Shown: positions 1 through 64,000 of the stretch, one piece after another
Layout: the number at the start of each line of letters is the position of its first letter
How positions within the stretch are numbered: position 1 is the stretch's first letter
Program-made: the position numbers and the translations under genes
From: an uncultured bacterium
GTDB taxonomy: Bacteria; Cyanobacteriota; Vampirovibrionia; Gastranaerophilales; Gastranaerophilaceae
Direction of reading: 5' to 3'
NCBI GenBank assembly: GCA_949292185.1
Contig: CASEYP010000002.1
Span: 46,142 to 110,141 of the forward strand
Length of the DNA stretch: 64,000 bases
Notes under the pieces: model-generated
Database searches by the model: none
Told to the model about the DNA's origin: nothing
The model's input: the letters and a program-made list of their open reading frames with translations, nothing else

Positions 1-352
1 CGATAGATACAACTCTATTAATATTATTATTAATATTTGAAATAGATTTAGTTGTATCTTTTTCAATTTTATCTTTAAAAACTTCAACTTTGGCCTTTGT
101 ATTATCTTCCATAGTTTTAATATCTTCAGGAAGTTTCTGCATTAAATCCTCAGCTTTACGTAACAAAACTTGCGAATTCTTTTTTTCATCGTCTGATTTA
201 GCAATATTTGACTTAACAGACTCAATAGATTTATCAAAAGCCGCAGATAAAGCAAACCTTTTTACAAGGTACGCCAACAGCAATACCATTATAACAAAGT
301 TTAAAGTATTTGATGTAATAATAAATTTTAAAATAGAAATTATTTCTTGCAT
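1..352 (-). CDS. atpF: F-type ATP synthase F0 subunit b, N-terminal part (gene runs off window start)
   Basis: Own translation from ATG at 352 (minus strand): MQEIISILKFIITSNTLNFVIMVLLLAYLVKRFALSAAFDKSIESVKSNIAKSDDEKK... One N-terminal TM helix then a charged helix. Follows the a, c and b' genes. Not in the ORF track because no stop codon lies inside the window. Confidence 0.6.
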   Translation of the reverse strand, partial: MQEIISILKFIITSNTLNFVIMVLLLAYLVKRFALSAAFDKSIESVKSNIAKSDDEKKNSQVLLRKAEDLMQKLPEDIKTMEDNTKAKVEVFKDKIEKDTTKSISNINNNINRVVSI

Positions 353-362
353 AACTAATCCA

Positions 363-827
363 TCACTTTACTAGAGATTTACAATCAATATCATCAACCT
401 TAGAATCTATTCCTGTAAGTTTTGAAACAATAGAAGATGCCAAATCTTTAACTACAGAATCTTTTAAACTAGACTTCAAAGACTCTTCCTCAGAAATCAA
501 ATCTGCCTTTTTAGCCTGAATAGCTTTTTTAGAATTTTCTTTAGCTTCTTTTATTTGTTCACCTGCATCTGATTGAACTTTATCAACAACAGTTTTAAAT
601 TCTTGTCTGCATTTATCTTGAGTTTGTTCAAGTTTAGCAGCGCGAGAATTTTGAAGATCGTTTGCATTTTGTGCAAACTTTTTAGAATCCTCGTAATTAG
701 AATTGATGTACTCTTCACGTTTTCTGATAATATTTAAAATAGGTTGATAAAAAATACTATTCATTATCAGAATGAATACAACAAAACTAAACATTGCAAT
801 TAAAAATGTCGCATTAAATTCAAACAT
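363..827 (-). CDS. atpG: F-type ATP synthase F0 subunit b' (second b-type stalk subunit; atpG in cyanobacterial nomenclature)
   Basis: 154 aa. N-terminal TM (FLIAMFSFVVFILIM) followed by a long charged helix. Lies between the c and b genes, giving the cyanobacterial-style a-c-b'-b order. Confidence 0.75.
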   Translation of the reverse strand: MFEFNATFLIAMFSFVVFILIMNSIFYQPILNIIRKREEYINSNYEDSKKFAQNANDLQNSRAAKLEQTQDKCRQEFKTVVDKVQSDAGEQIKEAKENSKKAIQAKKADLISEEESLKSSLKDSVVKDLASSIVSKLTGIDSKVDDIDCKSLVK

Positions 828-841
828 CTGTCTACCTATTA

Positions 842-1081
842 CTATTTAACAAAGATTAATAACAAAGCAACAAGCAATGCATAAATTGCAGTAGCTTCTG
901 CTAAACCAGCACCAAGAATAAAGTTTTTAAAAGCTTCATCTTTAATTTCAGGTTGACGAGCTATAGCATCCAAAACACCTTTTGTTGCAATACCTAGTCC
1001 TAAGCCACCACCGATAGCACCAAAACCGATTGCAATACCTGCACCAATTTTTGCAAGATCTAAAGTTTGTTCAATTGCCAT
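842..1081 (-). CDS. atpE: F-type ATP synthase F0 subunit c
   Basis: 79-aa hairpin proteolipid. Gly-rich helix 1 (GAGIAIGFGAIGGGLGLG), ARQPE loop, ion-binding carboxylate in LAEATAIYAL. Confidence 0.93.
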   Translation of the reverse strand: MAIEQTLDLAKIGAGIAIGFGAIGGGLGLGIATKGVLDAIARQPEIKDEAFKNFILGAGLAEATAIYALLVALLLIFVK

Positions 1082-1096
1082 AAAATCCTCCTTTTA

Positions 1097-1786
1097 TTAC
1101 TCTTCTTTTATTGCCAATGAAATATAAGTTGTAGATAACAATGTAAATACCAATGCCTGAATTAATGCTACAAACAATTCAAACAACATGAACGGAAGCG
1201 GAACAACTACCGCTGCCAAACTTAAAACTGTTGCAACAAGGACTTCACCTGCAAAGATATTTGCAAAAAGTCGTAATGCCAAAGAAAATGGTCTGACAAA
1301 CAATTCCAAAGTATCAACTAAAGTAATAATTATACCTTCAATTGAAAAGCCTTTAAAAAAGAACTTAAACCCATTTCTTTTAACACCATAGAATATATAA
1401 TAAATAGAAACAACAATTGCCATTGCTGCTGTCATATTTATATCATTATTTGGAGATGCTAACTCTCCTGTATGTAAATGTATTAATTTTAATGGAAGCT
1501 GACCAACAAGATTTGCAGTTAAAATAAACATAAATAATGTTAATATAATTGCAATATGTTTCTGAGCTTCGTCATTTCCCATACTTGATTTTGCAATATT
1601 GTTAAAATATTTAATAATACCTTCGGAAAATAATTGTAACTTACCAGGGACCATCTCAAGTTTTCTGGTTGCCATAAATGCAACAACAATCAAAATTAAC
1701 ATAGATAGCCACATAGTAATTAATGTATCCATATTAAAAGATATTACATGATTAAATAAACTTATAGAATAAACCCAGTGTTCCAT
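1097..1786 (-). CDS. atpB: F-type ATP synthase F0 subunit a
   Basis: 229-aa polytopic protein with the stator-Arg motif LALRLFANIFAGE. First gene of the a-c-b'-b cluster. Confidence 0.9.
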   Translation of the reverse strand: MEHWVYSISLFNHVISFNMDTLITMWLSMLILIVVAFMATRKLEMVPGKLQLFSEGIIKYFNNIAKSSMGNDEAQKHIAIILTLFMFILTANLVGQLPLKLIHLHTGELASPNNDINMTAAMAIVVSIYYIFYGVKRNGFKFFFKGFSIEGIIITLVDTLELFVRPFSLALRLFANIFAGEVLVATVLSLAAVVVPLPFMLFELFVALIQALVFTLLSTTYISLAIKEE

Positions 1787-1878
1787 TTTTCTCCCTTCGC
1801 AAATTCATGGTAGCACCAAAAAAATATTTCGCAAACAAAAAATTTTATTTATATTATAATTAAAAACGGAGAGGTAAT

Positions 1879-2616
1879 ATGTCCGGATTAACGATAGGGA
1901 AGATTATATTAGAAGAAGTAGATTCTACCAACAGCTATGCTAAAAAAAACATAGGCAAAATATCAGACAGAACTGCCGTAATAGCTAAATGTCAGACATC
2001 CGGCAGAGGTAGATTAAATCGTTCATGGGTTGACCTTGGTGATGGAAATTTATTCTTATCAATAGTTCTAAAACCATCTAATTCATACCATGATATATAT
2101 TCTAATCTCACACAATACTTATCTGTCGTATTATGCAAAGTTCTTGAAGAATATGGTCTCCAACCTCAAATAAAATGGCCTAATGATGTATTAATTAATA
2201 ATAAAAAAATAGCAGGCATTTTAGCTGAAACAGTCATGAACGCAAATTGTTTGAAAGGGGTAATTTTAGGTATTGGTGTTAATTTAAACTCTAACCAAGA
2301 AGATATTAATAATATTCCGAACAAAATAGCTACAGCGCTCAATATTGAAATAAATAAACATGTTAATATTGAAGAATTTACAGATAAATTACTCGATAAA
2401 TTTTTTGAAAATTATGATGAATTTATAAATACTGGATTTTCAAATATCAAAGATGACTATATAAAAAGAAACTGTTTTTTAAATAACGAAATAAAAGTTC
2501 AGGTATTTAACAGAACAGAAGAAGGTCTAGCTCAAGAAATTAATGATAATGGAGAATTAATTTTAAGAAATAAAAATAATCAAAATGTTACACTTATGAT
2601 AGGAGATATTTTATGA
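1879..2616 (+). CDS. birA: Biotin--[acetyl-CoA-carboxylase] ligase, group I (no N-terminal HTH)
   Basis: 245 aa with GRGRLNRSW and KWPNDV motifs. RBS GGAGAGG upstream. Stop overlaps the oadG start. Confidence 0.88.
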   Translation: MSGLTIGKIILEEVDSTNSYAKKNIGKISDRTAVIAKCQTSGRGRLNRSWVDLGDGNLFLSIVLKPSNSYHDIYSNLTQYLSVVLCKVLEEYGLQPQIKWPNDVLINNKKIAGILAETVMNANCLKGVILGIGVNLNSNQEDINNIPNKIATALNIEINKHVNIEEFTDKLLDKFFENYDEFINTGFSNIKDDYIKRNCFLNNEIKVQVFNRTEEGLAQEINDNGELILRNKNNQNVTLMIGDIL

Positions 2617-2849
2617 CAGAAAAACTATTAGAAGGATTGATTTTAATGATCATCGGTATGGGCGTAGTAGTATGCTTTCTATACGTAATGATCTTAGTAA
2701 TGATGATTATGACAAAAGTTGTGGGATATTTAAACAAATTATTCCCAGTACAAACTGAAGAAATCGTAACAAAAACTAAGAAAATTTCCCAAAACGTTGA
2801 CGAAGCAATCGCATTAGCATTAGCCGCTGTTGTTGCTAGAAAAAATTAG
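2613..2849 (+). CDS. oadG: Oxaloacetate decarboxylase gamma subunit
   Basis: 78 aa with a single N-terminal TM helix. Sits directly upstream of the alpha and beta subunits. ATGA overlap with the birA stop at 2613-2616. Confidence 0.75.
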   Translation: MTEKLLEGLILMIIGMGVVVCFLYVMILVMMIMTKVVGYLNKLFPVQTEEIVTKTKKISQNVDEAIALALAAVVARKN

Positions 2850-2886
2850 AAGTTATTAGTTATTACTAAAAGGAAAGGATAAATTT

Positions 2887-4671
2887 ATGGGGAAAAAACT
2901 TATTAAAGTAATGGATACATCTTTCAGAGATGGTTTCCAATCAGTGTATGGAGCAAGAGTCTTTGTAGATGACTTTATTCCTGCATTACAATCAGCAGTA
3001 GCAGCTGGTATCAAACATTTTGAAGTTGCAGGTGGTGCAAGATTCCAATCTCCAATCTTCTACTGTAATGAAAACGCTTTTGATACAATGGATAAAATCC
3101 GAGCTGCTGTAGGTCCTGATATTAACTTACAATCATTAGCAAGAGGTGTTAACGTAGTAGGTCTTGATTCTCAACCTAGAGATATCATTGATTTACACGC
3201 AAAAATGTTCAAAAAACACGGTGTAACTACAGTTAGAAACTTTGATGCCTTAAACGATGTAAATAACTTATTATATTCTAGCCAATGTATTAAAAAACAT
3301 GGTTTAAAACACGAAGTTACAATCACAATGATGGAATTACCTATCGGATGTACAGGAGCTCACGATGTTGCTTTTTATGAAAAAGTACTTCGTTCAATCT
3401 TAGATGCTGGTATCGAATTTGATTCATTAGCATTCAAAGATGCATCAGGAACATCAGCACCAAGAAAAGTTTATGAGACAGTAAAAAGAACTCGTGAAAT
3501 TTTGGGTGAAAATGCTGATATCAGATTCCACTCACACGAAACAGCAGGTACTGGTTTAGCAGCATACTTAGCAGCCCTAGAAGGTGGCGCTAACTGCATA
3601 GACCTATCAATGAAACCTGTATCTGGCGGTACTGCTCAACCTGATATCGTATCTATGTGGCATGCATTAAAAGGTACAGAATACGATTTAGGTATCGATG
3701 TTGAAAAAATCTTAGAAACAGAAGAAGTATTCAAAGAATGTATGAAAGATTACTTCTTACCACCAGAAGCATTAGCAGTTAACCCAATGATTATTTCATC
3801 ACCTCTACCAGGTGGAGCTTTAACAGCTAATACTCAAATGTTAAGAGATAACAACTTAATGGAAAAATTCCCAGAAGTTGTAGCAGCAATGAAAGAAGTT
3901 GTAGAAAAAGGTGGTTTTGGAACATCAGTTACACCGGTTTCTCAATTCTATTTCCAACAAGCATTCAACAACGTTATGTTTGGTAAATGGAAGAAAATTG
4001 CAGAAGGTTACGGCAAAATGGTTCTTGGCTATTTTGGTAAAACACCTTGTCAACCTGATCAAGAAATTGTCAAAATTGCATCTGAACAACTTAACTTACA
4101 ACCTACAACAGAACTTGTAGTTGATATCAACGACAGAGATCCTAATAAAGGTATCAAAGCTGCAACAAAACGTCTTGAAGATGCTGGTTTACCAGTAAAT
4201 GATGAAAATATCTTCATTTCAGCAGCTTGTAAAGAAAAAGGTATCTTATTCTTAGAAGGGAAAGGTACAATCGGTGTTCGTAAAAACGCTAAAAAAGAAG
4301 AAGCTTCAACAGTTTCATCTTCTTCAAATGAATACACAGTAACTGTTAACGGTAAAAAATATGCTGTAGCTTTCGAAGGCGGCAAAGCAACTGTTAACGG
4401 CAAATTATACGACTTTAACGTAAAAGAAGGTATTGATGCAAAAGCTCCAGCAGGTGAAGGTTCTCCTGTAAAAGCTGCATTACCTGGTACTGTATTAAAA
4501 GTTTTAGTTTCAGAAGGCGATACAATAGCTGAAGGCGATGTAATTACAGTAATCGAAGCTATGAAAATGGAAACAGAAATCAAATCTCCTGTTTCAGGTA
4601 CTGTAAAATCTGTTGAAATTGAAGTTGGTAATAAAGTTCAAACAGGTCAAGTATTGGTAACTGTAGGATAG
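2887..4671 (+). CDS. oadA: Oxaloacetate decarboxylase alpha subunit (carboxyltransferase + biotinyl carrier domain)
   Basis: 594 aa. N-terminal HMGL-like carboxyltransferase (DTSFRDGFQS, HSHETAG). C-terminal biotinyl domain with EAMKME. Confidence 0.9.
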   Translation: MGKKLIKVMDTSFRDGFQSVYGARVFVDDFIPALQSAVAAGIKHFEVAGGARFQSPIFYCNENAFDTMDKIRAAVGPDINLQSLARGVNVVGLDSQPRDIIDLHAKMFKKHGVTTVRNFDALNDVNNLLYSSQCIKKHGLKHEVTITMMELPIGCTGAHDVAFYEKVLRSILDAGIEFDSLAFKDASGTSAPRKVYETVKRTREILGENADIRFHSHETAGTGLAAYLAALEGGANCIDLSMKPVSGGTAQPDIVSMWHALKGTEYDLGIDVEKILETEEVFKECMKDYFLPPEALAVNPMIISSPLPGGALTANTQMLRDNNLMEKFPEVVAAMKEVVEKGGFGTSVTPVSQFYFQQAFNNVMFGKWKKIAEGYGKMVLGYFGKTPCQPDQEIVKIASEQLNLQPTTELVVDINDRDPNKGIKAATKRLEDAGLPVNDENIFISAACKEKGILFLEGKGTIGVRKNAKKEEASTVSSSSNEYTVTVNGKKYAVAFEGGKATVNGKLYDFNVKEGIDAKAPAGEGSPVKAALPGTVLKVLVSEGDTIAEGDVITVIEAMKMETEIKSPVSGTVKSVEIEVGNKVQTGQVLVTVG

Positions 4672-4685
4672 GAGGATAAGGTAAG

Positions 4686-5924
4686 ATGAATATACAAGAA
4701 GGTTTAGTTAGTCTTTGGAACACAACCGGACTAATGAATTTCGTATTACCGGCAGACCCAAATTTAAAAGGATTTGAACAAATATTACATATGCATGGTC
4801 AATGGATAATGATATTTGTATGCTTATTCCTACTATGGCTCGGTATTAAAAAACAATTTGAACCATTACTATTGGTTCCTATCGCATTTGGTGGATTACT
4901 TTCAAACATTCCTATGCCACCGGGAGAAGCAATTGCTGGTCCTGCAGGATTTTTGGGAATTATATTTGAAGCAGGTATTCACAAAGGGATTTTCCCATTA
5001 ATTATCTTTATGGGTGTTGGTGCAATGACAGATTTCGGTCCGTTAATTGCAAACCCTAAAACTGCATTATTAGGTGGTGCTGCTCAATTTGGTATATTTG
5101 GGGCATTACTACTTGCAGTTGCTCTAGCTCCTTTGATGAGCGCTTTAGGTATGGATCCATTTACTATCCAACAAGCTGGTGCTATCGGTATTATCGGTGG
5201 TGCTGATGGTCCTACTTCAATTTACGTTACTAACAAATTAGCTCCTGAATTATTAGGTGCTATTGCGGTTGCAGCTTATTCATATATGGCTTTGGTCCCG
5301 GTTATCCAACCTCCTATAATGAAATTGTTAACAACAAATGAAGAACGTAAAATTCAAATGGAACAGTTAAGACCGGTTTCTCAAAGAGAAAAAATCGTAT
5401 TCCCGCTTATAGTATTATTACTTTGTATCATATTCCTTCCAAGTGCATGTCCACTTGTAGGTGCATTTGCTTTTGGTAACTTATGCAGAGAATGCGGAGT
5501 TGTTGAAAGACTTTCTGATACATTGCAAAATGCCTTAATCAATATTATTACAATATTCTTAGGATTAACTGTTGGTTCTAAACTTTCAGCTGATCAATTC
5601 TTAACTGGACAAACTTTATTTATCTTGTTCTTAGGAATTATGGCATTTTCACTTGCTACTGCAGGCGGTGTTATTATGGCAAAATTAATGAATGTTTGGG
5701 AACTTCTTATGGCTAAAATCCAAAAGAGAGAACCTAAACTTATCAACCCATTAATCGGTTCAGCTGGTGTTTCTGCTGTACCTATGGCAGCTCGTGTTTC
5801 AAATAAAGTTGGTTTGGAATACAATAACCAAAACTACTTATTGATGCACGCTATGGGACCTAACGTTTCCGGCGTTATTGGTTCAGCTGTTGCAGCTGGT
5901 GTATTGTTAGCACTTTGCCATTAA
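4686..5924 (+). CDS. oadB: Na+-transporting oxaloacetate decarboxylase beta subunit
   Basis: 412-aa polytopic membrane protein immediately after oadA. Composition and length typical of the OadB/MmdB/GcdB family. Confidence 0.88.
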
Positions 5925-5947
5925 TATTTATTATTAAATATTTTAAA

Positions 5948-5982
5948 AACCGATCTGATATTATTCATCAGGTCGGTTTTTT
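5948..5982 (+). terminator. Rho-independent terminator of the birA-oadGAB operon
   Basis: 12-bp stem AACCGATCTGAT / ATCAGGTCGGTT (one G.U pair), 7-nt loop, T-run TTTTTT. Confidence 0.8.
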
Positions 5983-6040
5983 ATTGAAACTTATTTGTAA
6001 TAATATAAAAGAAACTATAGATTTATAAGGGTAAATAATA

Positions 6041-6571
6041 ATGAAAAAACTTGCTATAATTTCAAATTTTCAAAATAAAACTACACAAACTATTCTTGAT
6101 TATTTTAAAAATATTCAAGAGATAGAAACTTCAATACATGAAGATTTTACAGATATAAATCATGAAGATTATAATCTTATTGCTTGTTTTTACTTATCAC
6201 CTGAAATAGATTATTCAAAACTTGCTAATGCTAATAATCTATTAAATTTACACCAATCCTTACTACCTGCATTTGAAAGTGAAACTCCAATAATCGATGC
6301 AATAAAATTTGGTTCAAAAGTTACAGGAATAACAATCCATAAACCTGAAAAAGATAATTTTACAGGTAAAATCCTAACTCAATACCCAATATTAATTGGT
6401 TTATCAACACACTATGACACATTATTAAAGGAATTTGAAGATATAGAAACAAAAATTTACCCACTTGTGATAGATGCAATAATAAACGATAAAGTTTTTG
6501 ATTTTACGGATATATTAAAATCTTCTTGCAGTAGAAATTGTGGAAGCTCTTGTAGCGGTCACTGCAAATAG
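6041..6571 (+). CDS. PurN/formyltransferase-like protein, degenerate, with Cys-rich C-terminal tail
   Basis: 176 aa. LLNLHQSLLPAF...KVTGITIH...KIYPLVIDA aligns by eye with E. coli PurN LLNIHPSLLPKY...HGTSVHFV...AIYPLVISW. Ends SSCSRNCGSSCSGHCK. Confidence 0.6.
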   Translation: MKKLAIISNFQNKTTQTILDYFKNIQEIETSIHEDFTDINHEDYNLIACFYLSPEIDYSKLANANNLLNLHQSLLPAFESETPIIDAIKFGSKVTGITIHKPEKDNFTGKILTQYPILIGLSTHYDTLLKEFEDIETKIYPLVIDAIINDKVFDFTDILKSSCSRNCGSSCSGHCK

Positions 6572-6818
6572 ATTATTTCTTAGTGACAATAATATTTAAC
6601 TTTTCAATAACCCCATTGAAAAAAGTTTTATGTTCTTTTTTAGCAGGCTTGATAGTTTCTATTTCCGGTGTAACCGCAGCAGGGTTATTTGACCTGATGC
6701 GACCAGAATATATAGATTTAATTTCTTTTATTACAGATTCGTTCATTATTGTTCAAGCCTCTTAATTCAAATATAGGGTAATACAAGTATTATATCATAA
6801 AAAACTATTTTGATAAAA

Positions 6819-8456
6819 TTATAAAGTTTCGTAAGGTTCTACCAAAAACTCAACAATAAATGGACCTTTGTGAGCAAAAGCGATATTTAAAGCCTCATTT
6901 ATTTCAGATATTGAAGATACCCTAACAGAATTTATACCATAACTTTTGGCAAGCATGATATAATCAGGATTTGAAATTTTTGTATTAGAATACCGACCGC
7001 TACAAAACTTTTCCTGAAGTTGACGTACCATCCCAAGATAACCGTTATTTAAAATCATGATTTTAACATTCAAACCATAATCAACGCAAGTTGCAAGTTC
7101 CTGTAATCCCATTTGAAAAGAACCATCACCCGCAATACAAATAACATCTTTATCCGGTTGCGCTACAGCTGCCCCAATAGCCGCCGGAAAACCAAACCCC
7201 ATAGTTCCGGCACCGCCTGATACCAAAATCTTACGTGTTTTATTACAGGTTAAATTTCGAACTGCCCACAATTGATGCTGTCCAACTTCAGAAGTAAAAA
7301 TAACATCTTGATCCTTTGTAAAAGTATCAATAGACTTTATAACTTCAGCAGAATAAAGCATGTTAGAATGTTTCTTTAATTTTTCATTTAAAGATTTAAA
7401 CCCAGAAGCAGTATTTAACCAACTTGAGAAATCTAAATTTTTATTCAAAATCTTTTGATTTAAACTAATCAAAAATGCCTTAATATCTCCAACTATAAAA
7501 GCTTTAGGTTCAACAAAACATCCAATTTGCTTAGGATTGATATCCACCTGTACAAACTTTTCAGACCAATTAACATCCTTGAACATACACAAAATACGAT
7601 CATTAAATCTTGCACCTAAAGACAAAATCAAATCACTTTCTTTGATAAGCTCATTTGCAGCCTTATCTCCAAAAATTCCAATCATTCCCATATAACAAGA
7701 ATTATCTTGCGGAAAAGATGAAATTCCCATCATAGTATCTACTACAGGAATATTTAAACTAACAGCCAAATTATAAAGTTCATCCTCAGCACCGGATTGA
7801 CAAACCCCACCTCCTGCAACAATAACAGGACGTTTTGAAGTTTTTATAAGGTTTATTATATTTTCTAATTTATCAGAAGGAACTTCTGAGTTATCATTTG
7901 TCAAAGGTAATTTTAAATTTTTAAATTCAACTTGCTGAGAAAAAATATCTTTTACCAAATCAACAACAACAGGACCTTTTTTACCTTCCATAGCAGTTTT
8001 CATAGCATCAATCAAAGTTGATTCTATATCAGAAGCATCCGTAATTTGATAAACTTTTTTTGTACAAGATTTTGTAATATCGCAAATATCCGCTTCTTGG
8101 AATGCAGTTTTTCCTATTAAATTTTTAAAAACTTGGCCTGTTAAAACCAAAAGAGGATAACCGTCTTGATAAGCATTAACAATACCTGAAACAGTATTCG
8201 TAGCACCTGGACCAGATGTCACAAGAACAACTCCGCATTTTCCGCTAACTCTTGCATAACCTTCTGCCGCATGCACAGCTGACTGTTCATGACGTACCAA
8301 AATATGCTTTATATCATTTTGCGCATAAAGTTCATCATAAATATCAAGTACAATACCACCGGGATATCCAAAAATAGTATCTACACCTAAATTTTTGAGA
8401 GTATCCAAAAGTACTTTTGAACCTTTTTGCAACTTAACTTCATTACCAGTCAACAT
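6819..8456 (-). CDS. ilvB: Acetolactate synthase large (catalytic) subunit, ThDP-dependent
   Basis: FGYPGG, RHEQSAVHAAEGYAR, TSGPGATN, LTGQV and GDGSFQM motifs. The track ORF runs to 8516, but the ATG at 8456 (MLTGNEV...) has an AAAGGGGA RBS 10 nt upstream. Confidence 0.9.
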   Translation of the reverse strand: MLTGNEVKLQKGSKVLLDTLKNLGVDTIFGYPGGIVLDIYDELYAQNDIKHILVRHEQSAVHAAEGYARVSGKCGVVLVTSGPGATNTVSGIVNAYQDGYPLLVLTGQVFKNLIGKTAFQEADICDITKSCTKKVYQITDASDIESTLIDAMKTAMEGKKGPVVVDLVKDIFSQQVEFKNLKLPLTNDNSEVPSDKLENIINLIKTSKRPVIVAGGGVCQSGAEDELYNLAVSLNIPVVDTMMGISSFPQDNSCYMGMIGIFGDKAANELIKESDLILSLGARFNDRILCMFKDVNWSEKFVQVDINPKQIGCFVEPKAFIVGDIKAFLISLNQKILNKNLDFSSWLNTASGFKSLNEKLKKHSNMLYSAEVIKSIDTFTKDQDVIFTSEVGQHQLWAVRNLTCNKTRKILVSGGAGTMGFGFPAAIGAAVAQPDKDVICIAGDGSFQMGLQELATCVDYGLNVKIMILNNGYLGMVRQLQEKFCSGRYSNTKISNPDYIMLAKSYGINSVRVSSISEINEALNIAFAHKGPFIVEFLVEPYETL

Positions 8457-8521
8457 AAATAAAATATCCCCTTTCCGGACCTTCATAATTCTATCATAGA
8501 CATTAAGCCTAATCAATAAAA

Positions 8522-8555
8522 GGGCGGAATTTTATTTATAAATAAAATTCCGCCC
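8522..8555 (-). terminator. Terminator hairpin after the rph / secreted-protein transcription unit
   Basis: 13-bp perfect stem GGGCGGAATTTTA / TAAAATTCCGCCC, followed by a U-run on the minus strand. Confidence 0.7.
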
Positions 8556-8578
8556 TCAATTTCTATTAGACTATTTAA

Positions 8579-8890
8579 TTATTTACCAATTAATGTATTC
8601 CAAGCATCTTTCTTCTTTTGAACTTCTTTTTGTCTTGCTTCTTGGCGTTTTTGAGCATCTTTTTTCATTTGCTCTTGTTTCTTTTGCCATTCTTTTTGTC
8701 GTTGCTCTCTTGCTTTTTGTCTTGCTTCTTGCTGTTTTTGAGCGTCTTTTTGAGCCTTATCTAAAGCTTGCTCATGTTGATTTACCTTATTTGCAGCATT
8801 ATTCAATGCATTACTCAAAGGCCCTGCCTGAGCTGCCAAACCAAATGACATCACTGACACTGCCATTAGTGAAACAATTAACTTCTTCAT
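8579..8890 (-). CDS. Secreted Lys/Gln/Glu-rich coiled-coil protein, unknown function
   Basis: 103 aa. Signal peptide MKKLIVSLMAVSVMSFGLAAQA. Internal repeat KDAQK(Q/R)QEARQK occurs twice. Confidence 0.65.
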   Translation of the reverse strand: MKKLIVSLMAVSVMSFGLAAQAGPLSNALNNAANKVNQHEQALDKAQKDAQKQQEARQKAREQRQKEWQKKQEQMKKDAQKRQEARQKEVQKKKDAWNTLIGK

Positions 8891-9234
8891 TCATTTACTC
8901 CTTTCTCTACACTAGAATCCATTGATTCTAACTTCTTTTGTTTTACTTCTAATCTATGCTCTAAAAACTCTAATTCTTTTTGTTTTTTAGATTTTTTTAA
9001 ATTTTGCCTACGAATTTGCTTTTTGGCTTTTATATATTTATTTAAACGATTTTTCTTTGCTTTTTGTTCATTTTTTTGTTCAACTGAAGGTTTTGATTTA
9101 TCTATAGTTTGCTCTAAATTTTCGACACCTTGAGTTGACACAGCCGGCTCTTCTTGTGTTTTTGCAAGTACAGAACAGCAAAGGCTCTGTACCAAAAAGA
9201 TAAATACTATAAATTTAACAATCATTAACCGCAT
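8887..9234 (-). CDS. Secreted Lys-rich coiled-coil protein, unknown function
   Basis: 115 aa. N-terminal hydrophobic signal (IVKFIVFIFLVQSLCCSVLA). Highly basic helical remainder. 4-nt overlap with the downstream gene. Confidence 0.6.
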   Translation of the reverse strand: MRLMIVKFIVFIFLVQSLCCSVLAKTQEEPAVSTQGVENLEQTIDKSKPSVEQKNEQKAKKNRLNKYIKAKKQIRRQNLKKSKKQKELEFLEHRLEVKQKKLESMDSSVEKGVNE

Positions 9235-9255
9235 AGATAGAGTTTATACTAAATT

Positions 9256-9951
9256 TTAATATTTTTCAATAATTTCTTTTATACCCTTTTGAGCAACTTT
9301 AAATATCTCTACCATTTTGTCAAATTCATACGGTTCACCTTCAGCAGTTGTTTGGAATTCAATAATTTTACCGCTTTTTGTTAAAACTACATTAGAATCA
9401 ACTTGAGCATGAGAATCTTCCGCATAATTTAAATCAAGACGAACTTCACCGTCAACAATCCCTGCAGAAATTGCCGCAACAGGTTCAACAATAGGATTTT
9501 CTTTTAATGTACCATCTGCTAACAATCTTTCAACAGCATCAGATAACGCTAAAAATCCGCCACAAATACTTGCTGTTCTTGTTCCACCATCTGCTTGAAT
9601 TACATCTGCGTCTATCGTAATAACTATATCAGGCATCTTTTCTAAATCTACACAAGCTCTAAGACTTCTCCCAATTAATCTTTGAATTTCTTGAGTTCTA
9701 CCAGATATTTTTGTTCTTTCTCTTTGGCATCTTACAGAAGTTGATGATGGTAATAATGAATATTCAGCAGTCAACCAACCTCTTAAATCGTCTTTTGACA
9801 TCCATTTAGGCTTTCCAACTTCTACAGACGCTGTTGTAATAACTTTTGTATCACCAAATTCTACTAAAACTGAACCTAATGCATTTTTTGTATAATGTCT
9901 TGTGAATTTAACTTCCCTTAACTCATCATTTGCCCTATTTTCTAATCTCAT
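9256..9951 (-). CDS. rph: Ribonuclease PH
   Basis: 231 aa with GRTQEIQRLIGRSLRA and DADVIQADGGTRTASI motifs. Confidence 0.93.
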   Translation of the reverse strand: MRLENRANDELREVKFTRHYTKNALGSVLVEFGDTKVITTASVEVGKPKWMSKDDLRGWLTAEYSLLPSSTSVRCQRERTKISGRTQEIQRLIGRSLRACVDLEKMPDIVITIDADVIQADGGTRTASICGGFLALSDAVERLLADGTLKENPIVEPVAAISAGIVDGEVRLDLNYAEDSHAQVDSNVVLTKSGKIIEFQTTAEGEPYEFDKMVEIFKVAQKGIKEIIEKY

Positions 9952-9977
9952 AAATTATTCTCCTTTTTATCTTTCAT

Positions 9978-10202
9978 CTATCCTTTAAAATCATAGTCCC
10001 ACATATAAATTTGACCACAATATCTACATACAGCATGTTCATTCATAAATTGTAAATCAGGTATAAAAACATACCCGTCAACTGTTATTTCAAGTTCGCC
10101 TTTATCGTTATAACGCTTTGAAAAAGACTTTTCTCCCGTATAATCAGGAGAAAACATCAATTCAAATTTATCTTTTGACTTACAGTTTTTACAAATAAAC
10201 AT
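9978..10202 (-). CDS. Small zinc-ribbon-like protein, unknown function
   Basis: 74 aa with two CxxC pairs (CKNC ... CRYC). Confidence 0.55.
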   Translation of the reverse strand: MFICKNCKSKDKFELMFSPDYTGEKSFSKRYNDKGELEITVDGYVFIPDLQFMNEHAVCRYCGQIYMWDYDFKG

Positions 10203-10207
10203 AAATC

Positions 10208-11152
10208 TTATACATCCATATCATCATCTCTAACTTTTCTAGAACGCTTATTTGATTTAGGAACTCTAGAATTTTTCTGCTGATCTGCATAAGCCAAATC
10301 TCTATACCACAATGACCAACAAATACTTCTTATAGGTAAAGTTAATCCCATAACTACAAATGAAATTAATGAATAAAATATAGTTTTTGATATCAAATCC
10401 GGTGTAATAATAGGCATATGCCAATATGACAATAACTGATTACAAAAATCTAACGGAATTTTATTCGTTACAAAGTTGAATAATATTGAAACTTTATCTG
10501 TTAAATTCAAATAATCGAAAACAACAAAAACCCCTTCAGTAATTATAAATATTGTAAAAAACACCAAAAGTGCCAACATTAAAAATGTACTAAACCATTT
10601 ACCTTTAACAAGCGAAAAACTACGTTTAAAGCAGTCAAAAACAGACAAATCATCTTCAAATGTAAAAACCTGAAAAACAAGTATCAAATAAATCCACAAA
10701 ACAAACCCAGGAATTATAAAAAATATACTGCTGGCAACAGAAGATAAAACACCAACACAAATCAATAACCAAACATATTGAAAAGATCTTCTCGTTGCAA
10801 CTTCATTATGAGATTGAAAATCATAAACTCTACCGGTAGAAACAGCGCCCTCAGTCATAGAATTTAATGAAACATAAGCAACCATATAATCCCAAAAAGC
10901 TTTTACAAATATCAACAACCCTGGCATTGCCAAAAGCAATATCATTAACATTGCCATAGTCACACTACTAGATTTTGCAACAATTCTATCAGCCAATCCT
11001 AAAGGCAAAGCAAATGATAAAATAATACCAATTATCTGTCCAAATACAGGAAATAACATATAAACAAAAAACTTATCAATATTAGAAAAATAAATTTTTA
11101 TACCCTCTGCCAAAATCAAAAATATATTATTTTTAACCTTATACTTGGACAT
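10208..11152 (-). CDS. Polytopic membrane protein, unknown function
   Basis: 314 aa with about 6-7 hydrophobic helices and a basic C-terminal tail. Confidence 0.6.
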   Translation of the reverse strand: MSKYKVKNNIFLILAEGIKIYFSNIDKFFVYMLFPVFGQIIGIILSFALPLGLADRIVAKSSSVTMAMLMILLLAMPGLLIFVKAFWDYMVAYVSLNSMTEGAVSTGRVYDFQSHNEVATRRSFQYVWLLICVGVLSSVASSIFFIIPGFVLWIYLILVFQVFTFEDDLSVFDCFKRSFSLVKGKWFSTFLMLALLVFFTIFIITEGVFVVFDYLNLTDKVSILFNFVTNKIPLDFCNQLLSYWHMPIITPDLISKTIFYSLISFVVMGLTLPIRSICWSLWYRDLAYADQQKNSRVPKSNKRSRKVRDDDMDV

Positions 11153-11223
11153 ATACCCTCCTTTGTTATATTATAATTTTATTACAAATAGAGATTGGGT
11201 AAAGACAAAGAAAGTAATTTGTG

Positions 11224-11850
11224 ATGAATTATAAAGAGCTTATAAAATACATAGATAAGGAAGATTTTTTAAATCATAAAGTAAATCTTCACATACATTC
11301 AACCTATTCAGATGGAAAAGCAGAATTTAAAGATTTAGAAAACCAAGCTCTTTTAAATAAAAAATATAAATTATTTTCAATAACAGATCATAATACAATT
11401 CAAGGTTACATAGATAACCCTGATACAATAGCAATTCCGGGAGTAGAATTTGATGTTTGGTACAAATATATCTTTTTACACTTACTAGCTTACGGAATTG
11501 ATATAAATAATACTCAAATGCAACAGTTCTATTCAAAAGATAAACGTGGTACAGAAATGGATATTGTAAGATTTTTTGCCAAAAGGAATATAAAAGATCT
11601 TATAAATGCAATTCATGATGCAGGAGGAATTGCCGTCCTTGCACACCCTTGCTGCTGCTGGGCTCTAAATCTTGAAGAATTTATAAAAGACCTTGTAGAA
11701 CTTGGACTTGACGGCATTGAAGTATATTACCCATACCCACGCTGGAGAAAATACATTAAATTTTCTTGCCCAGAGGATATAGAAAAAATTGCCGATAAAT
11801 ATAACCTAATAAAAACAGGTGGAACGGATTGTCATGAATTGAATCTTTAA
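11224..11850 (+). CDS. PHP-domain metal-dependent phosphoesterase
   Basis: NLHIHSTYSDG, SITDHNT and VLAHP motifs. The track starts at GTG 11221; an ATG at 11224 is in frame. Confidence 0.8.
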   Translation: MNYKELIKYIDKEDFLNHKVNLHIHSTYSDGKAEFKDLENQALLNKKYKLFSITDHNTIQGYIDNPDTIAIPGVEFDVWYKYIFLHLLAYGIDINNTQMQQFYSKDKRGTEMDIVRFFAKRNIKDLINAIHDAGGIAVLAHPCCCWALNLEEFIKDLVELGLDGIEVYYPYPRWRKYIKFSCPEDIEKIADKYNLIKTGGTDCHELNL

Positions 11851-11853
11851 GAA

Positions 11854-12492
11854 TTAAGATTCTTTCAAATGTTTAACATGCTTCCAAACATATATTCCGC
11901 CTAATATTAAACAAACAACAATTATCACAGCATCAAATTTATGCCAAATGCTTTTTAATTTGTCTAAATGTTCGCCAAGTTTAACCCCAACATAAACCAA
12001 TACATAACTCCAAACCAAAGAACCTAAAAATGTTAATAAGAAAAATACTCTTTTCTTTGCTCTTAAAATTCCAGCAGGAAGAGAAATAAAAGTTCTTACA
12101 ACAGGCAACATTCTGCACAAGAAAAATGCCCAATCGCCATATTTTTCAACCCATTTATCAGCAGTTTCCAAATCTTTTTTTGATACCAAAAAGTATTTTC
12201 CGTATTTTTCAACGAACTTACGACCGCCAAAATATCCAATATAATAAGAAGGAACAGAACCAATAACACACCCGATAGCACCAGCTATAGCTGCAGTATG
12301 AAAACCCATTTCGCCTTTACTTACCAAAAATCCTGCAAAAGGTAAAACAGCTTCACTTGGCAAAGGAATATTACATGACTCAATAGCCATCAATAAAGCT
12401 ATTCCGCAAGGTCCCATAACAGTAATAACACCTTCTATCCAATTTATTAAAGCAGCTAACACACTATCCAGCATAATCAAATTCTCTCCCAT
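11854..12492 (-). CDS. DedA-family membrane protein
   Basis: 212 aa. Signature RMLPVVRTFISLPAG and GYFGG. Confidence 0.8.
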   Translation of the reverse strand: MGENLIMLDSVLAALINWIEGVITVMGPCGIALLMAIESCNIPLPSEAVLPFAGFLVSKGEMGFHTAAIAGAIGCVIGSVPSYYIGYFGGRKFVEKYGKYFLVSKKDLETADKWVEKYGDWAFFLCRMLPVVRTFISLPAGILRAKKRVFFLLTFLGSLVWSYVLVYVGVKLGEHLDKLKSIWHKFDAVIIVVCLILGGIYVWKHVKHLKES

Positions 12493-12533
12493 ATTTTTAT
12501 CAACATTTAGATTATATCAAAAATAAAATTAAA

Positions 12534-12565
12534 TAAAAAAAGTTCCCACCAAAATGGCAGGAACT
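12534..12565 (-). terminator. Rho-independent terminator of hup
   Basis: On the minus strand: AGTTCCTGCCA ttt TGGTGGGAACT (11 bp including two G.U pairs) followed by TTTTTTT. Confidence 0.75.
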
Positions 12566-12594
12566 TCAAACTCATTATTTATAATTAACAAAAA

Positions 12595-12873
12595 TTATTT
12601 TCCGTTAACAATAGTTTTGAATTTTTTACCAGCTGAGAAAGCAGGAACTGTTTTTGCAGGAATTTTTAATTCTTTACCAGTTTGAGGGTTTCTACCAGTT
12701 CTAGCAGCTCTCTTACGAGGTTCAAAAGTACCGAAACCTACTAAAGTTACTTTTTTACCTTTAGCAACTGTTTTTTGAATAGTATCTACTAATGAAGATA
12801 ATACTTCAGCAGCTTCTTTTTGAGTAACATTAGCTTTTTTAGAAATTTCTTGTACTAATTCTTCTTTGTTCAT
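12595..12873 (-). CDS. hup: HU-family DNA-binding protein
   Basis: MNKEELVQEISKK...GFGTFEPRKRAARTGRNPQTGKELKIPA. GAAGGAG RBS upstream of the ATG at 12873 (the track ORF extends to 12900). Confidence 0.93.
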   Translation of the reverse strand: MNKEELVQEISKKANVTQKEAAEVLSSLVDTIQKTVAKGKKVTLVGFGTFEPRKRAARTGRNPQTGKELKIPAKTVPAFSAGKKFKTIVNGK

Positions 12874-13118
12874 AATAAAACTCCTTCTTTTCTTGTACAA
12901 ATCTAATTATATTAGAAATTTCAAACTATGCAAGTATTTTAAGGAATTTTAACACTTTTTAACGAAAAAAACCTCCTTATAGAGGAAATAACCACTAATT
13001 TATAAAGATTATTTCTATATTTTTTTGCAAAATGTATCAAAAAATTTATAAAAACAAGCCCAAATATTACTTTTTTGATAAAATGAAAATATACTGTTTA
13101 GTTGAATTATATGATTAG

Positions 13119-14495
13119 GTGGATATGAAAGAGCGAATTTTACTATTCATTATTGTCTTGGGATTAACAGCATTTATTTACATTTTCCAGAGTTATACAG
13201 TTTGGGGACTTGCACTTTTAGTTATATTAATGTCTATATATGCAAGCTTTACAACCGTTGCATATAAAATAAGACAAAGAATTAAATCTAAAACACCCCC
13301 TGTTAAAAACGAAAATTATAAACCTTTTGTAAGCGTTATGATTCCTGCACATAATGAAGAATCCGTTATCGCAGATACAATAAAAACTGTTCTAAAACTT
13401 GATTACCCTAATTTTGAAATTATTGCAATCGACGATAGAAGTACAGATAACACAGCTGCCGTAATTAAAGATTTAGAAAAACAATATCCACAAAAAGTAA
13501 AAGCATTTATCCGTCCAAAAGATGCTTTTCCTGGGAAATCAGCAGTTTTAAACGATGCTTTGAAATTTGCAAAAGGGGAAGCTATCCTTGTATTCGACGC
13601 TGATGCAACAATGGAACCTGACTTTTTGACAAACCTTGTATATGAACTTGAACCCAAAGATGTTGGAGCTGTTCAAGCAAGAAAGATTGTAAGAAATAAA
13701 GATGTAAACCTTTTAACCAGATGCCAAAACAATGAAATGACAATGGACACCCATTTTCAGGTAAGCAGAGATTCTGTTAAAGGTGCCGTTGAATTAAGAG
13801 GTAATGGTGAACTTATAAAACGCACAGCCTTAGAAGATATCGGAGGTTGGAATAATTATACAATTACAGATGACCTTGATATGTCAACAAGACTTCATAT
13901 AAAAGGTTGGGACGTTAGATTTTGCCTTGATACAGCCGTTTATGAAGAAGGTATAATGTATCTATTTCCTTTATACAAACAAAGAAGAAGATGGCTGGAA
14001 GGTACAATCAGAAGATATTTGGAATACTTTTGGGATATTTTAACTTCTAAAAAAATGTCTATGAGAGTAAGACTTGATATGATTGCTTATATTTCAGAAT
14101 TCATAATGCCTGCTTGGTTTATTATTGAACTTGGAATTTTATTAGTTAAAATTATAGTAAAAGACGCCCCGCCTCACATTTTAATGTCATCTGTTATTAT
14201 GGGATGCATAATAGGTCTTGGATTTATTATGGCTTGCAGATATAGTCTTAGAAGATACGATAATGTTCCAAGAAAAGAGGCACTAATTCAATCAATCGAA
14301 ACTTCTATATATTTACTATTAATTTGGTTTCCACTAGTATTATTTATAGGATTCAAGATTTTATTTATGAAAAAGGATATGAACTGGGGTAAAACAGCCC
14401 ACGGACTTATCCAACACGAACATGCTATTCAAAAAGCAAAAGAAAAAATTAGAAAAGCAAAAGAAGAATTAAAGAAGTTACTACTAACGAAATAG
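13119..14495 (+). CDS. Processive family-2 glycosyltransferase (cellulose/chitin/PNAG-synthase-like)
   Basis: 458 aa. DDRSTDNT, FDADA, TDDLD and QRRRW (QxxRW) motifs. TM helices at both ends and a C-terminal coiled coil. Start ambiguous (GTG 13119 or ATG 13125). Confidence 0.8.
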   Translation: MDMKERILLFIIVLGLTAFIYIFQSYTVWGLALLVILMSIYASFTTVAYKIRQRIKSKTPPVKNENYKPFVSVMIPAHNEESVIADTIKTVLKLDYPNFEIIAIDDRSTDNTAAVIKDLEKQYPQKVKAFIRPKDAFPGKSAVLNDALKFAKGEAILVFDADATMEPDFLTNLVYELEPKDVGAVQARKIVRNKDVNLLTRCQNNEMTMDTHFQVSRDSVKGAVELRGNGELIKRTALEDIGGWNNYTITDDLDMSTRLHIKGWDVRFCLDTAVYEEGIMYLFPLYKQRRRWLEGTIRRYLEYFWDILTSKKMSMRVRLDMIAYISEFIMPAWFIIELGILLVKIIVKDAPPHILMSSVIMGCIIGLGFIMACRYSLRRYDNVPRKEALIQSIETSIYLLLIWFPLVLFIGFKILFMKKDMNWGKTAHGLIQHEHAIQKAKEKIRKAKEELKKLLLTK

Positions 14496-14505
14496 GAGAA
14501 AATAA

Positions 14506-15039
14506 ATGGCAACACTAACAATTGATGATGTAAAAAATAAAATCAGAGCAGTAAAAGATTTTCCAAAAGAAGGAATAATCTTTAGAGATATTACAACAGG
14601 TCTAAAAGACGCTGAAACAATGAAAATGATGGTTGATTACCTTTGTGATCAATACAAAGATATAAAAATTGATTATATAGCAGGTATCGAAAGTAGAGGA
14701 TTTATCTTTGGAATGCCAATGGCATATAAATTAAATTGCGGATTTATTCCAATCAGAAAGCCTAATAAACTTCCTGCAAAAACAATCAAAGAATCCTACG
14801 CCCTAGAATATGGCACAGATACTATAGAAATTCATGAAGATGCAATAGAACAAGGTGCAAACGTTCTTGTTGTAGACGACCTTTTGGCAACAGGCGGAAC
14901 CGCAAAAGCTGCTTGCAATCTTGTGAGAAAAGCTGGTGCTAATTTAGTTGGAGCTGCATTTTTAATTGAATTAACAGATCTTCACGGAAGAGAAAAATTA
15001 GAAAATTGCGGAAAAATCATTTCTATGTTAAAATACTAA
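14506..15039 (+). CDS. apt: Adenine phosphoribosyltransferase
   Basis: 177 aa. PRPP-binding VLVVDDLLATGGT and FRDIT. Confidence 0.92.
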   Translation: MATLTIDDVKNKIRAVKDFPKEGIIFRDITTGLKDAETMKMMVDYLCDQYKDIKIDYIAGIESRGFIFGMPMAYKLNCGFIPIRKPNKLPAKTIKESYALEYGTDTIEIHEDAIEQGANVLVVDDLLATGGTAKAACNLVRKAGANLVGAAFLIELTDLHGREKLENCGKIISMLKY

Positions 15040-15065
15040 TAAGATAGCAATTAGGAGAATTTGAT

Positions 15066-15332
15066 ATGAAAAAGTTAGTAATCATAGCTGCATTATTACT
15101 TATACAAACTCAAGTATTATCAGCACCTGCAAATACAACAAATACAAATTACAATAAACAACCTGCGCAAAGACAACAGGTAAATTATCAGCAGCAAACA
15201 AATAATCAAGTAAGCCGTCCGGCTCAACAAAAATCTTATGATAATACATATAGTGCAGACTATTTACTAAAATATAATATTGATGATTTAGAAGCAGCAC
15301 CTTGGCTAAACGGTGGTAAAAGAAAAATCTAA
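15066..15332 (+). CDS. Small secreted Gln/Asn-rich protein
   Basis: 88 aa. Signal peptide MKKLVIIAALLLIQTQVLSA. Q/N-rich mature part. Confidence 0.55.
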   Translation: MKKLVIIAALLLIQTQVLSAPANTTNTNYNKQPAQRQQVNYQQQTNNQVSRPAQQKSYDNTYSADYLLKYNIDDLEAAPWLNGGKRKI

Positions 15333-15360
15333 ACGAAATTAAATAACTAAAAAAAATAAC

Positions 15361-15385
15361 GGGCGAAAGTTTTCAACTTTCGCCC
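15361..15385. terminator. Bidirectional terminator hairpin between convergent genes
   Basis: 11-bp stem GGGCGAAAGTT / AACTTTCGCCC with loop TTC. An A-run precedes it on the plus strand, giving a U-run for the minus-strand gene. Confidence 0.7.
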
Positions 15386-15413
15386 GCTTTACTATTTGTC
15401 AAACTTTATTTAT

Positions 15414-16175
15414 CTATTTCAAATAGAAATTAGCATTTACACTTGAGTAAACCTTTATTACACCAGCTTCAATCGGAGCTGACTCAGAAGTTGCTGAATC
15501 CATTGCGCCTGAAGATTTTGCCATTAACATATTTCTAAATTGAGGAACAGGATAACTTGTATTAACAGAACAAGAAGTATCGATATTTCTTATACCGCTA
15601 ACTGTAGTTGCCGCAGCTGCGGCAACAATATCTGCTCTTTTTCTTGCTTGTTTTGTAGCTTGAGTTAATAAATCTGCGCATTCGCTATCTTTTTCTGACA
15701 AGCTAAAATTCAAACTATTAACTGTTGTTGCACCTAAAGCTAAAGATTTATCAATCATTTCAGAAATTTTATCTAAAGATTTTGTATGAACAATTATATT
15801 ATTTGAAACTTCATATTTATCTAAAGATCTTTTACCACTGTTATAAACATAACTTGGGGCTGCCGAATAATTGGTAGTTTTTAAATAATCACCATTTGCA
15901 GTATTTATTGCACCTTTTAAATACTCATAAACCTTATCAGAAATTTCTTTATTTTCCTTAATAGCAGTTTGCATAGACTTTTTATCATCTGTGCGAACGG
16001 CAATAGAAACTTCTACAGTATCAGGAGAAACTTCTTTTTCCGCAGTATAAGAAACAGAAACATAACCTTTCTCTGCAGATTGAGATGTACTAGTTATAGC
16101 ACTTGCAGAACTATAAACAAATGGGAACGAAAACAAAGCTGCTCCAAGCAGTGAACAAATAATAACCTTTTTCAT
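15414..16175 (-). CDS. SIMPL/DUF541-family periplasmic protein (BP26-like)
   Basis: 253 aa. Signal peptide, then GYVSVSYTAEKEVSPDTVEVSIAV, typical of the family's N-terminus. Recognition from memory. Confidence 0.55.
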   Translation of the reverse strand: MKKVIICSLLGAALFSFPFVYSSASAITSTSQSAEKGYVSVSYTAEKEVSPDTVEVSIAVRTDDKKSMQTAIKENKEISDKVYEYLKGAINTANGDYLKTTNYSAAPSYVYNSGKRSLDKYEVSNNIIVHTKSLDKISEMIDKSLALGATTVNSLNFSLSEKDSECADLLTQATKQARKRADIVAAAAATTVSGIRNIDTSCSVNTSYPVPQFRNMLMAKSSGAMDSATSESAPIEAGVIKVYSSVNANFYLK

Positions 16176-16199
16176 AATACCTCCGTTAAATAATAACTA

Positions 16200-16682
16200 C
16201 TATTTAATATTAGAAACCTTATCATCATCTGTTTTTTCAACAGAATCTTGCTTTTTTACTGAAAAAGAAGAAGATACAAAAGGTACATCAGTTTTATCAG
16301 ACGATTTTTTTGTATCTTTCTTATTACTAAAATCAAATTTATCAGACTTTGATATAATTTTATTCATCATTTTCATCTGAGATGATACTTTTGATTTTTT
16401 CAAAATCATATCCAATTCTTCATCACTCAATTCCGGAGTATTTTTGAATGACACCGCTAAGCCTTTTTTAGACAATATAAAATATGAAATTGCAACAATA
16501 GCCCATAAAAGTACACCTTGGAACAAATTTAGCATAGGAAACATAAAAAGATTTACAAGATATTTATTCCAATAATGCATAGCAACCAAACCAGGGAATA
16601 CAACAAATCCGGCAAATAAACATACACCAATAAATAATGCGGTTACTAATCCTCTTATTCCATCTATTTGAATAATTTTCAT
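16200..16682 (-). CDS. Membrane protein with Lys/Ser/Asp-rich tail, unknown function
   Basis: 160 aa with two or three N-terminal TM helices. Confidence 0.5.
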   Translation of the reverse strand: MKIIQIDGIRGLVTALFIGVCLFAGFVVFPGLVAMHYWNKYLVNLFMFPMLNLFQGVLLWAIVAISYFILSKKGLAVSFKNTPELSDEELDMILKKSKVSSQMKMMNKIISKSDKFDFSNKKDTKKSSDKTDVPFVSSSFSVKKQDSVEKTDDDKVSNIK

Positions 16683-16699
16683 ACTTTTAAAATCCTTTA

Positions 16700-18778
<2,079 letters not shown>

Positions 18779-19615
18779 TTACATAATCATTAAAAGTTCT
18801 CTAATAACTTTTGTAGCAACTGCAGTAGACGCACCACTTGCATCATAATCAGGAGCAAGTTCTACAACATCAGCTCCAACTATATCAAAATCTTTCAAAT
18901 ATTTAAACCAGCAAACAAGTTCATTAAATGACATACCGCCAACCTCAGGAGTCCCGGTTCCAGGCATAATTGAAGTATCTAAACAATCTAAATCAACTGT
19001 AACAAATACCTTTTTACCCTTCAAACAATCTAATTCACTATATTGCTTACACAAGGTATTATGCTTTGCCATAAATTCCCATTCTTCCTTCATCCCTGAG
19101 CGAATACCAATTTGTTTGATATTTTCAGGCTTAACAAACTTAGAAATATGACGAATCACAGCACTATGTGACATTTCTTCACCCATATACTCTTCTCTTA
19201 AATCTGTATGAGCATCAAAATGAACAATAGCTAAATCATCATAAAATTTTGAAACAGCCTTAACTTCAGGCAACGTAACCAAATGTTCTCCGCCAATACC
19301 AAAAACTCTTTTTCCATCTTTATAAATTTGTTCAACATTTTCTTCTATCTGATCCAAAGTTTTATAAGTATTTCCAAGCGGAAACTCTAAATCCCCAACA
19401 TCATGAAAATTTACATCAGCTAAATCTTTATCAAAATAAGGAGAATACTCTTCTAACCCCCAACTTGCAAGACGAATTTGCTCAGGTGCAAATCTAGAAC
19501 CAGGTCTATAAGATACAGTACCATCAAACGGCATACCTAACATTACGATATCAGACGAATCATAATCCGGATTTTGCCCCATCCAAGTTCTATCTAAAAA
19601 AGGTCCTTTTAACAT
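18779..19615 (-). CDS. speB: Agmatinase (arginase/ureohydrolase family)
   Basis: 278 aa with GGEHLVT, HFDAHTDL and VDLDCLD metal-binding motifs. Confidence 0.85.
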   Translation of the reverse strand: MLKGPFLDRTWMGQNPDYDSSDIVMLGMPFDGTVSYRPGSRFAPEQIRLASWGLEEYSPYFDKDLADVNFHDVGDLEFPLGNTYKTLDQIEENVEQIYKDGKRVFGIGGEHLVTLPEVKAVSKFYDDLAIVHFDAHTDLREEYMGEEMSHSAVIRHISKFVKPENIKQIGIRSGMKEEWEFMAKHNTLCKQYSELDCLKGKKVFVTVDLDCLDTSIMPGTGTPEVGGMSFNELVCWFKYLKDFDIVGADVVELAPDYDASGASTAVATKVIRELLMIM

Positions 19616-19679
19616 TTATCTTCTCCTTAAATACACAAATCCTACTTCTATATAATTTTAATTTTACTATAAAAAACTC

Positions 19680-20027
19680 CTATATAGAAATATTTTTTAA
19701 ATGTTCAATTTTTAATTTAGGGTACAAAACAATACCTATAACATCAATTCTATATTTTTTTATATTGTTTTCCTGAATATATGACAAAACACCCGTTTTT
19801 ATATGATTATATTTAGTTTTTGTAATAGCTTCAAATGGAGAGCCGAAATTTTCGGATTTTCTAGTTTTGACCTCAACAAAAACAAAAGTATCTTTATATT
19901 TTGCAATAATATCTATTTCTGAAAATTTTGAAAAATGAACATTTCTGTCAATAATAGAATATCCGTTTTTCACAAGATACTCACAAGCCAAATCTTCACC
20001 CCTATTTCCAAACTCTCTATTATTCAT
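19680..20027 (-). CDS. yraN: YraN-family (UPF0102) endonuclease-like protein
   Basis: 115 aa. GEDLACEYL...EIDIIA...FVEVKTR pattern. Confidence 0.8.
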   Translation of the reverse strand: MNNREFGNRGEDLACEYLVKNGYSIIDRNVHFSKFSEIDIIAKYKDTFVFVEVKTRKSENFGSPFEAITKTKYNHIKTGVLSYIQENNIKKYRIDVIGIVLYPKLKIEHLKNISI

Positions 20028-20029
20028 AA

Positions 20030-20935
20030 TTATTGTTTAATTCCGGCTCTTGCAAAAGTATTTAAATCTAATAACTTATCAAAGCCATTAAATTTACAAT
20101 TTTTGCTATATCTTACAGGTGAAATATCAATTCCGCCTCTTCTTGTATACAGTGCACAAACACAAAGTTCATCATCACCATCTAGTAAATCATACAATCT
20201 TTTATAAATCATTTCACAACATTCTTCATGGAAATGATACTCTGAACGAAATGATACCAAATATTTTACCAATGACTCCTCATCTATATGAACTCTTGAA
20301 TTGTAATAAATATAAGCATCCCCAAAATCAGGTTGATGAGTAACTCTGCAATTTGAACGCAAAGAACCAAATTTTAGATAATATTTTGAAGCCTCTGCCT
20401 CTTTTTGAACTTTTAACAATTCAGGAGCCTCTTTAAATTTTTCAATTCTCAAATTACCTTCGTCAACAAAATTCATAATATCTACAAACTCAGGGAAAAT
20501 AACAACTTTTTCGGAATTGTCATCCAAAAATTCAACCTCAACCTTTGTTTGTAATTTTTCACTTAAATCTTTTTCTATCAAATGCTTGCAAATATCCAAA
20601 CACTCATTAGTATTCTTACCAAACTTATCCATATTAAATGAATTTAGATATAATTTTAAAGACTTAGATTCCACAATATAATCATTTTCACAACTATATT
20701 TCAATTTCAAAACTCTTGAAACAGGAACACAATTTTCTGTCATTGCAGAAAACTCATACGCCTGCCAAATATCAGCACCTAAAAATGGTAAATTCCCGTT
20801 TTCTAAACCGTACAACTTTCTATTTTCAAACCTTGGAACAGCAACCAACAATGAAGGATTATAATTATTAGCACCTTCAACTCGCTTTCCTAAGTATTTT
20901 GAAGCTATATTATCCGTAATATTTTGATATTCCAT
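20030..20935 (-). CDS. queF: NADPH-dependent 7-cyano-7-deazaguanine (preQ0) reductase, bimodular type II
   Basis: 301 aa. QueF motif VESKSLKLYL and catalytic-Cys region SNCRVTHQPDFG. Confidence 0.85.
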   Translation of the reverse strand: MEYQNITDNIASKYLGKRVEGANNYNPSLLVAVPRFENRKLYGLENGNLPFLGADIWQAYEFSAMTENCVPVSRVLKLKYSCENDYIVESKSLKLYLNSFNMDKFGKNTNECLDICKHLIEKDLSEKLQTKVEVEFLDDNSEKVVIFPEFVDIMNFVDEGNLRIEKFKEAPELLKVQKEAEASKYYLKFGSLRSNCRVTHQPDFGDAYIYYNSRVHIDEESLVKYLVSFRSEYHFHEECCEMIYKRLYDLLDGDDELCVCALYTRRGGIDISPVRYSKNCKFNGFDKLLDLNTFARAGIKQ

Positions 20936-20960
20936 AGCTTAATATTAACATAAACAAACG

Positions 20961-22283
20961 CTATGCAATTTCTTCATAAGCTTCAGGATTATTTAACAAA
21001 TCATAATTGATTTCATTTTCATTATCAGCAATAGTCGCAGCAACCACAGCATCAGATGTAATGTTCAAAGTAGTTCTGAACATATCTGTAATTCTTTCTA
21101 TTGTGAATAAGAAAGCAAAACCTGCAACTAATTGTTCAGGGCTTAATCCCATACCATTTAAGATAAGCGCAATAGTAATTAAACCACCACCAGGAATTCC
21201 TGCACAAGTACTAGAAGCTACAATAGCTAAAATTGCAATTTGAATAACCAAGAACGGATCTAATGGAACTTGATAAGCTTGAGCCAAGAATATAACAGCC
21301 ACAGTTTGTAATAAAGCTGTACCGTCAAAATTCAAAGTTGCACCAAGAGGAATTACAAAACTTGAAATTTTATGAGAGATACCTCGTTTTTCACAACAAG
21401 CAATAGTCAAAGGTAAAGTTGCAGAAGAACTAGCAGTACCAAATGCAACCATCATAGCTTCTGCAATAGCAGAAAATAACATTGCAGCAGAGACCTTTGA
21501 AAAGCAACGTAAAAATACAGGATAAACAATAAACATTTGCAAAGCAAAACCAACTAACAAGACTAATAGATATTTAGAAATAGCAGCGAAAATTCCACCG
21601 CCAAAACTAGAAACAGCAACCGCAGTAAGTGCAAAAACACCAGGAGCTGCAAATATCATAATCCAATCAGTAATTTTCATAGTAGCAGCGAAAACTGATT
21701 CAAAGAAAGAAACTATAGGTCTATTAACATCGCCAACCTTAGCTAAAGCTAAAGCAAATAATACAACAAAAATTATAATAGGAACCATATTTCCTGAAGA
21801 CACTGCAGCAAATGGATTGCTAGGAATAAAGCTTAAAAATAAATTTAAAATATTGCCCTGCTGTTCTTGCATAGCAGTAGCAACAGAAGCCTGAACATCA
21901 GATGCAACATTTGCAGCAATATAATGAGCTGCCCCGGCACCAGGTCTAACAATTAAAGCCAAAACAGAACCTATAGTAACAGCAATAGTTGTCAAAATTC
22001 CATAATACAAAATCATCTTAGAACCAAATTTTCCAAGTTGCTTGTTATCACCCACACTTGTTATACCAATAACAATAGCAGATACAACCAAAGGAATAAC
22101 AACCATTTGAATAAGTCTTATAAATACTTGGCCAATAAATATTAAAATATTATCAACCAAAGCTGTTGGATGAGAATGCAAATACACCCCAACTAAAATA
22201 CCGGCAATAATACCAAAAAAGATATGCCAGTTACGTTTAATACCAAGTCCTAAGGCGATAAGTATCTGCATGTGAAGTTTCAT
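20961..22283 (-). CDS. Dicarboxylate/amino acid:cation symporter (DAACS/GltP family)
   Basis: 440-aa polytopic protein with TASSSATLP and NFDGTAL family motifs. Confidence 0.85.
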   Translation of the reverse strand: MKLHMQILIALGLGIKRNWHIFFGIIAGILVGVYLHSHPTALVDNILIFIGQVFIRLIQMVVIPLVVSAIVIGITSVGDNKQLGKFGSKMILYYGILTTIAVTIGSVLALIVRPGAGAAHYIAANVASDVQASVATAMQEQQGNILNLFLSFIPSNPFAAVSSGNMVPIIIFVVLFALALAKVGDVNRPIVSFFESVFAATMKITDWIMIFAAPGVFALTAVAVSSFGGGIFAAISKYLLVLLVGFALQMFIVYPVFLRCFSKVSAAMLFSAIAEAMMVAFGTASSSATLPLTIACCEKRGISHKISSFVIPLGATLNFDGTALLQTVAVIFLAQAYQVPLDPFLVIQIAILAIVASSTCAGIPGGGLITIALILNGMGLSPEQLVAGFAFLFTIERITDMFRTTLNITSDAVVAATIADNENEINYDLLNNPEAYEEIA

Positions 22284-22468
22284 CTTATTATCCTCTAAAT
22301 CTATAAATAACTCTACTACTATACAATTTGACTAGAATATTATACAACCATTATTCGAAAATTTCAAATATATTATAAAAAATGGTATATAAATAGGACA
22401 ATTTAAGAATATGTATTTTATATAATTTTTCTGCTAAACTTAACATAATAAAAAAAGGGGGTAATAAT

Positions 22469-23080
22469 ATGTCAAAATTCATTATCAGCATTCTATCAAT
22501 AGCATTGCTGCTTTGTATTTGTTACATTTCATACAATGAACTTGTTATAATACCTAAAATCAAACAAAACAGCGTACTTGAAAATATATTAAACAGAAAA
22601 TCAGTAAGAAATTATGTTAAAGGCAAGGAAGTAACAGATGAACAAATAGAAAAAATCTTAAAAGCAGGCATGGCAGCACCATCTGCAAGAAACTTACAAC
22701 CTTGGGAACTAATAGTAATAAAGGATAGAAAAACACTAGATACCCTAGCACAAAAAAGTCCATACGGCAAAATGCTTTCAGACGCATCACTTGCAATAGT
22801 AGTTGCAGGAAACTTAAATACAGAAGGCGTAAGCGACTTTTGGATACAAGATACATCAGCAGTAACAGAAAACATCTTATTAGAAGTTGAATCACTAGGT
22901 CTGGGTGCAGTGTGGATAGGAGGATATCCAAGAGAAGACAGAGCAAATATGATAAAAGAAACACTAAAACTTCCACAGAATATTGAACCGCTAAATATAA
23001 TCTCAATCGGATATCCGACAGGAAAAGATAAACCAAAAGACAAATGGAATCCTAAAAAAATCCATTATGATAAATGGTAA
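22469..23080 (+). CDS. Nitroreductase-family protein with N-terminal TM anchor
   Basis: 203 aa. RKSVRNY, APSARNLQPW and WIGGYP motifs. Confidence 0.8.
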   Translation: MSKFIISILSIALLLCICYISYNELVIIPKIKQNSVLENILNRKSVRNYVKGKEVTDEQIEKILKAGMAAPSARNLQPWELIVIKDRKTLDTLAQKSPYGKMLSDASLAIVVAGNLNTEGVSDFWIQDTSAVTENILLEVESLGLGAVWIGGYPREDRANMIKETLKLPQNIEPLNIISIGYPTGKDKPKDKWNPKKIHYDKW

Positions 23081-23101
23081 ATATAAATGATTAAATAAAT
23101 T

Positions 23102-23956
23102 TCAAAAAAAGAGTTCTAATATATTAGAGCTCTTTTTTACTAAATGTAAGATCCAAAGTTCATACAGTTTTTTTTTAGTCCCCAAATACAAAATGGGAAT
23201 AGGAACATACAACGGATTTAATTTAGAAATTGAATACATTTGTTTAAATAATAAACAGTCATAATTTACAATAAAAAGAGCAGAAAAAGGATTTGTCTCT
23301 ACACTTTCCCAATATTCACTTATCAAAACTTGATATTTATTAACTTGTAGTTGATCAATACTATGTTCGCATACTAAAACTAATACAAAATCTCTATATA
23401 GATTTGCATTGTTACCCTTATCAATCTTATTTTGTATTTTCTCTATATCTTCAATGACATATTTTCTAACATCAATAATACCAGACTCAAAAGTTTTTGT
23501 AGTATCCAAATCTTCTTGGTTAACAAATTTCCTTTTATGTTGAGTTCCAGAATAAACAATATCACTACTACAAGCGCTTTCGATACAATCTATATTGTAA
23601 GATTTAGAATGAGGGACAACTGTACAATAGCCATATTCTTTATTATATTCACGCAAAAGATTTTTATAATGTCCATTAATACTTGTAGTACATTCAACAT
23701 TTACAATATCTCCACTTAAGTTTTTTATTTGCGCATCAATAGACCTATTTGTGTTTCCACAAAAATATATTTCATTCATGTTTAAATATTCAGCTAGCTT
23801 AATAATAGGATAAATTTCCTCTGTAAAAAGTTTTATCGCATCCTTATTGTTAAATAACTTATTCAGGTCTTGTCCAACAAGTAATTCAGCTTCCCTTTTT
23901 GCGAATTCAACATTGACAAATTTAGATGTATCATAAAAAAATTTTTTACTTGCCAT
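23102..23956 (-). CDS. Hypothetical cytoplasmic protein (orphan) next to tRNA-Leu
   Basis: 284 aa with no recognisable domain. Its 3' end reads through the terminator hairpin of the convergent nitroreductase gene. Confidence 0.5.
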   Translation of the reverse strand: MASKKFFYDTSKFVNVEFAKREAELLVGQDLNKLFNNKDAIKLFTEEIYPIIKLAEYLNMNEIYFCGNTNRSIDAQIKNLSGDIVNVECTTSINGHYKNLLREYNKEYGYCTVVPHSKSYNIDCIESACSSDIVYSGTQHKRKFVNQEDLDTTKTFESGIIDVRKYVIEDIEKIQNKIDKGNNANLYRDFVLVLVCEHSIDQLQVNKYQVLISEYWESVETNPFSALFIVNYDCLLFKQMYSISKLNPLYVPIPILYLGTKKKLYELWILHLVKKSSNILELFF

Positions 23957-24021
23957 TTAATCCTTCCTCGATTTTTGTATTATACATTTTCAAAAATCAA
24001 TAAATAATAATTAAAAGCAAT

Positions 24022-24050
24022 AAAAAAGAAGTCATTAAGACTTCTTTTTT
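24022..24050 (-). terminator. Terminator hairpin downstream of tRNA-Leu
   Basis: 9-bp stem AAAGAAGTC / GACTTCTTT with loop ATTAA, flanked by A/T runs on both sides. Confidence 0.7.
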
Positions 24051-24052
24051 TA

Positions 24053-24136
24053 TGGTGGGCGTGAAGAGACTCGAACTCCCATGCCGAAGGCGCTAGATCC
24101 TAAGTCTAGTGCGTCTACCAATTTCGCCACACGCCC
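24053..24136 (-). tRNA. tRNA-Leu (anticodon UAG), CCA encoded
   Basis: Reverse complement: GGGCGTGTGGCGAAATTGGTAGACGCACTAGACTTAGGATCTAGCGCCTTCGGCATGGGAGTTCGAGTCTCTTCACGCCCACCA. 7-bp acceptor stem, anticodon stem CTAGA/TCTAG with loop CTTAGGA, long variable arm, TTCGAGT T-loop. Confidence 0.92.
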
Positions 24137-24274
24137 ATTTATTTAATTTTCAAAATCCGCTTTGCTTAACGGCATAGTGATAATGTATAATAACCAGCTC
24201 CGAATGTCAAGAAAAAATTTCTAAGCATTTTCATTTTGTTCGTGCTAATATGAAATTCTACAAGGAGTATAGAC

Positions 24275-25255
24275 TTGGAAGTAAATAGAATTCAAACATT
24301 TGCACCCGTACAAAATTATTATAATGTACAGAATTTCCACAAAGTGCAACACCCTAAAAATACATTTACAGTCCCTAAAAGTAATCTTTCTCACGATTAC
24401 TTTATAAATAGCGCACAGACAAATTCTAATATAAATTTTACAGGTGCTAATAAACTTCAAAAAATATTCATTTCTTATTTAAAAAACAGAAGTTATGAAA
24501 ACTCAATGCTAGGCTCAAGACGACCTTATCTTTCAATGGATCCTGAACTAGAACCTATAACAAAACATTTTAAAATAAAAGTAGGCAAAAATGATTTTAT
24601 TGAAGCTTATGACATCAACCCCAAAAATTCCAATAAATATATAATTTACCTGCACGGATTTTCTCAAAATATAACAAGCAACCAACCTTTATATAAAGCT
24701 TTAACAAAAACTGATTATGGAATTTTAGCAATAGATTATAGAGGTTATGGAATTTCAAAAACAAAAGAAAAAACTACTGAAACTGAAATTATGCACGATG
24801 TGCAAGCCGCAGCAAAATATCTTAACAGCAAAGGTATAAATTCAATAGGATTAGTCGGCCACAGTTTTGGAAGTTATATTTCCGCAAAAGTTTCAAATTT
24901 AAATAATTTTAAATTTCAAATACTAGTGTCACCTATGTTATCTTTGGAATTCTGGCTTAAAAACGTATTAAAAAATCCAAAAAAATATAAACTTGAATCA
25001 GCACTGATAAAATATATTCCGGGATTTAAAGAGCAATACTACAAAGCTTTTGATATTGATAAACACATAGTTGAAAACACTACACCGACTTACGTTATTC
25101 ACTCCAAAACTGACGGATACATAAGCGCCCAAGGGGTAAATAAATTCGTAAAAAAAATTCCTAATGAAAAAGAGTATATTTTACTTCCTCGAGGCGGACA
25201 CAGAATGGATGATTTTAAAATAAAGAGTATTGTTGATATTTTAAATGAATTGTAA
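24275..25255 (+). CDS. Alpha/beta hydrolase with about 60-aa N-terminal extension
   Basis: 326 aa with nucleophile elbow GHSFGS. Probable TTG start at 24275, 7 nt after an AAGGAG RBS (24262-24267). Confidence 0.75.
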   Translation: MEVNRIQTFAPVQNYYNVQNFHKVQHPKNTFTVPKSNLSHDYFINSAQTNSNINFTGANKLQKIFISYLKNRSYENSMLGSRRPYLSMDPELEPITKHFKIKVGKNDFIEAYDINPKNSNKYIIYLHGFSQNITSNQPLYKALTKTDYGILAIDYRGYGISKTKEKTTETEIMHDVQAAAKYLNSKGINSIGLVGHSFGSYISAKVSNLNNFKFQILVSPMLSLEFWLKNVLKNPKKYKLESALIKYIPGFKEQYYKAFDIDKHIVENTTPTYVIHSKTDGYISAQGVNKFVKKIPNEKEYILLPRGGHRMDDFKIKSIVDILNEL

Positions 25256-25317
25256 AAGTTAAATTTTTATGCAATACTTTATTATAAGATCAAACAGAGG
25301 GAGTATTAAAAAGGGAT

Positions 25318-27135
25318 ATGGATTATAAATTAAAAGACACACTGTCAAAAGATGCCTTCAGATACGGATATTTACTTAATAAAGTTTTTCCGTTCATAAA
25401 ACCACACCTTGGAAGAATTATTTTAAACATGATATTAGCAATTCCGTTAGGACTTTTGGATAGTGTTGTTGCGTTTGCACTAAAACCCTATATGGACTGT
25501 GTTATAAACGGTAAACCTTGGCATCTTTTTGGATTTACCATAGAACAAAGCTTACTTGCAACTGTTATTCCGCTAGGTATTATACTATTTGCAATCATTC
25601 AAGGTCTATTAAAATATACAAACAACTACCTAACAGATTGGACAGGGAATAAAATTTCTAACTCCTTAAAAGTAGAATTATTTAGAAAATTAACCTCACT
25701 TGATCCAAAATTTTATGACATTAATTCATCAGGACTAGTATTAACAAGATTTTTCACAGACCCTGAAACTGCATCAAAAAATATCATTAATATGATAAAA
25801 ACATTTATAATGACTATTTTTGGAATAGTTGGTCTTGTTGGGGTTTTGTTATACAACTCTTGGAAACTTGCAATAATTGGTGTTGGAATTATGGCAATCG
25901 CGATAACCCCTGTAACACTTATTAGAAAAAAAATTAAGAAAGTATCTAACGCAACAATGGTAGTTGGCGGAGATATGACAACAAACTTCAACGAAACATT
26001 TGCAGGTAATAAAATTATGACAGCTTATAATCTGCAAAAACTTCAAAACAATAAATTCGAAAACCAAATAAAAGAACAATTCGACTTAACAATATCTTTA
26101 ACAAAAAGAGTTGGCTGGATGTCACCTATAATGTATTTTATATGTTCAATAGGTATAGCACTTGTAATGTTTTACGGCAACCACTTGATTATAAGCGGTC
26201 AAATGACAGCAGGAAGTTTTGCATCATTTGTAACCTCATTACTTCTTTTATATAAACCGGTTAAAGATTTAGGCAGAACCCTAACGGATTTACAAACAAC
26301 ATTTGTTGCTCTAGGCAGAGTTTTTGAATTATTTGATCTTGTTCCAAATATTAAAAACAAAGAAAATGCAATTAAGATGAAAGGATTAAATTCATCTATA
26401 GATTTTGAACACGTATACTTTGAATATGAAGAAGATATTCCTGTCTTGAAAGATTTTAACTTACACGTTAACAAAGGTGAAACAATCGCACTTGTCGGAA
26501 ATTCAGGTGGTGGAAAAAGTACAATAGTAAATTTACTTCCAAGATTTTATGACATCCAAAAAGGTTCAATAAAATTTGACGGAATTGACATAAAAGACTT
26601 AGAAATTGAATCACTAAGAGATAACATTTCATTTGTATTCCAAGATAATTTTCTATTTTCAGGTTCAATAAAAGACAATATCTTAATGGGAAAAGAAAAT
26701 GCAACTGAAGACGAAATTCAAACAGTTGTAAAACTTGCACACCTTGATGAATTTTTATCAACACTTGAAAATGGAATAGACACATACGTAGGAGAAAGAG
26801 GAGCTTCCCTATCAGGAGGTCAAAGACAACGAGTTGCAATAGCAAGAGCGATGATAAAAAATGCACCTATTGTAATTTTAGATGAAGCAACATCAGCTCT
26901 GGATAATGAATCAGAAGCAATAGTTCAAAAAGCTTTGGATAACCTTATGCAAAATAAAACAGTATTTGTTATAGCTCACAGATTATCCACAATTAATAAC
27001 GCGGATAGAATTGCCGTAATAAATGAAGGTGAGTTAGTTGAATTAGGTACACACGAACAATTAATGAATATTCCGGAAGGTAACTACAAACACCTTTATG
27101 AAATGCAATTCAAAAACCAAGAGGTTACTGCATAA
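25318..27135 (+). CDS. msbA: ABC exporter, fused permease/ATPase (MsbA-like)
   Basis: 605 aa. Six-TM domain plus NBD with Walker A GNSGGGKST, signature LSGGQRQR and Walker B ILDEATS. Confidence 0.85.
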   Translation: MDYKLKDTLSKDAFRYGYLLNKVFPFIKPHLGRIILNMILAIPLGLLDSVVAFALKPYMDCVINGKPWHLFGFTIEQSLLATVIPLGIILFAIIQGLLKYTNNYLTDWTGNKISNSLKVELFRKLTSLDPKFYDINSSGLVLTRFFTDPETASKNIINMIKTFIMTIFGIVGLVGVLLYNSWKLAIIGVGIMAIAITPVTLIRKKIKKVSNATMVVGGDMTTNFNETFAGNKIMTAYNLQKLQNNKFENQIKEQFDLTISLTKRVGWMSPIMYFICSIGIALVMFYGNHLIISGQMTAGSFASFVTSLLLLYKPVKDLGRTLTDLQTTFVALGRVFELFDLVPNIKNKENAIKMKGLNSSIDFEHVYFEYEEDIPVLKDFNLHVNKGETIALVGNSGGGKSTIVNLLPRFYDIQKGSIKFDGIDIKDLEIESLRDNISFVFQDNFLFSGSIKDNILMGKENATEDEIQTVVKLAHLDEFLSTLENGIDTYVGERGASLSGGQRQRVAIARAMIKNAPIVILDEATSALDNESEAIVQKALDNLMQNKTVFVIAHRLSTINNADRIAVINEGELVELGTHEQLMNIPEGNYKHLYEMQFKNQEVTA

Positions 27136-27603
27136 ATGAAAAGTATTACTATAAAAAAATGGATAGAACCATATAAACTATTAGAAAGCATAAAAGAAGA
27201 TTTTGAATATTCTGACTACACATTTGACGGTTCAAACAAAGAGTCAATGAAAAAAGAATTTTTAAAAGAACTTGAATCTAACACCTCATCAATTGGACTA
27301 TATATGAAAAACGTAAATAAATATTATTTGTTTACGCATAAAGCCATTTCTGCAGAACAATTATGGGAAAAACTTTGCAAAGAATTTGAATTTACCACAG
27401 CAGATTATGAAGAAACCGAAAACCTAGAAGAAAGCTTTCATCTGGTCGATATTGGAAAATCTGAAGCTAATTTAATTAACATAACCATCGACACCAAAGA
27501 AGCTAAAAACCCTGAAATTATATGGATAGAAGGTGAAGGTGCAGGTTACTGTATAACTGAAAAATATTACGAAAATAGACAAAAAGAAAATCATAAAAAA
27601 TAA
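27136..27603 (+). CDS. Acidic cytoplasmic protein, unknown function, abutting the ABC exporter gene
   Basis: 155 aa. Its ATG immediately follows the exporter's TAA (TAAATG at 27133-27138). Confidence 0.6.
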   Translation: MKSITIKKWIEPYKLLESIKEDFEYSDYTFDGSNKESMKKEFLKELESNTSSIGLYMKNVNKYYLFTHKAISAEQLWEKLCKEFEFTTADYEETENLEESFHLVDIGKSEANLINITIDTKEAKNPEIIWIEGEGAGYCITEKYYENRQKENHKK

Positions 27604-27611
27604 TATAAAAG

Positions 27612-27642
27612 GCAATTTTTCCGATCAAAAATACTTTATATA
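27612..27642 (+). promoter_or_regulatory. Regulon motif site: GCAATT-N13-ATACTTTATATA
   Basis: Exact match, ending 28 nt upstream of the CHAP gene ATG. Spacer contains ATTTTT-N6-AAAAAT. Confidence 0.6.
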
Positions 27643-27670
27643 AATATAGGGGAAAATAGAACGGGGAAAT

Positions 27671-28627
27671 ATGTATTTAGATTTTTATAATCCGATATCA
27701 TACAACACTGATGTTACAAGTCTCGTATATAACTACAACACAAGAAATATGGGATTATTTGGACAAAACTATTACTTCTTTGGCGGAAGTAATAATAATT
27801 CAATCTGGAATAATACAAATACCTGGTTTAGCGGATTTAACAGCATCTTTAACAATAACATGTTTGGTGGAAACAATATGTTTTTCGGGAATAATATGAC
27901 TTTCGGAAACAATTTCTTCGGCAATAACATGTTCTTCGGAAGTTCAAACCCATTTTCAAATATGAATACAGGTTCAGTTTGGATGTATCCAACCTATCAT
28001 TTTTATGGAACAGGCTCAAAAGGTAAAACTACCAGTTCATCTAGTTCTGCCAGTCCATCAAGTTCTATAAGTTCAACAAGTTCATCAACAAAAACATCCG
28101 AAGCTTCCCAAAAGCAAAAAGTAGAAGAAAAAGAAAAGACTCAAGCAAAAGTTCATAAACAAGAGGCTCACAAAACATCTATAGGAAAATCCTTAGCATA
28201 CGATGCAAGTAAATATCTTGGCTATAATGAAGCCGACGGCTCCTCTAAAAGATTTTCAGATAGCGGAGAATGGTGCGCAGACTTTGTGACTTTTGTTGTA
28301 AATGAAACATACGCTCAAAAAGGTCTAAAACCTCCTGCAGGGTTTGGCAACCACAGAGTTGAAAATCTAAAACAATGGGGCATAACAAACAACAAATATT
28401 TACCTATAGCAGGAAAATCAAATAAAGCGGACATAATCAAAAATCACGTCAAAATTGGTGATATAATGATACTTCGAGAAAACGGAGCATCTCATACCGG
28501 ATTTGTGTCTAAAATAAATGATGACGGATCATTTGAAACAATTGAAGGCAATAGAAATGATAAAGTTGTTAGACACACATACAGTCCAAACGACAATGAA
28601 CTTAGCGGATTTGTTCGAGTAGGGTGA
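27671..28627 (+). CDS. Leaderless CHAP-domain peptidoglycan hydrolase with N-terminal aromatic/Gly/Asn/Met-rich low-complexity region
   Basis: 318 aa. Residues ~27-100 are F/G/N/M-rich (NNMFGG NNMFFG NNMTFG NNFFG NNMFFG). Ser-rich linker at ~121-140. C-terminal CHAP domain (GEWCADFV Cys, ASHTGFV His, IEGN). Confidence 0.8.
   Translation: MYLDFYNPISYNTDVTSLVYNYNTRNMGLFGQNYYFFGGSNNNSIWNNTNTWFSGFNSIFNNNMFGGNNMFFGNNMTFGNNFFGNNMFFGSSNPFSNMNTGSVWMYPTYHFYGTGSKGKTTSSSSSASPSSSISSTSSSTKTSEASQKQKVEEKEKTQAKVHKQEAHKTSIGKSLAYDASKYLGYNEADGSSKRFSDSGEWCADFVTFVVNETYAQKGLKPPAGFGNHRVENLKQWGITNNKYLPIAGKSNKADIIKNHVKIGDIMILRENGASHTGFVSKINDDGSFETIEGNRNDKVVRHTYSPNDNELSGFVRVG
27851..27940 (+). repeat. In-frame degenerate ~18-nt tandem repeats encoding (NNMFFG)x5
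   Basis: aacaataacatgtttggtgga / aacaatatgtttttcggg / aataatatgactttcgga / aacaatttcttcggc / aataacatgttcttcgga. Confidence 0.8.
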
Positions 28628-29171
28628 TAATTTGAGATTTTAAATTATCAATAGTTGAATTATTATAAACAACCCAATCAGATTTTTCCTTTTTTATATC
28701 CTGACTCATCTGCTTTGACATCCGCAGCTTTGCATATTCTTTTGTGTAATGATTTCTTGCGATTAATCTTTCTTCTCTCAAAGCATCGTCACAATATACA
28801 AATAAGATTTTATCAAACAAATCTTCCATCTTGGCTTCAAAAAGTTGAGGAGCAGAAACAAATACAAATTTTTCTAAATCATACTTGGCAAAAAACTCAT
28901 TTATCCCGTGACGAACTTTGGGATATAACAAATTTTCTAAATCTGATTTTAATGTATCAGATGAAAAAACTAACTTACCCAACCTATCTCTGGAAATTTT
29001 ACCATTTTCAAAGACATCGTAAGCTCTAAAAAAATTTTTAACTGCATCACAATCCAACAAGGAATGACATAAAGCATCTGTATCCAAAACTTTATAGCCT
29101 AAATCTAACAAAAATTTTTCAACAGTTGATTTTCCGCTTGCAATATTTCCAACAATAGCAACTCTAATCAT
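28602..29171 (-). CDS. coaE: Dephospho-CoA kinase
   Basis: 189 aa with P-loop GNIASGKST. 26-nt convergent overlap with the CHAP gene. Confidence 0.88.
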   Translation of the reverse strand: MIRVAIVGNIASGKSTVEKFLLDLGYKVLDTDALCHSLLDCDAVKNFFRAYDVFENGKISRDRLGKLVFSSDTLKSDLENLLYPKVRHGINEFFAKYDLEKFVFVSAPQLFEAKMEDLFDKILFVYCDDALREERLIARNHYTKEYAKLRMSKQMSQDIKKEKSDWVVYNNSTIDNLKSQIITLLEQIR

Positions 29172-29901
29172 TTTTTGCAGCCAATCTATTTAAAAAATTC
29201 TTTAATTCTTTTATTTGACGAGGCTTAATAGGTTTAAATTCACCACGTTTCAACCCATCTAAATTCAATGTGGCATGCTGAATACGTTTTAACGTTACAA
29301 CTTCAAAGCCTAAATGCTCAAACATTCTACGAATTTGCCTATTCAAACCTTGATATAGCAAAACTTCCATAACAGTGCTATGATTATCGATTTCTAAAAC
29401 ATCAACTTGAGCATAAGCCATTTTGCCAGGTTCAAGTTCAATACCCTTATACATAGCATCTATATCATTTTGAGTAATTTTTCCGTTTATAGAAACTCTG
29501 TATAATTTAGGAACTTTAACAGAAGGATGAGTTAATTCATTAATTAAATCACCGTCATTAGTTAAAATTAATAACCCTGTAGAATCCTTATCCAAGCGAC
29601 CAACAGGTTTTAAGCTATGCATAGATTCAGGCAACAAATCATAAATAGTTTTGCGCCCTTTTTCATCATCTGCTGTAGTAATATAACCGGCAGGCTTGTA
29701 AAATCTGTAATACTCATGCTTAACAGGATGAATTAATTTGCCGTTAATAAAGACTTTATCTTTAGCTTGTACAGAAAAACCCAATTCAGTAACCTTTTTC
29801 CCGTTAACCTGAACTACACCTGATGAAATTAATTCATCGGCTTTTCTTCTTGAGCAAATTCCTGAAGATGCAATGTATTTATTTAAACGAGTGCCGGGCA
29901 T
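29164..29901 (-). CDS. rluB: RsuA/RluB-family pseudouridine synthase with S4 domain
   Basis: 245 aa. S4 N-terminus (RLNKYIASSGICSRRKADELI) and catalytic GRLDKDSTGLL. Confidence 0.85.
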   Translation of the reverse strand: MPGTRLNKYIASSGICSRRKADELISSGVVQVNGKKVTELGFSVQAKDKVFINGKLIHPVKHEYYRFYKPAGYITTADDEKGRKTIYDLLPESMHSLKPVGRLDKDSTGLLILTNDGDLINELTHPSVKVPKLYRVSINGKITQNDIDAMYKGIELEPGKMAYAQVDVLEIDNHSTVMEVLLYQGLNRQIRRMFEHLGFEVVTLKRIQHATLNLDGLKRGEFKPIKPRQIKELKNFLNRLAAKND

Positions 29902-30308
29902 TTTACTTCCTTTTCAAAAGCTTCTGCTAATATCTCCGGCATTCTGCGATACAATTTACCGGCACTATTAACAGCTACAACAACGACTTCAGCTTCAACA
30001 TAAGGTTTCAAATTTTGCTTAGATCTGATAGTCTGCTTAAATGTAACAGTACAACCATTAAAAGCAGAAATTTCACTTTCAATAATCATAGTATCATCCA
30101 ACTTTGCAGACATCTTGTACTTAATATTTAAATTTACGACAGGCATTGAAATATCATGATTTTCAACCAAATCAATCAAACTATAACCCATCATTTCGCA
30201 CAAACCAACACGACCCATTTCAAGCCATCTTAAATAAGATCCGTGCCATACAACACCATAAGCATCTGTGTCAGAATAAAATACTTTTTGTTCAAATATA
30301 TGTTTCAT
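29883..30308 (-). CDS. YbgC/4HBT-family acyl-CoA thioesterase
   Basis: 141 aa with YSDTDAYGVVWHGSYLRW hot-dog motif. Confidence 0.8.
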   Translation of the reverse strand: MKHIFEQKVFYSDTDAYGVVWHGSYLRWLEMGRVGLCEMMGYSLIDLVENHDISMPVVNLNIKYKMSAKLDDTMIIESEISAFNGCTVTFKQTIRSKQNLKPYVEAEVVVVAVNSAGKLYRRMPEILAEAFEKEVKCPALV

Positions 30309-30350
30309 AAACAGATTATAACATCAAAAGTTAAAAATTAATCAATTTTT

Positions 30351-30980
30351 ATGTATAATAAACTTATGAATAAAAAGATTCCTAAAAAAGTTATTAACCG
30401 TTTAACCCTATATCATTGCATTTTGCAGGATTTTATCAATAAAAATACGGAATATATTTCAAGTAAACAAATCGCAACACTTTTAAAAATTGACGATTCA
30501 CAAGTGAGAAAAGATATTAATTTACTGAACAATTCCGGCAAATCCAGAGTTGGATATTACGTAAAAGAATTAAAAAAATCAATAGAAACATCACTTGGTT
30601 TTGCAAAAACTAAAAATGCTCTTATTATTGGAGCCGGAAACCTTGGAATGGCACTTGCAAAATATGACAACTTTACAAGTTACGGTCTTAATATTACAAC
30701 TCTGTTTGATAATGATAAAACCAAAATCGGAAAAGAAATTAATAATAAAAAAATTCTTGATATAAAAACCCTTTCAACATTCACAAAAGAAAATAAAGTT
30801 GAAATCGCAATTTTAACAGTTCCAGGCAAATTTGCACAACAAACAGCAGATTTTATAATAAAATCAAACATTAAATATATATGGAATTTTACACCTACAG
30901 TATTAGATGTACCAGAAGATGTTCAAGTCTGGAATGAAAATCTTATGGGGAATTTTCTACAATTCACATATAATATTTAA
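30351..30980 (+). CDS. rex: Redox-sensing transcriptional repressor Rex
   Basis: 209 aa. Winged-helix N-terminus (IPKKVINRLTLYHCIL) and Rossmann GAGNLGMAL. Confidence 0.88.
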   Translation: MYNKLMNKKIPKKVINRLTLYHCILQDFINKNTEYISSKQIATLLKIDDSQVRKDINLLNNSGKSRVGYYVKELKKSIETSLGFAKTKNALIIGAGNLGMALAKYDNFTSYGLNITTLFDNDKTKIGKEINNKKILDIKTLSTFTKENKVEIAILTVPGKFAQQTADFIIKSNIKYIWNFTPTVLDVPEDVQVWNENLMGNFLQFTYNI

Positions 30981-30987
30981 ACTTGCC

Positions 30988-31791
30988 TTATTTTAAAACA
31001 TCCATAAATTGAAAACGATTTTCTGATTTGAAAGATTTTGACATATTTAATTCATAAATCATTTTTAAACCTTCCAAAGTTAAAATAGGATTAACATAAT
31101 CAAAAGGTCGTTTTAAATAATTAGCAATCAATCCGCAATATCCGCCGGTTGCAATAATTGTAGCTTTTTCGCCAAGTTCTTCTTCACATTGAGACACCAA
31201 CCCGTCAACCATACAAGCGGTACCTCTTATAACACCTGATAATATAGCTTCTGTAGTATTATGACCAACTGCTCTTTGCGAAATTGATACATCAATTTTA
31301 GGAAGTTTTGAAGTTGAATTTTTCAAACATTTCATCTGTGTGTTAATTCCAGGTGCAATAACGCCGCCTAAAAATTCATTTTTAGAATTTATAATATCAA
31401 AAGTTGTAGCCGTTCCAAAATCAATAACAATAACAGCGCCTTTATACTTATTAGAAACAGCAACAGCATTAGCTAATCTGTCTGCACCAACTTCACGAGG
31501 ATTGTCAGTTGCAATTTTAATACCTAAATTAACATCACAATCAACAAATACGGATTTTAAATTAAAAGCATTATCACAAGCTCTTTTAAATTTAATATTC
31601 AATTCCTCAACAACAGATCCGATAACACATCCGTCAATCTTATAATCTTTAAACAATGACTTTAAAATATTTTCATATTCTTCACCGGTCAAATCTCTAT
31701 CCGATGCCAAACGAAATTCATTAATATATTTATTATTATCAAATAAACCTAGGGTAATATTAGTATTTCCGATATCTGCTGTTAATAACAT
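30988..31791 (-). CDS. coaX: Type III pantothenate kinase
   Basis: 267 aa with LLTADIGNTNI, IDFGTATT and ATGG motifs. Confidence 0.9.
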   Translation of the reverse strand: MLLTADIGNTNITLGLFDNNKYINEFRLASDRDLTGEEYENILKSLFKDYKIDGCVIGSVVEELNIKFKRACDNAFNLKSVFVDCDVNLGIKIATDNPREVGADRLANAVAVSNKYKGAVIVIDFGTATTFDIINSKNEFLGGVIAPGINTQMKCLKNSTSKLPKIDVSISQRAVGHNTTEAILSGVIRGTACMVDGLVSQCEEELGEKATIIATGGYCGLIANYLKRPFDYVNPILTLEGLKMIYELNMSKSFKSENRFQFMDVLK

Positions 31792-31796
31792 AAAAA

Positions 31797-31823
31797 ATAG
31801 TCCTCACATATCACAAGGACTAT
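31797..31823 (-). terminator. Terminator/attenuator hairpin whose 3' arm contains the coaX Shine-Dalgarno
   Basis: Minus strand: AATAGTCCT-tgtgatatgtg-AGGACTATT-TTTTT-ATG(coaX). 8-9 bp stem plus U-run. GAGGA SD lies 9 nt before the ATG and inside the hairpin. Confidence 0.6.
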
Positions 31824-31853
31824 TCTATTACAAATATAGTTTTATTGTAAAGT

Positions 31854-32057
31854 CTAAATATTACCTAAATTATTCATCTGAGTAGCAGTAGTAGCTGCAG
31901 ATGCAGATGCAGGTGAAACAAGACCTTTTGATAACAATTCAGATAAATTAAACTTTTTCTTTTGTTGGTTTACTAAATAAGTTTTTGTACTATCTGCAAA
32001 ATCATTAACTTTATTAACAGCTGCTCCTGTAATTTTTGAAATTGATAATTCGGACAT
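31854..32057 (-). CDS. 67-aa hypothetical protein driven by a regulon motif
   Basis: GGAGGATGAGG RBS upstream. Motif site 35 nt upstream of the ATG. Ala/Ser/Thr-rich C-terminus. Confidence 0.55.
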   Translation of the reverse strand: MSELSISKITGAAVNKVNDFADSTKTYLVNQQKKKFNLSELLSKGLVSPASASAATTATQMNNLGNI

Positions 32058-32092
32058 AACCTCATCCTCCGTAGTTCATAATCGTTCTTATT

Positions 32093-32123
32093 TATATAAA
32101 GTATTTTTTAATGAGAGAATTGC
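32093..32123 (-). promoter_or_regulatory. Regulon motif site: GCAATT-N13-ATACTTTATATA
   Basis: Exact match on the minus strand (plus strand reads TATATAAAGTAT-N13-AATTGC), ending 35 nt upstream of the ATG at 32057. Confidence 0.6.
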
Positions 32124-32199
32124 ATAAAAACAAAATTATTGTTACATAAGTTTACAAAAAGGAAAAATAAATGAAATGTATCAAATTGATTGAATAATG

Positions 32200-32227
32200 T
32201 TGACAAAAAATTATGAGCGGATAGAAT
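32200..32227 (+). promoter_or_regulatory. Canonical sigma70-type promoter of tuf
   Basis: TTGACA (32200-32205), 16-nt spacer, TAGAAT (32222-32227), about 67 nt upstream of the tuf ATG. Contrasts with the regulon motif. Confidence 0.5.
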
Positions 32228-32294
32228 TAAGAATATCGTAAGATACTAAGTGTATAGTATTATATAGTAGACAAAAAAGAAGGAGATTAATCTC

Positions 32295-33503
32295 ATGGCA
32301 CGTGAAAAGTATGAACGTACGAAACCGCACGTTAACGTAGGTACAATTGGCCACGTTGACCACGGTAAAACTACATTAACAGCAGCAATTACCGGTACAT
32401 TAGCAGCAGCTGGTAAAGCAGATGCTAAAAAATTCGATGAAATCGATGCTGCTCCAGAAGAAAAAGCAAGAGGTATTACTATCTCTACTGCACACGTAGA
32501 ATACGAAACAGACAAAAGACACTATGCTCACGTTGACTGCCCAGGCCACGCTGACTATGTTAAAAACATGATTACAGGTGCAGCTCAAATGGATGGAGCT
32601 ATCTTGGTAGTTGCAGCAACTGATGGTGCTATGCCTCAAACTCGTGAACACATCTTGTTAGCAAGACAGGTTGGTGTTCCTAACCTAGTTGTATTCTTAA
32701 ACAAATGCGATATGGTTGATGATCCAGAATTATTAGACTTAGTTGAAATGGAAGTTAGAGAAATCCTTTCTCAATACGATTTCGACGGAGATAACATCCC
32801 ATTCATCCGTGGTTCAGCTTTAAAAGCTTTAGAAGCAGTTCAAGCTAATCCAAATATCCAAAGAGGAGAAAATGAATGGACAGATAAAATTTGGGAATTA
32901 ATGGATGCATTAGATACATACTTCCCAGATCCAGTTAGAGACTTAGACAAACCATTCTTGATGCCAATCGAAGACATCTTCTCTATCACTGGTCGTGGTA
33001 CTGTTGCTACAGGCCGTGTAGAACGTGGTATTGTTAAAGTTGGTGATGAAGTTGAATTAGTTGGTATCAAACCTACTAAGAAAACTACAGTTACTGGTGT
33101 TGAAATGTTCAGAAAATCACTTGACCAAGGTCAAGCTGGTGATAACATCGGTGCTTTACTTCGTGGTGTTGATAAAACTGAAGTTGAACGTGGTCAAGTT
33201 TTGGCTAAACCTGGTTCAATTCACCCACACACTAAATTCACAGCTAACGTTTACGTATTAACAAAAGAAGAAGGTGGACGTCACACTCCATTCTTCCCAG
33301 GTTACAGACCTCAATTCTACATCAGAACTACTGACGTAACTGGTACTATCCAATTTGACGGTCAAATGGTAATGCCTGGTGATAACGTTGTTATGACAGT
33401 TGAATTGATTGCCCCTGTTGCTATTGAACAAGGTATGAGATTCGCTATCCGTGAAGGTGGTAGAACTGTTGGTGCTGGTGTTGTTGACTCTATTATCGAA
33501 TAG
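32295..33503 (+). CDS. tuf: Elongation factor Tu
   Basis: 402 aa with [17 protein letters not shown] and NKCD motifs. Contains [16 protein letters not shown], matching the insertion I recall from cyanobacterial/plastid EF-Tu. Confidence 0.97.
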
Positions 33504-33529
33504 TTTTATTAACCATTCAATATAAATAA

Positions 33530-33560
33530 AAAGACTTGATATCAAAGATATCAAGTCTTT
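33530..33560. terminator. Bidirectional terminator shared by tuf (+) and the RHH operon (-)
   Basis: 14-bp perfect stem AAAGACTTGATATC / GATATCAAGTCTTT with loop AAA and A/T runs on both sides. Confidence 0.85.
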
Positions 33561-33637
33561 TTGTTACTTACATTACTTTCATAATCTTTACCGAGAAAAC
33601 TTATTATAAATCCAGAAGACCTCTTACATTTATAAAT

Positions 33638-33814
33638 TTATGCTAATAAAGCTTCTAAAATCTTAGCATTAGTTTGAGCTCTGCGAATATTTAATAAATA
33701 TTTTTCAACATTTGCTCTAATTTCTTGAGCATCGTTATCCAAATATTTCACTTCGCTATCAAGCATTTTCAAATATTCATTTACTGTAATCATTTGATAA
33801 CTTTTGTTATTCAT
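33638..33814 (-). CDS. 58-aa micro-protein, paralogue family member (ITVxEY motif and NAKILEALLA tail)
   Basis: Own translation: MNNKSYQMITVNEYLKMLDSEVKYLDNDAQEIRANVEKYLLNIRRAQTNAKILEALLA. Below the track's length cut-off. Starts 39 nt downstream of the RHH gene, with GGGGAA before the ATG. Confidence 0.7.
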   Translation of the reverse strand: MNNKSYQMITVNEYLKMLDSEVKYLDNDAQEIRANVEKYLLNIRRAQTNAKILEALLA

Positions 33815-33853
33815 TTCCCCAATTCCTTTTTCTAAATTTCCCCTTTTAAAATT

Positions 33854-34042
33854 TTAACCTAACAGAGCTTCTAATATTTCTGCATTTGAAACAGCCTTTT
33901 TACCATTTCTAACTTGTGATCTGTACATATAAGTTCTTAATGCTTCTCTGATCAATTCTGAACGTGTACGATTTTCTGAATCTGCAACTGAATCGATTTC
34001 ATTTAAAAACTTTTCAGGCATTGAAATTAATACTCTTGCCAT
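33854..34042 (-). CDS. Ribbon-helix-helix (CopG/Arc-like) DNA-binding protein with family-specific C-terminal tail
   Basis: 62 aa: MARVLISMPEKFLNEIDSVADSENRTRSELIREALRTYM (strand-helix-helix pattern) followed by the tail ...KKAVSNAEILEALLG. Confidence 0.8.
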   Translation of the reverse strand: MARVLISMPEKFLNEIDSVADSENRTRSELIREALRTYMYRSQVRNGKKAVSNAEILEALLG

Positions 34043-34085
34043 ATTTTTCTCCTTTAATTTTTCCTATTTGTAATCCCCTTACTTA

Positions 34086-34116
34086 TATATAAAGTATTTT
34101 TGTTTGCAAAAATTGC
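34086..34116 (-). promoter_or_regulatory. Regulon motif site: GCAATT-N13-ATACTTTATATA
   Basis: Exact match on the minus strand, ending 43 nt upstream of the RHH ATG (34042). Confidence 0.6.
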
Positions 34117-34209
34117 GCATTTTATAAAGAAAAAGTATATAATCTTAATATAATGTTACAATTCAAAAAGCAAGAGCCACAAGGAATATAAACCCCTAAA
34201 CACACAAAA

Positions 34210-34239
34210 AGGATGTTGAGTATAATACTTCAACATCCT
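34210..34239 (-). terminator. Terminator of the 99-aa gene
   Basis: Stem AGGATGTTGA(G) / (T)TCAACATCCT with an 8-nt loop. On the minus strand it is followed by TTTTTGTGTG. Confidence 0.75.
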
Positions 34240-34264
34240 AAACTGTTTATATTGTGATCTTGAA

Positions 34265-34564
34265 TTAACCTAACATAGATTCAAGAAGATAAGCATTAAT
34301 TCTAGCTTTACGAGATTTGCTTAAAGACAATTCTATTGATTTTTCGATTTCTCTATCTTCAGCAGTTGAATATTTAACTTTGTCTAAAGCTGATGCATAT
34401 TCTTTTACTGTTATAAATTGAGAAGCTTGGGATAATGCACATTGAGCTTTTAAAGATTTAGCATAATCAGATGCTGTAATCATTGTATGTCTTTGAGCAT
34501 TCTCTTTTTTCATTGACTCAACATAGTCATTAACTGTCATTAAATCTGAATAATTATTGTTCAT
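34265..34564 (-). CDS. 99-aa paralogue with a triplicated N-terminal module and the family tail (INAYLLESMLG)
   Basis: Three copies of h-[IM]-T-[VA]-x-[DE]-Y-[VA]-x-[SA]-[ML]-x at residues 8-19, 28-39 and 50-61. Has its own motif promoter and terminator. Confidence 0.7.
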   Translation of the reverse strand: MNNNYSDLMTVNDYVESMKKENAQRHTMITASDYAKSLKAQCALSQASQFITVKEYASALDKVKYSTAEDREIEKSIELSLSKSRKARINAYLLESMLG

Positions 34565-34602
34565 ATATTTCCCCTGTTCTCTTAATATTTTACCCTTACA
34601 TA

Positions 34603-34633
34603 TATATAAAGTATTTTTCTATTTAAAAATTGC
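34603..34633 (-). promoter_or_regulatory. Regulon motif site: GCAATT-N13-ATACTTTATATA
   Basis: Exact match on the minus strand, ending 38 nt upstream of the ATG at 34564. Confidence 0.6.
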
Positions 34634-34695
34634 CTATTTTTTATATAAATTTTACATATTTTAACATTTAAATACAAGTTCTTAACAAATCGAAA

Positions 34696-34718
34696 GGGGC
34701 AGGCGTTAAACCTGTCCC
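34696..34718 (-). terminator. Weak terminator hairpin after 56-aa gene copy 1
   Basis: GGGGCAGG / CCTGTCCC arms (one mismatch when read on the minus strand), followed by CTTTCGATT as at copy 2. Confidence 0.45.
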
Positions 34719-34749
34719 TTAAACTTGTATCTTAATAGAATCCTATTTA

Positions 34750-34920
34750 TTAAGCTAATAAAGCTTCAACGATTTTGGCATTTGTTTTTGCTCTTTGAAC
34801 ACTTAATAAATATTTTTCAACACTTGCTTCAATTTCTTTTTCTTCGATTGATAAACATTTTACATTATCTAAGCTATCAACATAATCTTTAACTGTTATC
34901 ATTTCATAATCATTTCTCAT
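34750..34920 (-). CDS. 56-aa micro-protein, copy 1
   Basis: Own translation: MRNDYEMITVKDYVDSLDNVKCLSIEEKEIEASVEKYLLSVQRAKTNAKIVEALLA. AAGGGGAAAAG RBS. Protein identical to copy 2, with only synonymous DNA differences. Confidence 0.8.
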   Translation of the reverse strand: MRNDYEMITVKDYVDSLDNVKCLSIEEKEIEASVEKYLLSVQRAKTNAKIVEALLA

Positions 34921-34965
34921 AATCTTTTCCCCTTATATTTTTTTTATTCTCTTATCCCTTACATA

Positions 34966-34996
34966 TATATAAAGTATTTTTCTATTTAAAAATTGC
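34966..34996 (-). promoter_or_regulatory. Regulon motif site: GCAATT-N13-ATACTTTATATA
   Basis: Exact match on the minus strand, ending 45 nt upstream of the ATG at 34920. Confidence 0.6.
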
Positions 34997-35068
34997 CTAT
35001 TTTGTAGTTATTTTGTATATAATTTTTACATATTTTAATACCTATAAAATCACTAATCATAATCGAAA

Positions 35069-35099
35069 GGGCAGAATTAAATTTAATTTAATTCTGCCC
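35069..35099 (-). terminator. Terminator after 56-aa gene copy 2
   Basis: 13-bp perfect stem GGGCAGAATTAAA / TTTAATTCTGCCC with a 5-nt loop, followed on the minus strand by TTTCGATT. Confidence 0.7.
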
Positions 35100-35131
35100 T
35101 TATAAACTTTTTATAGATTATATTTTATTTA

Positions 35132-35302
35132 TTAAGCTAATAAAGCTTCAACGATTTTAGCATTTGTTTTTGCTCTTTGTACACTTAATAAATATTTTTC
35201 AACGCTTGCTTCAATCTCTTTTTCTTCAATTGATAAACATTTTACATTATCTAAGCTATCAACATAATCTTTAACTGTTATCATTTCATAATCATTTCTC
35301 AT
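35132..35302 (-). CDS. 56-aa micro-protein, copy 2
   Basis: Same 56-aa protein as copy 1. Five nucleotide differences, all at third codon positions and all synonymous. Confidence 0.8.
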   Translation of the reverse strand: MRNDYEMITVKDYVDSLDNVKCLSIEEKEIEASVEKYLLSVQRAKTNAKIVEALLA

Positions 35303-35348
35303 AATCTTTTCCCCTTATTTTTCTCTTTATTTTCTTATCCCTTACACA

Positions 35349-35379
35349 TATATAAAGTATTTTTCTATTTAAAAATTGA
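35349..35379 (-). promoter_or_regulatory. Regulon motif site, variant TCAATT-N13-ATACTTTATATA
   Basis: One mismatch (T for G) in the distal hexamer. Ends 46 nt upstream of the ATG at 35302. Confidence 0.55.
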
Positions 35380-35420
35380 TTAATTCTTATCTATAGTTTA
35401 TATACTTTTTAAATAGAAAA
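35361..35420. repeat. 15-bp perfect inverted repeat overlapping the copy-2 promoter spacer
   Basis: TTTTCTATTTAAAAA (35361-35375) and TTTTTAAATAGAAAA (35406-35420), separated by 30 nt. Confidence 0.7.
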
Positions 35421-35559
35421 AGCTCAGAATCACGTATGGCTTGATTTATGACAAACAATACCCGTTTACAAAACTTAATAAATTCTAAAAAGCATATAAC
35501 TCATAGTTCATTTGAAGTAAAATTAAAGAAGGAAATAGCTAGTAAAAAAGGAAATATAA

Positions 35560-36657
35560 ATGCTTAGAACAGGGATTGTAGGATTACCAAATGTAGGGAA
35601 GTCAACATTATTCAATGCACTTACAAGTGCTAGAAATGCACAAAGTGCAAACTATCCATTTTGTACAATAGAGCCGAATATTGGAGTTGTTGATGTTCCT
35701 GATGAGAGATTACCAATACTTGCAAAATTATGTAAAACAGACACAATAATACCAACAGCAATAGAATTTGTTGATATTGCAGGATTAGTAAAAGGCGCAA
35801 GCAAAGGAGAAGGTTTAGGAAACCAATTTTTACAAAACATCAGAGAAGTTGATGCAATCATACAAGTTGTAAGATGTTTTGATGATGAAAACACAATACA
35901 CGTAGCTGGTAAAGTTGATCCGCTTAGCGATATCGAAACAATAAACACTGAATTAGCACTTGCAGATATGGCTTCAATAGAACGAAGACAAGCAAGAATT
36001 GCAAAAACAGTCAAAGGCGGAGATAAAGAAGCTGTATTGGAAGATAAAGTTCTCAATAAATTAACAGAATTGTTATCTGATTGTACATTTATTGATATAA
36101 CAAAACATTTTGATGAAGATGAACTTCCAATAGTAAAAAGATTGAATTTATTATCTGCTAAGCCTGTAATTTACTGCGCAAATGTTTCTGAATTTGATTT
36201 GAAAAACGGAAACGATTACACTAAAAAAGTTGAAGAATATGCAAAAGCACACGGTGCTGAAATGGTTATAATTACTGCAAAAATAGAAGAAGAACTTGCA
36301 GATTTAGGGCATGAAGAAGCTCAAGAATATCTAAAAGAATTAGGAATTGAAGATAGCGGTATAAACAGAATGATAAAATCTGTTTATAACTTGCTAAAAC
36401 TAAGAACCTTCATTACTGCCGGAGAAAAAGAAGTTCGAGCTTGGACAATTCCTGCAGGAACAAAAGCACCTCAAGCTGCCGGTGTAATTCATACAGATTT
36501 TGAAAAAGGCTTTATTAGAGCTGAAATAACACCTTACAAGGACTTTGTTGAACTTGGTTCATATAATGCTTGCAAGGAAAAAGGTGTAACAAGACTTGAA
36601 GGTAAAGATTATGTAATCCAAGATGGAGATCTTGTTCACTTTAGATTTGCGGTATAA
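35560..36657 (+). CDS. ychF: Ribosome-binding ATPase YchF
   Basis: 365 aa. GIVGLPNVGKST, DIAGLV and a C-terminal TGS-like domain. Confidence 0.93.
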   Translation: MLRTGIVGLPNVGKSTLFNALTSARNAQSANYPFCTIEPNIGVVDVPDERLPILAKLCKTDTIIPTAIEFVDIAGLVKGASKGEGLGNQFLQNIREVDAIIQVVRCFDDENTIHVAGKVDPLSDIETINTELALADMASIERRQARIAKTVKGGDKEAVLEDKVLNKLTELLSDCTFIDITKHFDEDELPIVKRLNLLSAKPVIYCANVSEFDLKNGNDYTKKVEEYAKAHGAEMVIITAKIEEELADLGHEEAQEYLKELGIEDSGINRMIKSVYNLLKLRTFITAGEKEVRAWTIPAGTKAPQAAGVIHTDFEKGFIRAEITPYKDFVELGSYNACKEKGVTRLEGKDYVIQDGDLVHFRFAV

Positions 36658-36682
36658 GTAAAACTGAAACGCAATATAAAAA

Positions 36683-36704
36683 AGACCGATTTAATAATCG
36701 GTCT
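36683..36704. terminator. Bidirectional terminator between ychF and the GH13-like gene
   Basis: AGACCGATT-taat-AATCGGTCT with flanking A-run and T-run. Confidence 0.8.
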
Positions 36705-36710
36705 TTTTAT

Positions 36711-39700
36711 TTATTTAACTAATACTAAATTTTTACCACATTCATCTGTTTTATTTTCATAAGCCTTACAAATCGTTCTGGAATTAGGCTTAACATCATA
36801 TCTGCCGGTAAATGTTAATGGTGTATCTTTCGGAACAGAATAAAGGATTAATGTCGTATCATTTAGAGGAATTGAACCATCACCTGATCCTCGCTTGATG
36901 AAATATTTACCATCAATCTCATTGACATAATATTTATCATTCTCATCCTTTGCATTCACAAATTCAGTACCAGGTTTCAAGCCAGGGATACCAACTCCGC
37001 CTTCACCATCAATATAAACCGTTTTCTCGCCACCATTGCCGGTGCGTTGAACATCAAAGTTCAATTTTATAGAATCTAAAACAATATTATCTTGTTTATA
37101 TTCACGTCTGTGATCAGTATGAAGAGCTGAAGTATTAAATAATGAAATTGCCATTCTACCGTCAGGGCTCTGTCTAAAGATAGCAGGAACTTTAACATGT
37201 TCTTTTGAATCTTGTAACGGTAAAGTATAAACTGCACCATTATTCAAAGCATTACATTTTGGATTTCTACGAACTGCCATAACTTCATCAAAATATTTCT
37301 TATATTTTGCAATAAATGGTTTATATTTAGTTGCGTCAGTGAAATCCAACCATTCATCATGAACTCTTTGACGACCTTGTAAGAACATATTCTTAGTTTT
37401 TGTATCATAACCAGTTGCACCTACATCGTCGCCATCAAATAAAGTTGGCATACCTGGTAATGCTACAACATATTTCATCATACCTAAGACTTTTGATAAT
37501 GCAGGCTTCATAACAGCTTCAAACACGTCATTTTCATAATCTGCATCAGCTCCAGGTGGTAATTGGAAACCATATTGACTTCTAGCTTGTTTTAACACCA
37601 TTGATATTGTTACATCAATAGGTTTTACACCAAACGCATCCGGATCAAATCGTTTGCCCATAAATTTACCTTGAGCTAAATCAGAAATAGCTTTACTTAT
37701 TGGTATGAAAGCTTTATTAAACTGTTCATCAGAACCCAATTCATTTCTATATTTATCTCTATAATTATTTAAGACATCAATAAATGCAGGTCTTAAAGCA
37801 TCTGCCATAGCAATAGCTTTTGGTGATACTGCAGAGAAATCATAATTATCAACTTCTGCATCTGAAATTGGTTCTAAGAATTTATCTTTAATAATTTGGT
37901 AAGCCTTACGTCTATTTTCACGACCTTCTACATAGTTCAAATCACAGTAGAATAATGACATATCCAAAGCTGCACAATGCAATGCTCTAGGTTTATCATG
38001 GTTACCTATAAATGTATAAGCATACATTACAGAATCCAAGCCTCCGGATCTGATAAACGGATTATTTCCACCTACCATTTTTTCAAATATTACTTTTTGA
38101 AGATAATTACTATCTGTAAAATATGTACCATCTTCAAAATCTTTTGCAAACATATTTGAAATTAATCTAAACCAATGAGTATAATTTGCAGTTGAAGACA
38201 TGCCTGTTTCTCTTTGGAATTTAGAAACAATGTCATTGAACTTGTTAGGGAATTTTCTAGAAGCACTTCCATAGCCTCTTTCGTGCAAATTGATTTCATC
38301 AGTAATTTCTGCAACCGTATAAGCATTTGGATTAATCTTAATAACGCCCTGAGTAAATTTATTCCAGAAATTAATAACTTGTTGCCAAGTATATTCAAAG
38401 TTTGTATTTGTGTTACGTAAAGCTTCAACATCAGCAATATCTTTTGCAGCGTCAATTCTCCAATCTAAACCTGATTGTGCTTTATCAATAATTAAATCTG
38501 CTAATTGGAAACTTGCGAGATTTGTATCTTTTAAGGTTCTGACCATAGATTCAACAATTTCACTATCTATAGATGAATCCAAATTCTTCATTCCTTTACG
38601 TAAACGATGTAACAACATCTGAGCTTCATCTTTAGGTGATGCAGGATTTAGAATACCTATACCTTGTAATGATAATTGCTTTAATTCTTTATAATCGTAT
38701 GATAATTCACCACTTGAAGAATTTATTGCAACAGTAACATTCGGATCTAATGATTTTATAACTGCATATTTAGCAATCATCGGCAACAATATTGGTAACG
38801 CGTATTTACCAAATTCAGTAACTTCATCACCATCAAATAATTTCTTATCATCCGGTAATACAGAATCAACTTGATCCAATACTGTAGTTGCAAAATTAGA
38901 CATTTCCTGAGTATAGATTTTATCCATCTGCTCATATGTATCTTTATACTCTGCAGGAAGATGTTTATTACCTTCTTTATAGATTTGATATCTTGGAACA
39001 GCAATATCAGAAGGAACTACCGCTCTTTTTGAAATCAATGGAGATGCTAATACTGAAACAATGTTGTCCCCTAATTCAAAAGAATCCAATGGAGTATTCA
39101 TCAAACCTTCTAAGATTTGAGATTTCTTGTCTTCATTTGATAATACTCTTTTATTATTATAAAAACCTTCTAATACATTTTCCACTTCAGTTTTTGAAAC
39201 TTCTGCCTTCAATGATTTAGGGAAAATCTTATTATTAGACATATCTACGATTTGACTATAAACTTTAGACGGATTATTTACATCCACGTTTCTTAAAGTT
39301 TGTGCTACATACAATCTTAAAATATCATCAGTCTTAGCTGTCCAATATTGTCCTGAAGATATAGCATAATCTTGAACTTGCATATTACCGCGAATAATTT
39401 TCTTCATTTCGCGTTTTCTCTCATCTACAGGCAAGTTAATTAAAGACTTTGTATCAGCATTTGAAAATACAAAATTCAATTTTGCAATATCAGGGTTAGC
39501 ATCCCAAGTTTCAAAACCACTTTCGTATTTACCATCGACTACAAAGTTTCTGAATTTAGATAAGAATCTTGAACCCATTGGACCATTCATTGTAATTGGT
39601 CTATCCGGATTCATATCATTATATTTATTTAAGTTTTTAATATTATCATTATAAGTTTCAGGATTTATTTCAAATGCGTATGGGAACACTGAATCATTAT

Positions 39701-40871
39701 GAGAATGTAAATCATATACATTTGGAGTACTCATCTTTGAATAAGTTTTTATCAAAGATTTATTATCATTTCTTTCTTCTTCAGTAACTAAACGTGTATC
39801 AAAGAATTGAATGTATGTTGGTTTTTTAGGATCATAAGCTCTATTTTTCTTAATTGAAATATGCCCAATTCTATTTTGAGAATATGAATAAGGTGAGTTT
39901 ACTATTTTATGTGAAATATAATCTTTATTCTTTACAAAAACGCCCAAAGATAAAGGATTATTCTTTATCCCTGATGCTCTAAACCAATTTATATATGGAG
40001 AATCATCACCCCATTTTAAAATATGTTTAAAGTGAACACCTTCCAAACCTTCATTGACAAAAGCACCATCTGAAACAAAATTCAAACCATGCGCAAACAT
40101 TTTTCTCTGTAAAGAAGCATAATTATTTATATTACCAAGAGAACTTGCCATCTGCATACAGTTTTTATTCCAATAAGCATGGGCTGTAAAATCATCATCT
40201 GTAAATATTGGTAATGAAATTATTCTGCTATAACCATCATAATCGCCTTTATCTACAGCATATTCTAAACCTGCCAAAGTGCCACCAAACTTATTAGCTA
40301 CAGTTTTAATACCCTTTTCGCCTCTTTCAGCAAGTTTTTCATCTCTAACAATCATGTTTTGGTCATTATATACATACCCTACCTTTTGGGAATCTATAAT
40401 AACCAATTTCATGGCTCCACCTTTAGATAAGTTAGATTTTGTAGGTACAACTATATTAAATATATTTCTATTTTCATTAGCGCTTGAACGTTCATCTATA
40501 ATTTCACCGGCATCAACTCTGGTCTTTGTATAACCGGTCTTTTTATCAACTAAAAGGAAATGATATGCAAAAGCTTGATTATCGTCAAAACCATACTTTC
40601 TTGCCAAATCAACTTTATTTACACCAGGTTTTAACTCAATATTGTCTTTACCGTCACGAGAATAGGCTTTACCTGTAGAAAAATAATTGCCATATCTATC
40701 TTGATCTAATTTATAGATTTCAAGATAACATCTATCTTTATTCTCGTCATACGGATAAGAAAATTCAAATTCTCTAAAACCTTGATCTGATTTATCAAAC
40801 TTATACCCTTGAAATGCAACTGAATTATTATTTTCAGCCTTATTCTTCTTTAAATCAAAATTTACTTTCAC
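36711..40871 (-). CDS. Giant GH13 (alpha-amylase family)-like protein, no signal peptide
   Basis: 1386 aa. GH13 landmarks by eye: GGTLAGLEY...SLPIFT...HAYW; region I NFVSDGAFVNEG (aa 264-275); region II LDWRIDAAKD (802-811); region III TVAEITDE (852-859); region IV FIGNHDKPR (954-962). Confidence 0.7.
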   Translation of the reverse strand: MKVNFDLKKNKAENNNSVAFQGYKFDKSDQGFREFEFSYPYDENKDRCYLEIYKLDQDRYGNYFSTGKAYSRDGKDNIELKPGVNKVDLARKYGFDDNQAFAYHFLLVDKKTGYTKTRVDAGEIIDERSSANENRNIFNIVVPTKSNLSKGGAMKLVIIDSQKVGYVYNDQNMIVRDEKLAERGEKGIKTVANKFGGTLAGLEYAVDKGDYDGYSRIISLPIFTDDDFTAHAYWNKNCMQMASSLGNINNYASLQRKMFAHGLNFVSDGAFVNEGLEGVHFKHILKWGDDSPYINWFRASGIKNNPLSLGVFVKNKDYISHKIVNSPYSYSQNRIGHISIKKNRAYDPKKPTYIQFFDTRLVTEEERNDNKSLIKTYSKMSTPNVYDLHSHNDSVFPYAFEINPETYNDNIKNLNKYNDMNPDRPITMNGPMGSRFLSKFRNFVVDGKYESGFETWDANPDIAKLNFVFSNADTKSLINLPVDERKREMKKIIRGNMQVQDYAISSGQYWTAKTDDILRLYVAQTLRNVDVNNPSKVYSQIVDMSNNKIFPKSLKAEVSKTEVENVLEGFYNNKRVLSNEDKKSQILEGLMNTPLDSFELGDNIVSVLASPLISKRAVVPSDIAVPRYQIYKEGNKHLPAEYKDTYEQMDKIYTQEMSNFATTVLDQVDSVLPDDKKLFDGDEVTEFGKYALPILLPMIAKYAVIKSLDPNVTVAINSSSGELSYDYKELKQLSLQGIGILNPASPKDEAQMLLHRLRKGMKNLDSSIDSEIVESMVRTLKDTNLASFQLADLIIDKAQSGLDWRIDAAKDIADVEALRNTNTNFEYTWQQVINFWNKFTQGVIKINPNAYTVAEITDEINLHERGYGSASRKFPNKFNDIVSKFQRETGMSSTANYTHWFRLISNMFAKDFEDGTYFTDSNYLQKVIFEKMVGGNNPFIRSGGLDSVMYAYTFIGNHDKPRALHCAALDMSLFYCDLNYVEGRENRRKAYQIIKDKFLEPISDAEVDNYDFSAVSPKAIAMADALRPAFIDVLNNYRDKYRNELGSDEQFNKAFIPISKAISDLAQGKFMGKRFDPDAFGVKPIDVTISMVLKQARSQYGFQLPPGADADYENDVFEAVMKPALSKVLGMMKYVVALPGMPTLFDGDDVGATGYDTKTKNMFLQGRQRVHDEWLDFTDATKYKPFIAKYKKYFDEVMAVRRNPKCNALNNGAVYTLPLQDSKEHVKVPAIFRQSPDGRMAISLFNTSALHTDHRREYKQDNIVLDSIKLNFDVQRTGNGGEKTVYIDGEGGVGIPGLKPGTEFVNAKDENDKYYVNEIDGKYFIKRGSGDGSIPLNDTTLILYSVPKDTPLTFTGRYDVKPNSRTICKAYENKTDECGKNLVLVK

Positions 40872-40973
40872 ACCTTACTCCTTAGTGTCAATTATAACAA
40901 CTCTGAATATTTTTTTTTGATATATGTAAGAGCATTATTAAGAAAATTTTACAATGATTTCAAAAACTTATAA

Positions 40974-42317
<1,344 letters not shown>

Positions 42318-42333
42318 TTAAAAATATATAAAA

Positions 42334-42366
42334 AGAGGGTCTTGAAATTTCAAGGCCCTCTTTTTT
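42334..42366 (+). terminator. Terminator of ahcY
   Basis: AGAGGGTCTTG...CAAGGCCCTCT stem (one G.U pair) followed by TTTTTT. Confidence 0.8.
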
Positions 42367-42384
42367 GTTACACCATATAAAACT

Positions 42385-43443
42385 TTAGTTATCTGTTTTT
42401 TCAAGTTCTGCTTGGTTTTTATTATGAATAAGAGAAGAAATAAATGCAGCAACAATGAATACTAAACCTATCAAGCCAGTAACAACTTCTGGAATTTCTT
42501 TAACTGTTGTAACCAACATAATTATTGCCAAAGCCCCAATAGCCCAATGAGCACCGTGCTCTAAATATAAAAATTTTGCAAGTGTTTTCTTTTCAACAAG
42601 CATAATAGTTAAAGATCTTACAAACATAGCACCAATAGCAAGACCAATTGTAATAATCAATACATCTTTACTTAAAGCAAAAGCTCCTAAAACGCCATCT
42701 AATGAAAATGAAGCATCAATCAATTCCAAATAGATAAAACTTATAAGTCCTGCACATTTGATACCACCTGCTGCACATTGAGCATTTTGCATTTCTTCGT
42801 GTCTTTCCAAAAAGTGTGCTACACCATCTATAACCAAATAAGTTATAATACCTGCCATTCCTGCAATAATAACATTAACTTTGTTATCTTGAGGAATATA
42901 GTGTTGAACAAAAATTAACATCAATAATGATATAACAATTTCAATTCCTCTTATATGATCTAATGTTGATAAAGGCTTTTCAATAGGAGTAATCCAGTGA
43001 ACAGTTTTCTTATGATCAAAGAAGTAATTAAGAAATAACATAATCAAAAACATACCGCCAAAAGTAACAATTGGAGCATGTGTAGCATGCAAATAACTTG
43101 CGTATTTATCCGAATCGGTTAACGCAATTTTAGTAACTGTAATCATATCCAAATTTGCAAAAATTGCTACAACCAAAACCGGGAATAAAAATCTCATACC
43201 AAAAACGGCAATCAAAATACCCCAAGTTAAAAATCTATGACGCCATTTATGACTCATTTTTTCTAACTTCATAGCATTTACGACAGCGTTATCAAAAGAT
43301 AAACTTGTTTCTAACACCGCCAACACTAAAACAATAAAAACACAAGCTAAGCCTGTCCCTGAATGAACATGTTCACCCCATAGATAGGCCCAAATTACCC
43401 CTGTAATTGTAATAATATATGAGCCTAAAAAATATTCCAACAT
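42385..43443 (-). CDS. TerC-superfamily (DUF475-like) integral membrane protein
   Basis: 352 aa polytopic. ETSLSFDNAVVNA and DASFSLDGVLGAFA repeat motifs (family recalled from memory). Confidence 0.55.
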   Translation of the reverse strand: MLEYFLGSYIITITGVIWAYLWGEHVHSGTGLACVFIVLVLAVLETSLSFDNAVVNAMKLEKMSHKWRHRFLTWGILIAVFGMRFLFPVLVVAIFANLDMITVTKIALTDSDKYASYLHATHAPIVTFGGMFLIMLFLNYFFDHKKTVHWITPIEKPLSTLDHIRGIEIVISLLMLIFVQHYIPQDNKVNVIIAGMAGIITYLVIDGVAHFLERHEEMQNAQCAAGGIKCAGLISFIYLELIDASFSLDGVLGAFALSKDVLIITIGLAIGAMFVRSLTIMLVEKKTLAKFLYLEHGAHWAIGALAIIMLVTTVKEIPEVVTGLIGLVFIVAAFISSLIHNKNQAELEKTDN

Positions 43444-43574
43444 AACATACTACCTCTCTTTTATATTACAGCTATATAATAGCGAAAAATTCAATAAATA
43501 ATATCCTATAAAAAAACGAAAAGACTCTTATAAAAGAGTCCTTCCGTCTGTATAATAAATCTATTAATAAACAT

Positions 43575-43991
43575 CTAATTCATATCACTGCTGCTTGGGA
43601 CATAATATTGGAAAGTATCAGGTCCATTATTTGGAAATACCAACTGGAATGGTTGATTTCTTCTAATCAAACCAGCTTTTCCTTTAAATACGGCAGGAAC
43701 TTCTTTTTCAATCGGAAGTTGTTCTTCTTGATAATTTACATAACTAATAGGGATAAATACAAATCCGCCATTTTGTTGAGGTTGAACCTTACCAGTAACT
43801 TGGAAACCTTGGAACAACATTAAATCATAATTAAGTCTTGTATTTGCATTCATTTGTACATGCAAAACTTGAGGAGGATTAGTTGTTTGGAAATCTTCCA
43901 ATGCTGTAACCTGAATAGTTTTAGCGTTTACACCCTGAGCCAAAGTCAATGAAAGGACAAAAGCCGTAAATGCCATAAATAATCTTTTCAT
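43575..43991 (-). CDS. Secreted protein, paralogue of the upstream gene
   Basis: 138 aa with a signal peptide ending AQGVNA. Mature N-terminus KTIQVTALEDFQTTNPPQVLHVQM parallels QTIEVYSLNKFSTENPPKSISIKL in the neighbour. Confidence 0.6.
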   Translation of the reverse strand: MKRLFMAFTAFVLSLTLAQGVNAKTIQVTALEDFQTTNPPQVLHVQMNANTRLNYDLMLFQGFQVTGKVQPQQNGGFVFIPISYVNYQEEQLPIEKEVPAVFKGKAGLIRRNQPFQLVFPNNGPDTFQYYVPSSSDMN

Positions 43992-43998
43992 CTTTTAC

Positions 43999-44652
43999 TT
44001 ACTCCTTTTCTATTTCAAATGTATAATTTTGACCTTTTATAGTATTTTCATTACCTGCATCAATATCATCATTCTTAGAATCAATATCCTTAAACTTCAA
44101 AAAGAAAGGTTGATTAATAGAAATATTAATATCTTCACCTTTCTCTACATAAGAAAAAGGTGATGCTTCATAAACAGAAACGGCTGAAGATTTAACTCTG
44201 TTACCTTCTTCATTTTTAACCGCACCTGATACTGCTGCAACTCCCATCGATAAACCTTTTACAAAGAAATTACCAACTCCTAAAGCGGCATTTTTTGCAA
44301 CTTGACCTTTATCAATAGGTTCTGTATATGATGCTGTAATGTTCGAAGTTATCTGGTATGTTTTTCCGTCCAAATCGATATAACTTACAGGCTTAAAAGA
44401 AAAATCCGCATCGCGTTTCAATCTTTTCGGGCTAACTACATCAAACAAATCGCCTTTCATTATCACTCCTGCTTTATAAACTTCAGATTCTGAAATTTCT
44501 AAAGGTTCCAGAAGTTTTATAGAAATTGACTTTGGAGGATTCTCTGTTGAAAACTTATTCAACGAATAAACCTCAATAGTCTGGGCATATGCTTGTGTAT
44601 ACATACAAGATATTAATATTATAAAACCTGTAAATATATTTTTTTGCCACAT
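43999..44652 (-). CDS. Secreted protein, unknown function
   Basis: 217 aa with a signal peptide ending TQAYA. Its own TTGAAT-N17-TATTAT promoter-like element lies in the 65-nt gap after uvrA. Confidence 0.6.
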   Translation of the reverse strand: MWQKNIFTGFIILISCMYTQAYAQTIEVYSLNKFSTENPPKSISIKLLEPLEISESEVYKAGVIMKGDLFDVVSPKRLKRDADFSFKPVSYIDLDGKTYQITSNITASYTEPIDKGQVAKNAALGVGNFFVKGLSMGVAAVSGAVKNEEGNRVKSSAVSVYEASPFSYVEKGEDINISINQPFFLKFKDIDSKNDDIDAGNENTIKGQNYTFEIEKE

Positions 44653-44717
44653 AAAAACACCTTATCTATGTTTACATAATAGCAAATTCTTCACTAAAAT
44701 TCAAATACTCTATAATA

Positions 44718-47552
44718 TCAAGCTTTTTTAAGATATTTAGATAAATATTTACCGGTATAAGAATCTTTACATTTCATAATATCTTCAGGTGTTCCTTGAG
44801 CAATCACTCTACCGCCATCAACACCGCCTTCAGGCCCCAAATCTATAATATGATCTGCAATTTTAATCAAATCAAGATTATGTTCAATCATTAAAATAGT
44901 ATTACCCTGATCAGCCAAAGCTTGTAATATTTTTGCAAGTTTATCCAAATCAGCCCAATGTAAACCAACAGACGGCTCATCAAGTAAATATAAAGTTTTG
45001 CCTGTAGAACGCTTATTTAATTCAGACGCCAATTTTATACGCTGAGCTTCACCACCTGATAATGTTGTAGCACTTTGACCTAATTTCATATAATCAAGTC
45101 CAACGTCATACAAAGTTTGAAGTTTATTTTTAATAGATGGAATACTATCAAAAAAGTCTAAAGCTTCTTTTACACTCATATCAAGTACATCTGCAATAGT
45201 TTTGCCTTTATATTTAACTTCCAAAGTTTCTCTATTGTATCGCATACCCTTGCAAACATCACATTTTACATAGACATCAGATAAAAAGTTCATTTCAATT
45301 TTAACAAGACCGTCGCCCTTGCAAGCTTCACATCTTCCGCCTTTAACATTAAAACTAAATCTTCCGGGTTTATAACCTCTTACCTTTGATTCATTAGTTC
45401 TGGCAAATAATTCTCTAATAGGTGTAAATACATCCGTATAAGTTGCAGGATTAGAACGAGGAGTTCTACCTATTGGCGACTGATCGATATCAATAATTTT
45501 ATCTATATATTCAAAACCAAGAATTTCATCTACACCTTGAGGTTTTGGCTTATTCTTTCTCAATTTATGAGCGGCATACTCAAATAAAATATCTTGCATC
45601 AAAGTTGATTTACCAGAGCCTGAAACCCCTGTTAATATAACAATTTTACCCAACGGAATATCAACATTAATATGCTTCAAATTATTCAAATAAGCATTTT
45701 TTATTTGTAAATAATGTCCATTACCTTCTCGAATTTTATCGGGAACAGGAATATACTTTTCTCCGCTCAAATACTTACCAGTAATAGATGCTTTAGCCGC
45801 AATAATATCATCCACAGAACCCTGTGCAATAATTTTACCACCGGCAACACCTGCTCTTGGACCGATATCAACAATATAATCTGCACTTCTTATGGTATCT
45901 TCATCGTGTTCAACAACAATCAATGTATTACCCAAATTTCTCAACTTAAACAGAGTCTTAATAAGCATATCATTATCGCGTTGATGTAACCCTATAGAAG
46001 GCTCATCTAGGACATATAAAACACCGCTTAAGCCACTACCAATTTGAGAAGCCAAACGAATTCTTTGAGATTCACCACCTGACAAAGTTCCTGCCATACG
46101 AGCCAAGTCTAAATAATGTAAACCTACATCACATAAGAATTTCAACCTTGCTCGAATTTCATCCAAAATTTGTTTTGCAATTTTCAACTGATATTCTGTC
46201 AAGTCCAAATACAATTCTGTTATAAATTGTAATTCATCATCAACAGACATCTTTGTAAATTCATAAATATTTTTATCTTTAATTTTAACTGCTAATGGAA
46301 AAGGTTTTAACCTTGCGCCATGGCAAACAGGACATGGCTTTGCGACCATAAATTTCTCAATTTCTTCACGCCAATAATCACCATTTGAATCATTATATCT
46401 TTTTTCCAAAAACGGAATAACTCCGACAAATGGCTGCAAATTAGTTTGATAACGACTTGTTCCAAATTGTTTAACTCTGATTTTTATAGGATCCTCAGAA
46501 CCATACAAAATAATATTTTGCTGCTCCTTTGTCAATTTTTCAAAAGGAGTATCCATATCTATATTGTAAGCACTACAAACTGAACTTAATAAATCATGAT
46601 AATAAGTTGTAGCACTACGAGAAGCCCAAGCATATATTGCTCCCTCATTTAAAGATAAAGATTTATCCGGAACAATCAAATCAGGATCAACAACAAAATC
46701 TGCCCCCAAACCTGAACATCTTTCACAAGCTCCGTAAGGCGCATTAAATGAAAAGATTCTTGGTGTCAATTCTTCAAAACTAATATTACAATCAGGACAA
46801 GCCAACTTTTCACTAAAAACGATTTCTTTATCGCCAACAACATCAACAATAACAATACCGTCAGCATTTTTTAATGAAATCTGAACACTATCAGCTAACC
46901 TTGATCTTGCAGATTCTTTAACAACAATTCTATCAACAACAATACTTATATCGTGTTTTTTCGTTTTTGCTAACTCAATTTCATCTTCATCAAGACTGTA
47001 AGTTTCTCCATCAACCTTAACTCTGACAAATCCTTCTTGTCTTAATTCTTCAAATAAAGATGAATATTCACCTTTCTTACCTCTTACAACAGGAGCTAAT
47101 ATCTGAATTTTAACACCTTCACCAAGTGCTAAAATTTTATTTATAATTTCATCCAAAGTTTGAGGTTTAATTTTTCTTCCGCAAACAGGACAATATGGAG
47201 TCCCAACTCTTGCATATAAAAGTCTTAGATAATCATAAATTTCCGTAATAGTACCAACTGTAGATCTTGGATTATTACTTTTTGACTTCTGATCAATAGA
47301 AATTGCAGGAGATAAACCATCAATATATTCAACATTAGGCTTGTCAAGCTGACCTAAAAACTGTCTTGCATAAGTTGACAAACTTTCAATATATCGCCTT
47401 TGACCTTCTGCAAAAATAGTATCAAAAGCTAATGAACTTTTGCCTGATCCTGAAACTCCGGTAAAAACAATAAGTTCATTTTTGGGGATTTCTAATGATA
47501 CATTTTTTAAATTATGTTCTTTTGCTCCAACAATTTTTATCTTCTCTGCCAT
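44718..47552 (-). CDS. uvrA: Excinuclease ABC subunit A
   Basis: 944 aa. Two ABC modules (GVSGSGKSS, GVSGSGKST, two LSGGE signatures) and Zn-finger Cys clusters. Confidence 0.97.
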   Translation of the reverse strand: MAEKIKIVGAKEHNLKNVSLEIPKNELIVFTGVSGSGKSSLAFDTIFAEGQRRYIESLSTYARQFLGQLDKPNVEYIDGLSPAISIDQKSKSNNPRSTVGTITEIYDYLRLLYARVGTPYCPVCGRKIKPQTLDEIINKILALGEGVKIQILAPVVRGKKGEYSSLFEELRQEGFVRVKVDGETYSLDEDEIELAKTKKHDISIVVDRIVVKESARSRLADSVQISLKNADGIVIVDVVGDKEIVFSEKLACPDCNISFEELTPRIFSFNAPYGACERCSGLGADFVVDPDLIVPDKSLSLNEGAIYAWASRSATTYYHDLLSSVCSAYNIDMDTPFEKLTKEQQNIILYGSEDPIKIRVKQFGTSRYQTNLQPFVGVIPFLEKRYNDSNGDYWREEIEKFMVAKPCPVCHGARLKPFPLAVKIKDKNIYEFTKMSVDDELQFITELYLDLTEYQLKIAKQILDEIRARLKFLCDVGLHYLDLARMAGTLSGGESQRIRLASQIGSGLSGVLYVLDEPSIGLHQRDNDMLIKTLFKLRNLGNTLIVVEHDEDTIRSADYIVDIGPRAGVAGGKIIAQGSVDDIIAAKASITGKYLSGEKYIPVPDKIREGNGHYLQIKNAYLNNLKHINVDIPLGKIVILTGVSGSGKSTLMQDILFEYAAHKLRKNKPKPQGVDEILGFEYIDKIIDIDQSPIGRTPRSNPATYTDVFTPIRELFARTNESKVRGYKPGRFSFNVKGGRCEACKGDGLVKIEMNFLSDVYVKCDVCKGMRYNRETLEVKYKGKTIADVLDMSVKEALDFFDSIPSIKNKLQTLYDVGLDYMKLGQSATTLSGGEAQRIKLASELNKRSTGKTLYLLDEPSVGLHWADLDKLAKILQALADQGNTILMIEHNLDLIKIADHIIDLGPEGGVDGGRVIAQGTPEDIMKCKDSYTGKYLSKYLKKA

Positions 47553-47695
47553 ACTGATATTATGATACGAGTATAAATAAATTTCAAATCATATAATGCT
47601 AACTTTACAAAAACATGAAAAAATGTTATAATATATATATCCTAGCCACTTAAAAAGCCATTAAATATTACCTTAATAAGAAAGGAAATATTTAA

Positions 47696-48424
47696 ATGGG
47701 CAAAAAATCTAAATATCCGGAATATTCATCCGGTAGTGTTGAAATTAACGGGAATACAGTTGCTACTGCAACAAAAAAAGATGACAATACCATAAGTAGT
47801 TCATACAACATGTCTGATACCGAAAAGAATATTTATGATGGCATCCAAAATAATTTAGCATCATCACTCGGAAGTTTATTTGATATCTCAGACTCAACAC
47901 AAAAGCAATGGCAAAATCAATTGGAAGCCTATAAACAAGAAGGCATCGACCAAATAAACAGCATCTATACACCAATGGAAACTGCATTAAAAAATGATAT
48001 CGCATCCAGATTTGGGAACTTTGACAACTCAATATTTATGGATAATCTAAGCAACATAACAGATAACAAAGCCAAAGCAGTTGCAGATTTGAGTGATTCA
48101 CTTGTAATGAAACAAGATGAATTATATACAAATGAACTTGCAAACAGAATAAATTACGTAACTTTATTAAGCAATCTAAACACTACAATGAACAACAATA
48201 TTCTAAATTATATGCAATTAGCAGACTCCAATGCAAATTCCGGCAACAACTATAACGCAAATGCATATAATGCACAAAATTCAGGCTCATCATTTCTAAG
48301 CGGTATAGCAGACATAGGCTCAACAGCATTATCCTTTATAAATCCATTAGCAGGAGCTGCATCAAAGCTAGGAACTTCAGCCCTAAAAACATCCTACACA
48401 AGTAACGGAAGCTTATACGCATAA
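47696..48424 (+). CDS. Asn/Ser-rich helical protein, unknown function, no signal peptide
   Basis: 242 aa. GAAAGGAAA RBS and a TGTTATAAT extended -10-like element upstream. Confidence 0.6.
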   Translation: MGKKSKYPEYSSGSVEINGNTVATATKKDDNTISSSYNMSDTEKNIYDGIQNNLASSLGSLFDISDSTQKQWQNQLEAYKQEGIDQINSIYTPMETALKNDIASRFGNFDNSIFMDNLSNITDNKAKAVADLSDSLVMKQDELYTNELANRINYVTLLSNLNTTMNNNILNYMQLADSNANSGNNYNANAYNAQNSGSSFLSGIADIGSTALSFINPLAGAASKLGTSALKTSYTSNGSLYA

Positions 48425-48564
48425 GCACATACGCAAATAAACCAAATATAAAAAAATAAGCAGGGAGGTTAGAAAAATTTAACAACTCTGCTTATTTTTA
48501 TCCAAATACAAACTAAAGACCAAGAAGAAATATTAAGATTTGTTACGAAAAGAACAGTATATAA

Positions 48565-48595
48565 GCAATTATTTACAAGATATATACTTTATATA
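48565..48595 (+). promoter_or_regulatory. Regulon motif site: GCAATT-N13-ATACTTTATATA
   Basis: Exact match, ending 29 nt upstream of the ATG at 48625. Confidence 0.6.
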
Positions 48596-48605
48596 TATAA
48601 AGTAT
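48584..48605. promoter_or_regulatory. Perfect 22-bp palindrome built from the proximal motif half
   Basis: ATACTTTATATATATAAAGTAT equals its own reverse complement. Confidence 0.7.
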
Positions 48606-48624
48606 TAAATAAGAGGACAAAAAG

Positions 48625-49869
48625 ATGGGTATCTACGGAGCAGGCAAAGCCTTCAACTATGAATTTATACGAAGAGGACAGGTTTCAAGAAATCCAAAAA
48701 TCATCCAAAAACAACCCGCAAATGTAGTTTTTGGAGGACACTCAGTAACAAAGACCACAAATATAACTGTAAATAATGGTCCAACAGGTTTTTGGGGCTT
48801 TTTGGGTGGATTTATGAATAGCCTATTCGGCGGTGGATTAAGCTTTGGTGGATTCAATAGCTTTAGCAATTTTGGTATGGGTATGGGCATGGGTATGCCA
48901 ATGATGGCAAGTCCATTCGGAATGCTAAACCAAACACAAATGAATTCAAAAACACCAAAATCCGGAGATAGACTAAACGATTTAAAAACATTATATCCTG
49001 ATTGGAATATCGTATCAGATGGAAATGGCAATTATGATGCAACATCAAAAGATGGTACAGTGCATCACAAAGGCAATTTTGAACAAATGTGCGAATTATT
49101 AAAGAAAAGCTCTGAAGCAAAAGATCCACAAGGAAAAGATTCTGGAGCAAAAGTAGATGATGATGGTAAAGACTCAGGATCAGGTGCCGGCTCAGCTTCA
49201 GGTGCCGGCTCAGCTTCAGGTGCTGGCTCAGGCTCAGGTTCCGGTTCAGGATCCGGCTCTGGTTGGGATGCTGCAACTGCAAATGATTTAAAAGGATTTA
49301 CTGGAAATATCTCTGTTAATGACTTTGCTTCTGGTGGAGGCGCATCAATAAATGGAGCTACTGTATTATCAAAACCTGGTGAAAACACTCAAGGATTCCC
49401 TGCAAAAATAGCTGTCAAAGGATATCAATATGTATTTCAATCTGTAGACTCAGATGGTAAAGCAATTTACAAATCTATGAACGGTAAAGGCGACACATAT
49501 AAACTTGAAAAACAAGGTGATAGCTTCGGATTAAATCAACACGAAGGAGACAGTCTATCAGGTGTTGGAAGCATCGATATTGGAGGTGCAAGTTCAGCTG
49601 GTTCCGCAAGTAAAGCAAACAAAAGTTCTAAAACTCCAAATTCTAAACCGGTAAATGATAATAAAGAGATAAAAAGAAATAATGACGGATCCGTAACAGT
49701 AACAATAGGCGTTCCGTACAAAAATACAGGAACAGTAACTTTAAAACCATCAGAAATTAAAGGACTGAATGATGAACAAATAAAAGAATTGGCAGAAGAA
49801 AAAATAAAAGAACAAAAAACTCCAAAATTACAAGTTCCTAAATTTTCTAATTTTTCAAACATACAATAA
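48625..49869 (+). CDS. Leaderless protein: F/G/M-rich low-complexity N-terminus, (GAGSAS)/(GS) linker, unknown C-terminal domains
   Basis: 414 aa. Residues ~53-101 read GFWGFLGGFMNSLFGGGLSFGGFNSFSNFGMGMGMGMPMMASPFGM. Residues ~184-213 are a Gly/Ser/Ala linker. AAGAGGA RBS. Confidence 0.75.
   Translation: MGIYGAGKAFNYEFIRRGQVSRNPKIIQKQPANVVFGGHSVTKTTNITVNNGPTGFWGFLGGFMNSLFGGGLSFGGFNSFSNFGMGMGMGMPMMASPFGMLNQTQMNSKTPKSGDRLNDLKTLYPDWNIVSDGNGNYDATSKDGTVHHKGNFEQMCELLKKSSEAKDPQGKDSGAKVDDDGKDSGSGAGSASGAGSASGAGSGSGSGSGSGSGWDAATANDLKGFTGNISVNDFASGGGASINGATVLSKPGENTQGFPAKIAVKGYQYVFQSVDSDGKAIYKSMNGKGDTYKLEKQGDSFGLNQHEGDSLSGVGSIDIGGASSAGSASKANKSSKTPNSKPVNDNKEIKRNNDGSVTVTIGVPYKNTGTVTLKPSEIKGLNDEQIKELAEEKIKEQKTPKLQVPKFSNFSNIQ
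49183..49263 (+). repeat. 18-bp in-frame tandem repeat (GC-rich) encoding the GAGSAS/GSGS linker
   Basis: GGTGCCGGCTCAGCTTCA occurs twice perfectly (49183-49218), then GGTGCTGGCTCAGGCTCA and GS-coding degenerate copies. Confidence 0.85.
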
Positions 49870-49897
49870 ATAGAACATAATTATAAAGCTAACTAAT

Positions 49898-49925
49898 AAA
49901 AGGATGAATTTAAATTCATCCTTTT
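49898..49925 (+). terminator. Terminator of the 48625-49869 gene
   Basis: Palindrome AAAAGGATGAATTT / AAATTCATCCTTTT followed by a T-rich tail. Confidence 0.8.
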
Positions 49926-50015
49926 ATTTTGAATAAAGATTTCTAAACCAACAAAATGAACAATTAAAGAATCAAAAAATTTATCCCGAAAGACATAAAA
50001 AGAAGGGAGAAAATT

Positions 50016-50177
50016 ATGGCAAGAATTATTGAAGGTCAAAGACGTGTAATAAGATTAACGGTAGATGATGTTTTAAATATCGTAAGAGAATATCAAAAAT
50101 TAACACAAAAAAGCTGCTGCTACGAACACACAAGAGAAATTTTGTCAAAATCACCGATGTATTTGCCGGAAGACTAA
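50016..50177 (+). CDS. 53-aa hypothetical protein (unlisted small ORF)
   Basis: Own translation: MARIIEGQRRVIRLTVDDVLNIVREYQKLTQKSCCYEHTREILSKSPMYLPED. GAAGGGAG RBS 6 nt upstream. The listed 50026-50211 minus-strand ORF is antisense to it. Confidence 0.5.
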   Translation: MARIIEGQRRVIRLTVDDVLNIVREYQKLTQKSCCYEHTREILSKSPMYLPED

Positions 50178-50276
50178 CAGGTTTATAAACAAATATATAA
50201 AGCTTTACCAAAAACTAATACACTCTTCACTTTTGTAAATGTTCATAGTAAAATCAAAATCAAAAGGATTTATACT

Positions 50277-51560
50277 ATGCAATTTATTGATAAAGCCAAA
50301 ATAAAAATCAGCTCCGGCAAAGGCGGAAACGGAGTAGTAGCTTGGCGCAGAGAAAAATTTGTAGAAAAAGGCGGACCGGCTGGCGGCGATGGCGGCAAAG
50401 GCGGAAGTGTATATTTAGTTGCAGATGAAGGCTTATCAACACTTCTAGATTTCACATACCGTTCTATATTTAAAGCTGACAACGGAGAAAACGGCTTTAA
50501 AAAGAGTATGCACGGCAAAAGTGCTAAAGATTTATATATAAAAGTTCCAACAGGAACTATCGTGAAAGATTTAAAAACCGGCAATATTATTGCCGATTTA
50601 ACACAACACGAACAAAAGGTTTTAGTTGCAAGAGGCGGTAGAGGAGGCAGAGGAAATATTCATTTTTGTACACCTCAAAACAGAGCACCTCAATATTGTG
50701 AACCTGGAGAACCAGGAATTGAAAGAGAACTTCAACTGGAATTAAAATTATTAGCTGATGTTGGGCTTTTAGGATTTCCAAATGCAGGTAAATCTACTTT
50801 TATAAGCAGAGTTTCCGCAGCTAAGCCTAAAATTGCAGATTATCCATTTACAACACTAGTTCCAAATTTGGGCGTCGTAAGAAAAGATTCTGGAGATGGC
50901 TATGTTATAGCGGATATTCCAGGGTTAATTGAAGGTGCTTCAGAAGGTGTTGGACTAGGTCACGACTTCTTACGCCACGTTGAAAGATGCAGATTTTTGC
51001 TTCACATCGTAGACGGAACAGAAATTGATCCTGTTAAAAATTACAAAATCATCAATGAAGAACTTGCAAAATATTCAGAAAAACTTGCTAAACTATACCA
51101 AGTTGTCGCAATCAACAAAATTGATGTAATTGATAAAGATCACCAAGAAGCTTTGAAAAAAGAATTCAATGAAATTGGAGTTGAGCCATTCTTCATTTCA
51201 GCTGTAACTGGTGAAAATATAGACACCCTAAAACACGAATTAGAGCACAAAGTTGATACTATAGAAAAACCGAAATCAGAAGTTACTGTAGAAGAAGATT
51301 TTGAGGCTACAAATAATGATGATGGTTATTGGGATGTTCAAAAATTAAACAAAGATACTTATCTTGTAACAGGCGGTAGAATTATTAGAATTTCACAAGT
51401 TACAGATCCAAGAAGTACCGAACAAATTATAAGATTTCAAAACATTATGATTAGTATGGGAATTATGGATGAATTGAAAAAACTTGGAATTCAAAACGGC
51501 GATACCATAATTGTTGGAAAGCTTGAACTTGAATATTGGGATGATGAAGTTTATAAATAA
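50277..51560 (+). CDS. obg: GTPase Obg/CgtA
   Basis: 427 aa. Gly-rich Obg fold (GKGGNGVVAWRREKF), G domain GFPNAGKST / DIPGLIEGA / NKID, and a C-terminal OCT-like domain. Confidence 0.95.
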   Translation: MQFIDKAKIKISSGKGGNGVVAWRREKFVEKGGPAGGDGGKGGSVYLVADEGLSTLLDFTYRSIFKADNGENGFKKSMHGKSAKDLYIKVPTGTIVKDLKTGNIIADLTQHEQKVLVARGGRGGRGNIHFCTPQNRAPQYCEPGEPGIERELQLELKLLADVGLLGFPNAGKSTFISRVSAAKPKIADYPFTTLVPNLGVVRKDSGDGYVIADIPGLIEGASEGVGLGHDFLRHVERCRFLLHIVDGTEIDPVKNYKIINEELAKYSEKLAKLYQVVAINKIDVIDKDHQEALKKEFNEIGVEPFFISAVTGENIDTLKHELEHKVDTIEKPKSEVTVEEDFEATNNDDGYWDVQKLNKDTYLVTGGRIIRISQVTDPRSTEQIIRFQNIMISMGIMDELKKLGIQNGDTIIVGKLELEYWDDEVYK

Positions 51561-51628
51561 TAACAACTTTACATCAACCGAAAACAATGCTAAAATCATA
51601 GAGTAAAGAAGAAAAGAGGTTATAAACT

Positions 51629-51799
51629 ATGGCAAGATTAATCAGACCAACATGGGCTATCAGATGCGTACAATCAGGATGCAAATGTTTATTTGAAGTT
51701 GCACAAACAGAAGACGGTAAACAACAAGAAGTTGTATGTCCAAATTGTGGAGAACACTATGTTTACCCTATTTACGATAATGACGAAGAACAAAAATAA
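51629..51799 (+). CDS. 56-aa zinc-ribbon-like protein (unlisted small ORF), 2 nt upstream of the radical SAM gene
   Basis: Own translation: MARLIRPTWAIRCVQSGCKCLFEVAQTEDGKQQEVVCPNCGEHYVYPIYDNDEEQK. AAGAGG RBS. Confidence 0.5.
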   Translation: MARLIRPTWAIRCVQSGCKCLFEVAQTEDGKQQEVVCPNCGEHYVYPIYDNDEEQK

Positions 51800-51801
51800 A
51801 A

Positions 51802-52734
51802 ATGTTTTTTAATAATACAGACAAAAGATACAACCAATTTAGTGCATATTTGAAAAACAAATTTGGTGCAAAAGTTTATAAAATAACTCTTGATGCAGGT
51901 TTTTCATGTCCAAACAGAGACGGAACAATATCCACTGGTGGTTGTATTTTTTGTGATGATGGTGGGAGTTTTTCTCAAGCTCATTCTAACCTTCTATCTA
52001 TAGAAGAGCAAGTAAATATTGGAGCAAAAACATTACACGACAGATTTAAAGCTGAGAAATTTATGTCATATTTTCAAGCCTACTCAAACACTTACAAACC
52101 TGTAGAAGAACTTGAAGTTATATATAAATCAGCATTAAAACATCCTGATGTTGTTGGACTATCTATTGGAACAAGACCTGATTGCATAGATGATGATAAA
52201 TTAAATTTAATTTCTGATATTTCAAAAGATTACTATACTTGGATTGAATACGGACTTCAATCAATTCATGATAAAACTTTAAAAAGAATAAACAGAGGAC
52301 ACGATTTTAATTGCTTTTTAAAAGCTTATGAAAAGACAAAAGAAAAAGGAATAAACGTTTGTGTACACGTAATATTCGGACTTTGGGAGACAAAAGATGA
52401 AATATTACAAACCGCCCAAAGACTTGCGCAATTAGGAGTTGATGGAGTTAAAATCCATATGTTATGCGCCTTAAAGGATACAAAACTTGCCAAATTATAT
52501 GAAGCAAATGAAATAGATTTTATGAGTGAAGATGAATATGTAAATTTGGTATGCGATTTTCTAGAAATATTACCTCCTCAAACTACAATTCACAGACTTG
52601 CCGGTAACGGTTTAAAAAAGAATTTGATAGCACCACGCTGGCTTGGAGCTAAATTAGATTGCCTAAATAAAATCGATAGAGAATTTATTAAAAGAAATTC
52701 ATATCAAAGCTCAAAATACTTTACAAGAACCTAA
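51802..52734 (+). CDS. Radical SAM protein, TIGR01212/YhcC family
   Basis: 310 aa with the family-typical FSCPNRDGTISTGGCIFC cluster motif. Confidence 0.8.
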   Translation: MFFNNTDKRYNQFSAYLKNKFGAKVYKITLDAGFSCPNRDGTISTGGCIFCDDGGSFSQAHSNLLSIEEQVNIGAKTLHDRFKAEKFMSYFQAYSNTYKPVEELEVIYKSALKHPDVVGLSIGTRPDCIDDDKLNLISDISKDYYTWIEYGLQSIHDKTLKRINRGHDFNCFLKAYEKTKEKGINVCVHVIFGLWETKDEILQTAQRLAQLGVDGVKIHMLCALKDTKLAKLYEANEIDFMSEDEYVNLVCDFLEILPPQTTIHRLAGNGLKKNLIAPRWLGAKLDCLNKIDREFIKRNSYQSSKYFTRT

Positions 52735-52862
52735 AAATATGTGATAATATGAGGTGCTATATTGTAACATTTTGTTAATGGATTTCACATATAATAGCAA
52801 AAAAAATTGTTTATTCGTATTATACGAATGGAAATTAAATTATAAGGTAGTGGGGGAAATTT

Positions 52863-53675
52863 ATGCTAACAATCCAACCTAATTTTACAACGCATTCTAA
52901 TAACAGATTATCATTCAAAAGTGGCTACAGTGTAGACACTGAAGAAGACAAAAAATTTCAAGAAAAAACCAGATTTTATGAAGATCAAACTCAAGATTTT
53001 GATAATATGATCAATGATACCAAAACCCCTGAGTATATGAAAAAAGTTTTCCAAGGATTCAAAGTGGCATCAGCTGGTTTATTTGAAGGTTGGCTTGTAA
53101 TGTGGGGCGCATCTAAAGGCTCCAGATTCATAAAAAATGGAGTTTTAAAAGGATTAAACAGCAAAGTTGTAAAAGAATTTAAAGAAATTATAAAACCACT
53201 ATCAAAAGGATTACAAGCTGCAAGAAAAACAATTTCTACCGCCATTACAGATGGTGCAACCCAATTTAAGAATTCTGAATTTTTAAAGAAAGTAAATGAT
53301 AACTTTATTGGCAAACAAATAGTAAATGTATTCAAATTTATCGGAAAGAGCATTGCTGCCGTTGGTTCAATGGTTAAATCAGGATACAATGCAATCGCAT
53401 CACACTTTAAAGGTAAATCTGCAAGTGAAATTTATGATAAAGCTGCCAAAGTAACAGGCACAACATTAGGTGTTGGAGCAGGTGCAGCAGGCGCATATAC
53501 AGCTACATTAAAACCTGAAAAGCCTGAAACAAACAACAATATTAATGATGAAGTTGATAATGACTATTACTATACAGATGAACCAGTAGACTACAAACCT
53601 AACAGATCATCTAGAAATGTAGATTTAGATAGAGAATATCAAGAAGAAATGGAAAAATTAGAGGCAGGTGAATAA
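52863..53675 (+). CDS. Lys-rich amphipathic-helix protein, unknown function
   Basis: 270 aa. GTGGGGGAAA RBS, Gly/Ala patch GVGAGAAGAY, acidic Tyr-rich C-terminus. Confidence 0.6.
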   Translation: MLTIQPNFTTHSNNRLSFKSGYSVDTEEDKKFQEKTRFYEDQTQDFDNMINDTKTPEYMKKVFQGFKVASAGLFEGWLVMWGASKGSRFIKNGVLKGLNSKVVKEFKEIIKPLSKGLQAARKTISTAITDGATQFKNSEFLKKVNDNFIGKQIVNVFKFIGKSIAAVGSMVKSGYNAIASHFKGKSASEIYDKAAKVTGTTLGVGAGAAGAYTATLKPEKPETNNNINDEVDNDYYYTDEPVDYKPNRSSRNVDLDREYQEEMEKLEAGE

Positions 53676-53676
53676 T

Positions 53677-54180
53677 ATGCCTTCAATAAATCCTATAAAT
53701 CACCAACCAACATATCATTCAGTACATACCACATCTGCAGAAGAAAGAAAAGACAATAGGGAAAAAGTAGCAGCAGGTGCAGGTGGTGCTGCAGGTGTAA
53801 CAGGAACTGCTGCAAAAGCAATTACCAAAAGAGCAGCACAAATTGAATCAAAAGAACAATTATTTCAACAAGGGATGGCAAAAGTAAATAGAACTTGCCA
53901 TACTATAACTAAAAATACACAAGAAGCAGAAGGACTATTTGCAACATTTAGAGTAAATATCAGAAGATATACAGATGATATTATAAGAAGATTAAGCAAA
54001 TTACAAGATTCCACAATACTAGGTCCAATTATAAAAAGTCCTGTAACCAAAAAAGCAGCAAGTATATGTGGTGGAGCATTAGCATTCTTTGTATTAGTAA
54101 CAGGTATAAATAAAGCAGTAAGAAACGGTGCTATTGCAGTTGATAATATAAAAAATCAATATCACGAAATGAACGGATAA
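53677..54180 (+). CDS. Hypothetical protein with Gly/Ala patch and C-terminal TM helix
   Basis: ATG at 53677, 2 nt after the upstream stop, with GAGG 12 nt upstream (the track uses GTG 53668). AAGAGGAAGVTGTAAKA patch. TM helix AASICGGALAFFVLVTGI. Confidence 0.55.
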   Translation: MPSINPINHQPTYHSVHTTSAEERKDNREKVAAGAGGAAGVTGTAAKAITKRAAQIESKEQLFQQGMAKVNRTCHTITKNTQEAEGLFATFRVNIRRYTDDIIRRLSKLQDSTILGPIIKSPVTKKAASICGGALAFFVLVTGINKAVRNGAIAVDNIKNQYHEMNG

Positions 54181-54206
54181 AATAATATAATAAATTGAAA
54201 AAATAA

Positions 54207-54240
54207 AAAATCGTGCTAAACTAAGTTTATGCACGATTTT
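54207..54240 (+). terminator. Terminator-like hairpin overlapping the folP start codon
   Basis: 10-bp stem AAAATCGTGC / GCACGATTTT with a 14-nt loop. The folP ATG (54229-54231) straddles the loop/3'-arm junction. Confidence 0.5.
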
Positions 54241-55371
54241 TTAATAAAAGAATTATCTAACACAAATATAGAAAATGAATTAAAGCTTATAGGCTATGAC
54301 AAGTTTTACGCGCACACTGCTCAAGAAAAATTTGCCTATAAAAATTTTAAAATTTTCAAACTTAGTTTACCTCAAGCAAATATCTTGAAACAAACTGCGC
54401 TAACTGTTGGTGCAGATTGCGGAACAAACAGAGAAACTATAACAGGCCAAATTGAATACACTGATTGTATTTTAGGTGGAAGCTTTTCTCAAATAAAAAA
54501 GATTGCAAAAAAATTACAATTCCAACCATTTGGATTAAAAAAACTTGGACAAATGCTTGAAGAGCAATTACAACAAACAAGTTCAACTCCTAAAACTCAA
54601 ATTATGGGAATTCTAAATATTACCCAAAATTCATTCTCTGATGGAGGAGAGTATTTTGAATTTGGAGATTCTATCAAGCACTTAAAAGAGTTAATAGAAG
54701 AGCAAGCAGACATTATTGATATTGGTGCAGAGTCAACAAAACCATACTCAAAACCAATTTCACCTGAAGAACAATTAGAAAAACTAATACCTATTTTAAA
54801 ATATATAAAAGAAAACAATATAACAACTCCAATAAGCATAGATACAAGAAGTTCAGAAGTTGCAAAAAAATGTATAGAGTTAGGCGCTAATATCATAAAT
54901 GATGTTTCAGGATTTGATTATGATTCTAATATGGTAAATATAATAAAAGATAATCCAACTACAAAAATAATCATCCAACACTCACAAGGAACACCTGAGA
55001 ATATGCAAGATGCTCCACACTATGAAAATCTTATGGATGAAATTTATATAAACCTAAAGAATAAAGTTGATTACGCAATAGAAAAAGGTATAAAAAAAGA
55101 AAATATAATAATTGATCCGGGTATTGGATTTGGAAAAACTAAAGAACAAAATTTTGAAATTCTAAAACGCTGGAAAGAACTAAGAACAATAGGCTGCCCA
55201 ATTCTTATAGGTCTATCAAGAAAAAGTCTATTAAATATGCAAAATTCAACGAACGAAGAAAAAGACATCTATACACTTGCTATAAATAGCATACTAATAA
55301 ATGATCATATTGACTACATAAGAGTTCATAACGTAAAAATTCACAAACAATTACAAGCCATAACAAATTAA
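54229..55371 (+). CDS. folP: Dihydropteroate synthase with about 120-aa N-terminal extra domain
   Basis: DHPS core from about aa 124 (IMGILNITQNSFSDGG, DIGAESTKP, DPGIGFGK). Confidence 0.88.
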   Translation: MHDFLIKELSNTNIENELKLIGYDKFYAHTAQEKFAYKNFKIFKLSLPQANILKQTALTVGADCGTNRETITGQIEYTDCILGGSFSQIKKIAKKLQFQPFGLKKLGQMLEEQLQQTSSTPKTQIMGILNITQNSFSDGGEYFEFGDSIKHLKELIEEQADIIDIGAESTKPYSKPISPEEQLEKLIPILKYIKENNITTPISIDTRSSEVAKKCIELGANIINDVSGFDYDSNMVNIIKDNPTTKIIIQHSQGTPENMQDAPHYENLMDEIYINLKNKVDYAIEKGIKKENIIIDPGIGFGKTKEQNFEILKRWKELRTIGCPILIGLSRKSLLNMQNSTNEEKDIYTLAINSILINDHIDYIRVHNVKIHKQLQAITN

Positions 55372-55419
55372 GCCACTTATCCAATTCATAATAATATATA
55401 TAAACCCAATAATATTACT

Positions 55420-56316
55420 ATGAAATTCAACTTTACCACCGGCAAATTTATGTTAATACTAATCTTTTTAAGTGCAATCGGTTACGGAATTTTCATATAT
55501 TCAACCCACACTTATATAAGAGCAGAATTTCAACATCTTGACCCGTTTCCTGCTAAAATGCCGGTATATTATAAAGGTTATAAACTTGGAACGACTTCAA
55601 AAAATGAAATTTCAAAAGATTTTACCAAAACAATTTTATACATTCGCCTAAAACAAAGAGGATTACATTTACCTAGAAATATTACAGCTGAAATAAAAAA
55701 GCAATCCGGAAGTTACTATGTTGAACTTGTATTTCCCGAAAAACCAGCAAAAAAATACATTAGAAGCGGAGATTTAATAAAAGGAAAAACCTATTCTGAA
55801 ATTGAAGCAACCAGAAAACTTAATCAGGCGTACTTGGTAAGTCTTGCTGAAAAAGGTGACAATTTGCTAAATTCAGCAACAAAATTATCAGAAAATGCGG
55901 ACAAACTTATACTTTTACTAAATGATGTTATTGATGAAAATAGAGACGATCTAAAAGCAACAACTAAAAACCTAAAAACAACAACTGAAAACTTATCAAT
56001 AATAACAACAGAAGTAAAAGACTTAGCCCAAAAAGCAAATTCAAGTATCAATCCTCAAGAGTTAAAAGCCAGTTCTAAAAACATAAAACTTATAACAGAC
56101 GACTTAACCCAAATAACAAGCAACTTAATACCTATAACCAAAAATTTAACTGATACAACATCAAATCTATTACTTGGGCTGCCGAAACTCGACAACTTAA
56201 TAGATAAACTTACAGGAGTAGTTGTAAATCTTAATGAGATACTTCAAGGGATAAAATGCACACTAAAACAAAGATTTTCAGGATTTAGAATAATGTTTGG
56301 CAAGGCTATTAAATAA
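55420..56316 (+). CDS. MlaD/MCE-like membrane-anchored protein with helical repeat C-terminus
   Basis: 298 aa. N-terminal TM helix, MCE-like segment (PVYYKGYKLGTTSK), then LKxTTxNL-type helical repeats. Confidence 0.45.
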   Translation: MKFNFTTGKFMLILIFLSAIGYGIFIYSTHTYIRAEFQHLDPFPAKMPVYYKGYKLGTTSKNEISKDFTKTILYIRLKQRGLHLPRNITAEIKKQSGSYYVELVFPEKPAKKYIRSGDLIKGKTYSEIEATRKLNQAYLVSLAEKGDNLLNSATKLSENADKLILLLNDVIDENRDDLKATTKNLKTTTENLSIITTEVKDLAQKANSSINPQELKASSKNIKLITDDLTQITSNLIPITKNLTDTTSNLLLGLPKLDNLIDKLTGVVVNLNEILQGIKCTLKQRFSGFRIMFGKAIK

Positions 56317-56360
56317 ATAATAAACCCTACCAAACACATCTTAAAACAAATTCAAAACAA

Positions 56361-57707
56361 TTAAACCTTACTCATAATATCAATCATACATTCACGAGCT
56401 ACATCAGTTACAAAATCCATATCTTCTTTTTCAATAATCAATGGTGGATTAAAGTAAATAACATCACCCAAAGGTCTTAATAACACGCCTTTTTTCAATG
56501 CTTCTTTATAAATTTGATATCCTAATCTCCATTCAGAAGGATAAGGCTCTTTTGATTTTTTATCTTTAACAATTTCAATAGCATTAACCAATCCTATATG
56601 ACGAACTTCACCAACATAAGGCAAATCTAGGAATTTTTCACAAATAATCTTATTGAAATATTTAGCTTTCTCTACTGCGTGAGGAATAATTTGTTCATCC
56701 TCCAAAATATTCAAAACCTCAATAGCCGCAGAACAAGCCAAAGGATTGCCAGCATAAGTGTGAGAATGCATAAAGGCTTTTCCTTTATTATAATCATCAT
56801 AAAAAGCATCATAAATCTTTTGTGTCGTTACACAAATAGACATTGGCATATAACCACCGGTCAAACCCTTTGAAAGACATATAATATCAGGAGATACACC
56901 GGCATGATCAAAAGCAAACATCTTTCCTGTTCTACCATATCCTGTAGCTATTTCGTCTGCTATTAAATGAACATTGTACTTATCGCATAAAGCTCTTAAT
57001 TTGGTCAAATACAATGGCGGATAAACCTTCATACCTGCAGAACCCTGTAATAATGGTTCAACCAACATTGCACAAGTTTCATTTCCATATTGTTCAAATG
57101 TTTTTTCAGCATTTTCAAAACATTCACAACCACAATTATCACGGCATTTGCCATAAGGACATCTAAAGCAATCAGGTCCCTTAACTCTAACTACATCCAT
57201 CAAAATAGGTTTATAAATTTCAGAATACAAATCACAAGCACCTACTGATAAAGCCCCAATAGTTTCACCATGATAAGCATCTGTTAATGCCATAAAACGT
57301 TTTTTCTGAGTATTACCGGTTTGCTGATGGTACTGAAAACTCATTTTCATAGACATTTCAATAGCAGCAGAACCATTATCAGCAAAATTGAATTTACATA
57401 ACCCTTTTGGTAACACCTTAACCAATCTTTGACACAATGTAATTGCTGTTTTATGTGTAAAATTAGCAAATATAACATGCTCTAATATATCTAACTGTTT
57501 TTTCATAGCAGCATTTATTCTAGGATTACAATGTCCCAAAAGGTTGCACCACCAAGAACTTACAATATCTTTATAACAATTTCCGTCTATATCATACAAA
57601 TTTATACCCTTAGCATGATCAATTACAATAGGAGGTAATGATTCGTAATCCTTCATCTGTGAACACGGGTGCCAAATGTATTTTAAATCTTCTTCTTGCC
57701 AATTCAT
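56361..57707 (-). CDS. bioA: Adenosylmethionine-8-amino-7-oxononanoate aminotransferase
   Basis: 448 aa class-III aminotransferase with ADEIATGYGRTG and CLSKGLTGGY (PLP Lys). Confidence 0.9.
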   Translation of the reverse strand: MNWQEEDLKYIWHPCSQMKDYESLPPIVIDHAKGINLYDIDGNCYKDIVSSWWCNLLGHCNPRINAAMKKQLDILEHVIFANFTHKTAITLCQRLVKVLPKGLCKFNFADNGSAAIEMSMKMSFQYHQQTGNTQKKRFMALTDAYHGETIGALSVGACDLYSEIYKPILMDVVRVKGPDCFRCPYGKCRDNCGCECFENAEKTFEQYGNETCAMLVEPLLQGSAGMKVYPPLYLTKLRALCDKYNVHLIADEIATGYGRTGKMFAFDHAGVSPDIICLSKGLTGGYMPMSICVTTQKIYDAFYDDYNKGKAFMHSHTYAGNPLACSAAIEVLNILEDEQIIPHAVEKAKYFNKIICEKFLDLPYVGEVRHIGLVNAIEIVKDKKSKEPYPSEWRLGYQIYKEALKKGVLLRPLGDVIYFNPPLIIEKEDMDFVTDVARECMIDIMSKV

Positions 57708-57734
57708 AATATACTCACTTCCTTATATATAATA

Positions 57735-58421
57735 CTAATTAAATAACTCCAACAAATCACTTTGGCTAATATTTATATCGCTATCACCTTTTGCAACTTC
57801 AGCCAAAACCTTTATTCCTGTTAAAAATTCAACCTGTTTTTTATTATCAACATGCATAAAGTTATTTGCATCATAATTGTTAAATATAATGCCCCTAATA
57901 TCAAGCCCCTGAGCTTTTGCATACTCAACAGTCAAAAGTACAGAATTTATAGTTCCCAAACCGCCATCAGCAACTATTACAATCCCTAAGCCCAATGTTT
58001 TGATAACCTCAGGTAATAGTAAAACTTGGTCTTTCATATTAAAAGGACAAGTAATACCTCCAGCACCTTCAACAACTAAATAGTCATAATCCTTAGTTCT
58101 TTTCTCATACTCAGATTTTATAACATTTTTATCGATAGAAACATTTTGTCTAACAGCAGCCAAATGAGGCGAAACAGCCTCTTCAAAGCAATATGTAACA
58201 CAATCCTCAGGTTTAACATTTACCCCCGAAGTTCTAACAACAAAATCACAATCTCCAGGTAGTAAACTACCATCTTCTTGCCTGATTGCACCACTTAATG
58301 CTGGTTTATAATACCCGCAATTAAAATTTAAATCTCTCATTTTTTTTACTAACAAACCTGAAATATAAGTTTTACCAACATCCGTTCCGGTTGCGGTAAC
58401 AAAAATAGATTTACATACCAT
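57735..58421 (-). CDS. bioD: Dethiobiotin synthase
   Basis: 228 aa with P-loop TGTDVGKT and VEGAGG. Confidence 0.88.
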   Translation of the reverse strand: MVCKSIFVTATGTDVGKTYISGLLVKKMRDLNFNCGYYKPALSGAIRQEDGSLLPGDCDFVVRTSGVNVKPEDCVTYCFEEAVSPHLAAVRQNVSIDKNVIKSEYEKRTKDYDYLVVEGAGGITCPFNMKDQVLLLPEVIKTLGLGIVIVADGGLGTINSVLLTVEYAKAQGLDIRGIIFNNYDANNFMHVDNKKQVEFLTGIKVLAEVAKGDSDINISQSDLLELFN

Positions 58422-58501
58422 ATACCTAATCCTCCATAAAATAAAAGCGGCAACTATTAGTTACCGCCTTTTATTATATATCATCAAAATAATCAATCAA
58501 A

Positions 58502-60520
58502 TTATAATGTTGCTCCACCATCTAACAAGTAATCATAATGTCTGATATCATCATAATTGTTGTTAATAGGTTGAATTGGTTCTGGTTGAGGTTCAGGTTG
58601 TTTTTGAGGAGCAGGCTGAGCCTTTGTAGAACGTTTGCTTAACAAAGCATCAAAGTCAGGTTCTAATGTCAATTCAAAGTGGAATCTACCAATTTTTCTA
58701 TTTGTTTCATAAGCATTGTTGATTAAAGGATAGCCCCAATATAATCTGGCACTCAAGTCACCCGGCAATTGAACTCTTAAGCCCATACCAACAGAAGCTA
58801 AGAAGTAACTTCCACCGTAGTAATCTTGACCTACCCAAGGGAATACACCTGCAGTATCTGCAAATACAGCACCTTTAATATACTGACCAATAAAGTTCTT
58901 AGTTACACCGTCTTTGTTAGTTATAGTTCTAGGTAACAATGGGAACATCAATTCACCACTGAAGAAGTAACCACTTTTACCCATCAAGATACCTTCTGAA
59001 TAACCTCTAACAGTATACAAACCACCTGTTTGGAATTGATCAATATATGGAATATATTTACTGTTAGGAATAACCTGGTAACTACCTCTTAATTGACCGA
59101 TTACACCGTGAGAGAAATCATGCAATCTCAAGATACTTCCAGAATATTTGAAATAACTTGACTGATCATCTAACACAGGTAACGCCATTGCAGCACCTTG
59201 GTATAAATACCAAATACCATACTTAGTATCTTTTCTAGCATTGATACCAACATCGATACTTGTAACTTGATCGGTATTAGCAAACGGAGAATTAAATCCC
59301 ATTTGTTCAAACATACTATCATAACTAGACCAAGTTCTAGAACGTTTATAATTCAAAGATGCAATAGTTCTTAATTCAAAACCACGTTTTCTAACGATAG
59401 GTTGATCATAGTACAAACTATATAAATAAGAATTACTCTTTAATCCTAAACTTGTAAGATAAGCTGGTCCGTATTTAACATTTGCAAAAGTAGAAGAGAA
59501 TGAAAAACCAACTCTACCGTCTTTTTTGTTTACCGGATAGCTATAATCAAAGAATGGACTCACAGATCCACCAGAGAAATAAGAACCCAAAGTCATTTGG
59601 TCTCTATGATGGAATAAACTATCAGCAACAATAGCAGGACCACCTCTCAATGAACCTGTACTTCTTCTACCAGCATTATCCATCATACCGATAATATGGA
59701 ATGGGAATGTTTCTCTTGCTGTTAACTCAATATCAGTAGTTCCAGGCTGAGTACCAGCTTTCAAATTAGCTGCAAGGTTAACACCATCGTGATATCTGTT
59801 AAAATCAAGAACATCTTGCTCTAAATTTACGATATCAAATAATTCACCTGATTTTTGAGGCATACGATCTAAGATATATTTATCTGTAGTATATCTATTG
59901 TTTTCTACTGTAATATTACCAATCTTACTTTCAATAAGTTCGATTCTAATATTACCGTTAGAAACAGTTTGTTCAGGCAAATAAGCTCTTGCTGTTACAT
60001 AACCTTTTTCAGCATATAAATTATTAATAGCATTTATAGCATTTTGAATATCAGACATAAATACGTTTTTACCAACGTATTGCCCAATAACATTATTAAT
60101 TTCTTCCTTAGTTAAAATTTCTGAAGGTGAAACCTCTATAGAATTTATATAAACACCCTTTGTTCCAATTTCATCAATTGTAGCCTTCATTGTATCAGGA
60201 ACATCCTGTGGTGCATAATTAGTAACAGGAGAACCTTGCGTACCATAACGTTGTTCTTGATATTTGCTATAATCTTTATCTTCCAAACGTTGGTTTCTAT
60301 CATAACGCATAATATCACTATCGTGCTTTATAACACCACCAACTTCATTCATAACAGGAACGATACCATGAGTATATCCAAACCCTGCATTTACACTACC
60401 AGGAGCACTCGTTGGAACATCAGGAGCCGCAAATGTTGGGGATACACAAACACACATTGCACAAAACAACGACGCCGTAAGCAATGTTTTTATGCAACTA
60501 TTTCTTCTAATCTTTTCCAT
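58502..60520 (-). CDS. ShlB/FhaC/HecB-type (TpsB-like, Omp85 superfamily) outer-membrane transporter with C-terminal extension
   Basis: 672 aa. Signal peptide ending TFA. POTRA-like IRIELIESKIGNITVENN. L6-type motif TGGLYTVRGY. Barrel-like end RFHFELTL followed by 53 extra residues. Confidence 0.75.
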   Translation of the reverse strand: MEKIRRNSCIKTLLTASLFCAMCVCVSPTFAAPDVPTSAPGSVNAGFGYTHGIVPVMNEVGGVIKHDSDIMRYDRNQRLEDKDYSKYQEQRYGTQGSPVTNYAPQDVPDTMKATIDEIGTKGVYINSIEVSPSEILTKEEINNVIGQYVGKNVFMSDIQNAINAINNLYAEKGYVTARAYLPEQTVSNGNIRIELIESKIGNITVENNRYTTDKYILDRMPQKSGELFDIVNLEQDVLDFNRYHDGVNLAANLKAGTQPGTTDIELTARETFPFHIIGMMDNAGRRSTGSLRGGPAIVADSLFHHRDQMTLGSYFSGGSVSPFFDYSYPVNKKDGRVGFSFSSTFANVKYGPAYLTSLGLKSNSYLYSLYYDQPIVRKRGFELRTIASLNYKRSRTWSSYDSMFEQMGFNSPFANTDQVTSIDVGINARKDTKYGIWYLYQGAAMALPVLDDQSSYFKYSGSILRLHDFSHGVIGQLRGSYQVIPNSKYIPYIDQFQTGGLYTVRGYSEGILMGKSGYFFSGELMFPLLPRTITNKDGVTKNFIGQYIKGAVFADTAGVFPWVGQDYYGGSYFLASVGMGLRVQLPGDLSARLYWGYPLINNAYETNRKIGRFHFELTLEPDFDALLSKRSTKAQPAPQKQPEPQPEPIQPINNNYDDIRHYDYLLDGGATL

Positions 60521-60558
60521 TATTTAATTCACCTTCTATATTAACATATATCTAGTTA

Positions 60559-60673
60559 TATATAGTATACTATATCTCTAAGTATATTGTGTTACAATAA
60601 GTGTCAAATAAAAACCTTTTTTTAATTTTTGTTAAGAATACTTTACAAAAATTAAATAATTATATAGTATACT
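60559..60673. repeat. Two copies of the 13-mer TATATAGTATACT (contains palindrome AGTATACT) in the divergent intergenic region
   Basis: Copies at 60559-60571 and 60661-60673, 102 bp apart, between the TpsB-like gene (-) and skp (+). Confidence 0.6.
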
Positions 60674-60800
60674 TACTAAAATATTATACAGATTTTTAAA
60701 GAACATGTAAAGTTGTTACAAAAAAAAATAGACTAAACGTATTAGCGTATGTTATAAAAAAAATTTTGTGGTAATATAAACCTGTTAGAAGGAGAACATT

Positions 60801-61256
60801 ATGAAGAAAAATTTAGGTTTATTAGCAGCAACAGTGGCTGTATTAGGAGGATTATCATTTGGTTTAGCTGCACAAGCTCAAGATTTTACAGTTGCAGTTG
60901 TTGATGTTCCTCAAGTAGTTAATGCATCTGCACAAGTTCAAGCATTGAAGAAAGAACAACAAGCAAAAACTGCTGAAATTGTTAAGTTCTTAGATAAAGC
61001 TAGAAAAGATGTAGCATCTATTTCTGACTCAACAAAGAAAAAAGAAGCTGAAGACAAATACGCAAAAGAACTTCAAGCTAAAAAAGAAAAAATGGACAAA
61101 GAATACGCAGAAAAACTAAAAGCAATAGATACATCTATTTCTCAACAAATAGCAACACAAGCAAAACAAGATGGCTATAGTGTTGTATTAAGTAAAGGCA
61201 TCGTTCTATATGGCGGTGAAGACATTACAGCTAAAATTATTAAAATTGTAAAATAG
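60801..61256 (+). CDS. skp: Periplasmic chaperone Skp/OmpH
   Basis: 151 aa. Signal peptide ending SFGLAAQA. Lys/Glu-rich helical body. Confidence 0.8.
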   Translation: MKKNLGLLAATVAVLGGLSFGLAAQAQDFTVAVVDVPQVVNASAQVQALKKEQQAKTAEIVKFLDKARKDVASISDSTKKKEAEDKYAKELQAKKEKMDKEYAEKLKAIDTSISQQIATQAKQDGYSVVLSKGIVLYGGEDITAKIIKIVK

Positions 61257-61280
61257 CAAATCTTAAAAATTAGAACTAAA

Positions 61281-61314
61281 AACAGCCTTTGGCGAAAAAC
61301 CTCAGGCTGTTTTT
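61281..61314 (+). terminator. Terminator of skp
   Basis: AACAGCCT ... AGGCTGTT stem followed by TTTT. Confidence 0.7.
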
Positions 61315-61332
61315 ATATTAAATTTACAAATT

Positions 61333-61359
61333 AAAAGCTCCTTAATTTAAGGAGCTTTT
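61333..61359 (-). terminator. Terminator of the hydrogenase operon
   Basis: 12-bp perfect stem AAAAGCTCCTTA / TAAGGAGCTTTT with a 3-nt loop. Confidence 0.75.
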
Positions 61360-61366
61360 ATACTAA

Positions 61367-63118
61367 TTACACATCCTTATAAGAACCAACGAATTTATTA
61401 ACATAAGCAGTATGTAACAATTCGTGAGCTTTATGAGAACCTGGATGTTCAAGATATTCTTGATACAATTTTTGAATTGAAGGATTCATATGAGATTTTC
61501 TAATTGGTAAATCATGATCTTCTTTATATAAACCTTCAGCTCTTTCTTCTTTAATGTGAGAGTCATCACAACTTCTAGGCTGACCTCCACCGTTTACACA
61601 ACCACCTGGACAAGCCATAACCTCTAACATCTGAAAATCAGCTGTACCATTTTTAATTTCTTTCAGAGCTTTTTCAGCCTCTTTCAATGTTGAAACAACT
61701 CTAACTACAAGTTTTGTGCCTTTTAAATCAAGATGGATAGTTTTAGAACGATTAGAAGTTCCTCTCATTTCTTTAATATCAACATCTTTTAACTGTTCAC
61801 CTGTTGCAAATTCATAAGCAGTTCTAACAGCAGCTTCCGCAACACCACCTGAAGCTCCAAAGATTGTACCTGCACCTGTATATTCACCAAACGGAGAATC
61901 ATTAGGTTCCGGAGTCAATGACTTAAAGTCAATACCTGCAGCCTTTATCATCTTACCTAATTCTTTTGTTGTTATTACATAATCTGTATCAGGTCTACCA
62001 CCCCTAGCCAATTCAGGTCGTTTACATTCATATTTTTTAGCAGTACAAGGCATTACAGCTACAACAACAAGGTTTTCTCTATCAATATGGAAATGTTTTG
62101 GTACCAAATCTACTAAAACTGGTGATAACATACTCATCGGAGACTTACAACTTGATAAGTGATGTAACATATCAGGATGTTGATCTTCCATATATTTAAT
62201 CCATGCAGGACAGCAAGAAGTAAACAATGGTAAATCTTTACCTGATTTTAATCTTTCCAAAAATTCAGTAGCCTCTTCCATAATAGTTAAATCTGCTGAA
62301 AAATTAGTATCGAATACAAGATTAAAACCTAATTTTCTTAATGCGGCATTCATAAGTCCAATAGTATTTTCACCAGGTTCCAAACCAAACATTTCACCCA
62401 AAGCAACACGAGTTGCAGGTGCCATTTGAACAACAACAGTTTTATCAGGATTAGTAATTTCATCCCAAACTCTATCTGTATCATCTTTAATAGTCAAAGC
62501 ACCTGTTGGACAAACAGCAGCGCACTGTCCGCAAGAAACACAATCAACCTGTCCTAAAGGTTTACCTGCCATAGGCTGAACCACAGTTTTTGACCCTCTA
62601 TTTGCAAATCCTAAAACGGAATGTCCTTGAAATTCTGAACATGCTCTAACACAAGCACCACATAAGATACATTTGTTAGGATCTCTAACTAATGCTGGAC
62701 TGCTATCATCTACAGGAAGATAATCTTCTAACTTCTTATCCGGGAATCTTATATTTTTTATTCCGTATTCTTCTGCATACTGCTGCAATTCACAGCTACC
62801 GCTTTTTTCACAAGTTAAGCAACTTCTATCGTGATTTGCCAGTAACAATTCTAAAACTGTTTTTCTTATTCTTCTTGTTTTTTCTGTATTTAAATGAATT
62901 TTCAAACCATTTTCCGGAGGCATTGTACAAGAAGATTGAATTCCTCGACCTTCAACCTCAACAACGCACATTCTGCAAGCTCCAAATGAAGTTAAATCAG
63001 GTCTGTAGCAAAATGTAGGAACATTCATGCCGGCTTTTCTGATAACTTCTAACAAGTTTGGCTCATTAGAAAATTCAACTTCTTTGCCATCTATAAATAA
63101 TGTTTTTTTATCTGCCAT
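61367..63118 (-). CDS. hydA: [FeFe]-hydrogenase catalytic subunit (HydA, M3-type with N-terminal 2Fe-2S and 4Fe-4S domains)
   Basis: H-cluster motifs TSCCPAW, MPCTAKKYE and EVMACPGGCVNGGG, plus N-terminal ferredoxin-like Cys clusters. The ATG at 63118 follows an AAGGAAAA RBS (the track ORF extends to 63139). Confidence 0.93.
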   Translation of the reverse strand: MADKKTLFIDGKEVEFSNEPNLLEVIRKAGMNVPTFCYRPDLTSFGACRMCVVEVEGRGIQSSCTMPPENGLKIHLNTEKTRRIRKTVLELLLANHDRSCLTCEKSGSCELQQYAEEYGIKNIRFPDKKLEDYLPVDDSSPALVRDPNKCILCGACVRACSEFQGHSVLGFANRGSKTVVQPMAGKPLGQVDCVSCGQCAAVCPTGALTIKDDTDRVWDEITNPDKTVVVQMAPATRVALGEMFGLEPGENTIGLMNAALRKLGFNLVFDTNFSADLTIMEEATEFLERLKSGKDLPLFTSCCPAWIKYMEDQHPDMLHHLSSCKSPMSMLSPVLVDLVPKHFHIDRENLVVVAVMPCTAKKYECKRPELARGGRPDTDYVITTKELGKMIKAAGIDFKSLTPEPNDSPFGEYTGAGTIFGASGGVAEAAVRTAYEFATGEQLKDVDIKEMRGTSNRSKTIHLDLKGTKLVVRVVSTLKEAEKALKEIKNGTADFQMLEVMACPGGCVNGGGQPRSCDDSHIKEERAEGLYKEDHDLPIRKSHMNPSIQKLYQEYLEHPGSHKAHELLHTAYVNKFVGSYKDV

Positions 63119-63159
63119 AATTTTATTTTCCTTATACATAAATTCTTAAATTTTATCTA

Positions 63160-64000
63160 CTACTCAAGAACAATAGCCTTGAACGGACAATTAGTTAAAC
63201 AAGCTTCACACTTAATACATTTTGACTGATCAATGTGATGAGGTTGTTTAACTGAGCCAGAAATAGCTCCAACCGGACAAACTCGTGCACATTTTGTACA
63301 ACCCTTACATAAAGATTCTTGAATAACAATCTTTTTCATAGCTGCACAAACACCTGCTGGACATTTTTTATCCTTAATATGCGCAATATATTCATCTCTA
63401 AAGTACTTTAAGGTAGATAAAACAGGATTTGGAGCAGTTTTTCCTAAACCGCACAATGAACCTTCTTTAACAGTTCTTGCAAGATCTTCCAACAAATCCA
63501 AATCTTTCATTTCACCTTTGCCAGCAACAATTTTTTCAAGAATTTTTAACATATTCTTTGTACCTTCACGGCAAGGAACACATTTTCCGCAACTTTCGTG
63601 CTGTGTAAAATTCATGAAAAATCTTGCTACTTCAACAATACAAGTATCTTCAGCCATAACTACAAGACCGCCTGAACCAACCATCGCACCTGCTTTAATC
63701 AAGTTATCATAATCCATAGGGATATCTAAATGTTCTTCAGTTAAACATCCGCCGGAAGGTCCACCAATTTGAACAGCCTTAAATTTTTTACCATTTCTAA
63801 TACCACCACCGATATCAAAAACAATTTCTCTTAACGTTGTTCCCATTGGAACTTCAATAAGTCCTGTGTTATTAACTTCACCTGTTAGGGCAAAAGTTTT
63901 TGTACCTTTTGAAGTTTCTGTACCCATAGATGCAAACCAATCTGCACCTTTTAACAAAATTACAGGGACATTGGCTAAAGTTTCAACGTTATTAATCAAT
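63160..64000 (-). CDS. hydB: NuoF-like NAD(P)H-binding hydrogenase subunit (HydB/HndC-like), C-terminal part; gene runs off window end
   Basis: [12 protein letters not shown] (N3-type cluster) and two C-terminal ferredoxin motifs [12 protein letters not shown] / [12 protein letters not shown]. The ORF is open to the window edge. Confidence 0.88.

Follow-up and report, generated by a model that had tools for sequence, protein, structure and literature searches.

A conserved bipartite element, probably the core of a composite promoter, precedes small genes and small RNAs in Gastranaerophilales

The window analysed here, a 64-kb stretch of DNA, comes from a gut Melainabacterium of the order Gastranaerophilales. 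A motif scan of the window identified seven sites of the form GCAATT-N13-ATACTTTATATA, six exact and one with a single mismatch, which are listed in Table 1 together with the genes behind them. The CHAP hydrolase combines an F/G/N/M-rich low-complexity N-terminus with a C-terminal CHAP peptidoglycan hydrolase domain, while the orf414 protein has an F/G/M-rich low-complexity N-terminus and a Gly/Ser linker. Terminator hairpins close six of the seven units.

Table 1. Element copies, upstream sites and associated genes in the 64-kb window
Feature	Position	Strand	Remarks
Element copy 1	27612..27642	+	Exact; 28 nt before CHAP hydrolase gene
CHAP hydrolase gene (regulon)	27671..28627	+	318 aa
orf67 (regulon gene)	31854..32057	-	No family; monocistronic, given the terminator hairpin 31826-31794 between orf67 and coaX
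Element copy 2	32093..32123	-	Exact; 35 nt before orf67
HLR1-type tandem GTTACATAAGTTTACAAA	32141..32158	+	Perfect; -35..-18 of copy 2, opposite-strand orientation
tuf promoter TTGACA-N16-TAGAAT	32200..32227	+	Ordinary sigma-70-type; contrast, outside the system
RHH62 + orf58 (two-gene unit)	33638..34042	-	Terminator 33562-33528
orf58	33638-33814	-	Diverged paralogue of RHH62
RHH62	33854-34042	-	Pfam RHH_1
Element copy 3	34086..34116	-	Exact; 43 nt before RHH gene
HLR1-like site	34145-34162		2 mismatches; one helical turn further out from copy 3
orf99 (regulon gene)	34265..34564	-	Three RHH-like small-protein module repeats; terminator hairpin 34239-34210
Element copy 4	34603..34633	-	Exact; 38 nt before orf99
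HLR1-type tandem TTTACATATTTTAACATT	34651..34668	+	1 mismatch; -35..-18 of copy 4
orf56a	34750-34920	-	Terminator hairpin ~34719-34695
Element copy 5	34966..34996	-	Exact; spacer as in copy 4; 45 nt before orf56a
orf56b	35132-35302	-	Terminator hairpin 35101-35067
Element copy 6	35349..35379	-	TCAATT variant; 46 nt before orf56b
HLR1-like site	48529-48546		Weak, 3 mismatches; -36..-19 of copy 7
Element copy 7	48565..48595	+	Exact; 29 nt before orf414
orf414 (regulon gene)	48625..49869	+	No known family; terminator hairpin 49896-49927

These are exactly the sites with fixed 13-nt spacing that a preliminary description of the window had reported, copy 6 being the TCAATT variant, which is also the most frequent tolerated change. 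No site beyond the seven appeared at up to three mismatches. Dinucleotide shuffles gave a chance expectation of 0.56 sites and a maximum of three, with none of 100 reaching seven, in agreement with the earlier claim of recurrence beyond chance. As had also been claimed, every site shares the coding strand of the gene that follows and ends 28-46 nt before its start codon; all seven are intergenic. The sites at 34603, 34966 and 35349 are local duplicates with identical spacers, which leaves the five independent loci originally counted, and the palindrome ATTTTT-N6-AAAAAT, noted before in several spacers, occurs in five out of seven. Housekeeping genes of the window all lack the element, again as described, and the TTGACA-N16-TAGAAT promoter assigned to tuf is the best sigma-70-like match of the region. 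Conservation runs beyond the proposed length of 31 nt, both upstream and downstream.

Two mechanisms had been suggested for the element, namely a promoter class for an alternative sigma factor or a promoter plus operator for a dedicated regulator, with the RHH protein as the candidate. In the latter case the operator for RHH62 would be the ATTTTT-N6-AAAAAT spacer or the fixed boxes of an ordinary promoter, and the protein would regulate both its own gene and the whole set. RHH proteins are typically autoregulatory repressors, and such a role would suit the five palindromic spacers as well as the element's presence before the RHH gene, here and in at least two further species (L019, L089). However, the palindrome is missing from two of the five independent loci, and among 119 copies only T8 and A18 of the spacer are strongly conserved, the T-run and A-run behaving as extensions of two boxes that are asymmetric and mutually unrelated, unlike RHH operators. 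The regulon produces five paralogous small proteins that all have the same C-terminal tail, and RHH62, being one of them, looks like cargo or a modulator instead of a master regulator. Regulation by RHH62 would also leave unexplained the sigma-28-like layout and the HLR1 box described below, and we consider it very improbable, though RHH proteins may modulate some of the promoters.

In 0.93 Mb of related DNA, 138 copies of the element were identified. Of these, 127 (92%) are intergenic, though coding sequence (ORFs of at least 100 aa) makes up 78% of the DNA, and 109 are followed within 135 nt by a co-oriented ribosome-binding site and start (median 32 nt), so that neither random orientation nor a comparable density in coding regions is observed. 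Twenty copies have no ORF and are followed, 90-190 nt downstream, by a hairpin and T-run, that is, they head sRNA genes. Among the 102 proteins encoded within ~100 nt downstream of the element, none has a housekeeping function; the housekeeping matches PEPCK, TsaD and Obg lie more than 120 nt downstream with an sRNA in between. About 80% of these proteins belong to no Pfam family, and the remainder are mainly CHAP, LysM, glucosaminidase, SLT and RHH. The regulon is best read as cell-wall hydrolases, RHH-like small proteins, low-complexity proteins and sRNAs.

We found the exact pattern in at least 120 stretches of species-representative genomes, nearly all of them Gastranaerophilales/Melainabacteria MAGs, and the full signature is found on about ten contigs of small tailed phages. 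At least 15 downstream families recur among species, the window's own included, and conservation upstream of orthologues was confirmed for the RHH, 56-aa, 67-aa and 414-aa families. From this arrangement (intergenic, co-oriented, conserved, shunned by housekeeping genes), which strongly supports the earlier idea of a promoter class serving a dispersed regulon, we conclude that the element is in all likelihood a promoter. A transcribed leader or RNA motif, a recombination or integration site, or a MITE-like dispersed repeat might be suggested by the local duplicates in the window, by conservation unusually high for a promoter, and by AUUUUU-N6-AAAAAU, which could fold into a weak hairpin. Yet many copies have no hairpin, no Rfam match was obtained, and the flanks and 11-13 nt spacer differ freely among copies, hence no repeat family. 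Such readings are further opposed by the strict orientation and distance to starts, and the ORF-less units running from element to terminator are hard to explain unless transcription begins at the element; we give them almost no weight.

With the G of GCAATT numbered 1, the full element reads GCAATTTT-N11-ATACTTTA-TATA-tAtRtAAG. It consists of a -35-like box, GCAATTTT, at positions 1-8, 11 variable nt, and a -10-like box, ATACTTTA, at 20-27, with TATA and then tAtRtAAG directly 3'. Strong conservation runs on through TTTATATA in 119 copies; position 35 is a purine in all 119 and position 33 is A in 96, and the earliest ribosome-binding sites begin at position 35-37. The left box is absent at N13 from only 4 of 137 right-hand 12-mers, suggesting that the two boxes form one recognition unit. 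The class is sharply bounded, with 129 exact copies, 8 with one mismatch, 7 with two, and shuffle-level counts beyond. Two-mismatch variants altering A22/C23 (ATTGTTTATATA, ATCGTTTATATA) still look functional, which makes the bases that matter hard to name, and the TAnnnT rule fits both (A/T)ATACT at 19-24 and TACTTT at 21-26, so any placement of the -10 within the element is tentative. The 18-25 nearly invariant positions exceed what a sigma factor usually needs, and an additional factor or an RNA-level constraint may therefore act.

Most copies have a further feature upstream, an HLR1-like tandem, (G/T)TTACA(T/A)(T/A)-N2-(G/T)TTACA(T/A)(T/A), at about -35..-18 of the element and separated from GCAATTTT by 17 nt of A-rich DNA. 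A site with at most two mismatches precedes 58% of elements versus 2.7% of random windows; 17 matches are perfect, the peak is at -35, both orientations occur, and the box is missing or weak at ~40% of copies. The only perfect site in the 64 kb and one of the two one-mismatch sites fall exactly at -35..-18 of elements, whereas copy 1 has none because the position lies within the preceding ORF. In cyanobacteria HLR1 is the binding site of RpaB, which activates from -66..-45, and orthologues of rpaB and nblS have been reported in Melainabacteria, with role unknown. No OmpR-type gene was present in 1.3 Mb of DNA searched, so the presence of RpaB rests on published genome analyses. Most parsimoniously, the tandem would be bound by an RpaB-type response regulator. 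An extra regulator, as first suspected, is indicated, but its site would be this tandem 17 nt upstream. The element seems to be connected to RpaB, a regulator with a puzzling role in these non-photosynthetic bacteria.

The published sigma-28 consensus is TAAAGTTT-N11-GCCGATAA, and since the element shares this 8-N11-8 layout, the alternative-sigma option is the better fit of the two mechanisms first proposed. Canonical cTAAAGtTT-N11-GCCGATAt promoters coexist with the element in the same genomes, and they too have an HLR1-like tandem, lying either 17 nt away, as for the element, or one helical turn off that distance. No sigma factor is encoded in the window and no FliA-family gene in the 1.3 Mb searched, where the lone non-primary sigma is diverged and RpoD-like, not FliA-like.

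A housekeeping sigma, primary or RpoD-like group-2, could instead read (A/T)ATACT at 19-24 as the -10, with a dedicated activator on GCAATT, 12 nt upstream and centred near -28, replacing the -35 contact, as in T4 middle promoters or activator-dependent -35-less cyanobacterial promoters. This hexamer is near consensus (TATACT vs TATAAT), obeys the A(-11)/T(-7) rule and is identical to the cyanobacterial SigJ -10 hexamer 'aAtacT'; a start near position 31 would put the HLR1 tandem at -66..-47, in the published activating window, and the conserved diverged RpoD-like sigma of the lineage is often less than 1 kb from element-driven units. On the other hand, that sigma has no autoregulatory element (none precedes its gene at 62 loci), no candidate for the activator emerged, and strong conservation reaches TTTATATA, far past a -10 hexamer. 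The box spacing and HLR1 distance also align base-for-base with the sigma-28-type promoters of the same genomes, which is simpler if GCAATTTT is the -35 box. We therefore consider a housekeeping sigma unlikely, although it deserves serious attention.

The element is probably the core of a composite promoter of a lineage-wide Gastranaerophilales regulon, involving an alternative sigma factor and an RpaB-type response regulator. An alternative sigma with a sigma-28/group-3 layout and a new specificity would read both boxes, and initiation would be expected at the conserved purines 33-35. The upstream tandem would be occupied, at a distance suited to activation, by an OmpR-family response regulator, likeliest the RpaB orthologue. 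The predicted output is compact, terminator-bounded units for peptidoglycan hydrolases, RHH-like small proteins, F/G/N/M-rich low-complexity proteins and small RNAs. Uncultured gut bacteria related to cyanobacteria would then use one very strongly conserved promoter to express dozens of small genes and small RNAs whose functions are unknown.

Among known systems, phage T4 middle promoters combine a MotA box at -30 with a sigma-70 -10. If (A/T)ATACT is taken as the -10, they resemble the element in that an upstream box lies ~12 nt from a TAnnnT-type hexamer, a likeness that bears only on recognition by a housekeeping sigma. The sequences are unrelated, there is no sign of a sigma-appropriation factor for the element, and the element is chromosomal and lineage-wide. 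Cyanobacterial group-3 sigma promoters belong to a sister lineage and likewise form a regulon of ~100 promoters for cell-surface or developmental genes. SigF type-3 promoters of Synechocystis (TAGGC at -32, GGTAA at -12) have, as the element does, an upstream box nearer than -35, but neither box occurs in the element. In the SigJ 'J-box' of Nostoc, GGGaAtacT, the aAtacT matches positions 19-24, whereas the diagnostic GGG is AAA in the element, and the J-box has only a weak -35 in place of the nearly invariant GCAATT.

The upstream tandem fits the HLR1 consensus of RpaB-activated cyanobacterial promoters, often perfectly, and it would occupy an activating position (-66..-45, or -70..-53 as at cas10) provided that the transcription start lies at positions 29-35. 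RpaB binding here is putative, by way of the reported orthologues. Unlike in cyanobacteria, the tandem occurs in either orientation and accompanies a special class of core promoter, not a housekeeping one; its host does not photosynthesise, and the target genes have no relation to light acclimation.

Compared with sigma-28 (FliA / SigD / WhiG) promoters, the element has an unrelated -10 box (ATACTTTA vs GCCGATAA), begins its -35 with GC in place of TA, is conserved ~12 nt further downstream and has no recognisable flagellar gene 3' of it; with canonical promoters in the same genomes, it would represent a second specificity. The bipartite layout is nevertheless shared, as are the upstream tandem and five of eight -35 bases (xxAAxTTT), and both classes drive small lineage-specific proteins and peptidoglycan hydrolases. 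The SigD regulon of B. subtilis likewise includes autolysins, resembling the hydrolase targets of the element.

The preliminary description reported seven copies of a 31-nt bipartite element, GCAATT-N13-ATACTTTATATA, and a search of the window allowing up to three mismatches returned exactly these seven, against 0.56 sites per window expected from dinucleotide-preserving shuffles. Six are exact and one carries TCAATT. All seven are intergenic. As had also been claimed, they lie on the strand of the next gene and end 28-46 nt before its start codon, and the contrasting tuf promoter, TTGACA-N16-TAGAAT, held up as the best sigma-70-like match of the region. The spacers at 34603, 34966 and 35349 are identical and mark local duplicates, leaving five independent loci in the window. 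The window has about 31% G+C and encodes Omp85/ShlB, OmpH, Rex, FeFe hydrogenase, EF-Tu, CoaX, UvrA and Obg. A 1386-aa ORF flanked by ychF and the S-adenosylhomocysteine hydrolase gene gave no Pfam match at a cut-off of E <= 0.001.

A scan for the exact 18 fixed bases, with each prokaryotic species represented by a single genome, matched at least 120 stretches, nearly all of them from MAGs that bear the names Candidatus Gastranaerophilales, Melainabacteria or 'Cyanobacteria bacterium'. The window thus comes from a gut Melainabacterium, and the order Gastranaerophilales as a whole possesses the element. Members of this order are common gut and rumen bacteria; we know of no cultured representative of it and of no transcriptomic or genetic data for it. 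Among the matches listed, a few bear odd labels, namely 'uncultured Acinetobacter' (L013, L015, L022), 'Brachyspira' (L052), 'Eubacteriales' (L020) and 'Clostridium' (L056). These oddly labelled MAGs carry the full extended signature and the same downstream gene families. They are probably mis-assigned Gastranaerophilales bins, and since such bins carry the full signature, the element could serve as a lineage marker. A literature search on promoters or sigma factors of Melainabacteria found nothing relevant and no description of the element. The element is a real, lineage-wide and previously undescribed promoter class, which confirms and extends the earlier observation.

Coordinates of the features discussed, in the window unless a handle is given (L handles are collected loci: lineage MAG stretches, viral contigs or metagenome contigs)
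Feature	Location	Strand	Remarks
Element	27612-27642	+	before CHAP318 (27671-28627)
Element	32093-32123	-	before orf67 (31854-32057)
Element	34086-34116	-	before RHH62 (33854-34042) and orf58 (33638-33814)
Element	34603-34633	-	before orf99 (34265-34564)
Element	34966-34996	-	before orf56a (34750-34920)
Element	35349-35379	-	before orf56b (35132-35302)
Element	48565-48595	+	before orf414 (48625-49869)
tuf promoter	32200-32227		
HLR1-like tandem	32141-32158		perfect
HLR1-like tandem	34651-34668		one mismatch
HLR1-like tandem	52761-52778		one mismatch
270-aa gene	52863-53675		unannotatable
1386-aa ORF	36711-40871	-	
RHH-like mini-proteins	33638-35302	-	orthologues under the element in L019, L025, L089, L110
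F/G/N/M-rich N-termini	27671-28240, 48625-48950		also L018, L036, L039, L047, L066, L105, L118, L120
HLR1 tandems, example loci	L011, L021, L079, L094, L100, L110		
Phage contigs with the element	L122, L123, L125, L128, L130, L135, L136, L137		also L127, L133
sRNA type 1	L027, L052, L058, L101, L107, L048, L042/L068/L116, L084/L086/L106, L043, L083, L076		
sRNA type 2	L007, L041, L074		contains reverse complement of type-1 5' region
sRNA, short 'CUCUCUUCUU' type	L090 and L146/L163/L166/L187		
Both promoter classes before one gene	L051 ~7100-7330; L093 ~3920-4140		
RpoD/RpoS-like sigma gene	L107 2091-2990	+	~275-300 aa; relatives in L139-L218

Alignment of 119 genomic copies, anchored on the fixed bases with the G of GCAATT as position 1, found G or A at position -1, T-rich positions 7-9 (T8 in 102), A at position 18 in 112, and A or T at position 19 in 76 and 42 copies, respectively. 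Positions 32-39 follow the consensus tAtRtAAG, with A33 in 96 copies and a purine at 35 in all 119, and a 10-bp-periodic signal appears upstream at about -33 and -23. Lineage DNA amounting to 0.93 Mb holds 129 exact copies, to which one mismatch adds 8 and two mismatches add 7; matches with three to four mismatches are as frequent as in shuffled DNA, and the class thus has a sharp boundary. The element tolerates the substitutions G1 to T, T21 to A and A31 to C or G. Additional loci show GCAAAT, GCAACT and xxACTTTATATA variants, and the hardest core is therefore GCAA...ACTTTATATA. Only 4 of 137 copies of ATACTTTATATA lack the left box at N13, and 2 of those 4 have a left box with one mismatch; the two halves of the element are obligately coupled. 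In its extended form of two 8-nt boxes the element reads GCAATTTT-N11-ATACTTTA, with a spacing that is invariant in all 138 copies.

These copies are intergenic in 127 of 138 cases, against 78% of the DNA being covered by ORFs of 100 aa or more. Within 135 nt of 109 copies there is a ribosome-binding site with a start codon in the same orientation, and the gap to the start has a median of 32 nt and an interquartile range of 28-45 nt. The 20 copies without an ORF are followed by a conserved hairpin and then, 90-190 nt downstream, by a terminator hairpin with a U-run, and such units are predicted stand-alone sRNA genes delimited by element and terminator. Terminator-like hairpins also close six of the seven window units, by which orf67 is insulated from coaX. 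The grounds for doubt named in the preliminary description were tested and none was borne out: the copies are mostly intergenic and co-oriented with the next gene, they recur upstream of orthologues, and they occur across the lineage. The element is very probably a promoter.

The complete signature also occurs on about ten IMG/VR contigs of small tailed phages, where it stands before a ~95-aa gene oriented divergently from the genes for head and portal. These are probably Gastranaerophilales phages borrowing a host promoter, and the use of the element by phages relying on host transcription machinery argues for a host promoter. Eight of the 18 viral matches and a few genomic ones (e.g. at locus L057) lack the extended signature and are chance matches. 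The phage contigs, one of them 18.5 kb, bear one copy each and encode a head-tail adaptor and major head and tail proteins; their copies show a very clean CTTTACA-N3-CTTAACA tandem, and the ~95-aa product starts MLFT....

Downstream of the element, at least 15 protein families recur across species, including orthologues of RHH62, the 56-aa family, orf67 and orf414. Pfam searches of regulon proteins were mostly empty (~80% of 102 downstream proteins have no family), a PDB search found no solved-structure relatives, and the search matches of orf414 are Gly/Ser linkers. The recognisable products are peptidoglycan hydrolases of the glucosaminidase, SLT, CHAP and LysM types, RHH proteins and a few HD and EF-hand proteins; the only housekeeping matches (PEPCK, TsaD, Obg) lie >120 nt downstream with an sRNA intervening. 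Many products, such as CHAP318 and orf414, have in common a low-complexity N-terminus rich in F/G/N/M, which may act as a shared module for targeting, assembly or phase separation. One example reads FGGNNMFFGNNMTFGNNFFGNNMFFG; fusions of such a region to an enzyme domain (CHAP) occur in some products, and a signal peptide is not evident. Seventeen sites with up to two mismatches occur in 390 kb of loci collected independently of the element, suggesting roughly 50-100 promoters per 2-Mb genome, an estimate possibly inflated by the collection of these loci via the sigma gene, which is syntenic with element units. As the promoter is sharply defined, this regulon of ~50-100 units per genome can be read directly from any MAG.

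RHH62, orf58, orf56a, orf56b and orf99 form one paralogous family with the common C-terminal tail NAKI(V/L)EALLA. These RHH-like mini-proteins have their own promoter copy and terminator each; their tails vary as (T)NAKI(V/L)EALLA or NAEILEALLG, and orf99 consists of three internal repeats. The presence of the element before RHH62 had led to the proposal that the RHH protein is an autoregulating master regulator of the element promoters, with the ATTTTT-N6-AAAAAT symmetry of the spacer as a possible operator. However, RHH operators are short inverted or tandem repeats for a dimer of dimers, unlike the asymmetric fixed boxes found here, and the spacer symmetry is missing at 32093 and 48565 and weakly conserved across the 119 copies. 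As a master mechanism the proposal went unsupported, and we regard it as highly improbable.

The element also drives at least three families of terminator-bounded sRNAs. In type 1, a GAGGAAU...AUUCC hairpin comes after a G-poor stretch, 'CACACUAACCUUCUACAC'. An Rfam search of the window and 19 sRNA-bearing loci returned tRNAs only, with no match for the element-driven sRNAs. The sRNAs show complementarity to regulon mRNA leaders (AAGGUUAG, GUGUAGUA), which is suggestive and was not significant when tested: a few short words were enriched on very small counts, and the longest-match lengths equalled background. Base-pairing of sRNA to leader is thus an idea that the test did not support.

The periodic upstream signal resolves into a tandem, (G/T)TTACA(T/A)(T/A)-N2-(G/T)TTACA(T/A)(T/A), present with up to two mismatches within 100 nt upstream of 76 of 132 elements (17 perfect), against 2.7% of random windows. 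Its start peaks at -37..-34 on the opposite strand and at -33..-31 on the same strand. The window had not been chosen for this feature; its sole perfect match and one of its two one-mismatch matches both lie exactly at -35..-18 of elements. The motif is that of HLR1, the site of the OmpR-type regulator RpaB of cyanobacteria, which consists of two 8-nt direct repeats (G/T)TTACA(T/A)(T/A) placed 2 nt apart. An HLR1 at -66..-45 of the transcription start (-70..-53 for cas10) lets RpaB activate, and from other positions RpaB represses; were transcription to start at element position 31-35, the tandem at -35..-18 from GCAATT would lie at -66..-47 to -70..-51. Reading the tandem as a -35 box for a housekeeping promoter that points the other way failed, as no -10 stands at the right distance. 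Gastranaerophilales DNA has 29 perfect HLR1 tandems in 0.93 Mb, against 0 in shuffles, and they precede two promoter classes, the element and a canonical sigma-28-type promoter, with a constant gap of 17 nt or one that differs from it by a helical turn. Judged from these motifs, a conserved RpaB-like regulon is suggested in this non-photosynthetic lineage. Di Rienzi et al. and Soo et al. found that rpaA, rpaB and nblS orthologues are retained in Melainabacteria, where a role without photosynthesis is puzzling; RpaB orthologues have been reported in all Melainabacteria orders examined, and NblS orthologues root in Melainabacteria. The link from tandem to RpaB is inferred from motif identity and published gene content, since no OmpR-family gene occurs in the window or in the 1.3 Mb of lineage DNA examined. 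A further one-mismatch tandem in the window, ~85 nt upstream of the 270-aa gene, is followed by neither the element nor a sigma-28-type box, and may be an RpaB-type target with an ordinary core promoter.

To our knowledge, the only role described for NblS-RpaB is that of light/redox master switch in photosynthetic cyanobacteria. A tentative proposal, which we hold to be less probable than its alternatives taken together, is that in the non-photosynthetic sister lineage this pathway has an ancestral role, namely control, jointly with a dedicated sigma-28-like sigma, of a cell-surface or developmental programme of ~50-100 promoters with new protein types and sRNAs of its own. If true, HLR1 recognition predates photosynthesis, and the protein types of the programme would be F/G/N/M-rich low-complexity proteins, RHH-like mini-proteins and wall hydrolases. 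RpaB/NblS retention in non-photosynthetic Melainabacteria has been puzzling since 2013, and the HLR1-like tandem gives concrete candidate targets. By its presence the element marks dozens of lineage-specific protein families, along with sRNAs, as jointly regulated, and it is a strong promoter that genetic tools, once developed, could use as it stands.

Several other promoter classes were compared with the element. The SigJ J-box, GGGaAtacT, follows a weak, AT-rich -35 region; its hexamer aAtacT corresponds to element positions 19-24, (A/T)ATACT in all copies, of which only position 19 is independent because positions 20-24 were fixed by the collecting search pattern. The diagnostic GGG of the J-box is AAA in the element (positions 16-18 are A in 70, 67 and 112 of 119), and J-box promoters have no strong upstream box, whereas GCAATT hardly varies and is obligately coupled to the right-hand box. 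The main rival reading, which we consider unlikely, holds that a housekeeping or RpoD-like sigma uses (A/T)ATACT as its -10, with a dedicated activator at GCAATT. Compared with the sigma-70 pattern TTGACA-N16-18-TATAAT, which tuf matches at 11/12 positions, the element offers no fitting hexamer pair at 16-18 nt. Synechocystis SigF promoters, with a '-32' box TAGGC and a '-12' box GGTAA, have similar geometry but different sequence. Judged by their consensus sequences, sporulation-type SigE, SigK and SigG promoters resemble the element in their -10 (CATAC/CATAnnnTA), but for this type the element has its upstream box 3-6 nt too close; GG-N10-GC of sigma-54 and AAC/CGT of ECF sigma factors are missing. 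An archaeal-type TATA box matches TTTATATA, but with ribosome-binding sites that start 4-6 nt past the element, transcription from ~25 nt downstream is impossible. A phage-type single-subunit polymerase promoter was ruled out, the element being bipartite with a free spacer.

Candidate sigma factors were sought in the same DNA. None is encoded in the window, and no FliA-family gene was found in 1.3 Mb of lineage DNA, which holds the primary RpoD (at locus L094) and a conserved, diverged RpoD-like sigma (at locus L107). The latter has an altered region 2.4 (WWIKQAMFKAISEQ) and region 4.2 (VTKECIRQMEKRA) and falls below every NCBIfam cut-off. It occurs on at least 119 gut/rumen metagenome contigs at 52-81% identity, often with element-driven units within 1 kb. 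Its autoregulation is not supported, as the element has no consistent position in 62 orthologous upstream regions.

The closest known layout is that of sigma-28, with consensus TAAAGTTT-N11-GCCGATAA (cores TAAA and CGA; TAAA-N15-GCCGATAA). The spacing of 11 nt between the 8-mers is identical; the -35 boxes TAAAGTTT and GCAATTTT have 5/8 bases in common, the core TA being GC in the element, and the -10 boxes GCCGATAA and ATACTTTA only 2/8. A sigma-28-like layout explains the strict 13-nt 'spacer', the T-run after GCAATT and the absence of a fitting sigma-70 hexamer pair. By analogy with sigma-28 promoters, the predicted start of transcription is the conserved A33 or R35, 6-8 nt beyond ATACTTTA; such a start would agree with ribosome-binding sites that begin as early as position 35-37, and would put the tandem at activating distance. 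We favour, as the best supported account and a moderately likely one when taken as a whole, an alternative sigma factor that would read the sigma-28-like layout of the element with the assistance of an RpaB-type regulator at the HLR1-like tandem.

Sigma-28 promoters drive late flagellar/chemotaxis genes, whereas no flagellar Pfam family is found in the 102 proteins downstream of the element, and a flagellin gene in locus L011 lacks it. Many HLR1-like sites without the element lead instead to cTAAAG(T/A)TT-N11-(G/A/T)CCG(A/T)(A/C)A, the classical sigma-28 consensus. TAAA lies 17 nt from the tandem or one helical turn farther, and GCAA lies modally 17 nt from it, or one turn nearer, so that the two classes align as HLR1-N17-TAAAGTTT-N11-GCCGATAA and HLR1-N17-GCAATTTT-N11-ATACTTTA. 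Genuine GCCGATA-type promoters occur separately in the same genomes as the element; because both classes coexist, the element is a second specificity and not a drifted FliA site. In loci L051 and L093 both classes stand in tandem before one gene family (MGIEF..., ~160 aa), in the order element, HLR1-like tandem inside its leader, sigma-28-type promoter and gene, an arrangement that suggests hierarchical or dual control. Sigma-28-type promoters also precede unknown small proteins, an SLT transglycosylase and a GAF-HD-GYP protein, and with such overlapping kinds of targets the two regulons look like related parts of one programme. The parallel architecture of the element and sigma-28-type promoters suggests a duplicated or retargeted group-3 sigma system.

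Follow-up and report, generated by a model that had tools for sequence, protein, structure and literature searches.

A CHAP protein with an uncharged head

Gastranaerophilales are an uncultured gut order of two-membrane bacteria, non-photosynthetic relatives of cyanobacteria. The stretch analysed here (the window, 64,000 nucleotides of contig CASEYP010000002.1) carries on its forward strand a gene for a leaderless CHAP hydrolase of 318 aa (27671..28627, stop codon included). Homologues number 238, most of them aligned at a query coverage of 99%. From its N-terminus the protein comprises a short conserved peptide, a disordered uncharged head, a Ser/Thr/Lys spacer and the catalytic domain. The three-part plan of head, linker and globular tail, proposed in an initial annotation of this DNA, is conserved through the CHAP family.

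The catalytic domain (28196..28624, forward strand; aa 176–318) is supported by Pfam, invariant residues, AF2 and Foldseek. Pfam places CHAP (PF05257) over aa 197–294 at E=1.4e-9; the score of 38.8 bits exceeds the cut-off of 26. The catalytic residues Cys202 (codon 28274-28276, in GEWCADFV) and His275 (28493-28495, in ASHTGFV), together with Glu292 (28544-28546, in IEGN, with Asn294), all encoded on the forward strand, are invariant in 89/89 aligned homologues, which bears out the CHAP identity assigned in the initial annotation. AF2 models aa 170–318 with pLDDT >90 as a papain-like alpha+beta fold. Foldseek searches with it match the CHAP amidases 5t1q, 5udm and 2k3a in the PDB, as well as PcsB, and in BFVD they match CHAP or PlyB-like endolysins of phages, the best at E=1.2e-7. 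A PDB sequence search with the protein gave no match, its PHROG endolysin match was weak, and membership of TIGR02594 was rejected (38.6 bits, below the cut-off of 70.55, over an aligned stretch of aa 260–308 only). We conclude from sequence and modelled structure that the protein is of the phage-endolysin type, and predict it to be a catalytically competent CHAP amidase or endopeptidase acting on peptidoglycan.

The start of the protein is well fixed. Its reading frame opens at 27650, 7 codons before the ATG, and is preceded by a stop codon; none of the 7 intervening codons is ATG, GTG or TTG, so a longer N-terminus, and with it the upstream in-frame start that could have revealed a signal peptide, is impossible. 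Homologues begin at the same position. An annotation artefact, in which translation would really begin elsewhere and yield an ordinary signal peptide, or would leave out the head, was rejected on these grounds. Nothing in its favour was found, the sequence itself refutes it, and the conserved residues of the N-terminal peptide are kept through synonymous codon changes in 19 loci, a variation that points to selection at the protein level. We give this explanation practically no chance.

Wall hydrolases of two-membrane bacteria act outside the inner membrane and, with few exceptions, are equipped with a Sec, Tat or lipoprotein signal. Inspection of hydropathy and sequence found no Sec signal peptide, Tat motif or lipobox in the CHAP protein, in agreement with the initial annotation. 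The Kyte-Doolittle 19-residue mean, a crude hydropathy measure, peaks at 0.33 across the whole protein, and a lipobox is absent because the catalytic Cys202 is the only Cys. A hydrophobic N-terminal core is likewise missing from 89/89 CHAP homologues. A double-glycine leader was rejected, as Gly positions vary in the family alignment. So was a FlgJ-type flagellar hydrolase, which found no Pfam rod-binding match; the CHAP gene is also present in Zag_111 (L012), a genome that is reported to be without a full set of flagellar genes (PMC4040986). No secretion-system genes were found in the window or its flanks, and no export machinery for the protein came to light.

The N-terminal peptide MYLDFYNPISYNTDVTSLVYNYNTRN (27671..27748, forward strand; aa 1–26) consists of a conserved motif and a short amphipathic helix, which AF2 places at aa 16–24 with a pLDDT of about 70 for the peptide. 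The family motif, phi-x-x-P-I-[ST]-Y-N-T-[DN]-[VI]-N, begins 3–9 residues after the Met in most homologues. A local HMM run over about 680 kb for the peptide on other cargo matched orthologues only; among 1.84 billion representative proteins, profile searching recovered only CHAP family members or fragments. Candidatus Adamsella avium (L042) encodes 3 tandem lysins with differing catalytic domains and a common N-terminal peptide, M[TS]YVSP[MF]GAYI[NQ]T, which appears to be portable between catalytic domains.

The head (27749..28024, forward strand; aa 27–118) holds 22 Asn, 16 Phe, 15 Gly and 1 charged residue. Its 91-aa stretch free of K, R, D and E exceeds every other uncharged run in the 60 window ORFs, and AF2 pLDDT falls below 50 (predicted disorder). 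With a mean hydropathy of -0.46, this head is too hydrophilic for membrane entry. Five tandem NNMFFG-like units had been described here; they are visible in the order NNMFGG, NNMFFG, NNMTFG, NNFFG, NNMFFG at aa 62–90 (27854..27940, forward strand), and Tandem Repeats Finder also recovers them in the DNA (27853-27941, periods 18 and 33). The repeats are confined to the window protein and a 97%-identical relative (P0001) and are a recent local expansion. Heads across the family (median 105 aa) average 17% Asn, 22% F/Y/W, 10% Gly and about 6% charged residues and evolve fast. Conservation of the head in homologues thus holds for composition and fails for sequence and repeats. The Ser/Thr/Lys spacer that follows (28025..28195, forward strand; aa 119–175; 18 Ser, 10 Lys, 7 Thr) is also predicted by AF2 to be disordered; family spacers (median 48 aa) contain 17% Thr, 17% Lys and 16% Ser.

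Chromosomal slot and shared promoter

The CHAP family appears to be restricted to Gastranaerophilales; 45 of its 49 genome loci belong to Gastranaerophilales or Melainabacteria. Throughout the order the CHAP gene normally occupies one fixed chromosomal slot, in which it converges on coaE, and coaE, a pseudouridine synthase gene and a thioesterase gene lie downstream in 38–39 of 45 loci. A scan of 2.9 million viral contigs found no member of the family, only remote CHAP matches at 28–32% identity. Prophage origin, or membership among phage endolysins, was rejected on this housekeeping synteny and the negative viral scans. Judged by its synteny, the CHAP gene is a core gene of Gastranaerophilales and not a prophage gene.

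An MsbA-like ABC transporter gene lies upstream of the CHAP gene in 32/45 loci and is absent where an M23 peptidase fills the slot; its product is without a peptidase domain, and export of the CHAP protein by this transporter was rejected on both counts. A 155-aa gene upstream, present in 12/45 loci only and without a family match, was rejected as an immunity or partner gene. No immunity or lysis gene adjoins the CHAP gene in the loci examined. In one lineage (L123 and L176–L178), the CHAP slot is occupied by a headed M23 peptidase, again facing coaE, whose M23 domain is 66–71% identical to that of phage-tail-like proteins. This replacement suggests that both enzymes act on the wall.

The CHAP gene is preceded by a promoter, GCAATTTTTCCGATCAAAAATACTTTATATA (27612..27642, forward strand), which is one of seven sites in the window that fit one 30-nt architecture and is conserved 5' of CHAP orthologues in Gastranaerophilales genomes. 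The order-wide consensus, built from 165 instances, is GCAATTTtt-N6-AAAAATACTTTATATA. The element ATACTTTATATA has 8 exact copies in the window; with one mismatch allowed, 10 sites are found against 2.3 expected by chance. The promoter is presumably unlike the sigma-28, sigma-54, ECF and cyanobacterial SigF consensuses and loosely like that of sporulation sigma-K. Between promoter and start codon, the 5' leader (27643..27670, forward strand) contains two GGGGAAA boxes, the second being the likely ribosome-binding site. The leader sequence AATATAGGGGAAAATAGAACGGGGAAATATG is near-identical before orthologues whose proteins are only 40–50% identical; an RNA element was considered, and no Rfam family matched.

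Five further promoter copies lie in a cluster of small genes on the reverse strand (31854..35378; 67, 62, 99, 56 and 56 aa), in which the 62-aa gene encodes a ribbon-helix-helix protein; for a 58-aa paralogue in this cluster (33638-33814, reverse strand), no promoter copy was found. A variant copy with a palindromic right half (48566..48595, forward strand) precedes a co-regulated gene for another leaderless protein (48625..49869, forward strand; 414 aa), so that the promoter common to this gene and the CHAP gene, as originally noted, is present at both. The 414-aa protein belongs to a separate, lineage-specific family with 54 homologues and has no Pfam domain. Apart from the CHAP head, its Gly/Phe/Met-rich uncharged segment at aa 44–108 is the sole long uncharged run in the 60 window ORFs to lie outside membrane helices. 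Homology between its head and that of the CHAP protein was rejected, as BLASTP found no similarity.

A metagenome scan found the promoter on at least 120 stretches, and it precedes about 59 protein families among the matches listed, mostly lineage-specific proteins of unknown function. Hydrophobic N-termini occur in 0/56 promoter-set proteins versus 144/647 (22%) neighbouring control ORFs (p=2.5e-6), and uncharged runs outside membrane segments, counted from 40 aa upwards, in 5/56 versus 9/647 (p=0.003). The set also holds apparently cytoplasmic enzymes (HD, DHH/DHHA1, GNAT, ABC1 kinase), and ordinary cytoplasmic proteins may account for part of the missing signal peptides. No flagellar families were found among its members. 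A papain-like hydrolase assignment for the Cys/His domain of L079 and L069 gained no confirmation from Pfam, PDB or hhalign, and an ADP-ribosyltransferase-like assignment of some members gained none from Pfam.

Leaderless wall-active proteins of at least five other kinds stand behind the same promoter, namely M23, SLT, glucosaminidase, LysM and second-CHAP proteins. The LysM protein has its LysM domain at the N-terminus; the other four bear heads that are comparably uncharged. All wall-hydrolase-like ORFs in 1.5 Mb of loci are without a hydrophobic N-terminus, in a sample biased to promoter-bearing and CHAP loci, so that classical signal-bearing hydrolases are possible elsewhere in the genomes. 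The initial annotation had taken the head for a shared module. This stands insofar as similar uncharged heads recur on co-regulated leaderless wall enzymes. It does not stand as common descent: the CHAP head and that of the 414-aa protein are non-homologous, and the N-terminal peptide of the CHAP protein was found on no other family. One common recognition signal therefore stays hypothetical.

Known systems and rival explanations

The CHAP fold, the Cys/His/Glu-Asn set and the lack of a leader are common to this protein and to phage CHAP endolysins (PlyB-like, TIGR02594-type). It could be a domesticated endolysin that remains cytoplasmic until the inner membrane is breached by membrane proteins under the same control, the head serving for latency or wall binding. 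Breach followed by lysis has precedents in phage lysis, pyocin release and the holin/hydrolase type 10 secretion system, whose hydrolases (Serratia ChiX, Salmonella TtsA) are chromosomal, phage-derived and leaderless in two-membrane hosts. The CHAP protein is likewise a leaderless chromosomal wall hydrolase in a two-membrane bacterium. Its endolysin resemblance, the phage-tail-like kinship of the slot M23 domain and the leaderless design without an immunity gene fit this picture. So does a promoter set that includes small membrane proteins, the ribbon-helix-helix regulator and proteins whose segments resemble glycine zippers (a single weak Pfam match, below threshold). However, type 10 hydrolases have an adjacent holin and no low-complexity head, whereas here the head is present, a holin gene adjoins the CHAP gene in 0/45 loci and no promoter-set member matches a holin family. 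Unlike phage endolysin genes, the CHAP gene lies in its fixed slot outside any prophage or other phage context, and in its product an uncharged, disordered head takes the place of a folded domain for wall binding. Measured against a lysis cassette, the promoter set is also large, with perhaps hundreds of genes. We consider a domesticated endolysin of this kind unlikely.

An antibacterial weapon, either a contact-dependent effector or a colicin- or pesticin-like bacteriocin with the peptide and head as translocation domain, is quite unlikely in our estimation, despite a suggestive layout. Colicins and pesticin are leaderless and combine a conserved N-terminal peptide, an uncharged Gly/Asn-rich disordered segment and a C-terminal enzyme, which in pesticin is a muramidase. 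The order of parts in the CHAP protein parallels theirs, its head evolves fast, and the tandem lysins of Ca. Adamsella avium set different catalytic domains behind a common N-terminus. In addition, phage papers and two type VI secretion papers name CHAP proteins of the TIGR02594-like kind. Tae amidase effectors of the type VI system are, like the CHAP protein, papain-like wall amidases without a signal peptide. Yet Tae proteins are small, single-domain and found in secretion-system clusters with periplasmic immunity genes, none of which is seen here, and the likeness to colicins does not extend to a receptor-binding domain, an immunity or lysis gene or a mobile context. The CHAP locus is fixed throughout the order, with the ABC transporter gene and coaE as neighbours, which is not the setting of an interbacterial effector or bacteriocin. 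The fixed core-gene position and the want of a neighbouring immunity gene, for which the sporadic 155-aa gene does not qualify, weaken an effector role.

The protein could instead never leave the cytoplasm, where the CHAP domain would cleave a soluble amide (wall-recycling peptides or a thiol conjugate) or act as a scaffold, while the head formed a condensate or coat-like structure. CHAP domains can work in the cytoplasm, as in glutathionylspermidine amidase. The absent export signal, the cytoplasmic enzymes of the promoter set and a head composition like that of phase-separating sequences would agree with such a role. The head shares with the cohesive FG domains of nucleoporins (GLFG type) its Phe-Gly motifs, uncharged Asn-rich spacers and predicted disorder, but it is bacterial, there is no homology, and the likeness is purely compositional. 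Against a cytoplasmic role, the same leaderless design and promoter occur with M23, SLT, glucosaminidase and LysM domains, for which no cytoplasmic substrate is known, and an M23 peptidase can take over the CHAP slot. We regard it as improbable.

Possible delivery to the wall

The explanation we prefer, with a probability of roughly one half, is that of an endolysin-type CHAP core gene whose product carries its N-terminal peptide and head as a Sec-independent delivery or retention module. After its synthesis in the cytoplasm, the lysin would be brought to the wall, or kept there, by the peptide and head, and the flexible spacer would then allow cleavage of stem-peptide or amidase bonds by the CHAP domain. 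The target would most likely be the cell's own wall, given a core gene without an immunity partner. The route might be a dedicated exporter or a controlled permeabilisation of the membrane. A parallel is PcsB of Streptococcus pneumoniae, the product of a core gene, in which an N-terminal non-catalytic module and a linker also precede a C-terminal CHAP domain. PcsB, which is driven by FtsEX, differs in its signal peptide and its folded coiled-coil; the CHAP protein has neither, and its neighbouring ABC transporter is MsbA-like and lost where M23 replaces CHAP.

Several wall enzymes of the order share the leaderless headed design and one promoter, which makes an unrecognised route to the wall likely. 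More tentatively, the wall hydrolases, and perhaps much of the promoter set of more than 50 families, may be delivered or organised by an undescribed Sec-independent mechanism that recognises N-terminal peptides and disordered heads. A new exporter would be one form of such a mechanism and a condensate-like envelope phase another, and in either case the CHAP protein would be its most conserved client. Literature searches on the wall or secretion biology of Gastranaerophilales returned nothing relevant.

The promoter provides a sequence handle with which the whole co-regulated set can be listed, and the headed lysins are compact and easy to clone. Should the heads serve in delivery or retention, they would represent an undescribed way to the wall in widespread uncultured gut bacteria.

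Architecture of the CHAP protein and its family

The CHAP gene (27671..28627, + strand) encodes a protein of 318 aa. Only seven codons separate the opening of its reading frame, at 27650, from the ATG, and since none of these is a start codon a longer N-terminus is impossible. The peak 19-residue Kyte-Doolittle mean over the whole protein is 0.33; as there is no hydrophobic segment and the sole Cys is catalytic, the protein has neither a signal peptide nor a membrane helix or lipobox, in agreement with the initial annotation. Pfam places the CHAP domain at aa 197-294 (E=1.4e-9, 38.8 bits vs a cut-off of 26), and the catalytic Cys and His and the IEGN motif recognized in the sequence belong to a set of residues (Cys202, His275, Glu292, Asn294) invariant among 89 aligned sequences. 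Using AlphaFold2 with the family alignment, we obtained pLDDT values above 90 for aa 170-318, a disordered stretch at aa 28-167 and intermediate values (~70) for aa 1-25, with a helix at aa 16-24. Foldseek retrieved CHAP amidases and PcsB from the PDB, with weak E-values because half of the model is disordered, and phage CHAP/PlyB-like endolysins and TIGR02594-type phage proteins from BFVD (best E=1.2e-7). Membership in TIGR02594 was rejected, the profile match falling below its cut-off, and a sequence search of the PDB with the CHAP protein gave no match.

Within the head, 91 consecutive residues include no K, R, D or E (mean hydropathy -0.46), the longest uncharged run among 60 window ORFs; the only other non-membrane run of this kind lies in the protein encoded at 48625-49869 (hereafter the 48625 protein). 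The five tandem NNMFFG-like hexapeptides noted initially are present at aa 62-90 (DNA tandem repeats at 27853-27941), are confined to this protein and one 97%-identical relative, and are followed by a Ser/Lys/Thr-rich spacer (aa 119-175). Among 238 homologues, the majority of which align across 99% of the length, heads span 45-164 aa (median 105) and vary in sequence and length while keeping their composition (17% Asn, 22% F/Y/W, 10% Gly, ~6% charged). Many close with P-x-Y-N-F-x-G or N-I-F-K, and the spacers are Thr/Lys/Ser-rich (median 48 aa). The majority of homologues also have a motif, phi-x-x-P-I-[ST]-Y-N-T-[DN]-[VI]-N, beginning 3-9 residues from the Met, and the first 60 residues lack a hydrophobic core in all of those examined. 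Synonymous codons vary at the conserved residues of this motif, showing that the N-terminal peptide is translated and selected at the protein level.

A core chromosomal gene of Gastranaerophilales

A one-genome-per-species scan recovered 49 loci with the CHAP family, 45 of them labelled Gastranaerophilales, Melainabacteria, Vampirovibrio or Cyanobacteria bacterium, or found in gut genomes with the same synteny. The window itself (G+C ~31%) carries [FeFe] hydrogenase, UvrA, LigA and a weak, sub-threshold BamA-like match, a content consistent with a two-membrane anaerobe of this order. It also holds one tRNA gene (24056-24136, - strand), its sole Rfam match, and a 1386-aa ORF (36711-40871, - strand) without a Pfam match and with a weak cyclomaltodextrinase-like match alone.

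Upstream of the CHAP gene, an alpha/beta hydrolase and an MsbA-like ABC transporter are conserved. The opposite strand after it encodes coaE (39 of 45 loci), a pseudouridine synthase, a thioesterase and then rex. Directly downstream of the transporter gene and ahead of the CHAP gene lies a 155-aa acidic protein (27136-27603), present in 12 of the 45 orthologous loci and without a family match. A search of 2.9 million viral contigs found no relative of the CHAP protein above 32% identity. The conserved neighbourhood and the lack of a close viral relative rule out a prophage gene and identify the CHAP gene as core chromosomal. We conclude that the CHAP enzyme is intact, endolysin-type, leaderless and core to Gastranaerophilales, with a head whose composition is conserved.

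The promoter and the genes it drives

The sequence ATACTTTATATA occurs in 8 exact copies in the window, and at 10 sites with one mismatch, vs 2.3 expected. Seven sites share one architecture (GCAATTTTT, about ten bases, then ATACTTTATATA) and precede the CHAP gene (site at 27612-27642), the 48625 gene (site at 48566-48595) and five small genes at 31854-35378. The CHAP and 48625 genes therefore share a promoter, as first proposed, and its reach extends far beyond these two. Further copies lie in loci L050-L169 of our scans; the 30-nt consensus, GCAATTTtt-N6-AAAAATACTTTATATA, was built from 165 instances among the matches listed. An exact-pattern scan found the promoter in at least 120 stretches of metagenome contigs and in two of viral contigs, where it is almost absent. 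Among the matches listed, promoter loci have a median G+C of 33%, and 41 of 120 carry housekeeping proteins common to Gastranaerophilales reference loci (median identity 68%).

Promoter and 5' leader hardly differ among CHAP orthologues, although the encoded proteins are just 40-50% identical. The leader, AATATAGGGGAAAATAGAACGGGGAAAT (27643-27670), which is also more conserved than the encoded protein in orthologous loci, holds two GGGGAAA boxes and matched no Rfam family. The small genes (- strand) encode proteins of 67 aa, 62 aa (ribbon-helix-helix) and 99 aa and two identical 56-aa copies, with one promoter copy each; a 58-aa paralogue at 33638-33814 has none. Several share a C-terminal ..NAKI[LV]EALLA/G motif, and the ribbon-helix-helix gene occurs with the same promoter in at least seven other genomes.

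The first ORFs downstream of the promoter form at least 59 families of 60 aa or more, mostly unannotated and from gut metagenomes. To score hydrophobic N-terminal cores we applied a single crude measure to every ORF in the same loci, leaving out the CHAP family: among the loci listed, 0 of 56 promoter-driven ORFs had a core vs 144 of 647 others (Fisher p=2.5e-6). The reverse pattern was seen for uncharged non-membrane runs of 40 aa or more (5/56 vs 9/647, p=0.003, among the loci listed), several of the 9 control ORFs being set members behind slightly variant promoters. Pfam identified SLT, glucosaminidase, M23, LysM and subtilase domains in the set, together with ABC1 kinase, HD, GNAT and DHH/DHHA1; of 35 further families, 33 had no strong Pfam match and none was flagellar. 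None of the wall-active members has a leader, and most carry an uncharged head in which Phe, Met, Ser, Pro, Gly and Asn are abundant. Throughout 1.5 Mb of promoter and CHAP loci, ORFs related to these catalytic domains lack a hydrophobic N-terminus, with a single exception at a locus outside Gastranaerophilales. Our results show that Sec-type N-termini are under-represented in the promoter set and that wall-active proteins of the same design are over-represented.

The set also holds a second CHAP family (PWCASFV, GHVGI, VEGN; L159 1310-2044 and L069 3215-3928) with a different uncharged head, which closes with PSYNFGSFG in L159. Other members (L052 774-1820, L075 408-1037, L132 1033-1650) combine a long uncharged Gly/Tyr/Asn-rich N-terminal region with one membrane helix. 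The Lys/Trp-rich C-terminal tail of the L052 and L075 proteins (SKLNPKNWF repeats), read with the positive-inside rule, suggests that their uncharged region faces outward.

The head had been regarded as a shared module, which does not hold at the level of sequence. BLASTP found no similarity between the CHAP head and the 48625 protein, an HMM of the CHAP N-terminal peptide matched orthologues alone in ~680 kb of related loci, and profile searching across 1.84 billion representative proteins gave 16 matches, all family members or truncated copies. Comparable uncharged heads recur on most co-regulated wall proteins. A separate lineage-specific family (54 homologues, no Pfam domain) includes the 48625 protein; its conserved N-terminus differs from that of the CHAP family, and it has a Gly/Leu/Phe/Met-rich segment. 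In this 414-aa leaderless protein (48625-49869) the segment reads GFWGFLGGFMNSLFGGGLSFGGF...GMGMGMGM, with GLFGG repeats in homologues; judged by its borderline hydrophobicity, it could be membrane-active.

The catalytic domain itself is replaced at some loci. In L123 and L176-L178, the CHAP gene gives way to a headed, leaderless M23 peptidase of 251-253 aa (L123 2490-3251; L176 8001-8756), which faces coaE behind the same promoter. Its M23 domain shares 66-71% identity with the C-terminal domain of phage-tail-like proteins of 440 aa (PF22759 plus PF01551). This lineage has rplS, a GTPase and rnhB upstream and no ABC transporter, which is therefore not an obligate partner. The same position in L079 encodes two headed Cys/His proteins, their fold not confirmed by Pfam, PDB or hhalign. 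We conclude that the catalytic domain in this slot is exchangeable. A locus of Candidatus Adamsella avium (L042 2057-6423) encodes four leaderless lysins in tandem, three of which share an N-terminal peptide, M[TS]YVSP[MF]GAYI[NQ]T, ahead of different catalytic domains. There is a loose resemblance between this peptide and the CHAP family motif, but the HMM of the CHAP N-terminal peptide gave no link. The fourth lysin (769 aa) has an acidic region, a long Glu/Lys-rich region, probably coiled-coil, and a CHAP-like C-terminus.

A possible Sec-independent route to the wall

We propose that the N-terminal peptide and head would act as a delivery or retention module for a Sec-independent route to the wall. 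The target is probably the cell's own wall, since the gene is core and has no immunity partner. The main alternative is a holin-gated, endolysin-like release, with which the phage-like catalytic domains, the glycine-zipper-like segments of promoter-set membrane proteins and the ribbon-helix-helix regulator would agree; however, no holin was found beside the CHAP gene in 45 loci or among the promoter-set families examined. A role as a weapon, the second alternative, might be read from the colicin-like layout and the tandem lysin arrays, but the locus is fixed and immunity genes are absent.

A purely cytoplasmic role fits poorly with M23, SLT, glucosaminidase and LysM domains sharing the same design. 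Flagellar export is unlikely, as Zag_111 carries the CHAP gene and is among the genomes reported to have no complete flagellar set (PMC4040986). In the searched literature on Gastranaerophilales wall and secretion biology we found no description of the lineage-wide pattern.

Follow-up and report, generated by a model that had tools for sequence, protein, structure and literature searches.

Small tail-sharing paralogues of a conserved RHH transcription factor in Gastranaerophilales: candidate modulating partners

Introduction

Control of a transcription factor comparable to that considered here is known from SinI/SinR, from the eukaryotic Id proteins and from LITTLE ZIPPER. In the case of the Id/HLH proteins and the plant microProteins, paralogues keep the dimerisation part of a factor and titrate that factor into inactive heteromers. 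We know of no RHH-based example of microprotein control, and literature searches for an RHH example of a dominant-negative paralogue found none. The locus described here lies in a window of 64,000 nucleotides (the whole stretch of DNA that was analysed) from an uncultured bacterium of the Gastranaerophilales, and encodes a 62-aa RHH protein together with small proteins that share its C-terminal tail. As in the Id/HLH and plant microProtein systems, DNA-contact residues are lost from the small proteins, here R3 and the basic helix-2 N-cap, but those systems are eukaryotic and built on bHLH, HD-ZIP and similar folds.

In a second comparable system, that of SinR/SinI (and SlrR/SlrA) in Bacillus subtilis, SinI is encoded beside the repressor SinR and has an oligomerisation surface in common with it; SinI heterodimerizes with SinR through residues that are conserved between the two proteins and abolishes DNA binding by SinR (PMC3163267). 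The locus resembles SinR/SinI in having a C-terminal helical element common to a regulator and several small paralogues, helix 2 also being shared here, and in that feedback wiring via a common promoter is plausible. The small proteins also appear, as judged by sequence only, to be without DNA-binding determinants, like SinI. The differences are that the fold is RHH rather than HTH_3 plus a SinI domain, for neither of which was a Pfam match found among the five proteins; that the small proteins keep a degenerate full-length DNA-binding fold, not the oligomerisation element alone; that one small gene shares a transcript with the regulator gene; and that the partnership is here a putative one.

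The C-terminal tails of the MazE/EndoAI antitoxins bind their partner. An N-terminal RHH followed by a short C-terminal segment is the arrangement of MazE/EndoAI (PDB 4ME7), ParD, RelB and CcdA as well as of the present protein. Unlike those antitoxins, the present RHH has no toxin gene beside it, is conserved vertically throughout the order and is mostly monocistronic, and its tail is unrelated in sequence. Mnt, AmrZ and NikR also join an RHH to a C-terminal element, by which dimers of dimers are made and on which cooperative binding to the operator depends; AmrZ is not functional without its tetramerization domain, which is C-terminal (PMC10146422). Binding of that kind is fitted by the tandem 10-bp-spaced repeats found here; however, the tail has only ∼11 residues, and the known systems are without tail-sharing small paralogues. 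The archaeal regulators CdrS and CdrL are encoded together. They and aCcr1 are cell-cycle regulators which resemble the present protein in being very small conserved RHH proteins, CdrS being highly conserved with ∼60 aa (PMC8406309). They belong to another domain of life and are without a common tail or degenerate paralogues, and the NCBIfam matches of the RHH protein are weak and far below the family cut-offs (aCcr1, 30 bits against 60; CdrS, 15.5 bits against 100).

Results

Layout of the locus

Five minus-strand genes had been proposed between tuf and ychF, and open reading frames were found for all five (Table 1). A Shine-Dalgarno sequence is present for each gene and a terminator for each transcription unit. 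The neighbours of the cluster are housekeeping genes, and the matching loci which are identical or nearly so come from Gastranaerophilales (Melainabacteria) MAGs. The duplication of the 56-aa gene is polymorphic among strains, with one or two copies in the near-identical contigs L001-L006, and copies A and B in the window differ at five codons, all five of the differences being synonymous.

Table 1. Features of the RHH cluster and its flanks, numbered from the first nucleotide of the window.
Feature	Coordinates	Strand	Basis
Flanking tuf	32295-33503	plus	Pfam identity
Terminator hairpin common to RHH/58-aa operon and convergent tuf	33525..33565		Inverted repeat I3, terminator scan, RNA fold
58-aa tail-bearing small protein	33638..33814	minus	ORF; own GGGGAA Shine-Dalgarno sequence; 39-nt gap from RHH
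RHH transcription factor, 62 aa	33854..34042	minus	ORF and Pfam RHH_1
Core promoter motif, RHH/58-aa operon, GCAATTTTT-N14-TTTATATA	34086..34116	minus	Exact pattern match
Candidate operator, tandem TAACA-N5-TTAAG, 10-bp period, 42-43 nt upstream of core motif	34144..34158	minus	Sequence
Terminator hairpin and U-tract after 99-aa gene	34206..34238	minus	RNA fold
99-aa small protein, tail NAYLLESMLG	34265..34564	minus	ORF
Core promoter motif, 99-aa gene	34603..34633	minus	Pattern match
Terminator hairpin after 56-aa copy B	34690..34720	minus	RNA fold
56-aa small protein copy B, tail TNAKIVEALLA	34750..34920	minus	ORF
Core promoter motif, 56-aa copy B	34966..34996	minus	Pattern match
Terminator hairpin after 56-aa copy A	35058..35101	minus	Inverted repeat I4, 17/17 complementary; RNA fold
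56-aa small protein copy A, same protein as copy B	35132..35302	minus	ORF
Core promoter motif, 56-aa copy A, TCAATTTTT variant	35349..35379	minus	Pattern match
Flanking ychF	35560-36657	plus	Pfam identity

The 58-aa gene had been taken to be co-transcribed with the RHH gene, in agreement with the short spacing between them and with RNA folding, which placed no hairpin there. In the window the 58-aa gene is in frame with the RHH stop codon, 13 codons away. Stop-codon read-through from RHH into the 58-aa gene was rejected, the in-frame spacing not being conserved (39 nt in the window, 43 nt in L007, 30 nt in L008 and 46 nt in L017).

The RHH protein

The 62-aa protein had been recognised as an RHH protein, and this was confirmed by a match to PF01402 RHH_1 over residues 3-39, which scored 32 bits where the gathering score is 20.5. 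Profile searches of the PDB gave EndoAI, NikR and CopG as relatives, the closest being 4ME7_E (EndoAI/MazE, E=4.7e-8). The predicted fold consists of a strand (3-8), two helices (10-21 and 27-42), a basic linker and a tail helix, SNAEILEALLG. These profile matches mark the 62-aa protein as a true transcription factor of the RHH type. Its homologues form 2345 clusters. There were 186 relatives found, and in 80 loci from Gastranaerophilales species the length is constant and the identity is 63-95%. The gene is monocistronic in most of these 80 loci, tuf adjoins it in only 16 of them, and no conserved neighbour that might be a partner of the tail was found among them.

The small proteins

The small ORFs had been expected to be conserved. 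Around 90 homologue clusters of constant length were found for each family (86 for the 56-aa protein and 90 for the 58-aa protein), and dN/dS was 0.08-0.15 for the 58-aa gene, 0.08-0.38 for the 56- and 58-aa genes together and 0.34-0.85 for the 99-aa gene. As judged by these results, the small genes encode real proteins under purifying selection. Among 1.84 billion proteins, only 88 representatives of the family were found. The small proteins had also been thought to lie outside any described family, and searches of Pfam, NCBIfam, PHROG, PADLOC and the PDB gave no family match for them. The PHROG, PADLOC and Rfam searches of the small proteins and the region returned nothing meaningful, the small-protein profile gave only chance matches to PDB sequences (E of at least 0.25), and Foldseek found no match in the PDB for the model of the 56-aa protein. 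Taken with the alignments described below, the small proteins appear to be a small, clade-restricted and undescribed family derived from RHH by duplication.

In the original prediction the small proteins were homologous to RHH outside the tail. Using hhalign, the 56-aa family with its tail included matched RHH 11-62 with E=3.7e-5, and the tail-bearing family after removal of the tail gave a weak match (P=0.009). The homology of the body to RHH rests on the tail-less and intermediate forms. Tail-less orthologues matched RHH helix 2 (ENRTRSELIREALRTYM vs ENKKRSELVAKSLVKYL) with P=5e-6 and a probability of 86%, the tail-bearing and tail-less small proteins matched each other over residues 3-42 (P=3e-4), and one member, of 73 aa (L013/P0347), has both the tail and a full RHH-like core. 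The small proteins were aligned to RHH along their whole length by MAFFT, and 8 of 10 RHH core positions are kept hydrophobic in the 56-aa family in the hhalign alignment. These comparisons agree with the prediction and point to the small proteins as diverged paralogues of RHH. The 58-, 56- and 99-aa proteins gave no match to the RHH profiles in Pfam or NCBIfam.

As had been noted, the small proteins are without the Arg of the RHH strand, R3 being aligned with D, E or N. At the start of helix 2 the basic N-cap RTRSE has become EEKE, and the net charge of the body is -5 for the 56-aa protein against +2 for RHH. Given that the strand position and the helix-2 N-cap are both acidic, the small proteins should not bind DNA via the RHH ribbon and should be without DNA-binding determinants. 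The hydrophobic core of helix 1 and helix 2 is retained in them and the strand/helix-1 unit is degenerate. In the 73-aa form the N-terminal unit precedes a full RHH strand, which suggests that this unit of the small proteins may be an added module rather than a degenerate RHH strand. In the 99-aa protein the unit, [LMF][MI]T[VA]x[DE]Y..., occurs three times and is followed by a single helix 2 and the tail; its homologues have 95-128 aa, with two or three matched stretches.

An AF2 monomer of the 56-aa protein (pLDDT 80.5, pTM 0.43) was predicted as coil (1-9), helix (10-18) and helix (25-55), a coil-helix-helix order without a strand. The 99-aa monomer was predicted as helices only, with low confidence (pLDDT 70, pTM 0.29), and neither model contained a beta-strand or a compact fold.

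The C-terminal tail

All five proteins end in N-A-x-[IL]-[LV]-E-x-[LM]-L-[GA], as had been described. A search of the 64-kb window in six frames with the pattern [ILVM][ILVM]E[ASTGK][LMI][LIV][GAST]-stop matched these five ORFs only, and at the DNA level the tails make up a single five-copy repeat family, 73-76% identical to the RHH copy. Throughout the order the C-terminus of RHH is a short amphipathic helix, N-A-x-[IL]-L-[DE]-x-L-L-[GD], which follows a basic linker. In the 56-aa family no segment is more conserved than the tail. Conservation of RHH together with its tail extends over the Gastranaerophilales (80 loci), mostly without a neighbouring small partner, and therefore the tail has a function of its own.

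The tail had also been compared to the degron of ssrA. Such a degron is unlikely and the case for it weak, given that the final residue is variable (G/D/S/E/Q/A) and that extensions (LLDG, LLEE, LLAYV) are tolerated; a tmRNA for comparison of the tag was absent from the 64-kb window. The last residue of the tail showed no covariation between RHH and partner, small proteins ending in LLD adjoining RHHs ending in LLG.

A co-transcribed small ORF lies downstream of RHH in 21 of the 80 loci, which form one subclade. In most of the order RHH has no adjacent small partner. The co-transcribed partner carries the tail in 7 of the 21 loci and is without it in 14. As read from this distribution, the ancestral small partner is one co-transcribed with RHH, the tail having been lost in most species and the RHH-like body kept, so that not only the tail but also the body is of importance.

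Promoter and candidate operator

The motif (K)CAATTWTW-N14-TTTATATA was found six times in the 64-kb window against none expected from shuffles, and four of the six sites precede the four transcription units of the RHH cluster. Motif matches and RNA folding upheld the claim that each transcription unit has a motif promoter and a terminator hairpin, there being four promoters for the five genes. Upstream of RHH the core motif is conserved across the order, with the spacing fixed in 51 of 64 loci, and a dispersed 56-aa gene of another species is preceded by the same motif. The regulon includes low-complexity proteins, unknown small proteins and a CHAP cell-wall hydrolase, and its tripartite promoter is unusual.

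The motif had been regarded as a regulon motif to which RHH binds. It is indeed common to all units and to a large regulon, and its geometry is that of a promoter. Its spacing is fixed and -35/-10-like and it precedes dozens of unrelated genes; the motif is more likely to be a core promoter than an RHH operator. It would also be a poor RHH operator because it is single-copy and asymmetric. A standard sigma-70 promoter was rejected too, the -35 sequence GCAATT being unlike TTGACA despite the -35/-10 geometry. A tandem repeat, TTAAS-N5-TTAAS, was found (with at most one mismatch) upstream of 25% of motif sites compared with 1% of controls. Its position peaks at 32-33 and 43 nt upstream of the motif, in helical phase, and the repeats are direct and not palindromic. 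The tandem TTAAS repeat is a better candidate for the RHH operator than the core motif. A conserved RNA structure in the 5'-UTR was rejected, the sequence of the spacer not being conserved and the inverted repeat of the window being absent elsewhere.

Discussion

The reading that we favour, although we put it at a little under an even chance, is that the small proteins are non-DNA-binding partners which modulate RHH in the manner of SinI/SinR or Id/bHLH. They would assemble with RHH via the RHH-like body to give mixed dimers, via the tail to give mixed higher-order oligomers, or via both. Assembly would alter, and most likely weaken, the cooperative binding of RHH dimers to the 10-bp-spaced TTAAS repeats upstream of the regulon promoters, including those of the small proteins themselves. 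The small proteins have the same tripartite promoter as RHH, and the outcome would be feedback switching as in SinI/SinR or Id/bHLH. We infer the interaction, the sign of its effect and the identity of the operator. From the original repressor/anti-repressor prediction, the homology, the loss of basic residues, the purifying selection, the common promoter and the lack of a described family all stand; the tying of the tail to the small partners needs revision, the tail being present on RHH order-wide.

If the small proteins assemble with RHH, the locus would provide bacteria with a clear example of degenerate RHH-fold paralogues ('microproteins') that control a transcription factor. It would then also give a handle on regulation in the Gastranaerophilales, a gut lineage that is uncultured and in which hardly any regulators have been characterised: a universal regulator with its probable operator, and an unusual promoter with its large regulon, the proteins of which are unknown. 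An extended version, that the order-wide RHH is the master regulator of the large, uncharacterised regulon in these non-photosynthetic cyanobacteria, that in one lineage the products of the regulon itself include RHH-derived microproteins which titrate it via the LxxLL-like tail, as a bacterial counterpart on the RHH fold of the eukaryotic microProtein/Id switches, and that the copy number of these decoys sets the threshold of the switch, seems to us improbable as a whole.

Several observations count against the small proteins being partners of RHH. The 58-aa gene shares the RHH mRNA, yet a pure antagonist is not expected on the mRNA of its target. Tail-less forms predominate among the co-transcribed partners (14/21), and the tails of RHH and the small proteins do not covary. 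The AF2 monomers are strandless and the tail-free match to RHH is weak (P=0.009). Finally, the core motif resembles the sigma-type promoter of many unrelated genes.

A third protein found order-wide might instead recognise the tail, as a docking peptide or as a degron, the small proteins then being competitive decoys and not RHH binders, which we consider rather unlikely. RNA polymerase, a sigma factor of the regulon, a co-regulator, or a protease or adaptor would be candidates for the third protein, and were it a protease the small proteins would stabilise RHH. The tail of RHH is conserved order-wide where a small partner does not adjoin it, and on this argument the primary partner of the tail cannot be a small protein, but self-association of RHH via the tail would account just as well for its conservation in the whole order. 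Within the 56-aa family the tail is under the strongest constraint, and its LxxLL-like amphipathic sequence after an S/T-N helix cap is typical of docking helices, although the variable last residue and the extensions argue against recognition of a free LAA-type C-terminus. RHH is closest to the RHH antitoxins (4ME7_E), with their partner-binding C-terminal tails, yet no candidate for a partner gene conserved beside RHH was found, and the conserved tail-less orthologues of the partner are left unexplained by a decoy that acts through the tail only.

Of slightly lower probability, and unlikely in our estimation, is a role of the small proteins as obligate subunits rather than antagonists. The functional form would then be an asymmetric heterodimer of RHH with the 58-aa protein, or the small proteins would bridge DNA-bound RHH dimers. 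Bridging would increase or re-target binding, as by a co-repressor, a co-activator or a specificity switch, and the 56- and 99-aa proteins would be alternative subunits. The direct, non-palindromic TTAAS repeats suit asymmetric units, and the triple N-terminal unit of the 99-aa protein suggests multivalent bridging. The tail-less partners retain an RSEL helix-2 N-cap, a contact to the DNA backbone in RHH proteins, whereas in the lineage of the window both DNA-contact elements are acidic. Co-transcription of RHH with the 58-aa gene, a pairing kept in 21 loci, would be natural for subunits, but in most of the order RHH functions without an adjacent small partner, and the strain-variable copy number of the 56-aa gene would be tolerated more easily if its product were a modulator than if it were a stoichiometric subunit.

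A toxin-antitoxin-like pair, degenerate or novel, made up of RHH and the 58-aa protein, with the other small genes as orphan copies, is very improbable: the MazE-type antitoxin EndoAI is the best solved relative of RHH, and the order of the genes (RHH first, small gene second) and the C-terminal tail of RHH mimic type II modules, but the downstream protein, itself a paralogue of RHH, matched no family of toxins or defence proteins (PHROG, PADLOC), the RHH is highly conserved order-wide and monocistronic in most genomes, the neighbours are housekeeping genes, the promoter is common to a large chromosomal regulon, and neither an adjacent toxin gene nor a patchy mobile distribution was seen among the 80 loci. 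Conserved genes of ∼55 aa such as these are called by gene finders, yet they are left unnamed.

Gene organisation of the array

The five minus-strand ORFs between tuf and ychF were found exactly where the original prediction had placed them and are listed in the table below with the other features discussed here. The organism belongs to the Gastranaerophilales (Melainabacteria/Vampirovibrionia), in line with the original guess. The five genes are organised into four transcription units. As had been proposed, the 58-aa gene is co-transcribed with the gene for the 62-aa ribbon-helix-helix (RHH) protein, the 39-nt gap between them being free of hairpins, while the 99-aa gene and each 56-aa gene have a separate promoter motif and a separate terminator made of a hairpin and a U-tract. 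A further hairpin with a 19-bp stem (33525-33565) lies between the convergent tuf gene and RHH/58-aa operon. Since a T-run lies downstream on the operon strand and the arm on the other side is A-rich, this hairpin probably terminates transcription in both directions. Adjoining ychF is a minus-strand ORF of 1386 aa (36711-40871) for which the public gene tables of identical contigs record no Pfam family.

Table. Positions of genes, promoter motif sites and leaders; positions are those of the window except where a relative locus (L number) is named
Feature	Position	Strand	Remark
tuf	32295-33503	+	flanks the array
58-aa ORF	33638-33814	-	array gene
RHH, 62 aa	33854-34042	-	array gene; Pfam RHH_1
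99-aa ORF	34265-34564	-	array gene
56-aa ORF, copy B	34750-34920	-	array gene
56-aa ORF, copy A	35132-35302	-	array gene
ychF	35560-36657	+	flanks the array
Motif site	27612-27642	+	precedes CHAP-domain hydrolase ORF 27671-28627
Motif site	48565-48595	+	precedes 414-aa ORF 48625-49869
Weaker motif site	32092-32122	-	precedes 67-aa ORF 31854-32057
Leaders surveyed	33815-33853, 34043-34085, 34565-34602, 34921-34965, 35303-35348, 27643-27670		GTAAGGG, GGGGAA-type Shine-Dalgarno
Second RHH paralogue type	L073 2441-2629	-	about 1.5 kb from the main RHH of L073
Second RHH paralogue type	L084 6001-6189		full-length, with tail

The RHH protein and its tail

The 62-aa protein scored 32 bits against Pfam RHH_1 (gathering score 20.5), in agreement with its original assignment, and by this profile match it is a bona fide RHH protein and, by fold, an ordinary member of the superfamily. 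Among solved structures its nearest relative is EndoAI, a MazE-type antitoxin of B. subtilis (4ME7_E, E=4.7e-8), with NikR and CopG next. All five proteins of the array end in N-A-x-[IL]-[LV]-E-x-[LM]-L-[GA]. A six-frame scan of the 64-kb window with a loose form of this pattern returned these five ORFs only, and the DNA encoding the tail is a single repeat family with five copies.

Homologues of the RHH protein fall into 2345 clusters, the best 120 of which are all at least 81% identical. A scan of one genome per species gave 186 relatives. The best 80 of these 186 show 63-95% identity, and most have 62 residues; nearly all are labelled Gastranaerophilales, Melainabacteria or Vampirovibrio, with generic or stray MAG labels on the remaining few, and every one of the 80 carries the tail. 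The tail reads NAE[IL]L[DE]xLLG in the clade of the window and mostly KNAxILEALLD elsewhere. The dN/dS against orthologues was 0.04-0.18. The gene neighbourhood is not conserved, tuf adjoining RHH in just 16 of the 80 loci, and no candidate for a partner gene travelling with RHH was found among them. Because of its tail the RHH is, as judged from these relatives, a distinctive order-specific orthologue group. Some genomes also contain a second full-length, tail-bearing RHH paralogue type (MAKVLLSIPDKFLNQID...DAELLENLLD).

Relationship of the small proteins to the RHH

The small ORFs are conserved: the 56-aa and 58-aa proteins have 86 and 90 homologue clusters, respectively, nearly all of the same length and none with a name or a Pfam domain, and their dN/dS values against orthologues were 0.22-0.38 and 0.08-0.15. 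The value for the 99-aa gene was 0.34-0.85. Copies A and B of the 56-aa gene differ at five codons, all synonymously. These signatures indicate that all three types are real genes. The 56-aa gene is present as two tandem copies in the window and in L001 and L004 but as one in L002, L003, L005 and L006, all six being contigs otherwise near-identical to the window. This is a strain-level polymorphism in copy number and thus the tandem duplication is recent and polymorphic.

A HMMER profile built from the 56-aa and 58-aa families was used for a full scan of 1.84 billion representative proteins and found just 88 representatives, all of 31-128 aa. Some are single units of 50-60 aa; in the others, which have 95-128 aa, the N-terminal unit is present two or three times. 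The small proteins had no match in Pfam, NCBIfam, PHROGs, PADLOC or the PDB, and so, as suspected originally, they constitute an undescribed family.

Profile-profile comparison aligned RHH residues 11-62 with residues 12-56 of the 56-aa family (E=3.7e-5); once the tails were removed, the signal was weak (P=0.009). In sister species, the ORF directly 3' of RHH is a tail-less orthologue (MENTEYIMSSLDEYFEILDKENKKRSELVAKSLVKYL...) whose helix 2 matches ENRTRSELIREALRTYM of the RHH (P=5e-6) and which matches the tail-bearing family over residues 3-42 (P=3e-4). A 73-aa downstream protein of the family (at 6221-6442 of relative locus L013; also P0347) possesses, besides the N-terminal unit, both the tail and a complete RHH-like core (VVLALPAKAINELQTVKYSKNRSELVSKTLKKYL). 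In evolutionary terms it looks intermediate between the small proteins and the RHH. The full-length alignment previously made by eye was reproduced by MAFFT, which spontaneously places the small proteins along the whole RHH. Taken as sequence comparisons, these results indicate that the small proteins are related to the neighbouring RHH beyond the tail. In the alignments, eight of ten RHH core positions are still hydrophobic in the small proteins. The strand arginine (R3), originally noted as missing, aligns with D or E, the basic helix-2 N-cap RTRSE with EEKE, and the net charge is -5 for the 56-aa body versus +2 for the RHH.

AF2 modelled the 56-aa protein (pLDDT 80.5) as a coil (1-9), a helix (10-18) and a long helix (25-55) running into the tail, and the 99-aa protein as helical with low confidence. 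The element order of the 56-aa model is that expected of an RHH monomer with a partner-dependent strand, which is not proof of such a fold. Since in the 73-aa form a complete RHH strand comes after the N-terminal unit, this unit may be an added, repeatable module rather than a degenerate RHH strand.

Distribution of the small proteins

The small proteins have a much narrower distribution than the RHH. A small co-oriented ORF was found directly 3' of RHH in 21 of the 80 loci, all in one subclade, seven with the tail and 14 without. The 99-aa type is present in three relative loci (L007, L008 and L017) and the 56-aa type adjoins RHH in the window and L007 only. One other species has its 56-aa gene away from RHH, at a dispersed site, with the same promoter retained. 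Given that the tailed RHH is order-wide, we conclude from this pattern that the tail is ancient with a function independent of small proteins encoded beside RHH, that the RHH-like partner on the RHH transcript arose later and has a body of importance in its own right, even where the tail is absent, and that the tail-sharing array in the window is a lineage-specific expansion.

Promoter motif and candidate operator

The shared tripartite motif is GCAATTTTT-N14-TTTATATA. Its spacing, fixed in 51 of 64 RHH loci, corresponds to GCAATT-N17-TTTATA, a -35/-10 geometry. The window contains six sites where none is expected; four stand in front of the transcription units of the array and the other two before the genes of a CHAP-domain hydrolase and a 414-aa protein. 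The CHAP-domain hydrolase has an N/G/F-rich low-complexity N-terminus, and the 414-aa protein had no Pfam match. An exact-pattern metagenome scan gave at least 120 stretches, and a downstream ORF could be assigned for 55 of these among the matches listed. The 55 include RHH (4), small proteins of the RHH-derived family (2), the MRFNNSQDP family (6) and many low-complexity N/G/Y/M-rich or unknown proteins. The scan indicates that the motif drives a large Gastranaerophilales regulon whose products are unknown and often of low complexity. Given the -35/-10 geometry and the many unrelated downstream genes, the motif is best read as the core promoter of this regulon and is probably the site for a dedicated sigma factor or activator. 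It had been taken as the target of the RHH but it is a poor candidate for an operator because it is single-copy and asymmetric.

A tandem repeat, TTAAS-N5-TTAAS, with a 10-bp period is enriched upstream of GCAATTTTT, being counted at no more than one mismatch in 25% of sites versus 1% of controls. It peaks at 32-33 and 43 nt upstream of the core motif, one helical turn apart, and looks like a helically phased transcription-factor site common to the whole regulon. Repeats of this kind lie ahead of motif sites both in L007-L208 and in the window, for example at 34144-34158. The palindromic TTAA and the spacing of one helical turn together make the classical layout for adjacent RHH dimers, and on this basis the repeats are proposed as a candidate RHH operator.

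Possible roles of the small proteins

In the best-supported model, which we tentatively infer at slightly less than an even chance, the small proteins derive from the RHH and join it as partner subunits that do not themselves bind DNA. Contact would be made by the RHH-like body, by the common tail, or by body and tail together, and assembly would modulate, most likely weaken, cooperative binding of the RHH at regulon promoters. These would include the promoters of RHH itself and of the small-protein genes, giving a feedback switch. The interaction and the antagonism are both inferred. No covariation of terminal residues was found between RHH tails and partner tails.

It is rather unlikely that the tail docks a third, order-wide partner, with the small proteins serving as decoys for it. 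We likewise consider it doubtful that the small proteins are obligate subunits, or bridging ones, and so strengthen or re-target binding; the shared transcript of RHH and the 58-aa gene favours this reading. A toxin-antitoxin-like pair of RHH and the 58-aa gene is highly improbable, given that the downstream gene is an RHH paralogue without a toxin family match and that RHH is vertically conserved.

One precedent is the Id family, whose members neutralise bHLH factors. Others are SinI, which neutralises SinR by way of residues that the two proteins have in common (PMC3163267), and RHH regulators such as AmrZ, which require a C-terminal tetramerisation element (PMC10146422). The antagonistic partner-subunit arrangement proposed here would share with SinI/SinR and Id/bHLH the control of a regulator by a degenerate paralogue, and looks like a variant of it on the RHH fold. 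The system in the window has an RHH fold and several paralogues, including a triple-repeat form, all on one unusual promoter. A literature search found no such RHH/degenerate-paralogue system. The anatomy and evolution of the array are clean and amenable to in vitro testing.

Leaders of regulon genes

The leaders of the regulon genes have a conserved GTAAGGG just after the -10-like box and a Shine-Dalgarno sequence of GGGGAA type, versus AAGGAG for tuf and similar housekeeping neighbours. Many leaders have two or three GGG/GGA blocks, and these may indicate shared translational control.

What the first reader, a model, noticed from the sequence alone, without database searches (positions are those of the whole stretch)
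34750..35302. Duplicated 56-aa gene: identical proteins, with all five DNA differences synonymous third-position changes
The two 171-nt CDSs are 382 bp apart. They differ at 34777/35159, 34798/35180, 34822/35204, 34834/35216 and 34846/35228. All five sites fall on third codon positions of the minus-strand frame and change GCC/GCT, GTT/GTA, AGT/AGC, GAA/GAG and ATC/ATT. None alters the protein. The flanking 5' leaders between the ATG and the motif differ by several substitutions and an indel (45 versus 46 nt), and one promoter hexamer differs (GCAATT versus TCAATT). This is the signature of purifying selection on a real, translated micro-protein kept in two independently transcribed copies. Gene conversion would have erased the silent differences, and a decaying non-coding repeat would not respect the frame.
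Basis: seen in the sequence. Interest (0 to 1): 0.6.

Follow-up and report, generated by a model that had tools for sequence, protein, structure and literature searches.

The report
Duplicated 56-residue RHH-derived microprotein gene
An uncultured gut relative of cyanobacteria carries two tandem, self-contained copies of a real 56-residue gene whose protein is kept identical by selection. The protein is a cut-down relative of the DNA-binding regulator encoded next door, so it probably modulates that regulator, but this role is untested.

Summary
The CDSs at 34750-34920 and 35132-35302 (minus strand) encode identical 56-aa proteins. They differ at exactly the five listed third-codon positions, all synonymous (dS about 0.18, dN 0).

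The gene is real. It has intact, mostly 56-aa orthologues throughout one genus of Candidatus Gastranaerophilales, with a between-species dN/dS of about 0.25. An independent assembly contains the copy-to-copy junction. Two other same-species assemblies show a single copy, so copy number either varies or was collapsed.

Copies group by genome in the sister species (8 informative sites to 0), while the spacers give mixed signals. This fits concerted evolution or repeated unequal crossing-over between the repeated promoters.

The gene belongs to a conserved locus: tuf, then p58, rhh62, p99, p56 and p56, then ychF. In other genera the gene downstream of rhh62 is a clear paralogue of that ribbon-helix-helix regulator (hhalign 96%). 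This genus's p58 and p56 have lost the canonical strand and helix A. They keep helix B and a C-terminal tail found in only seven proteins of the genome.

My best reading is a truncated-paralogue modulator of RHH62, similar in logic to SinI. That mechanism is inferred, not shown. An earlier first-reader note of this scan (e1-4057579) flagged the whole array on this same stretch.

The parts
35132..35302 (-). p56b, the ychF-proximal copy of the 56-aa gene
   Evidence: The protein is identical to that of p56a.
34750..34920 (-). p56a, the distal copy of the 56-aa gene
   Evidence: It differs from p56b by five synonymous changes.
35339..35415 (-). Promoter module of p56b. The core is TCAATTTTTAAATAGAAAAATACTTTATATATGTGTAAGGG. 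This variant has T for G in the distal box and lacks the upstream TGTAA element.
34956..35035 (-). Promoter module of p56a. The core is GGCAATTTTTAAATAGAAAAATACTTTATATATATGTAAGGG, with the upstream element ATGTAA-N5-TATATAC.
   Evidence: One search shows the module conserved in 40 distinct orthologous upstream regions.
35303..35338 (-). 5' leader of p56b. It is purine-rich, unstructured and carries the Shine-Dalgarno AAGGGG.
   Evidence: (minimum free energy 0 kcal/mol).
34921..34955 (-). 5' leader of p56a. It is purine-rich, unstructured and carries the Shine-Dalgarno AAGGGG.
35069..35099 (-). Terminator-like hairpin after p56b: GGGCAGAATT...AATTCTGCCC followed by UUUCGAUU.
   Evidence: -22.8 kcal/mol, z = -5.7.
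34696..34718 (-). Terminator-like hairpin after p56a: GGGACAGG...CCTGCCCC followed by UUUCGAUU.
   Evidence: -25 kcal/mol for the 80-nt 3' flank, z = -4.65.
34265..34564 (-). p99, a paralogue with three N-terminal ITVxDY modules, one helix B and the family tail. It has the same promoter core, at 34593-34631.
33854..34042 (-). rhh62, a CopG-type ribbon-helix-helix regulator with the tail NAEILEALLG. It has the same promoter class, at 34076-34114.
   Evidence: PF01402, 1e-7; PDB 4me7_E, MazE/EndoAI, 1.5e-8.
33638..33814 (-). p58, a paralogue of p56 that lies 40 nt downstream of rhh62 with no promoter motif of its own.
   Evidence: (60% identity to p56).

Best explanation
SHOWN.
- The two ORFs are a real tandem duplicate of a protein-coding gene. 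The unit runs promoter, leader, 56-aa ORF, hairpin.
- The host is a Candidatus Gastranaerophilales (Melainabacteria) genome.
- The protein sequence is held constant while silent sites and flanks drift.
- The gene belongs to a small lineage-specific family (p56, p58, p99).
- The family is anchored at a conserved locus between tuf and ychF, next to a highly conserved ribbon-helix-helix (RHH) regulator, RHH62.
- The family descends from an RHH62 paralogue.
- In this genus the canonical beta-strand and helix A were deleted.
- What remains is an N-terminal 'YxMITVxDY' module, helix B and the tail TNAKIVEALLA.
- That type of tail occurs only in the four small proteins and the three RHH62-type regulators of this genome.

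INFERRED.
- p56 no longer binds DNA in the canonical RHH way. It is acidic and lacks the basic loop and strand residues.
- It instead associates with RHH62-type regulators through helix B and/or the tail, and so modulates their DNA binding or oligomerisation. This is the logic of a truncated-paralogue antagonist, as with SinI and SinR.
- Extra, nearly identical, separately promoted copies raise the dose.
- Copy number (1 to 3 at this locus, plus dispersed cassettes in other species) changes by unequal recombination between the repeated promoter and ORF units. The same process, or gene conversion, keeps the copies alike.

The confidence of 0.45 is for the whole statement including the inferred mechanism. 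Taken separately, I put the coding status at about 0.95 and the RHH ancestry at about 0.8.
For: Coding and selection:
- five changes out of five are synonymous.
- no match in the relatives has an internal stop.
- median dN/dS is 0.25.
- other within-genome pairs give 4:0, 1:0 and 4:2 synonymous to nonsynonymous changes.

The duplication is real:
- the independent assembly L072 starts inside the 3' end of an upstream copy and continues through the same spacer into the second copy.
- the sister species L013 has the same tandem pair.

Synteny:
- the order tuf, p58, rhh62, (p99), p56 in 1-3 copies, ychF recurs over dozens of MAGs. RHH62 is 81-97% identical across them.

Descent from RHH:
- hhalign of the outgroup partner proteins against the RHH62 family gives probability 96.3% and E = 1.6e-9 over the whole RHH domain and tail.
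- the alignment shows a 17-18-aa deletion of NLVIALPQRALNEIEAV in this genus's p58 and p56.
- p56 against RHH62 gives probability 74% and E = 2.8e-5.
- the AlphaFold2 model has coil 1-9, helix 10-18 and helix 25-55, with pLDDT 81.

The tail:
- the tail occurs in only seven ORFs of the genome.
- in the genomes where the small protein carries the tail, it reads NAK (one NAR) where RHH62 reads NAE, which could be complementary charges.

Self-contained cassettes:
- Searches show the promoter, leader and hairpin with each copy.
- dispersed duplicates in other species begin at the promoter module and end at the hairpin.
Against: - No interaction, expression or DNA-binding data exist.
- Pfam, NCBIfam, PHROGs and PADLOC give no family for p56. 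Foldseek finds no structural match.
- The outward-facing residues of the putative N-terminal strand (Y5, M7, T9) are nearly invariant. A DNA-reading ribbon would also show this.
- In one other genus (locus L090) the gene downstream of rhh62 has a different tail although RHH62 keeps its own. Tail-to-tail pairing therefore cannot be the only link.
- The shared promoter also drives unrelated genes across the genome, so it is not evidence for an RHH62-specific circuit.
- The AlphaFold2 model of p99 is of low confidence (pLDDT 60) and shows no beta ribbon.
Confidence: 0.45

Rival explanations
1. p56 is itself a DNA-binding RHH-like protein. The N-terminal module (strand EMITV plus helix KDYVDSLDN) replaces the deleted canonical strand and helix A. 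Homodimers would bind an operator, for example in the shared promoter, so the copies are autoregulated repressors.
For: - The AlphaFold2 topology of coil, short helix and long helix equals an RHH monomer.
- MAFFT aligns the N-module with the RHH62 strand and helix A.
- Y5, M7 and T9 are nearly invariant.
- The promoter module is conserved far more than silent sites and contains ATTTTT-N6-AAAAAT arms.
Against: - By my count from the sequence, p56 has a net charge of about -3.
- It has no basic residue in the strand and none in the loop before helix B, where RHH62 has NRTRS.
- There is no Pfam RHH hit.
- hhalign aligns only from residue 11 onward.
- p99 carries three such modules for one helix B, which does not fit a canonical RHH dimer.
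- The promoter class is used genome-wide.
Confidence: 0.2
2. The shared tail is a docking or degradation signal for a third factor such as a protease or adaptor. p56 copies would act as abundant decoys or competitors for that factor rather than binding RHH62 directly.
For: - The tail is the most conserved part of every member and sits at the extreme C-terminus, ending in a hydrophobic ALLA or ALLG.
- The genome's tmRNA tag also ends in a hydrophobic tail, YALAA.
- RHH62 keeps its tail in a genus whose partner protein has a different one.
Against: - Eleven residues are conserved, which is more than known C-terminal degrons need.
- The resemblance to the tmRNA tag is limited to the last residues.
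- No candidate factor was identified.
Confidence: 0.15
3. The locus is a toxin-antitoxin or addiction-type module. RHH62 would be the antitoxin and the small proteins would be toxins or extra antitoxins.
For: - The best solved relative of RHH62 is the antitoxin MazE/EndoAI.
- rhh62 and p58 form a two-gene operon with the RHH gene first.
Against: - No PemK/MazF match was found in the 96.7%-complete genome.
- There are no PADLOC hits.
- The locus is inherited vertically in fixed synteny next to tuf across a whole family.
- The two other RHH62 paralogues have no toxin-like neighbours.
- p58 and p56 are paralogues of the RHH protein itself.
Confidence: 0.05
4. The tandem pair is an assembly artefact, for example two strain variants laid side by side. 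The species would really have one copy.
For: Two assemblies that carry the identical protein (L070, L071) show a single copy with b-type upstream and mostly a-type CDS.
Against: - The independent assembly L072 contains the junction: the end of one copy, the spacer with the same hairpin, then the next copy.
- The sister species has the same tandem arrangement.
- The two spacers in the window are distinct sequences with different hairpins. Short-read assemblers more often collapse such repeats than create them.
Confidence: 0.05

Closest known systems
Ribbon-helix-helix (CopG/Arc/MetJ) regulators, Pfam RHH_1 PF01402. The neighbouring RHH62 is a member.
   Same: p56 descends from an RHH62 paralogue. 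It keeps helix B and the C-terminal tail, and its predicted coil, helix, helix topology is RHH-like.
   Different: The canonical strand and helix A are deleted. There is no Pfam hit, the protein is acidic and it lacks the basic DNA-contact residues. An extra N-terminal YxMITVxDY module is present, and it is triplicated in p99.
The SinI/SinR (and SlrA/SlrR) antirepressor-repressor pairs of Bacillus subtilis. This comparison rests on my own knowledge and was not tested here.
   Same: A protein of about 57 aa shares the oligomerisation segment of an adjacent DNA-binding regulator but lacks that regulator's DNA-binding part. It is encoded at the same locus.
   Different: The fold is unrelated (HTH versus RHH). 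Here the small protein is amplified into 4 or more paralogues and dispersed cassettes. Heteromer formation is not shown.
RHH antitoxins of type II toxin-antitoxin systems (MazE/EndoAI, 4me7_E)
   Same: This is the best sequence match of RHH62 among solved structures (1.5e-8). Both have an RHH domain followed by a short C-terminal partner-binding segment.
   Different: There is no toxin gene nearby and no PemK match was found in the genome. The locus shows chromosomal, vertically inherited synteny.
   Same: Both p56 copies carry this module, and 40 orthologous upstream regions conserve it.
   Different: The proposed RpaB/HLR1-like upstream repeat is only weakly matched at the two p56 copies (3 mismatches, which is chance level). 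It is better matched upstream of p99 (1 mismatch) and rhh62 (2 mismatches).

Membership tests
RHH_1 / CopG superfamily (PF01402) | A significant match to the family HMM | tested here: not met
   no Pfam family for p56 at E <= 1. RHH62 matches at 1e-7.
RHH_1 / CopG superfamily (PF01402) | Homology to a bona fide RHH protein over strand, helix A and helix B | tested here: inconclusive
   the outgroup partner against RHH62 gives 96.3% over the full domain; p56 against RHH62 gives 74% from helix A onward; the canonical strand and helix A segment is deleted in p56 and p58.
RHH_1 / CopG superfamily (PF01402) | A dimer with an antiparallel beta ribbon that reads DNA | not testable with these tools
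   Only monomer prediction was available. Residues 1-9 are coil in the monomer model.
Truncated-paralogue antirepressor (SinI-like logic) | Shares the regulator's interaction segment and lacks its DNA-binding element | tested here: met
   the tail and helix B are shared, and the canonical strand and helix A are deleted.
Truncated-paralogue antirepressor (SinI-like logic) | Encoded with the regulator | tested here: met
   conserved synteny. p58 lies in the rhh62 operon and p56 copies lie in the same array. Dispersed p56 cassettes also exist.
Truncated-paralogue antirepressor (SinI-like logic) | Forms a heteromer with the regulator and relieves or alters DNA binding | not testable with these tools
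   No multimer prediction or experiment was possible.
Type II toxin-antitoxin module (MazEF-like) | An adjacent toxin gene of a known family | tested here: not met
   no PemK match in the genome; no toxin-like neighbours; no PADLOC hit.
Protein-coding gene under purifying selection | dN/dS well below 1 and intact frames in relatives | tested here: met

The most novel reading that the evidence does not exclude
The p56/p58/p99 proteins are a bacterial family of dominant-negative microproteins, made by deleting the DNA-reading strand of an RHH regulator. Their dose would be set by copy number of self-contained promoter-ORF-terminator cassettes that multiply and homogenise by recombination. They would titrate a near-invariant RHH regulator that controls the order-wide non-canonical promoter class, which they themselves carry. 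That would make a copy-number-tuned feedback switch in non-photosynthetic relatives of cyanobacteria.
Probability: 0.2. Interest if true: 0.65.

Novelty: new variant of a known kind. Interest (0 to 1): 0.4.

Why it matters
The finding confirms, by sequence evolution alone, that an unannotated 56-aa ORF in an uncultured gut lineage is a real gene. The exhaustive search found only 78 representative clusters among 1.84 billion proteins, and no Pfam model covers it.

It also gives the ORF an ancestry, as a ribbon-helix-helix paralogue that lost its DNA-reading strand, and a testable partner, RHH62. If the antagonist model holds, this would be a clear bacterial case of regulation by truncated paralogues whose dose is set by cassette copy number. 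The case would lie in a clade with no genetics so far.

On its own, the synonymous-only duplicate is a tidy but ordinary signature.

Tried and rejected
- Known families: Pfam, NCBIfam, PHROGs and PADLOC scans of p56, p58 and p99 gave nothing above noise.
- Structure searches: PDB profile searches with p56 and Foldseek against the PDB gave no meaningful hit.
- RNA: an Rfam scan of 33400-35700 gave only sub-threshold noise. Four other motif-bearing loci had no Rfam family, so a non-coding RNA reading was dropped.
- p99 structure: AlphaFold2 on p99, run to see whether the three modules form an intramolecular ribbon, gave pLDDT 60 and was uninformative.
- Promoter scans: the sigma-70 consensus scan does not detect the shared promoter. 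A loose regex for the promoter gave mostly noise. The HLR1/RpaB pattern is not enriched in the window (130 matches against 124 expected).
- Literature: three searches found nothing on these proteins.
- Covariation: a test between the RHH62 and p58 tails failed because the tails are almost invariant.
- Retracted argument: I first read the pairwise spacer scores as proof that the duplication predates the species split. The site-pattern count is mixed, so I now treat that only as moderate evidence.
- Retracted argument: the idea that the 3' flank is older than the CDS in this window rests on indels only. Mismatch divergence in the flank (13%) equals the silent-site divergence, so I dropped it.
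- Long repeat proteins: the hits P0217 and P0273, with DMTVEEYLKS repeats, were set aside as probable compositional matches. I did not test this.

Full report
**1. The observation.**
The minus-strand ORFs at 34750-34920 (p56a) and 35132-35302 (p56b) are each 171 nt and encode the same 56-aa protein. They differ at five sites: 34846/35228, 34834/35216, 34822/35204, 34798/35180 and 34777/35159. With 31.3 synonymous and 136.7 nonsynonymous sites, dS is about 0.18 and dN is 0. The chance that five random changes are all silent is about 2e-4.

The antisense ORFs differ in length and sequence between the copies. The leaders differ by four substitutions and an indel, and the distal promoter box reads GCAATT versus TCAATT.

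**2. Is the duplication real?**
The genome is a 1.89-Mb, 32% G+C MAG of Candidatus Gastranaerophilales.
- An independent ENA assembly (L072) begins with the last 27 nt of an upstream copy (...KIVEALLA, stop). It continues through the same spacer and hairpin into a second copy.
- The sister species (L013) has the same tandem pair between ychF and p99.
- Two other assemblies with the identical protein (L070, L071) show one copy, with the ychF-side upstream region joined to a mostly a-type CDS. This is either a deletion polymorphism produced by recombination between the copies or an assembly collapse.

**3. Is it a gene?**
- A search of 5.8 billion proteins found 86 clusters. Nearly all are exactly 56 aa and none is named.
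- An exhaustive HMM search of 1.84 billion representatives with the p56/p58/outgroup-partner profile (A4) found only 78 clusters.
- In whole genomes, 23 of 24 sampled members of the genus have matches, and no match has an internal stop.
- With a family profile, strong matches occur in two genera and weak ones in other genera of the same family. None was found in the nine other families of the order that were sampled.
- Median pairwise dN/dS among 31 orthologues is 0.25. The N-terminal ten residues and residues 35-56 are nearly invariant, and the middle is variable.

Pfam, NCBIfam, PHROGs and PADLOC have no model for it.

**4. Evolution of the copies.**
Other genomes repeat the pattern.
- MAG HUM_1 (Candidatus Gastranaerophilales bacterium HUM_1) has two dispersed ~512-bp cassettes at 96.3% identity. 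Their CDSs differ by four changes, all silent.
- G094 has two dispersed 357-bp cassettes whose CDSs differ by one silent change.
- L013's tandem pair differs by four silent and two replacement changes.

Pooled, within-genome pairs show 14 silent and 2 replacement changes. That is a lower ratio than between close species, for example 8 to 7 for G000 against L013.

Against L013, all 8 informative CDS sites group the copies by genome and none by position. The eight include five shared amino-acid changes. In the spacers the signal is mixed, with 5 sites by position, 6 by genome and 2 crossed. The inter-copy hairpin stem (GGGCAGA...TCTGCCC) and an 11-nt block are shared by position.

The contrast between 8:0 and 6:5 gives a one-sided exact p of about 0.04 by my own calculation from those counts. 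It suggests that CDS and spacer have different histories, that is, homogenisation of the coding part. The alternative is independent duplication in each lineage.

A ready mechanism for gain, loss and exchange is unequal recombination between repeated units. The promoter core is 38-39 of 39 nt identical upstream of p56b, p56a and p99.

In this window the mismatch divergence of the 3' flank (13%) and of the promoter-plus-leader stretch (about 11%) is similar to that of silent sites (16%). A single duplication age followed by strict purifying selection therefore also fits this window.

**5. Anatomy of the unit.**
Each copy has three parts.
- A promoter module of about 80 nt, conserved in 40 distinct orthologous upstream regions. 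Its columns of at least 90% identity read TATATA...GCAATT.TTAAAT...AAAATACTTTATATA.ATGTAAGGGA.
- A purine-rich leader with no predicted structure and an AAGGGG Shine-Dalgarno.
- Its own strong 3' hairpin, with z-scores of -5.7 and -4.65.

Dispersed cassettes in other species start at the promoter module and end just after the hairpin. The promoter class is not specific to this family. It precedes rhh62, a CHAP hydrolase gene and several Gly/Phe/Met-rich proteins elsewhere in the genome.

The ychF-proximal copy b has a variant module (TCAATT, no upstream TGTAA element). L015, L070 and L071 share that variant at the same position.

**6. What the protein is.**
The window holds an array on the minus strand, which reads (left to right in + coordinates) tuf(+), p58, rhh62, p99, p56a, p56b, ychF(+). 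This order recurs across dozens of MAGs. RHH62 is 81-97% identical across them, p58 35-89% and p56 57-89%.

RHH62 is a CopG-type ribbon-helix-helix protein (PF01402, 1e-7). Its best solved relative is MazE/EndoAI (4me7_E, 1.5e-8).

In other genera the gene downstream of rhh62 encodes 65-75 aa. It consists of an N-terminal YxxATIEEYLxLP module, a canonical strand and helix A (NLVIALPQRALNEIEAV), helix B and the tail ARQAQTNAKIVEALLA. A profile of these proteins matches the RHH62 family with probability 96.3% and E = 1.6e-9 over the whole domain and tail.

This genus's p58 and p56 align with them but lack the 17-18-aa strand and helix A segment. p56 against RHH62 gives probability 74% and E = 2.8e-5.

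AlphaFold2 models p56 as coil 1-9, helix 10-18 and one long helix 25-55 (pLDDT 81). The tail motif occurs in only seven ORFs of the genome: the four small proteins and three RHH62-type regulators. The two other regulators have ordinary neighbours and no toxin.

Wherever the small protein carries the tail it reads NAK (NAR in one genome), and RHH62 always reads NAE.

**7. How it most likely works.**
p56 has lost the DNA-reading strand of its RHH ancestor but keeps helix B and the shared tail. Helix B is the main dimer contact in this fold (established knowledge of RHH structures). The most economical reading is therefore a partner or antagonist of RHH62-type regulators, made in high dose from two or more strong, separately terminated units.

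This is the logic of SinI acting on SinR. It is inferred, and I put it at roughly 0.4-0.5. The coding status and RHH ancestry are much more secure.

The rivals are as follows.
- p56 binds DNA itself through a substitute strand (0.2). The invariance of Y5, M7 and T9 would fit that reading.
- The tail docks a third factor or acts as a degron (0.15).
- The locus is a toxin-antitoxin module (0.05). No PemK was found in the genome, and the locus shows fixed vertical synteny.
- The pair is an assembly artefact (0.05).

**8. Verdict.**
The finding is correct and the gene is real. The signature itself is ordinary. The interest lies in the family it belongs to, which another first-reader note already flagged on this stretch (e1-4057579). 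I rate the novelty as a new variant of a known kind and the interest as 0.4.

Noticed in passing
window 34076-34114, 34593-34631, 34956-34994, 35339-35377, and G000 C2:73755 (window ~27614), C31:79771, C6:10530, C20:65684, C3:16887: A promoter core, (G/T)CAATTTTT-N6/7-AAAAATACTTTATATA-N-ATGTAAGGG, recurs upstream of unrelated genes. Its arms ATTTTT and AAAAAT stay constant while the 6-nt spacer between them varies. Looser matches precede several leaderless Gly/Phe/Met-rich proteins.
   Followed up: partly
L070, L071, L072 (same-species assemblies): Copy number at the ychF side appears to vary. L070 and L071 have one chimeric copy with different apparent breakpoints, and L072 has the tandem junction. 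Silent site 99 carries the b-type C in a-position copies of other strains.
   Followed up: partly
L032/L033 (HUM_1), L081/L082 (G094): In other species p56 travels as a 357-512-bp promoter-to-hairpin cassette to unrelated loci. In G094 the two terminator stems differ at many positions with compensating pairs, while the CDSs differ by one base.
   Followed up: partly
P0217 (1466 aa), P0273 (1109 aa), P0214 (2667 aa): Long proteins matched the N-module part of the family profile. P0217 and P0273 carry dozens of ~19-aa repeats such as RDMTVEEYLKSIEDEKKP; P0214 was not read. The two I read look eukaryotic and the match is probably compositional, but I did not test this.
   Followed up: no
G000 C9:9254-9436 and C19:91108-91290: Two further RHH62 paralogues have the same kind of tail (NANLLESLLQ and NAEILEDILN). 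One lies upstream of panD and the other stands alone. Neither has a small partner gene.
   Followed up: partly
L090 (G093:C16) 1573-1992: In another genus the gene downstream of rhh62 keeps the N-module and helix B but ends in an unrelated tail (TNNKFDELKTNVMH). RHH62 there keeps NAEILESLLG.
   Followed up: no
window 32141-32158: There is a perfect match to the cyanobacterial HLR1 pattern (GTTACATAAGTTTACAAA) between the 67-aa ORF region and tuf. One- and two-mismatch matches lie upstream of p99 (34651-34668) and rhh62 (34145-34162). The pattern is not enriched in the window overall.
   Followed up: partly
G000 C33:28872-29271: The tmRNA gene encodes the tag AKNNVIEADFSRAYALAA.
   Followed up: no
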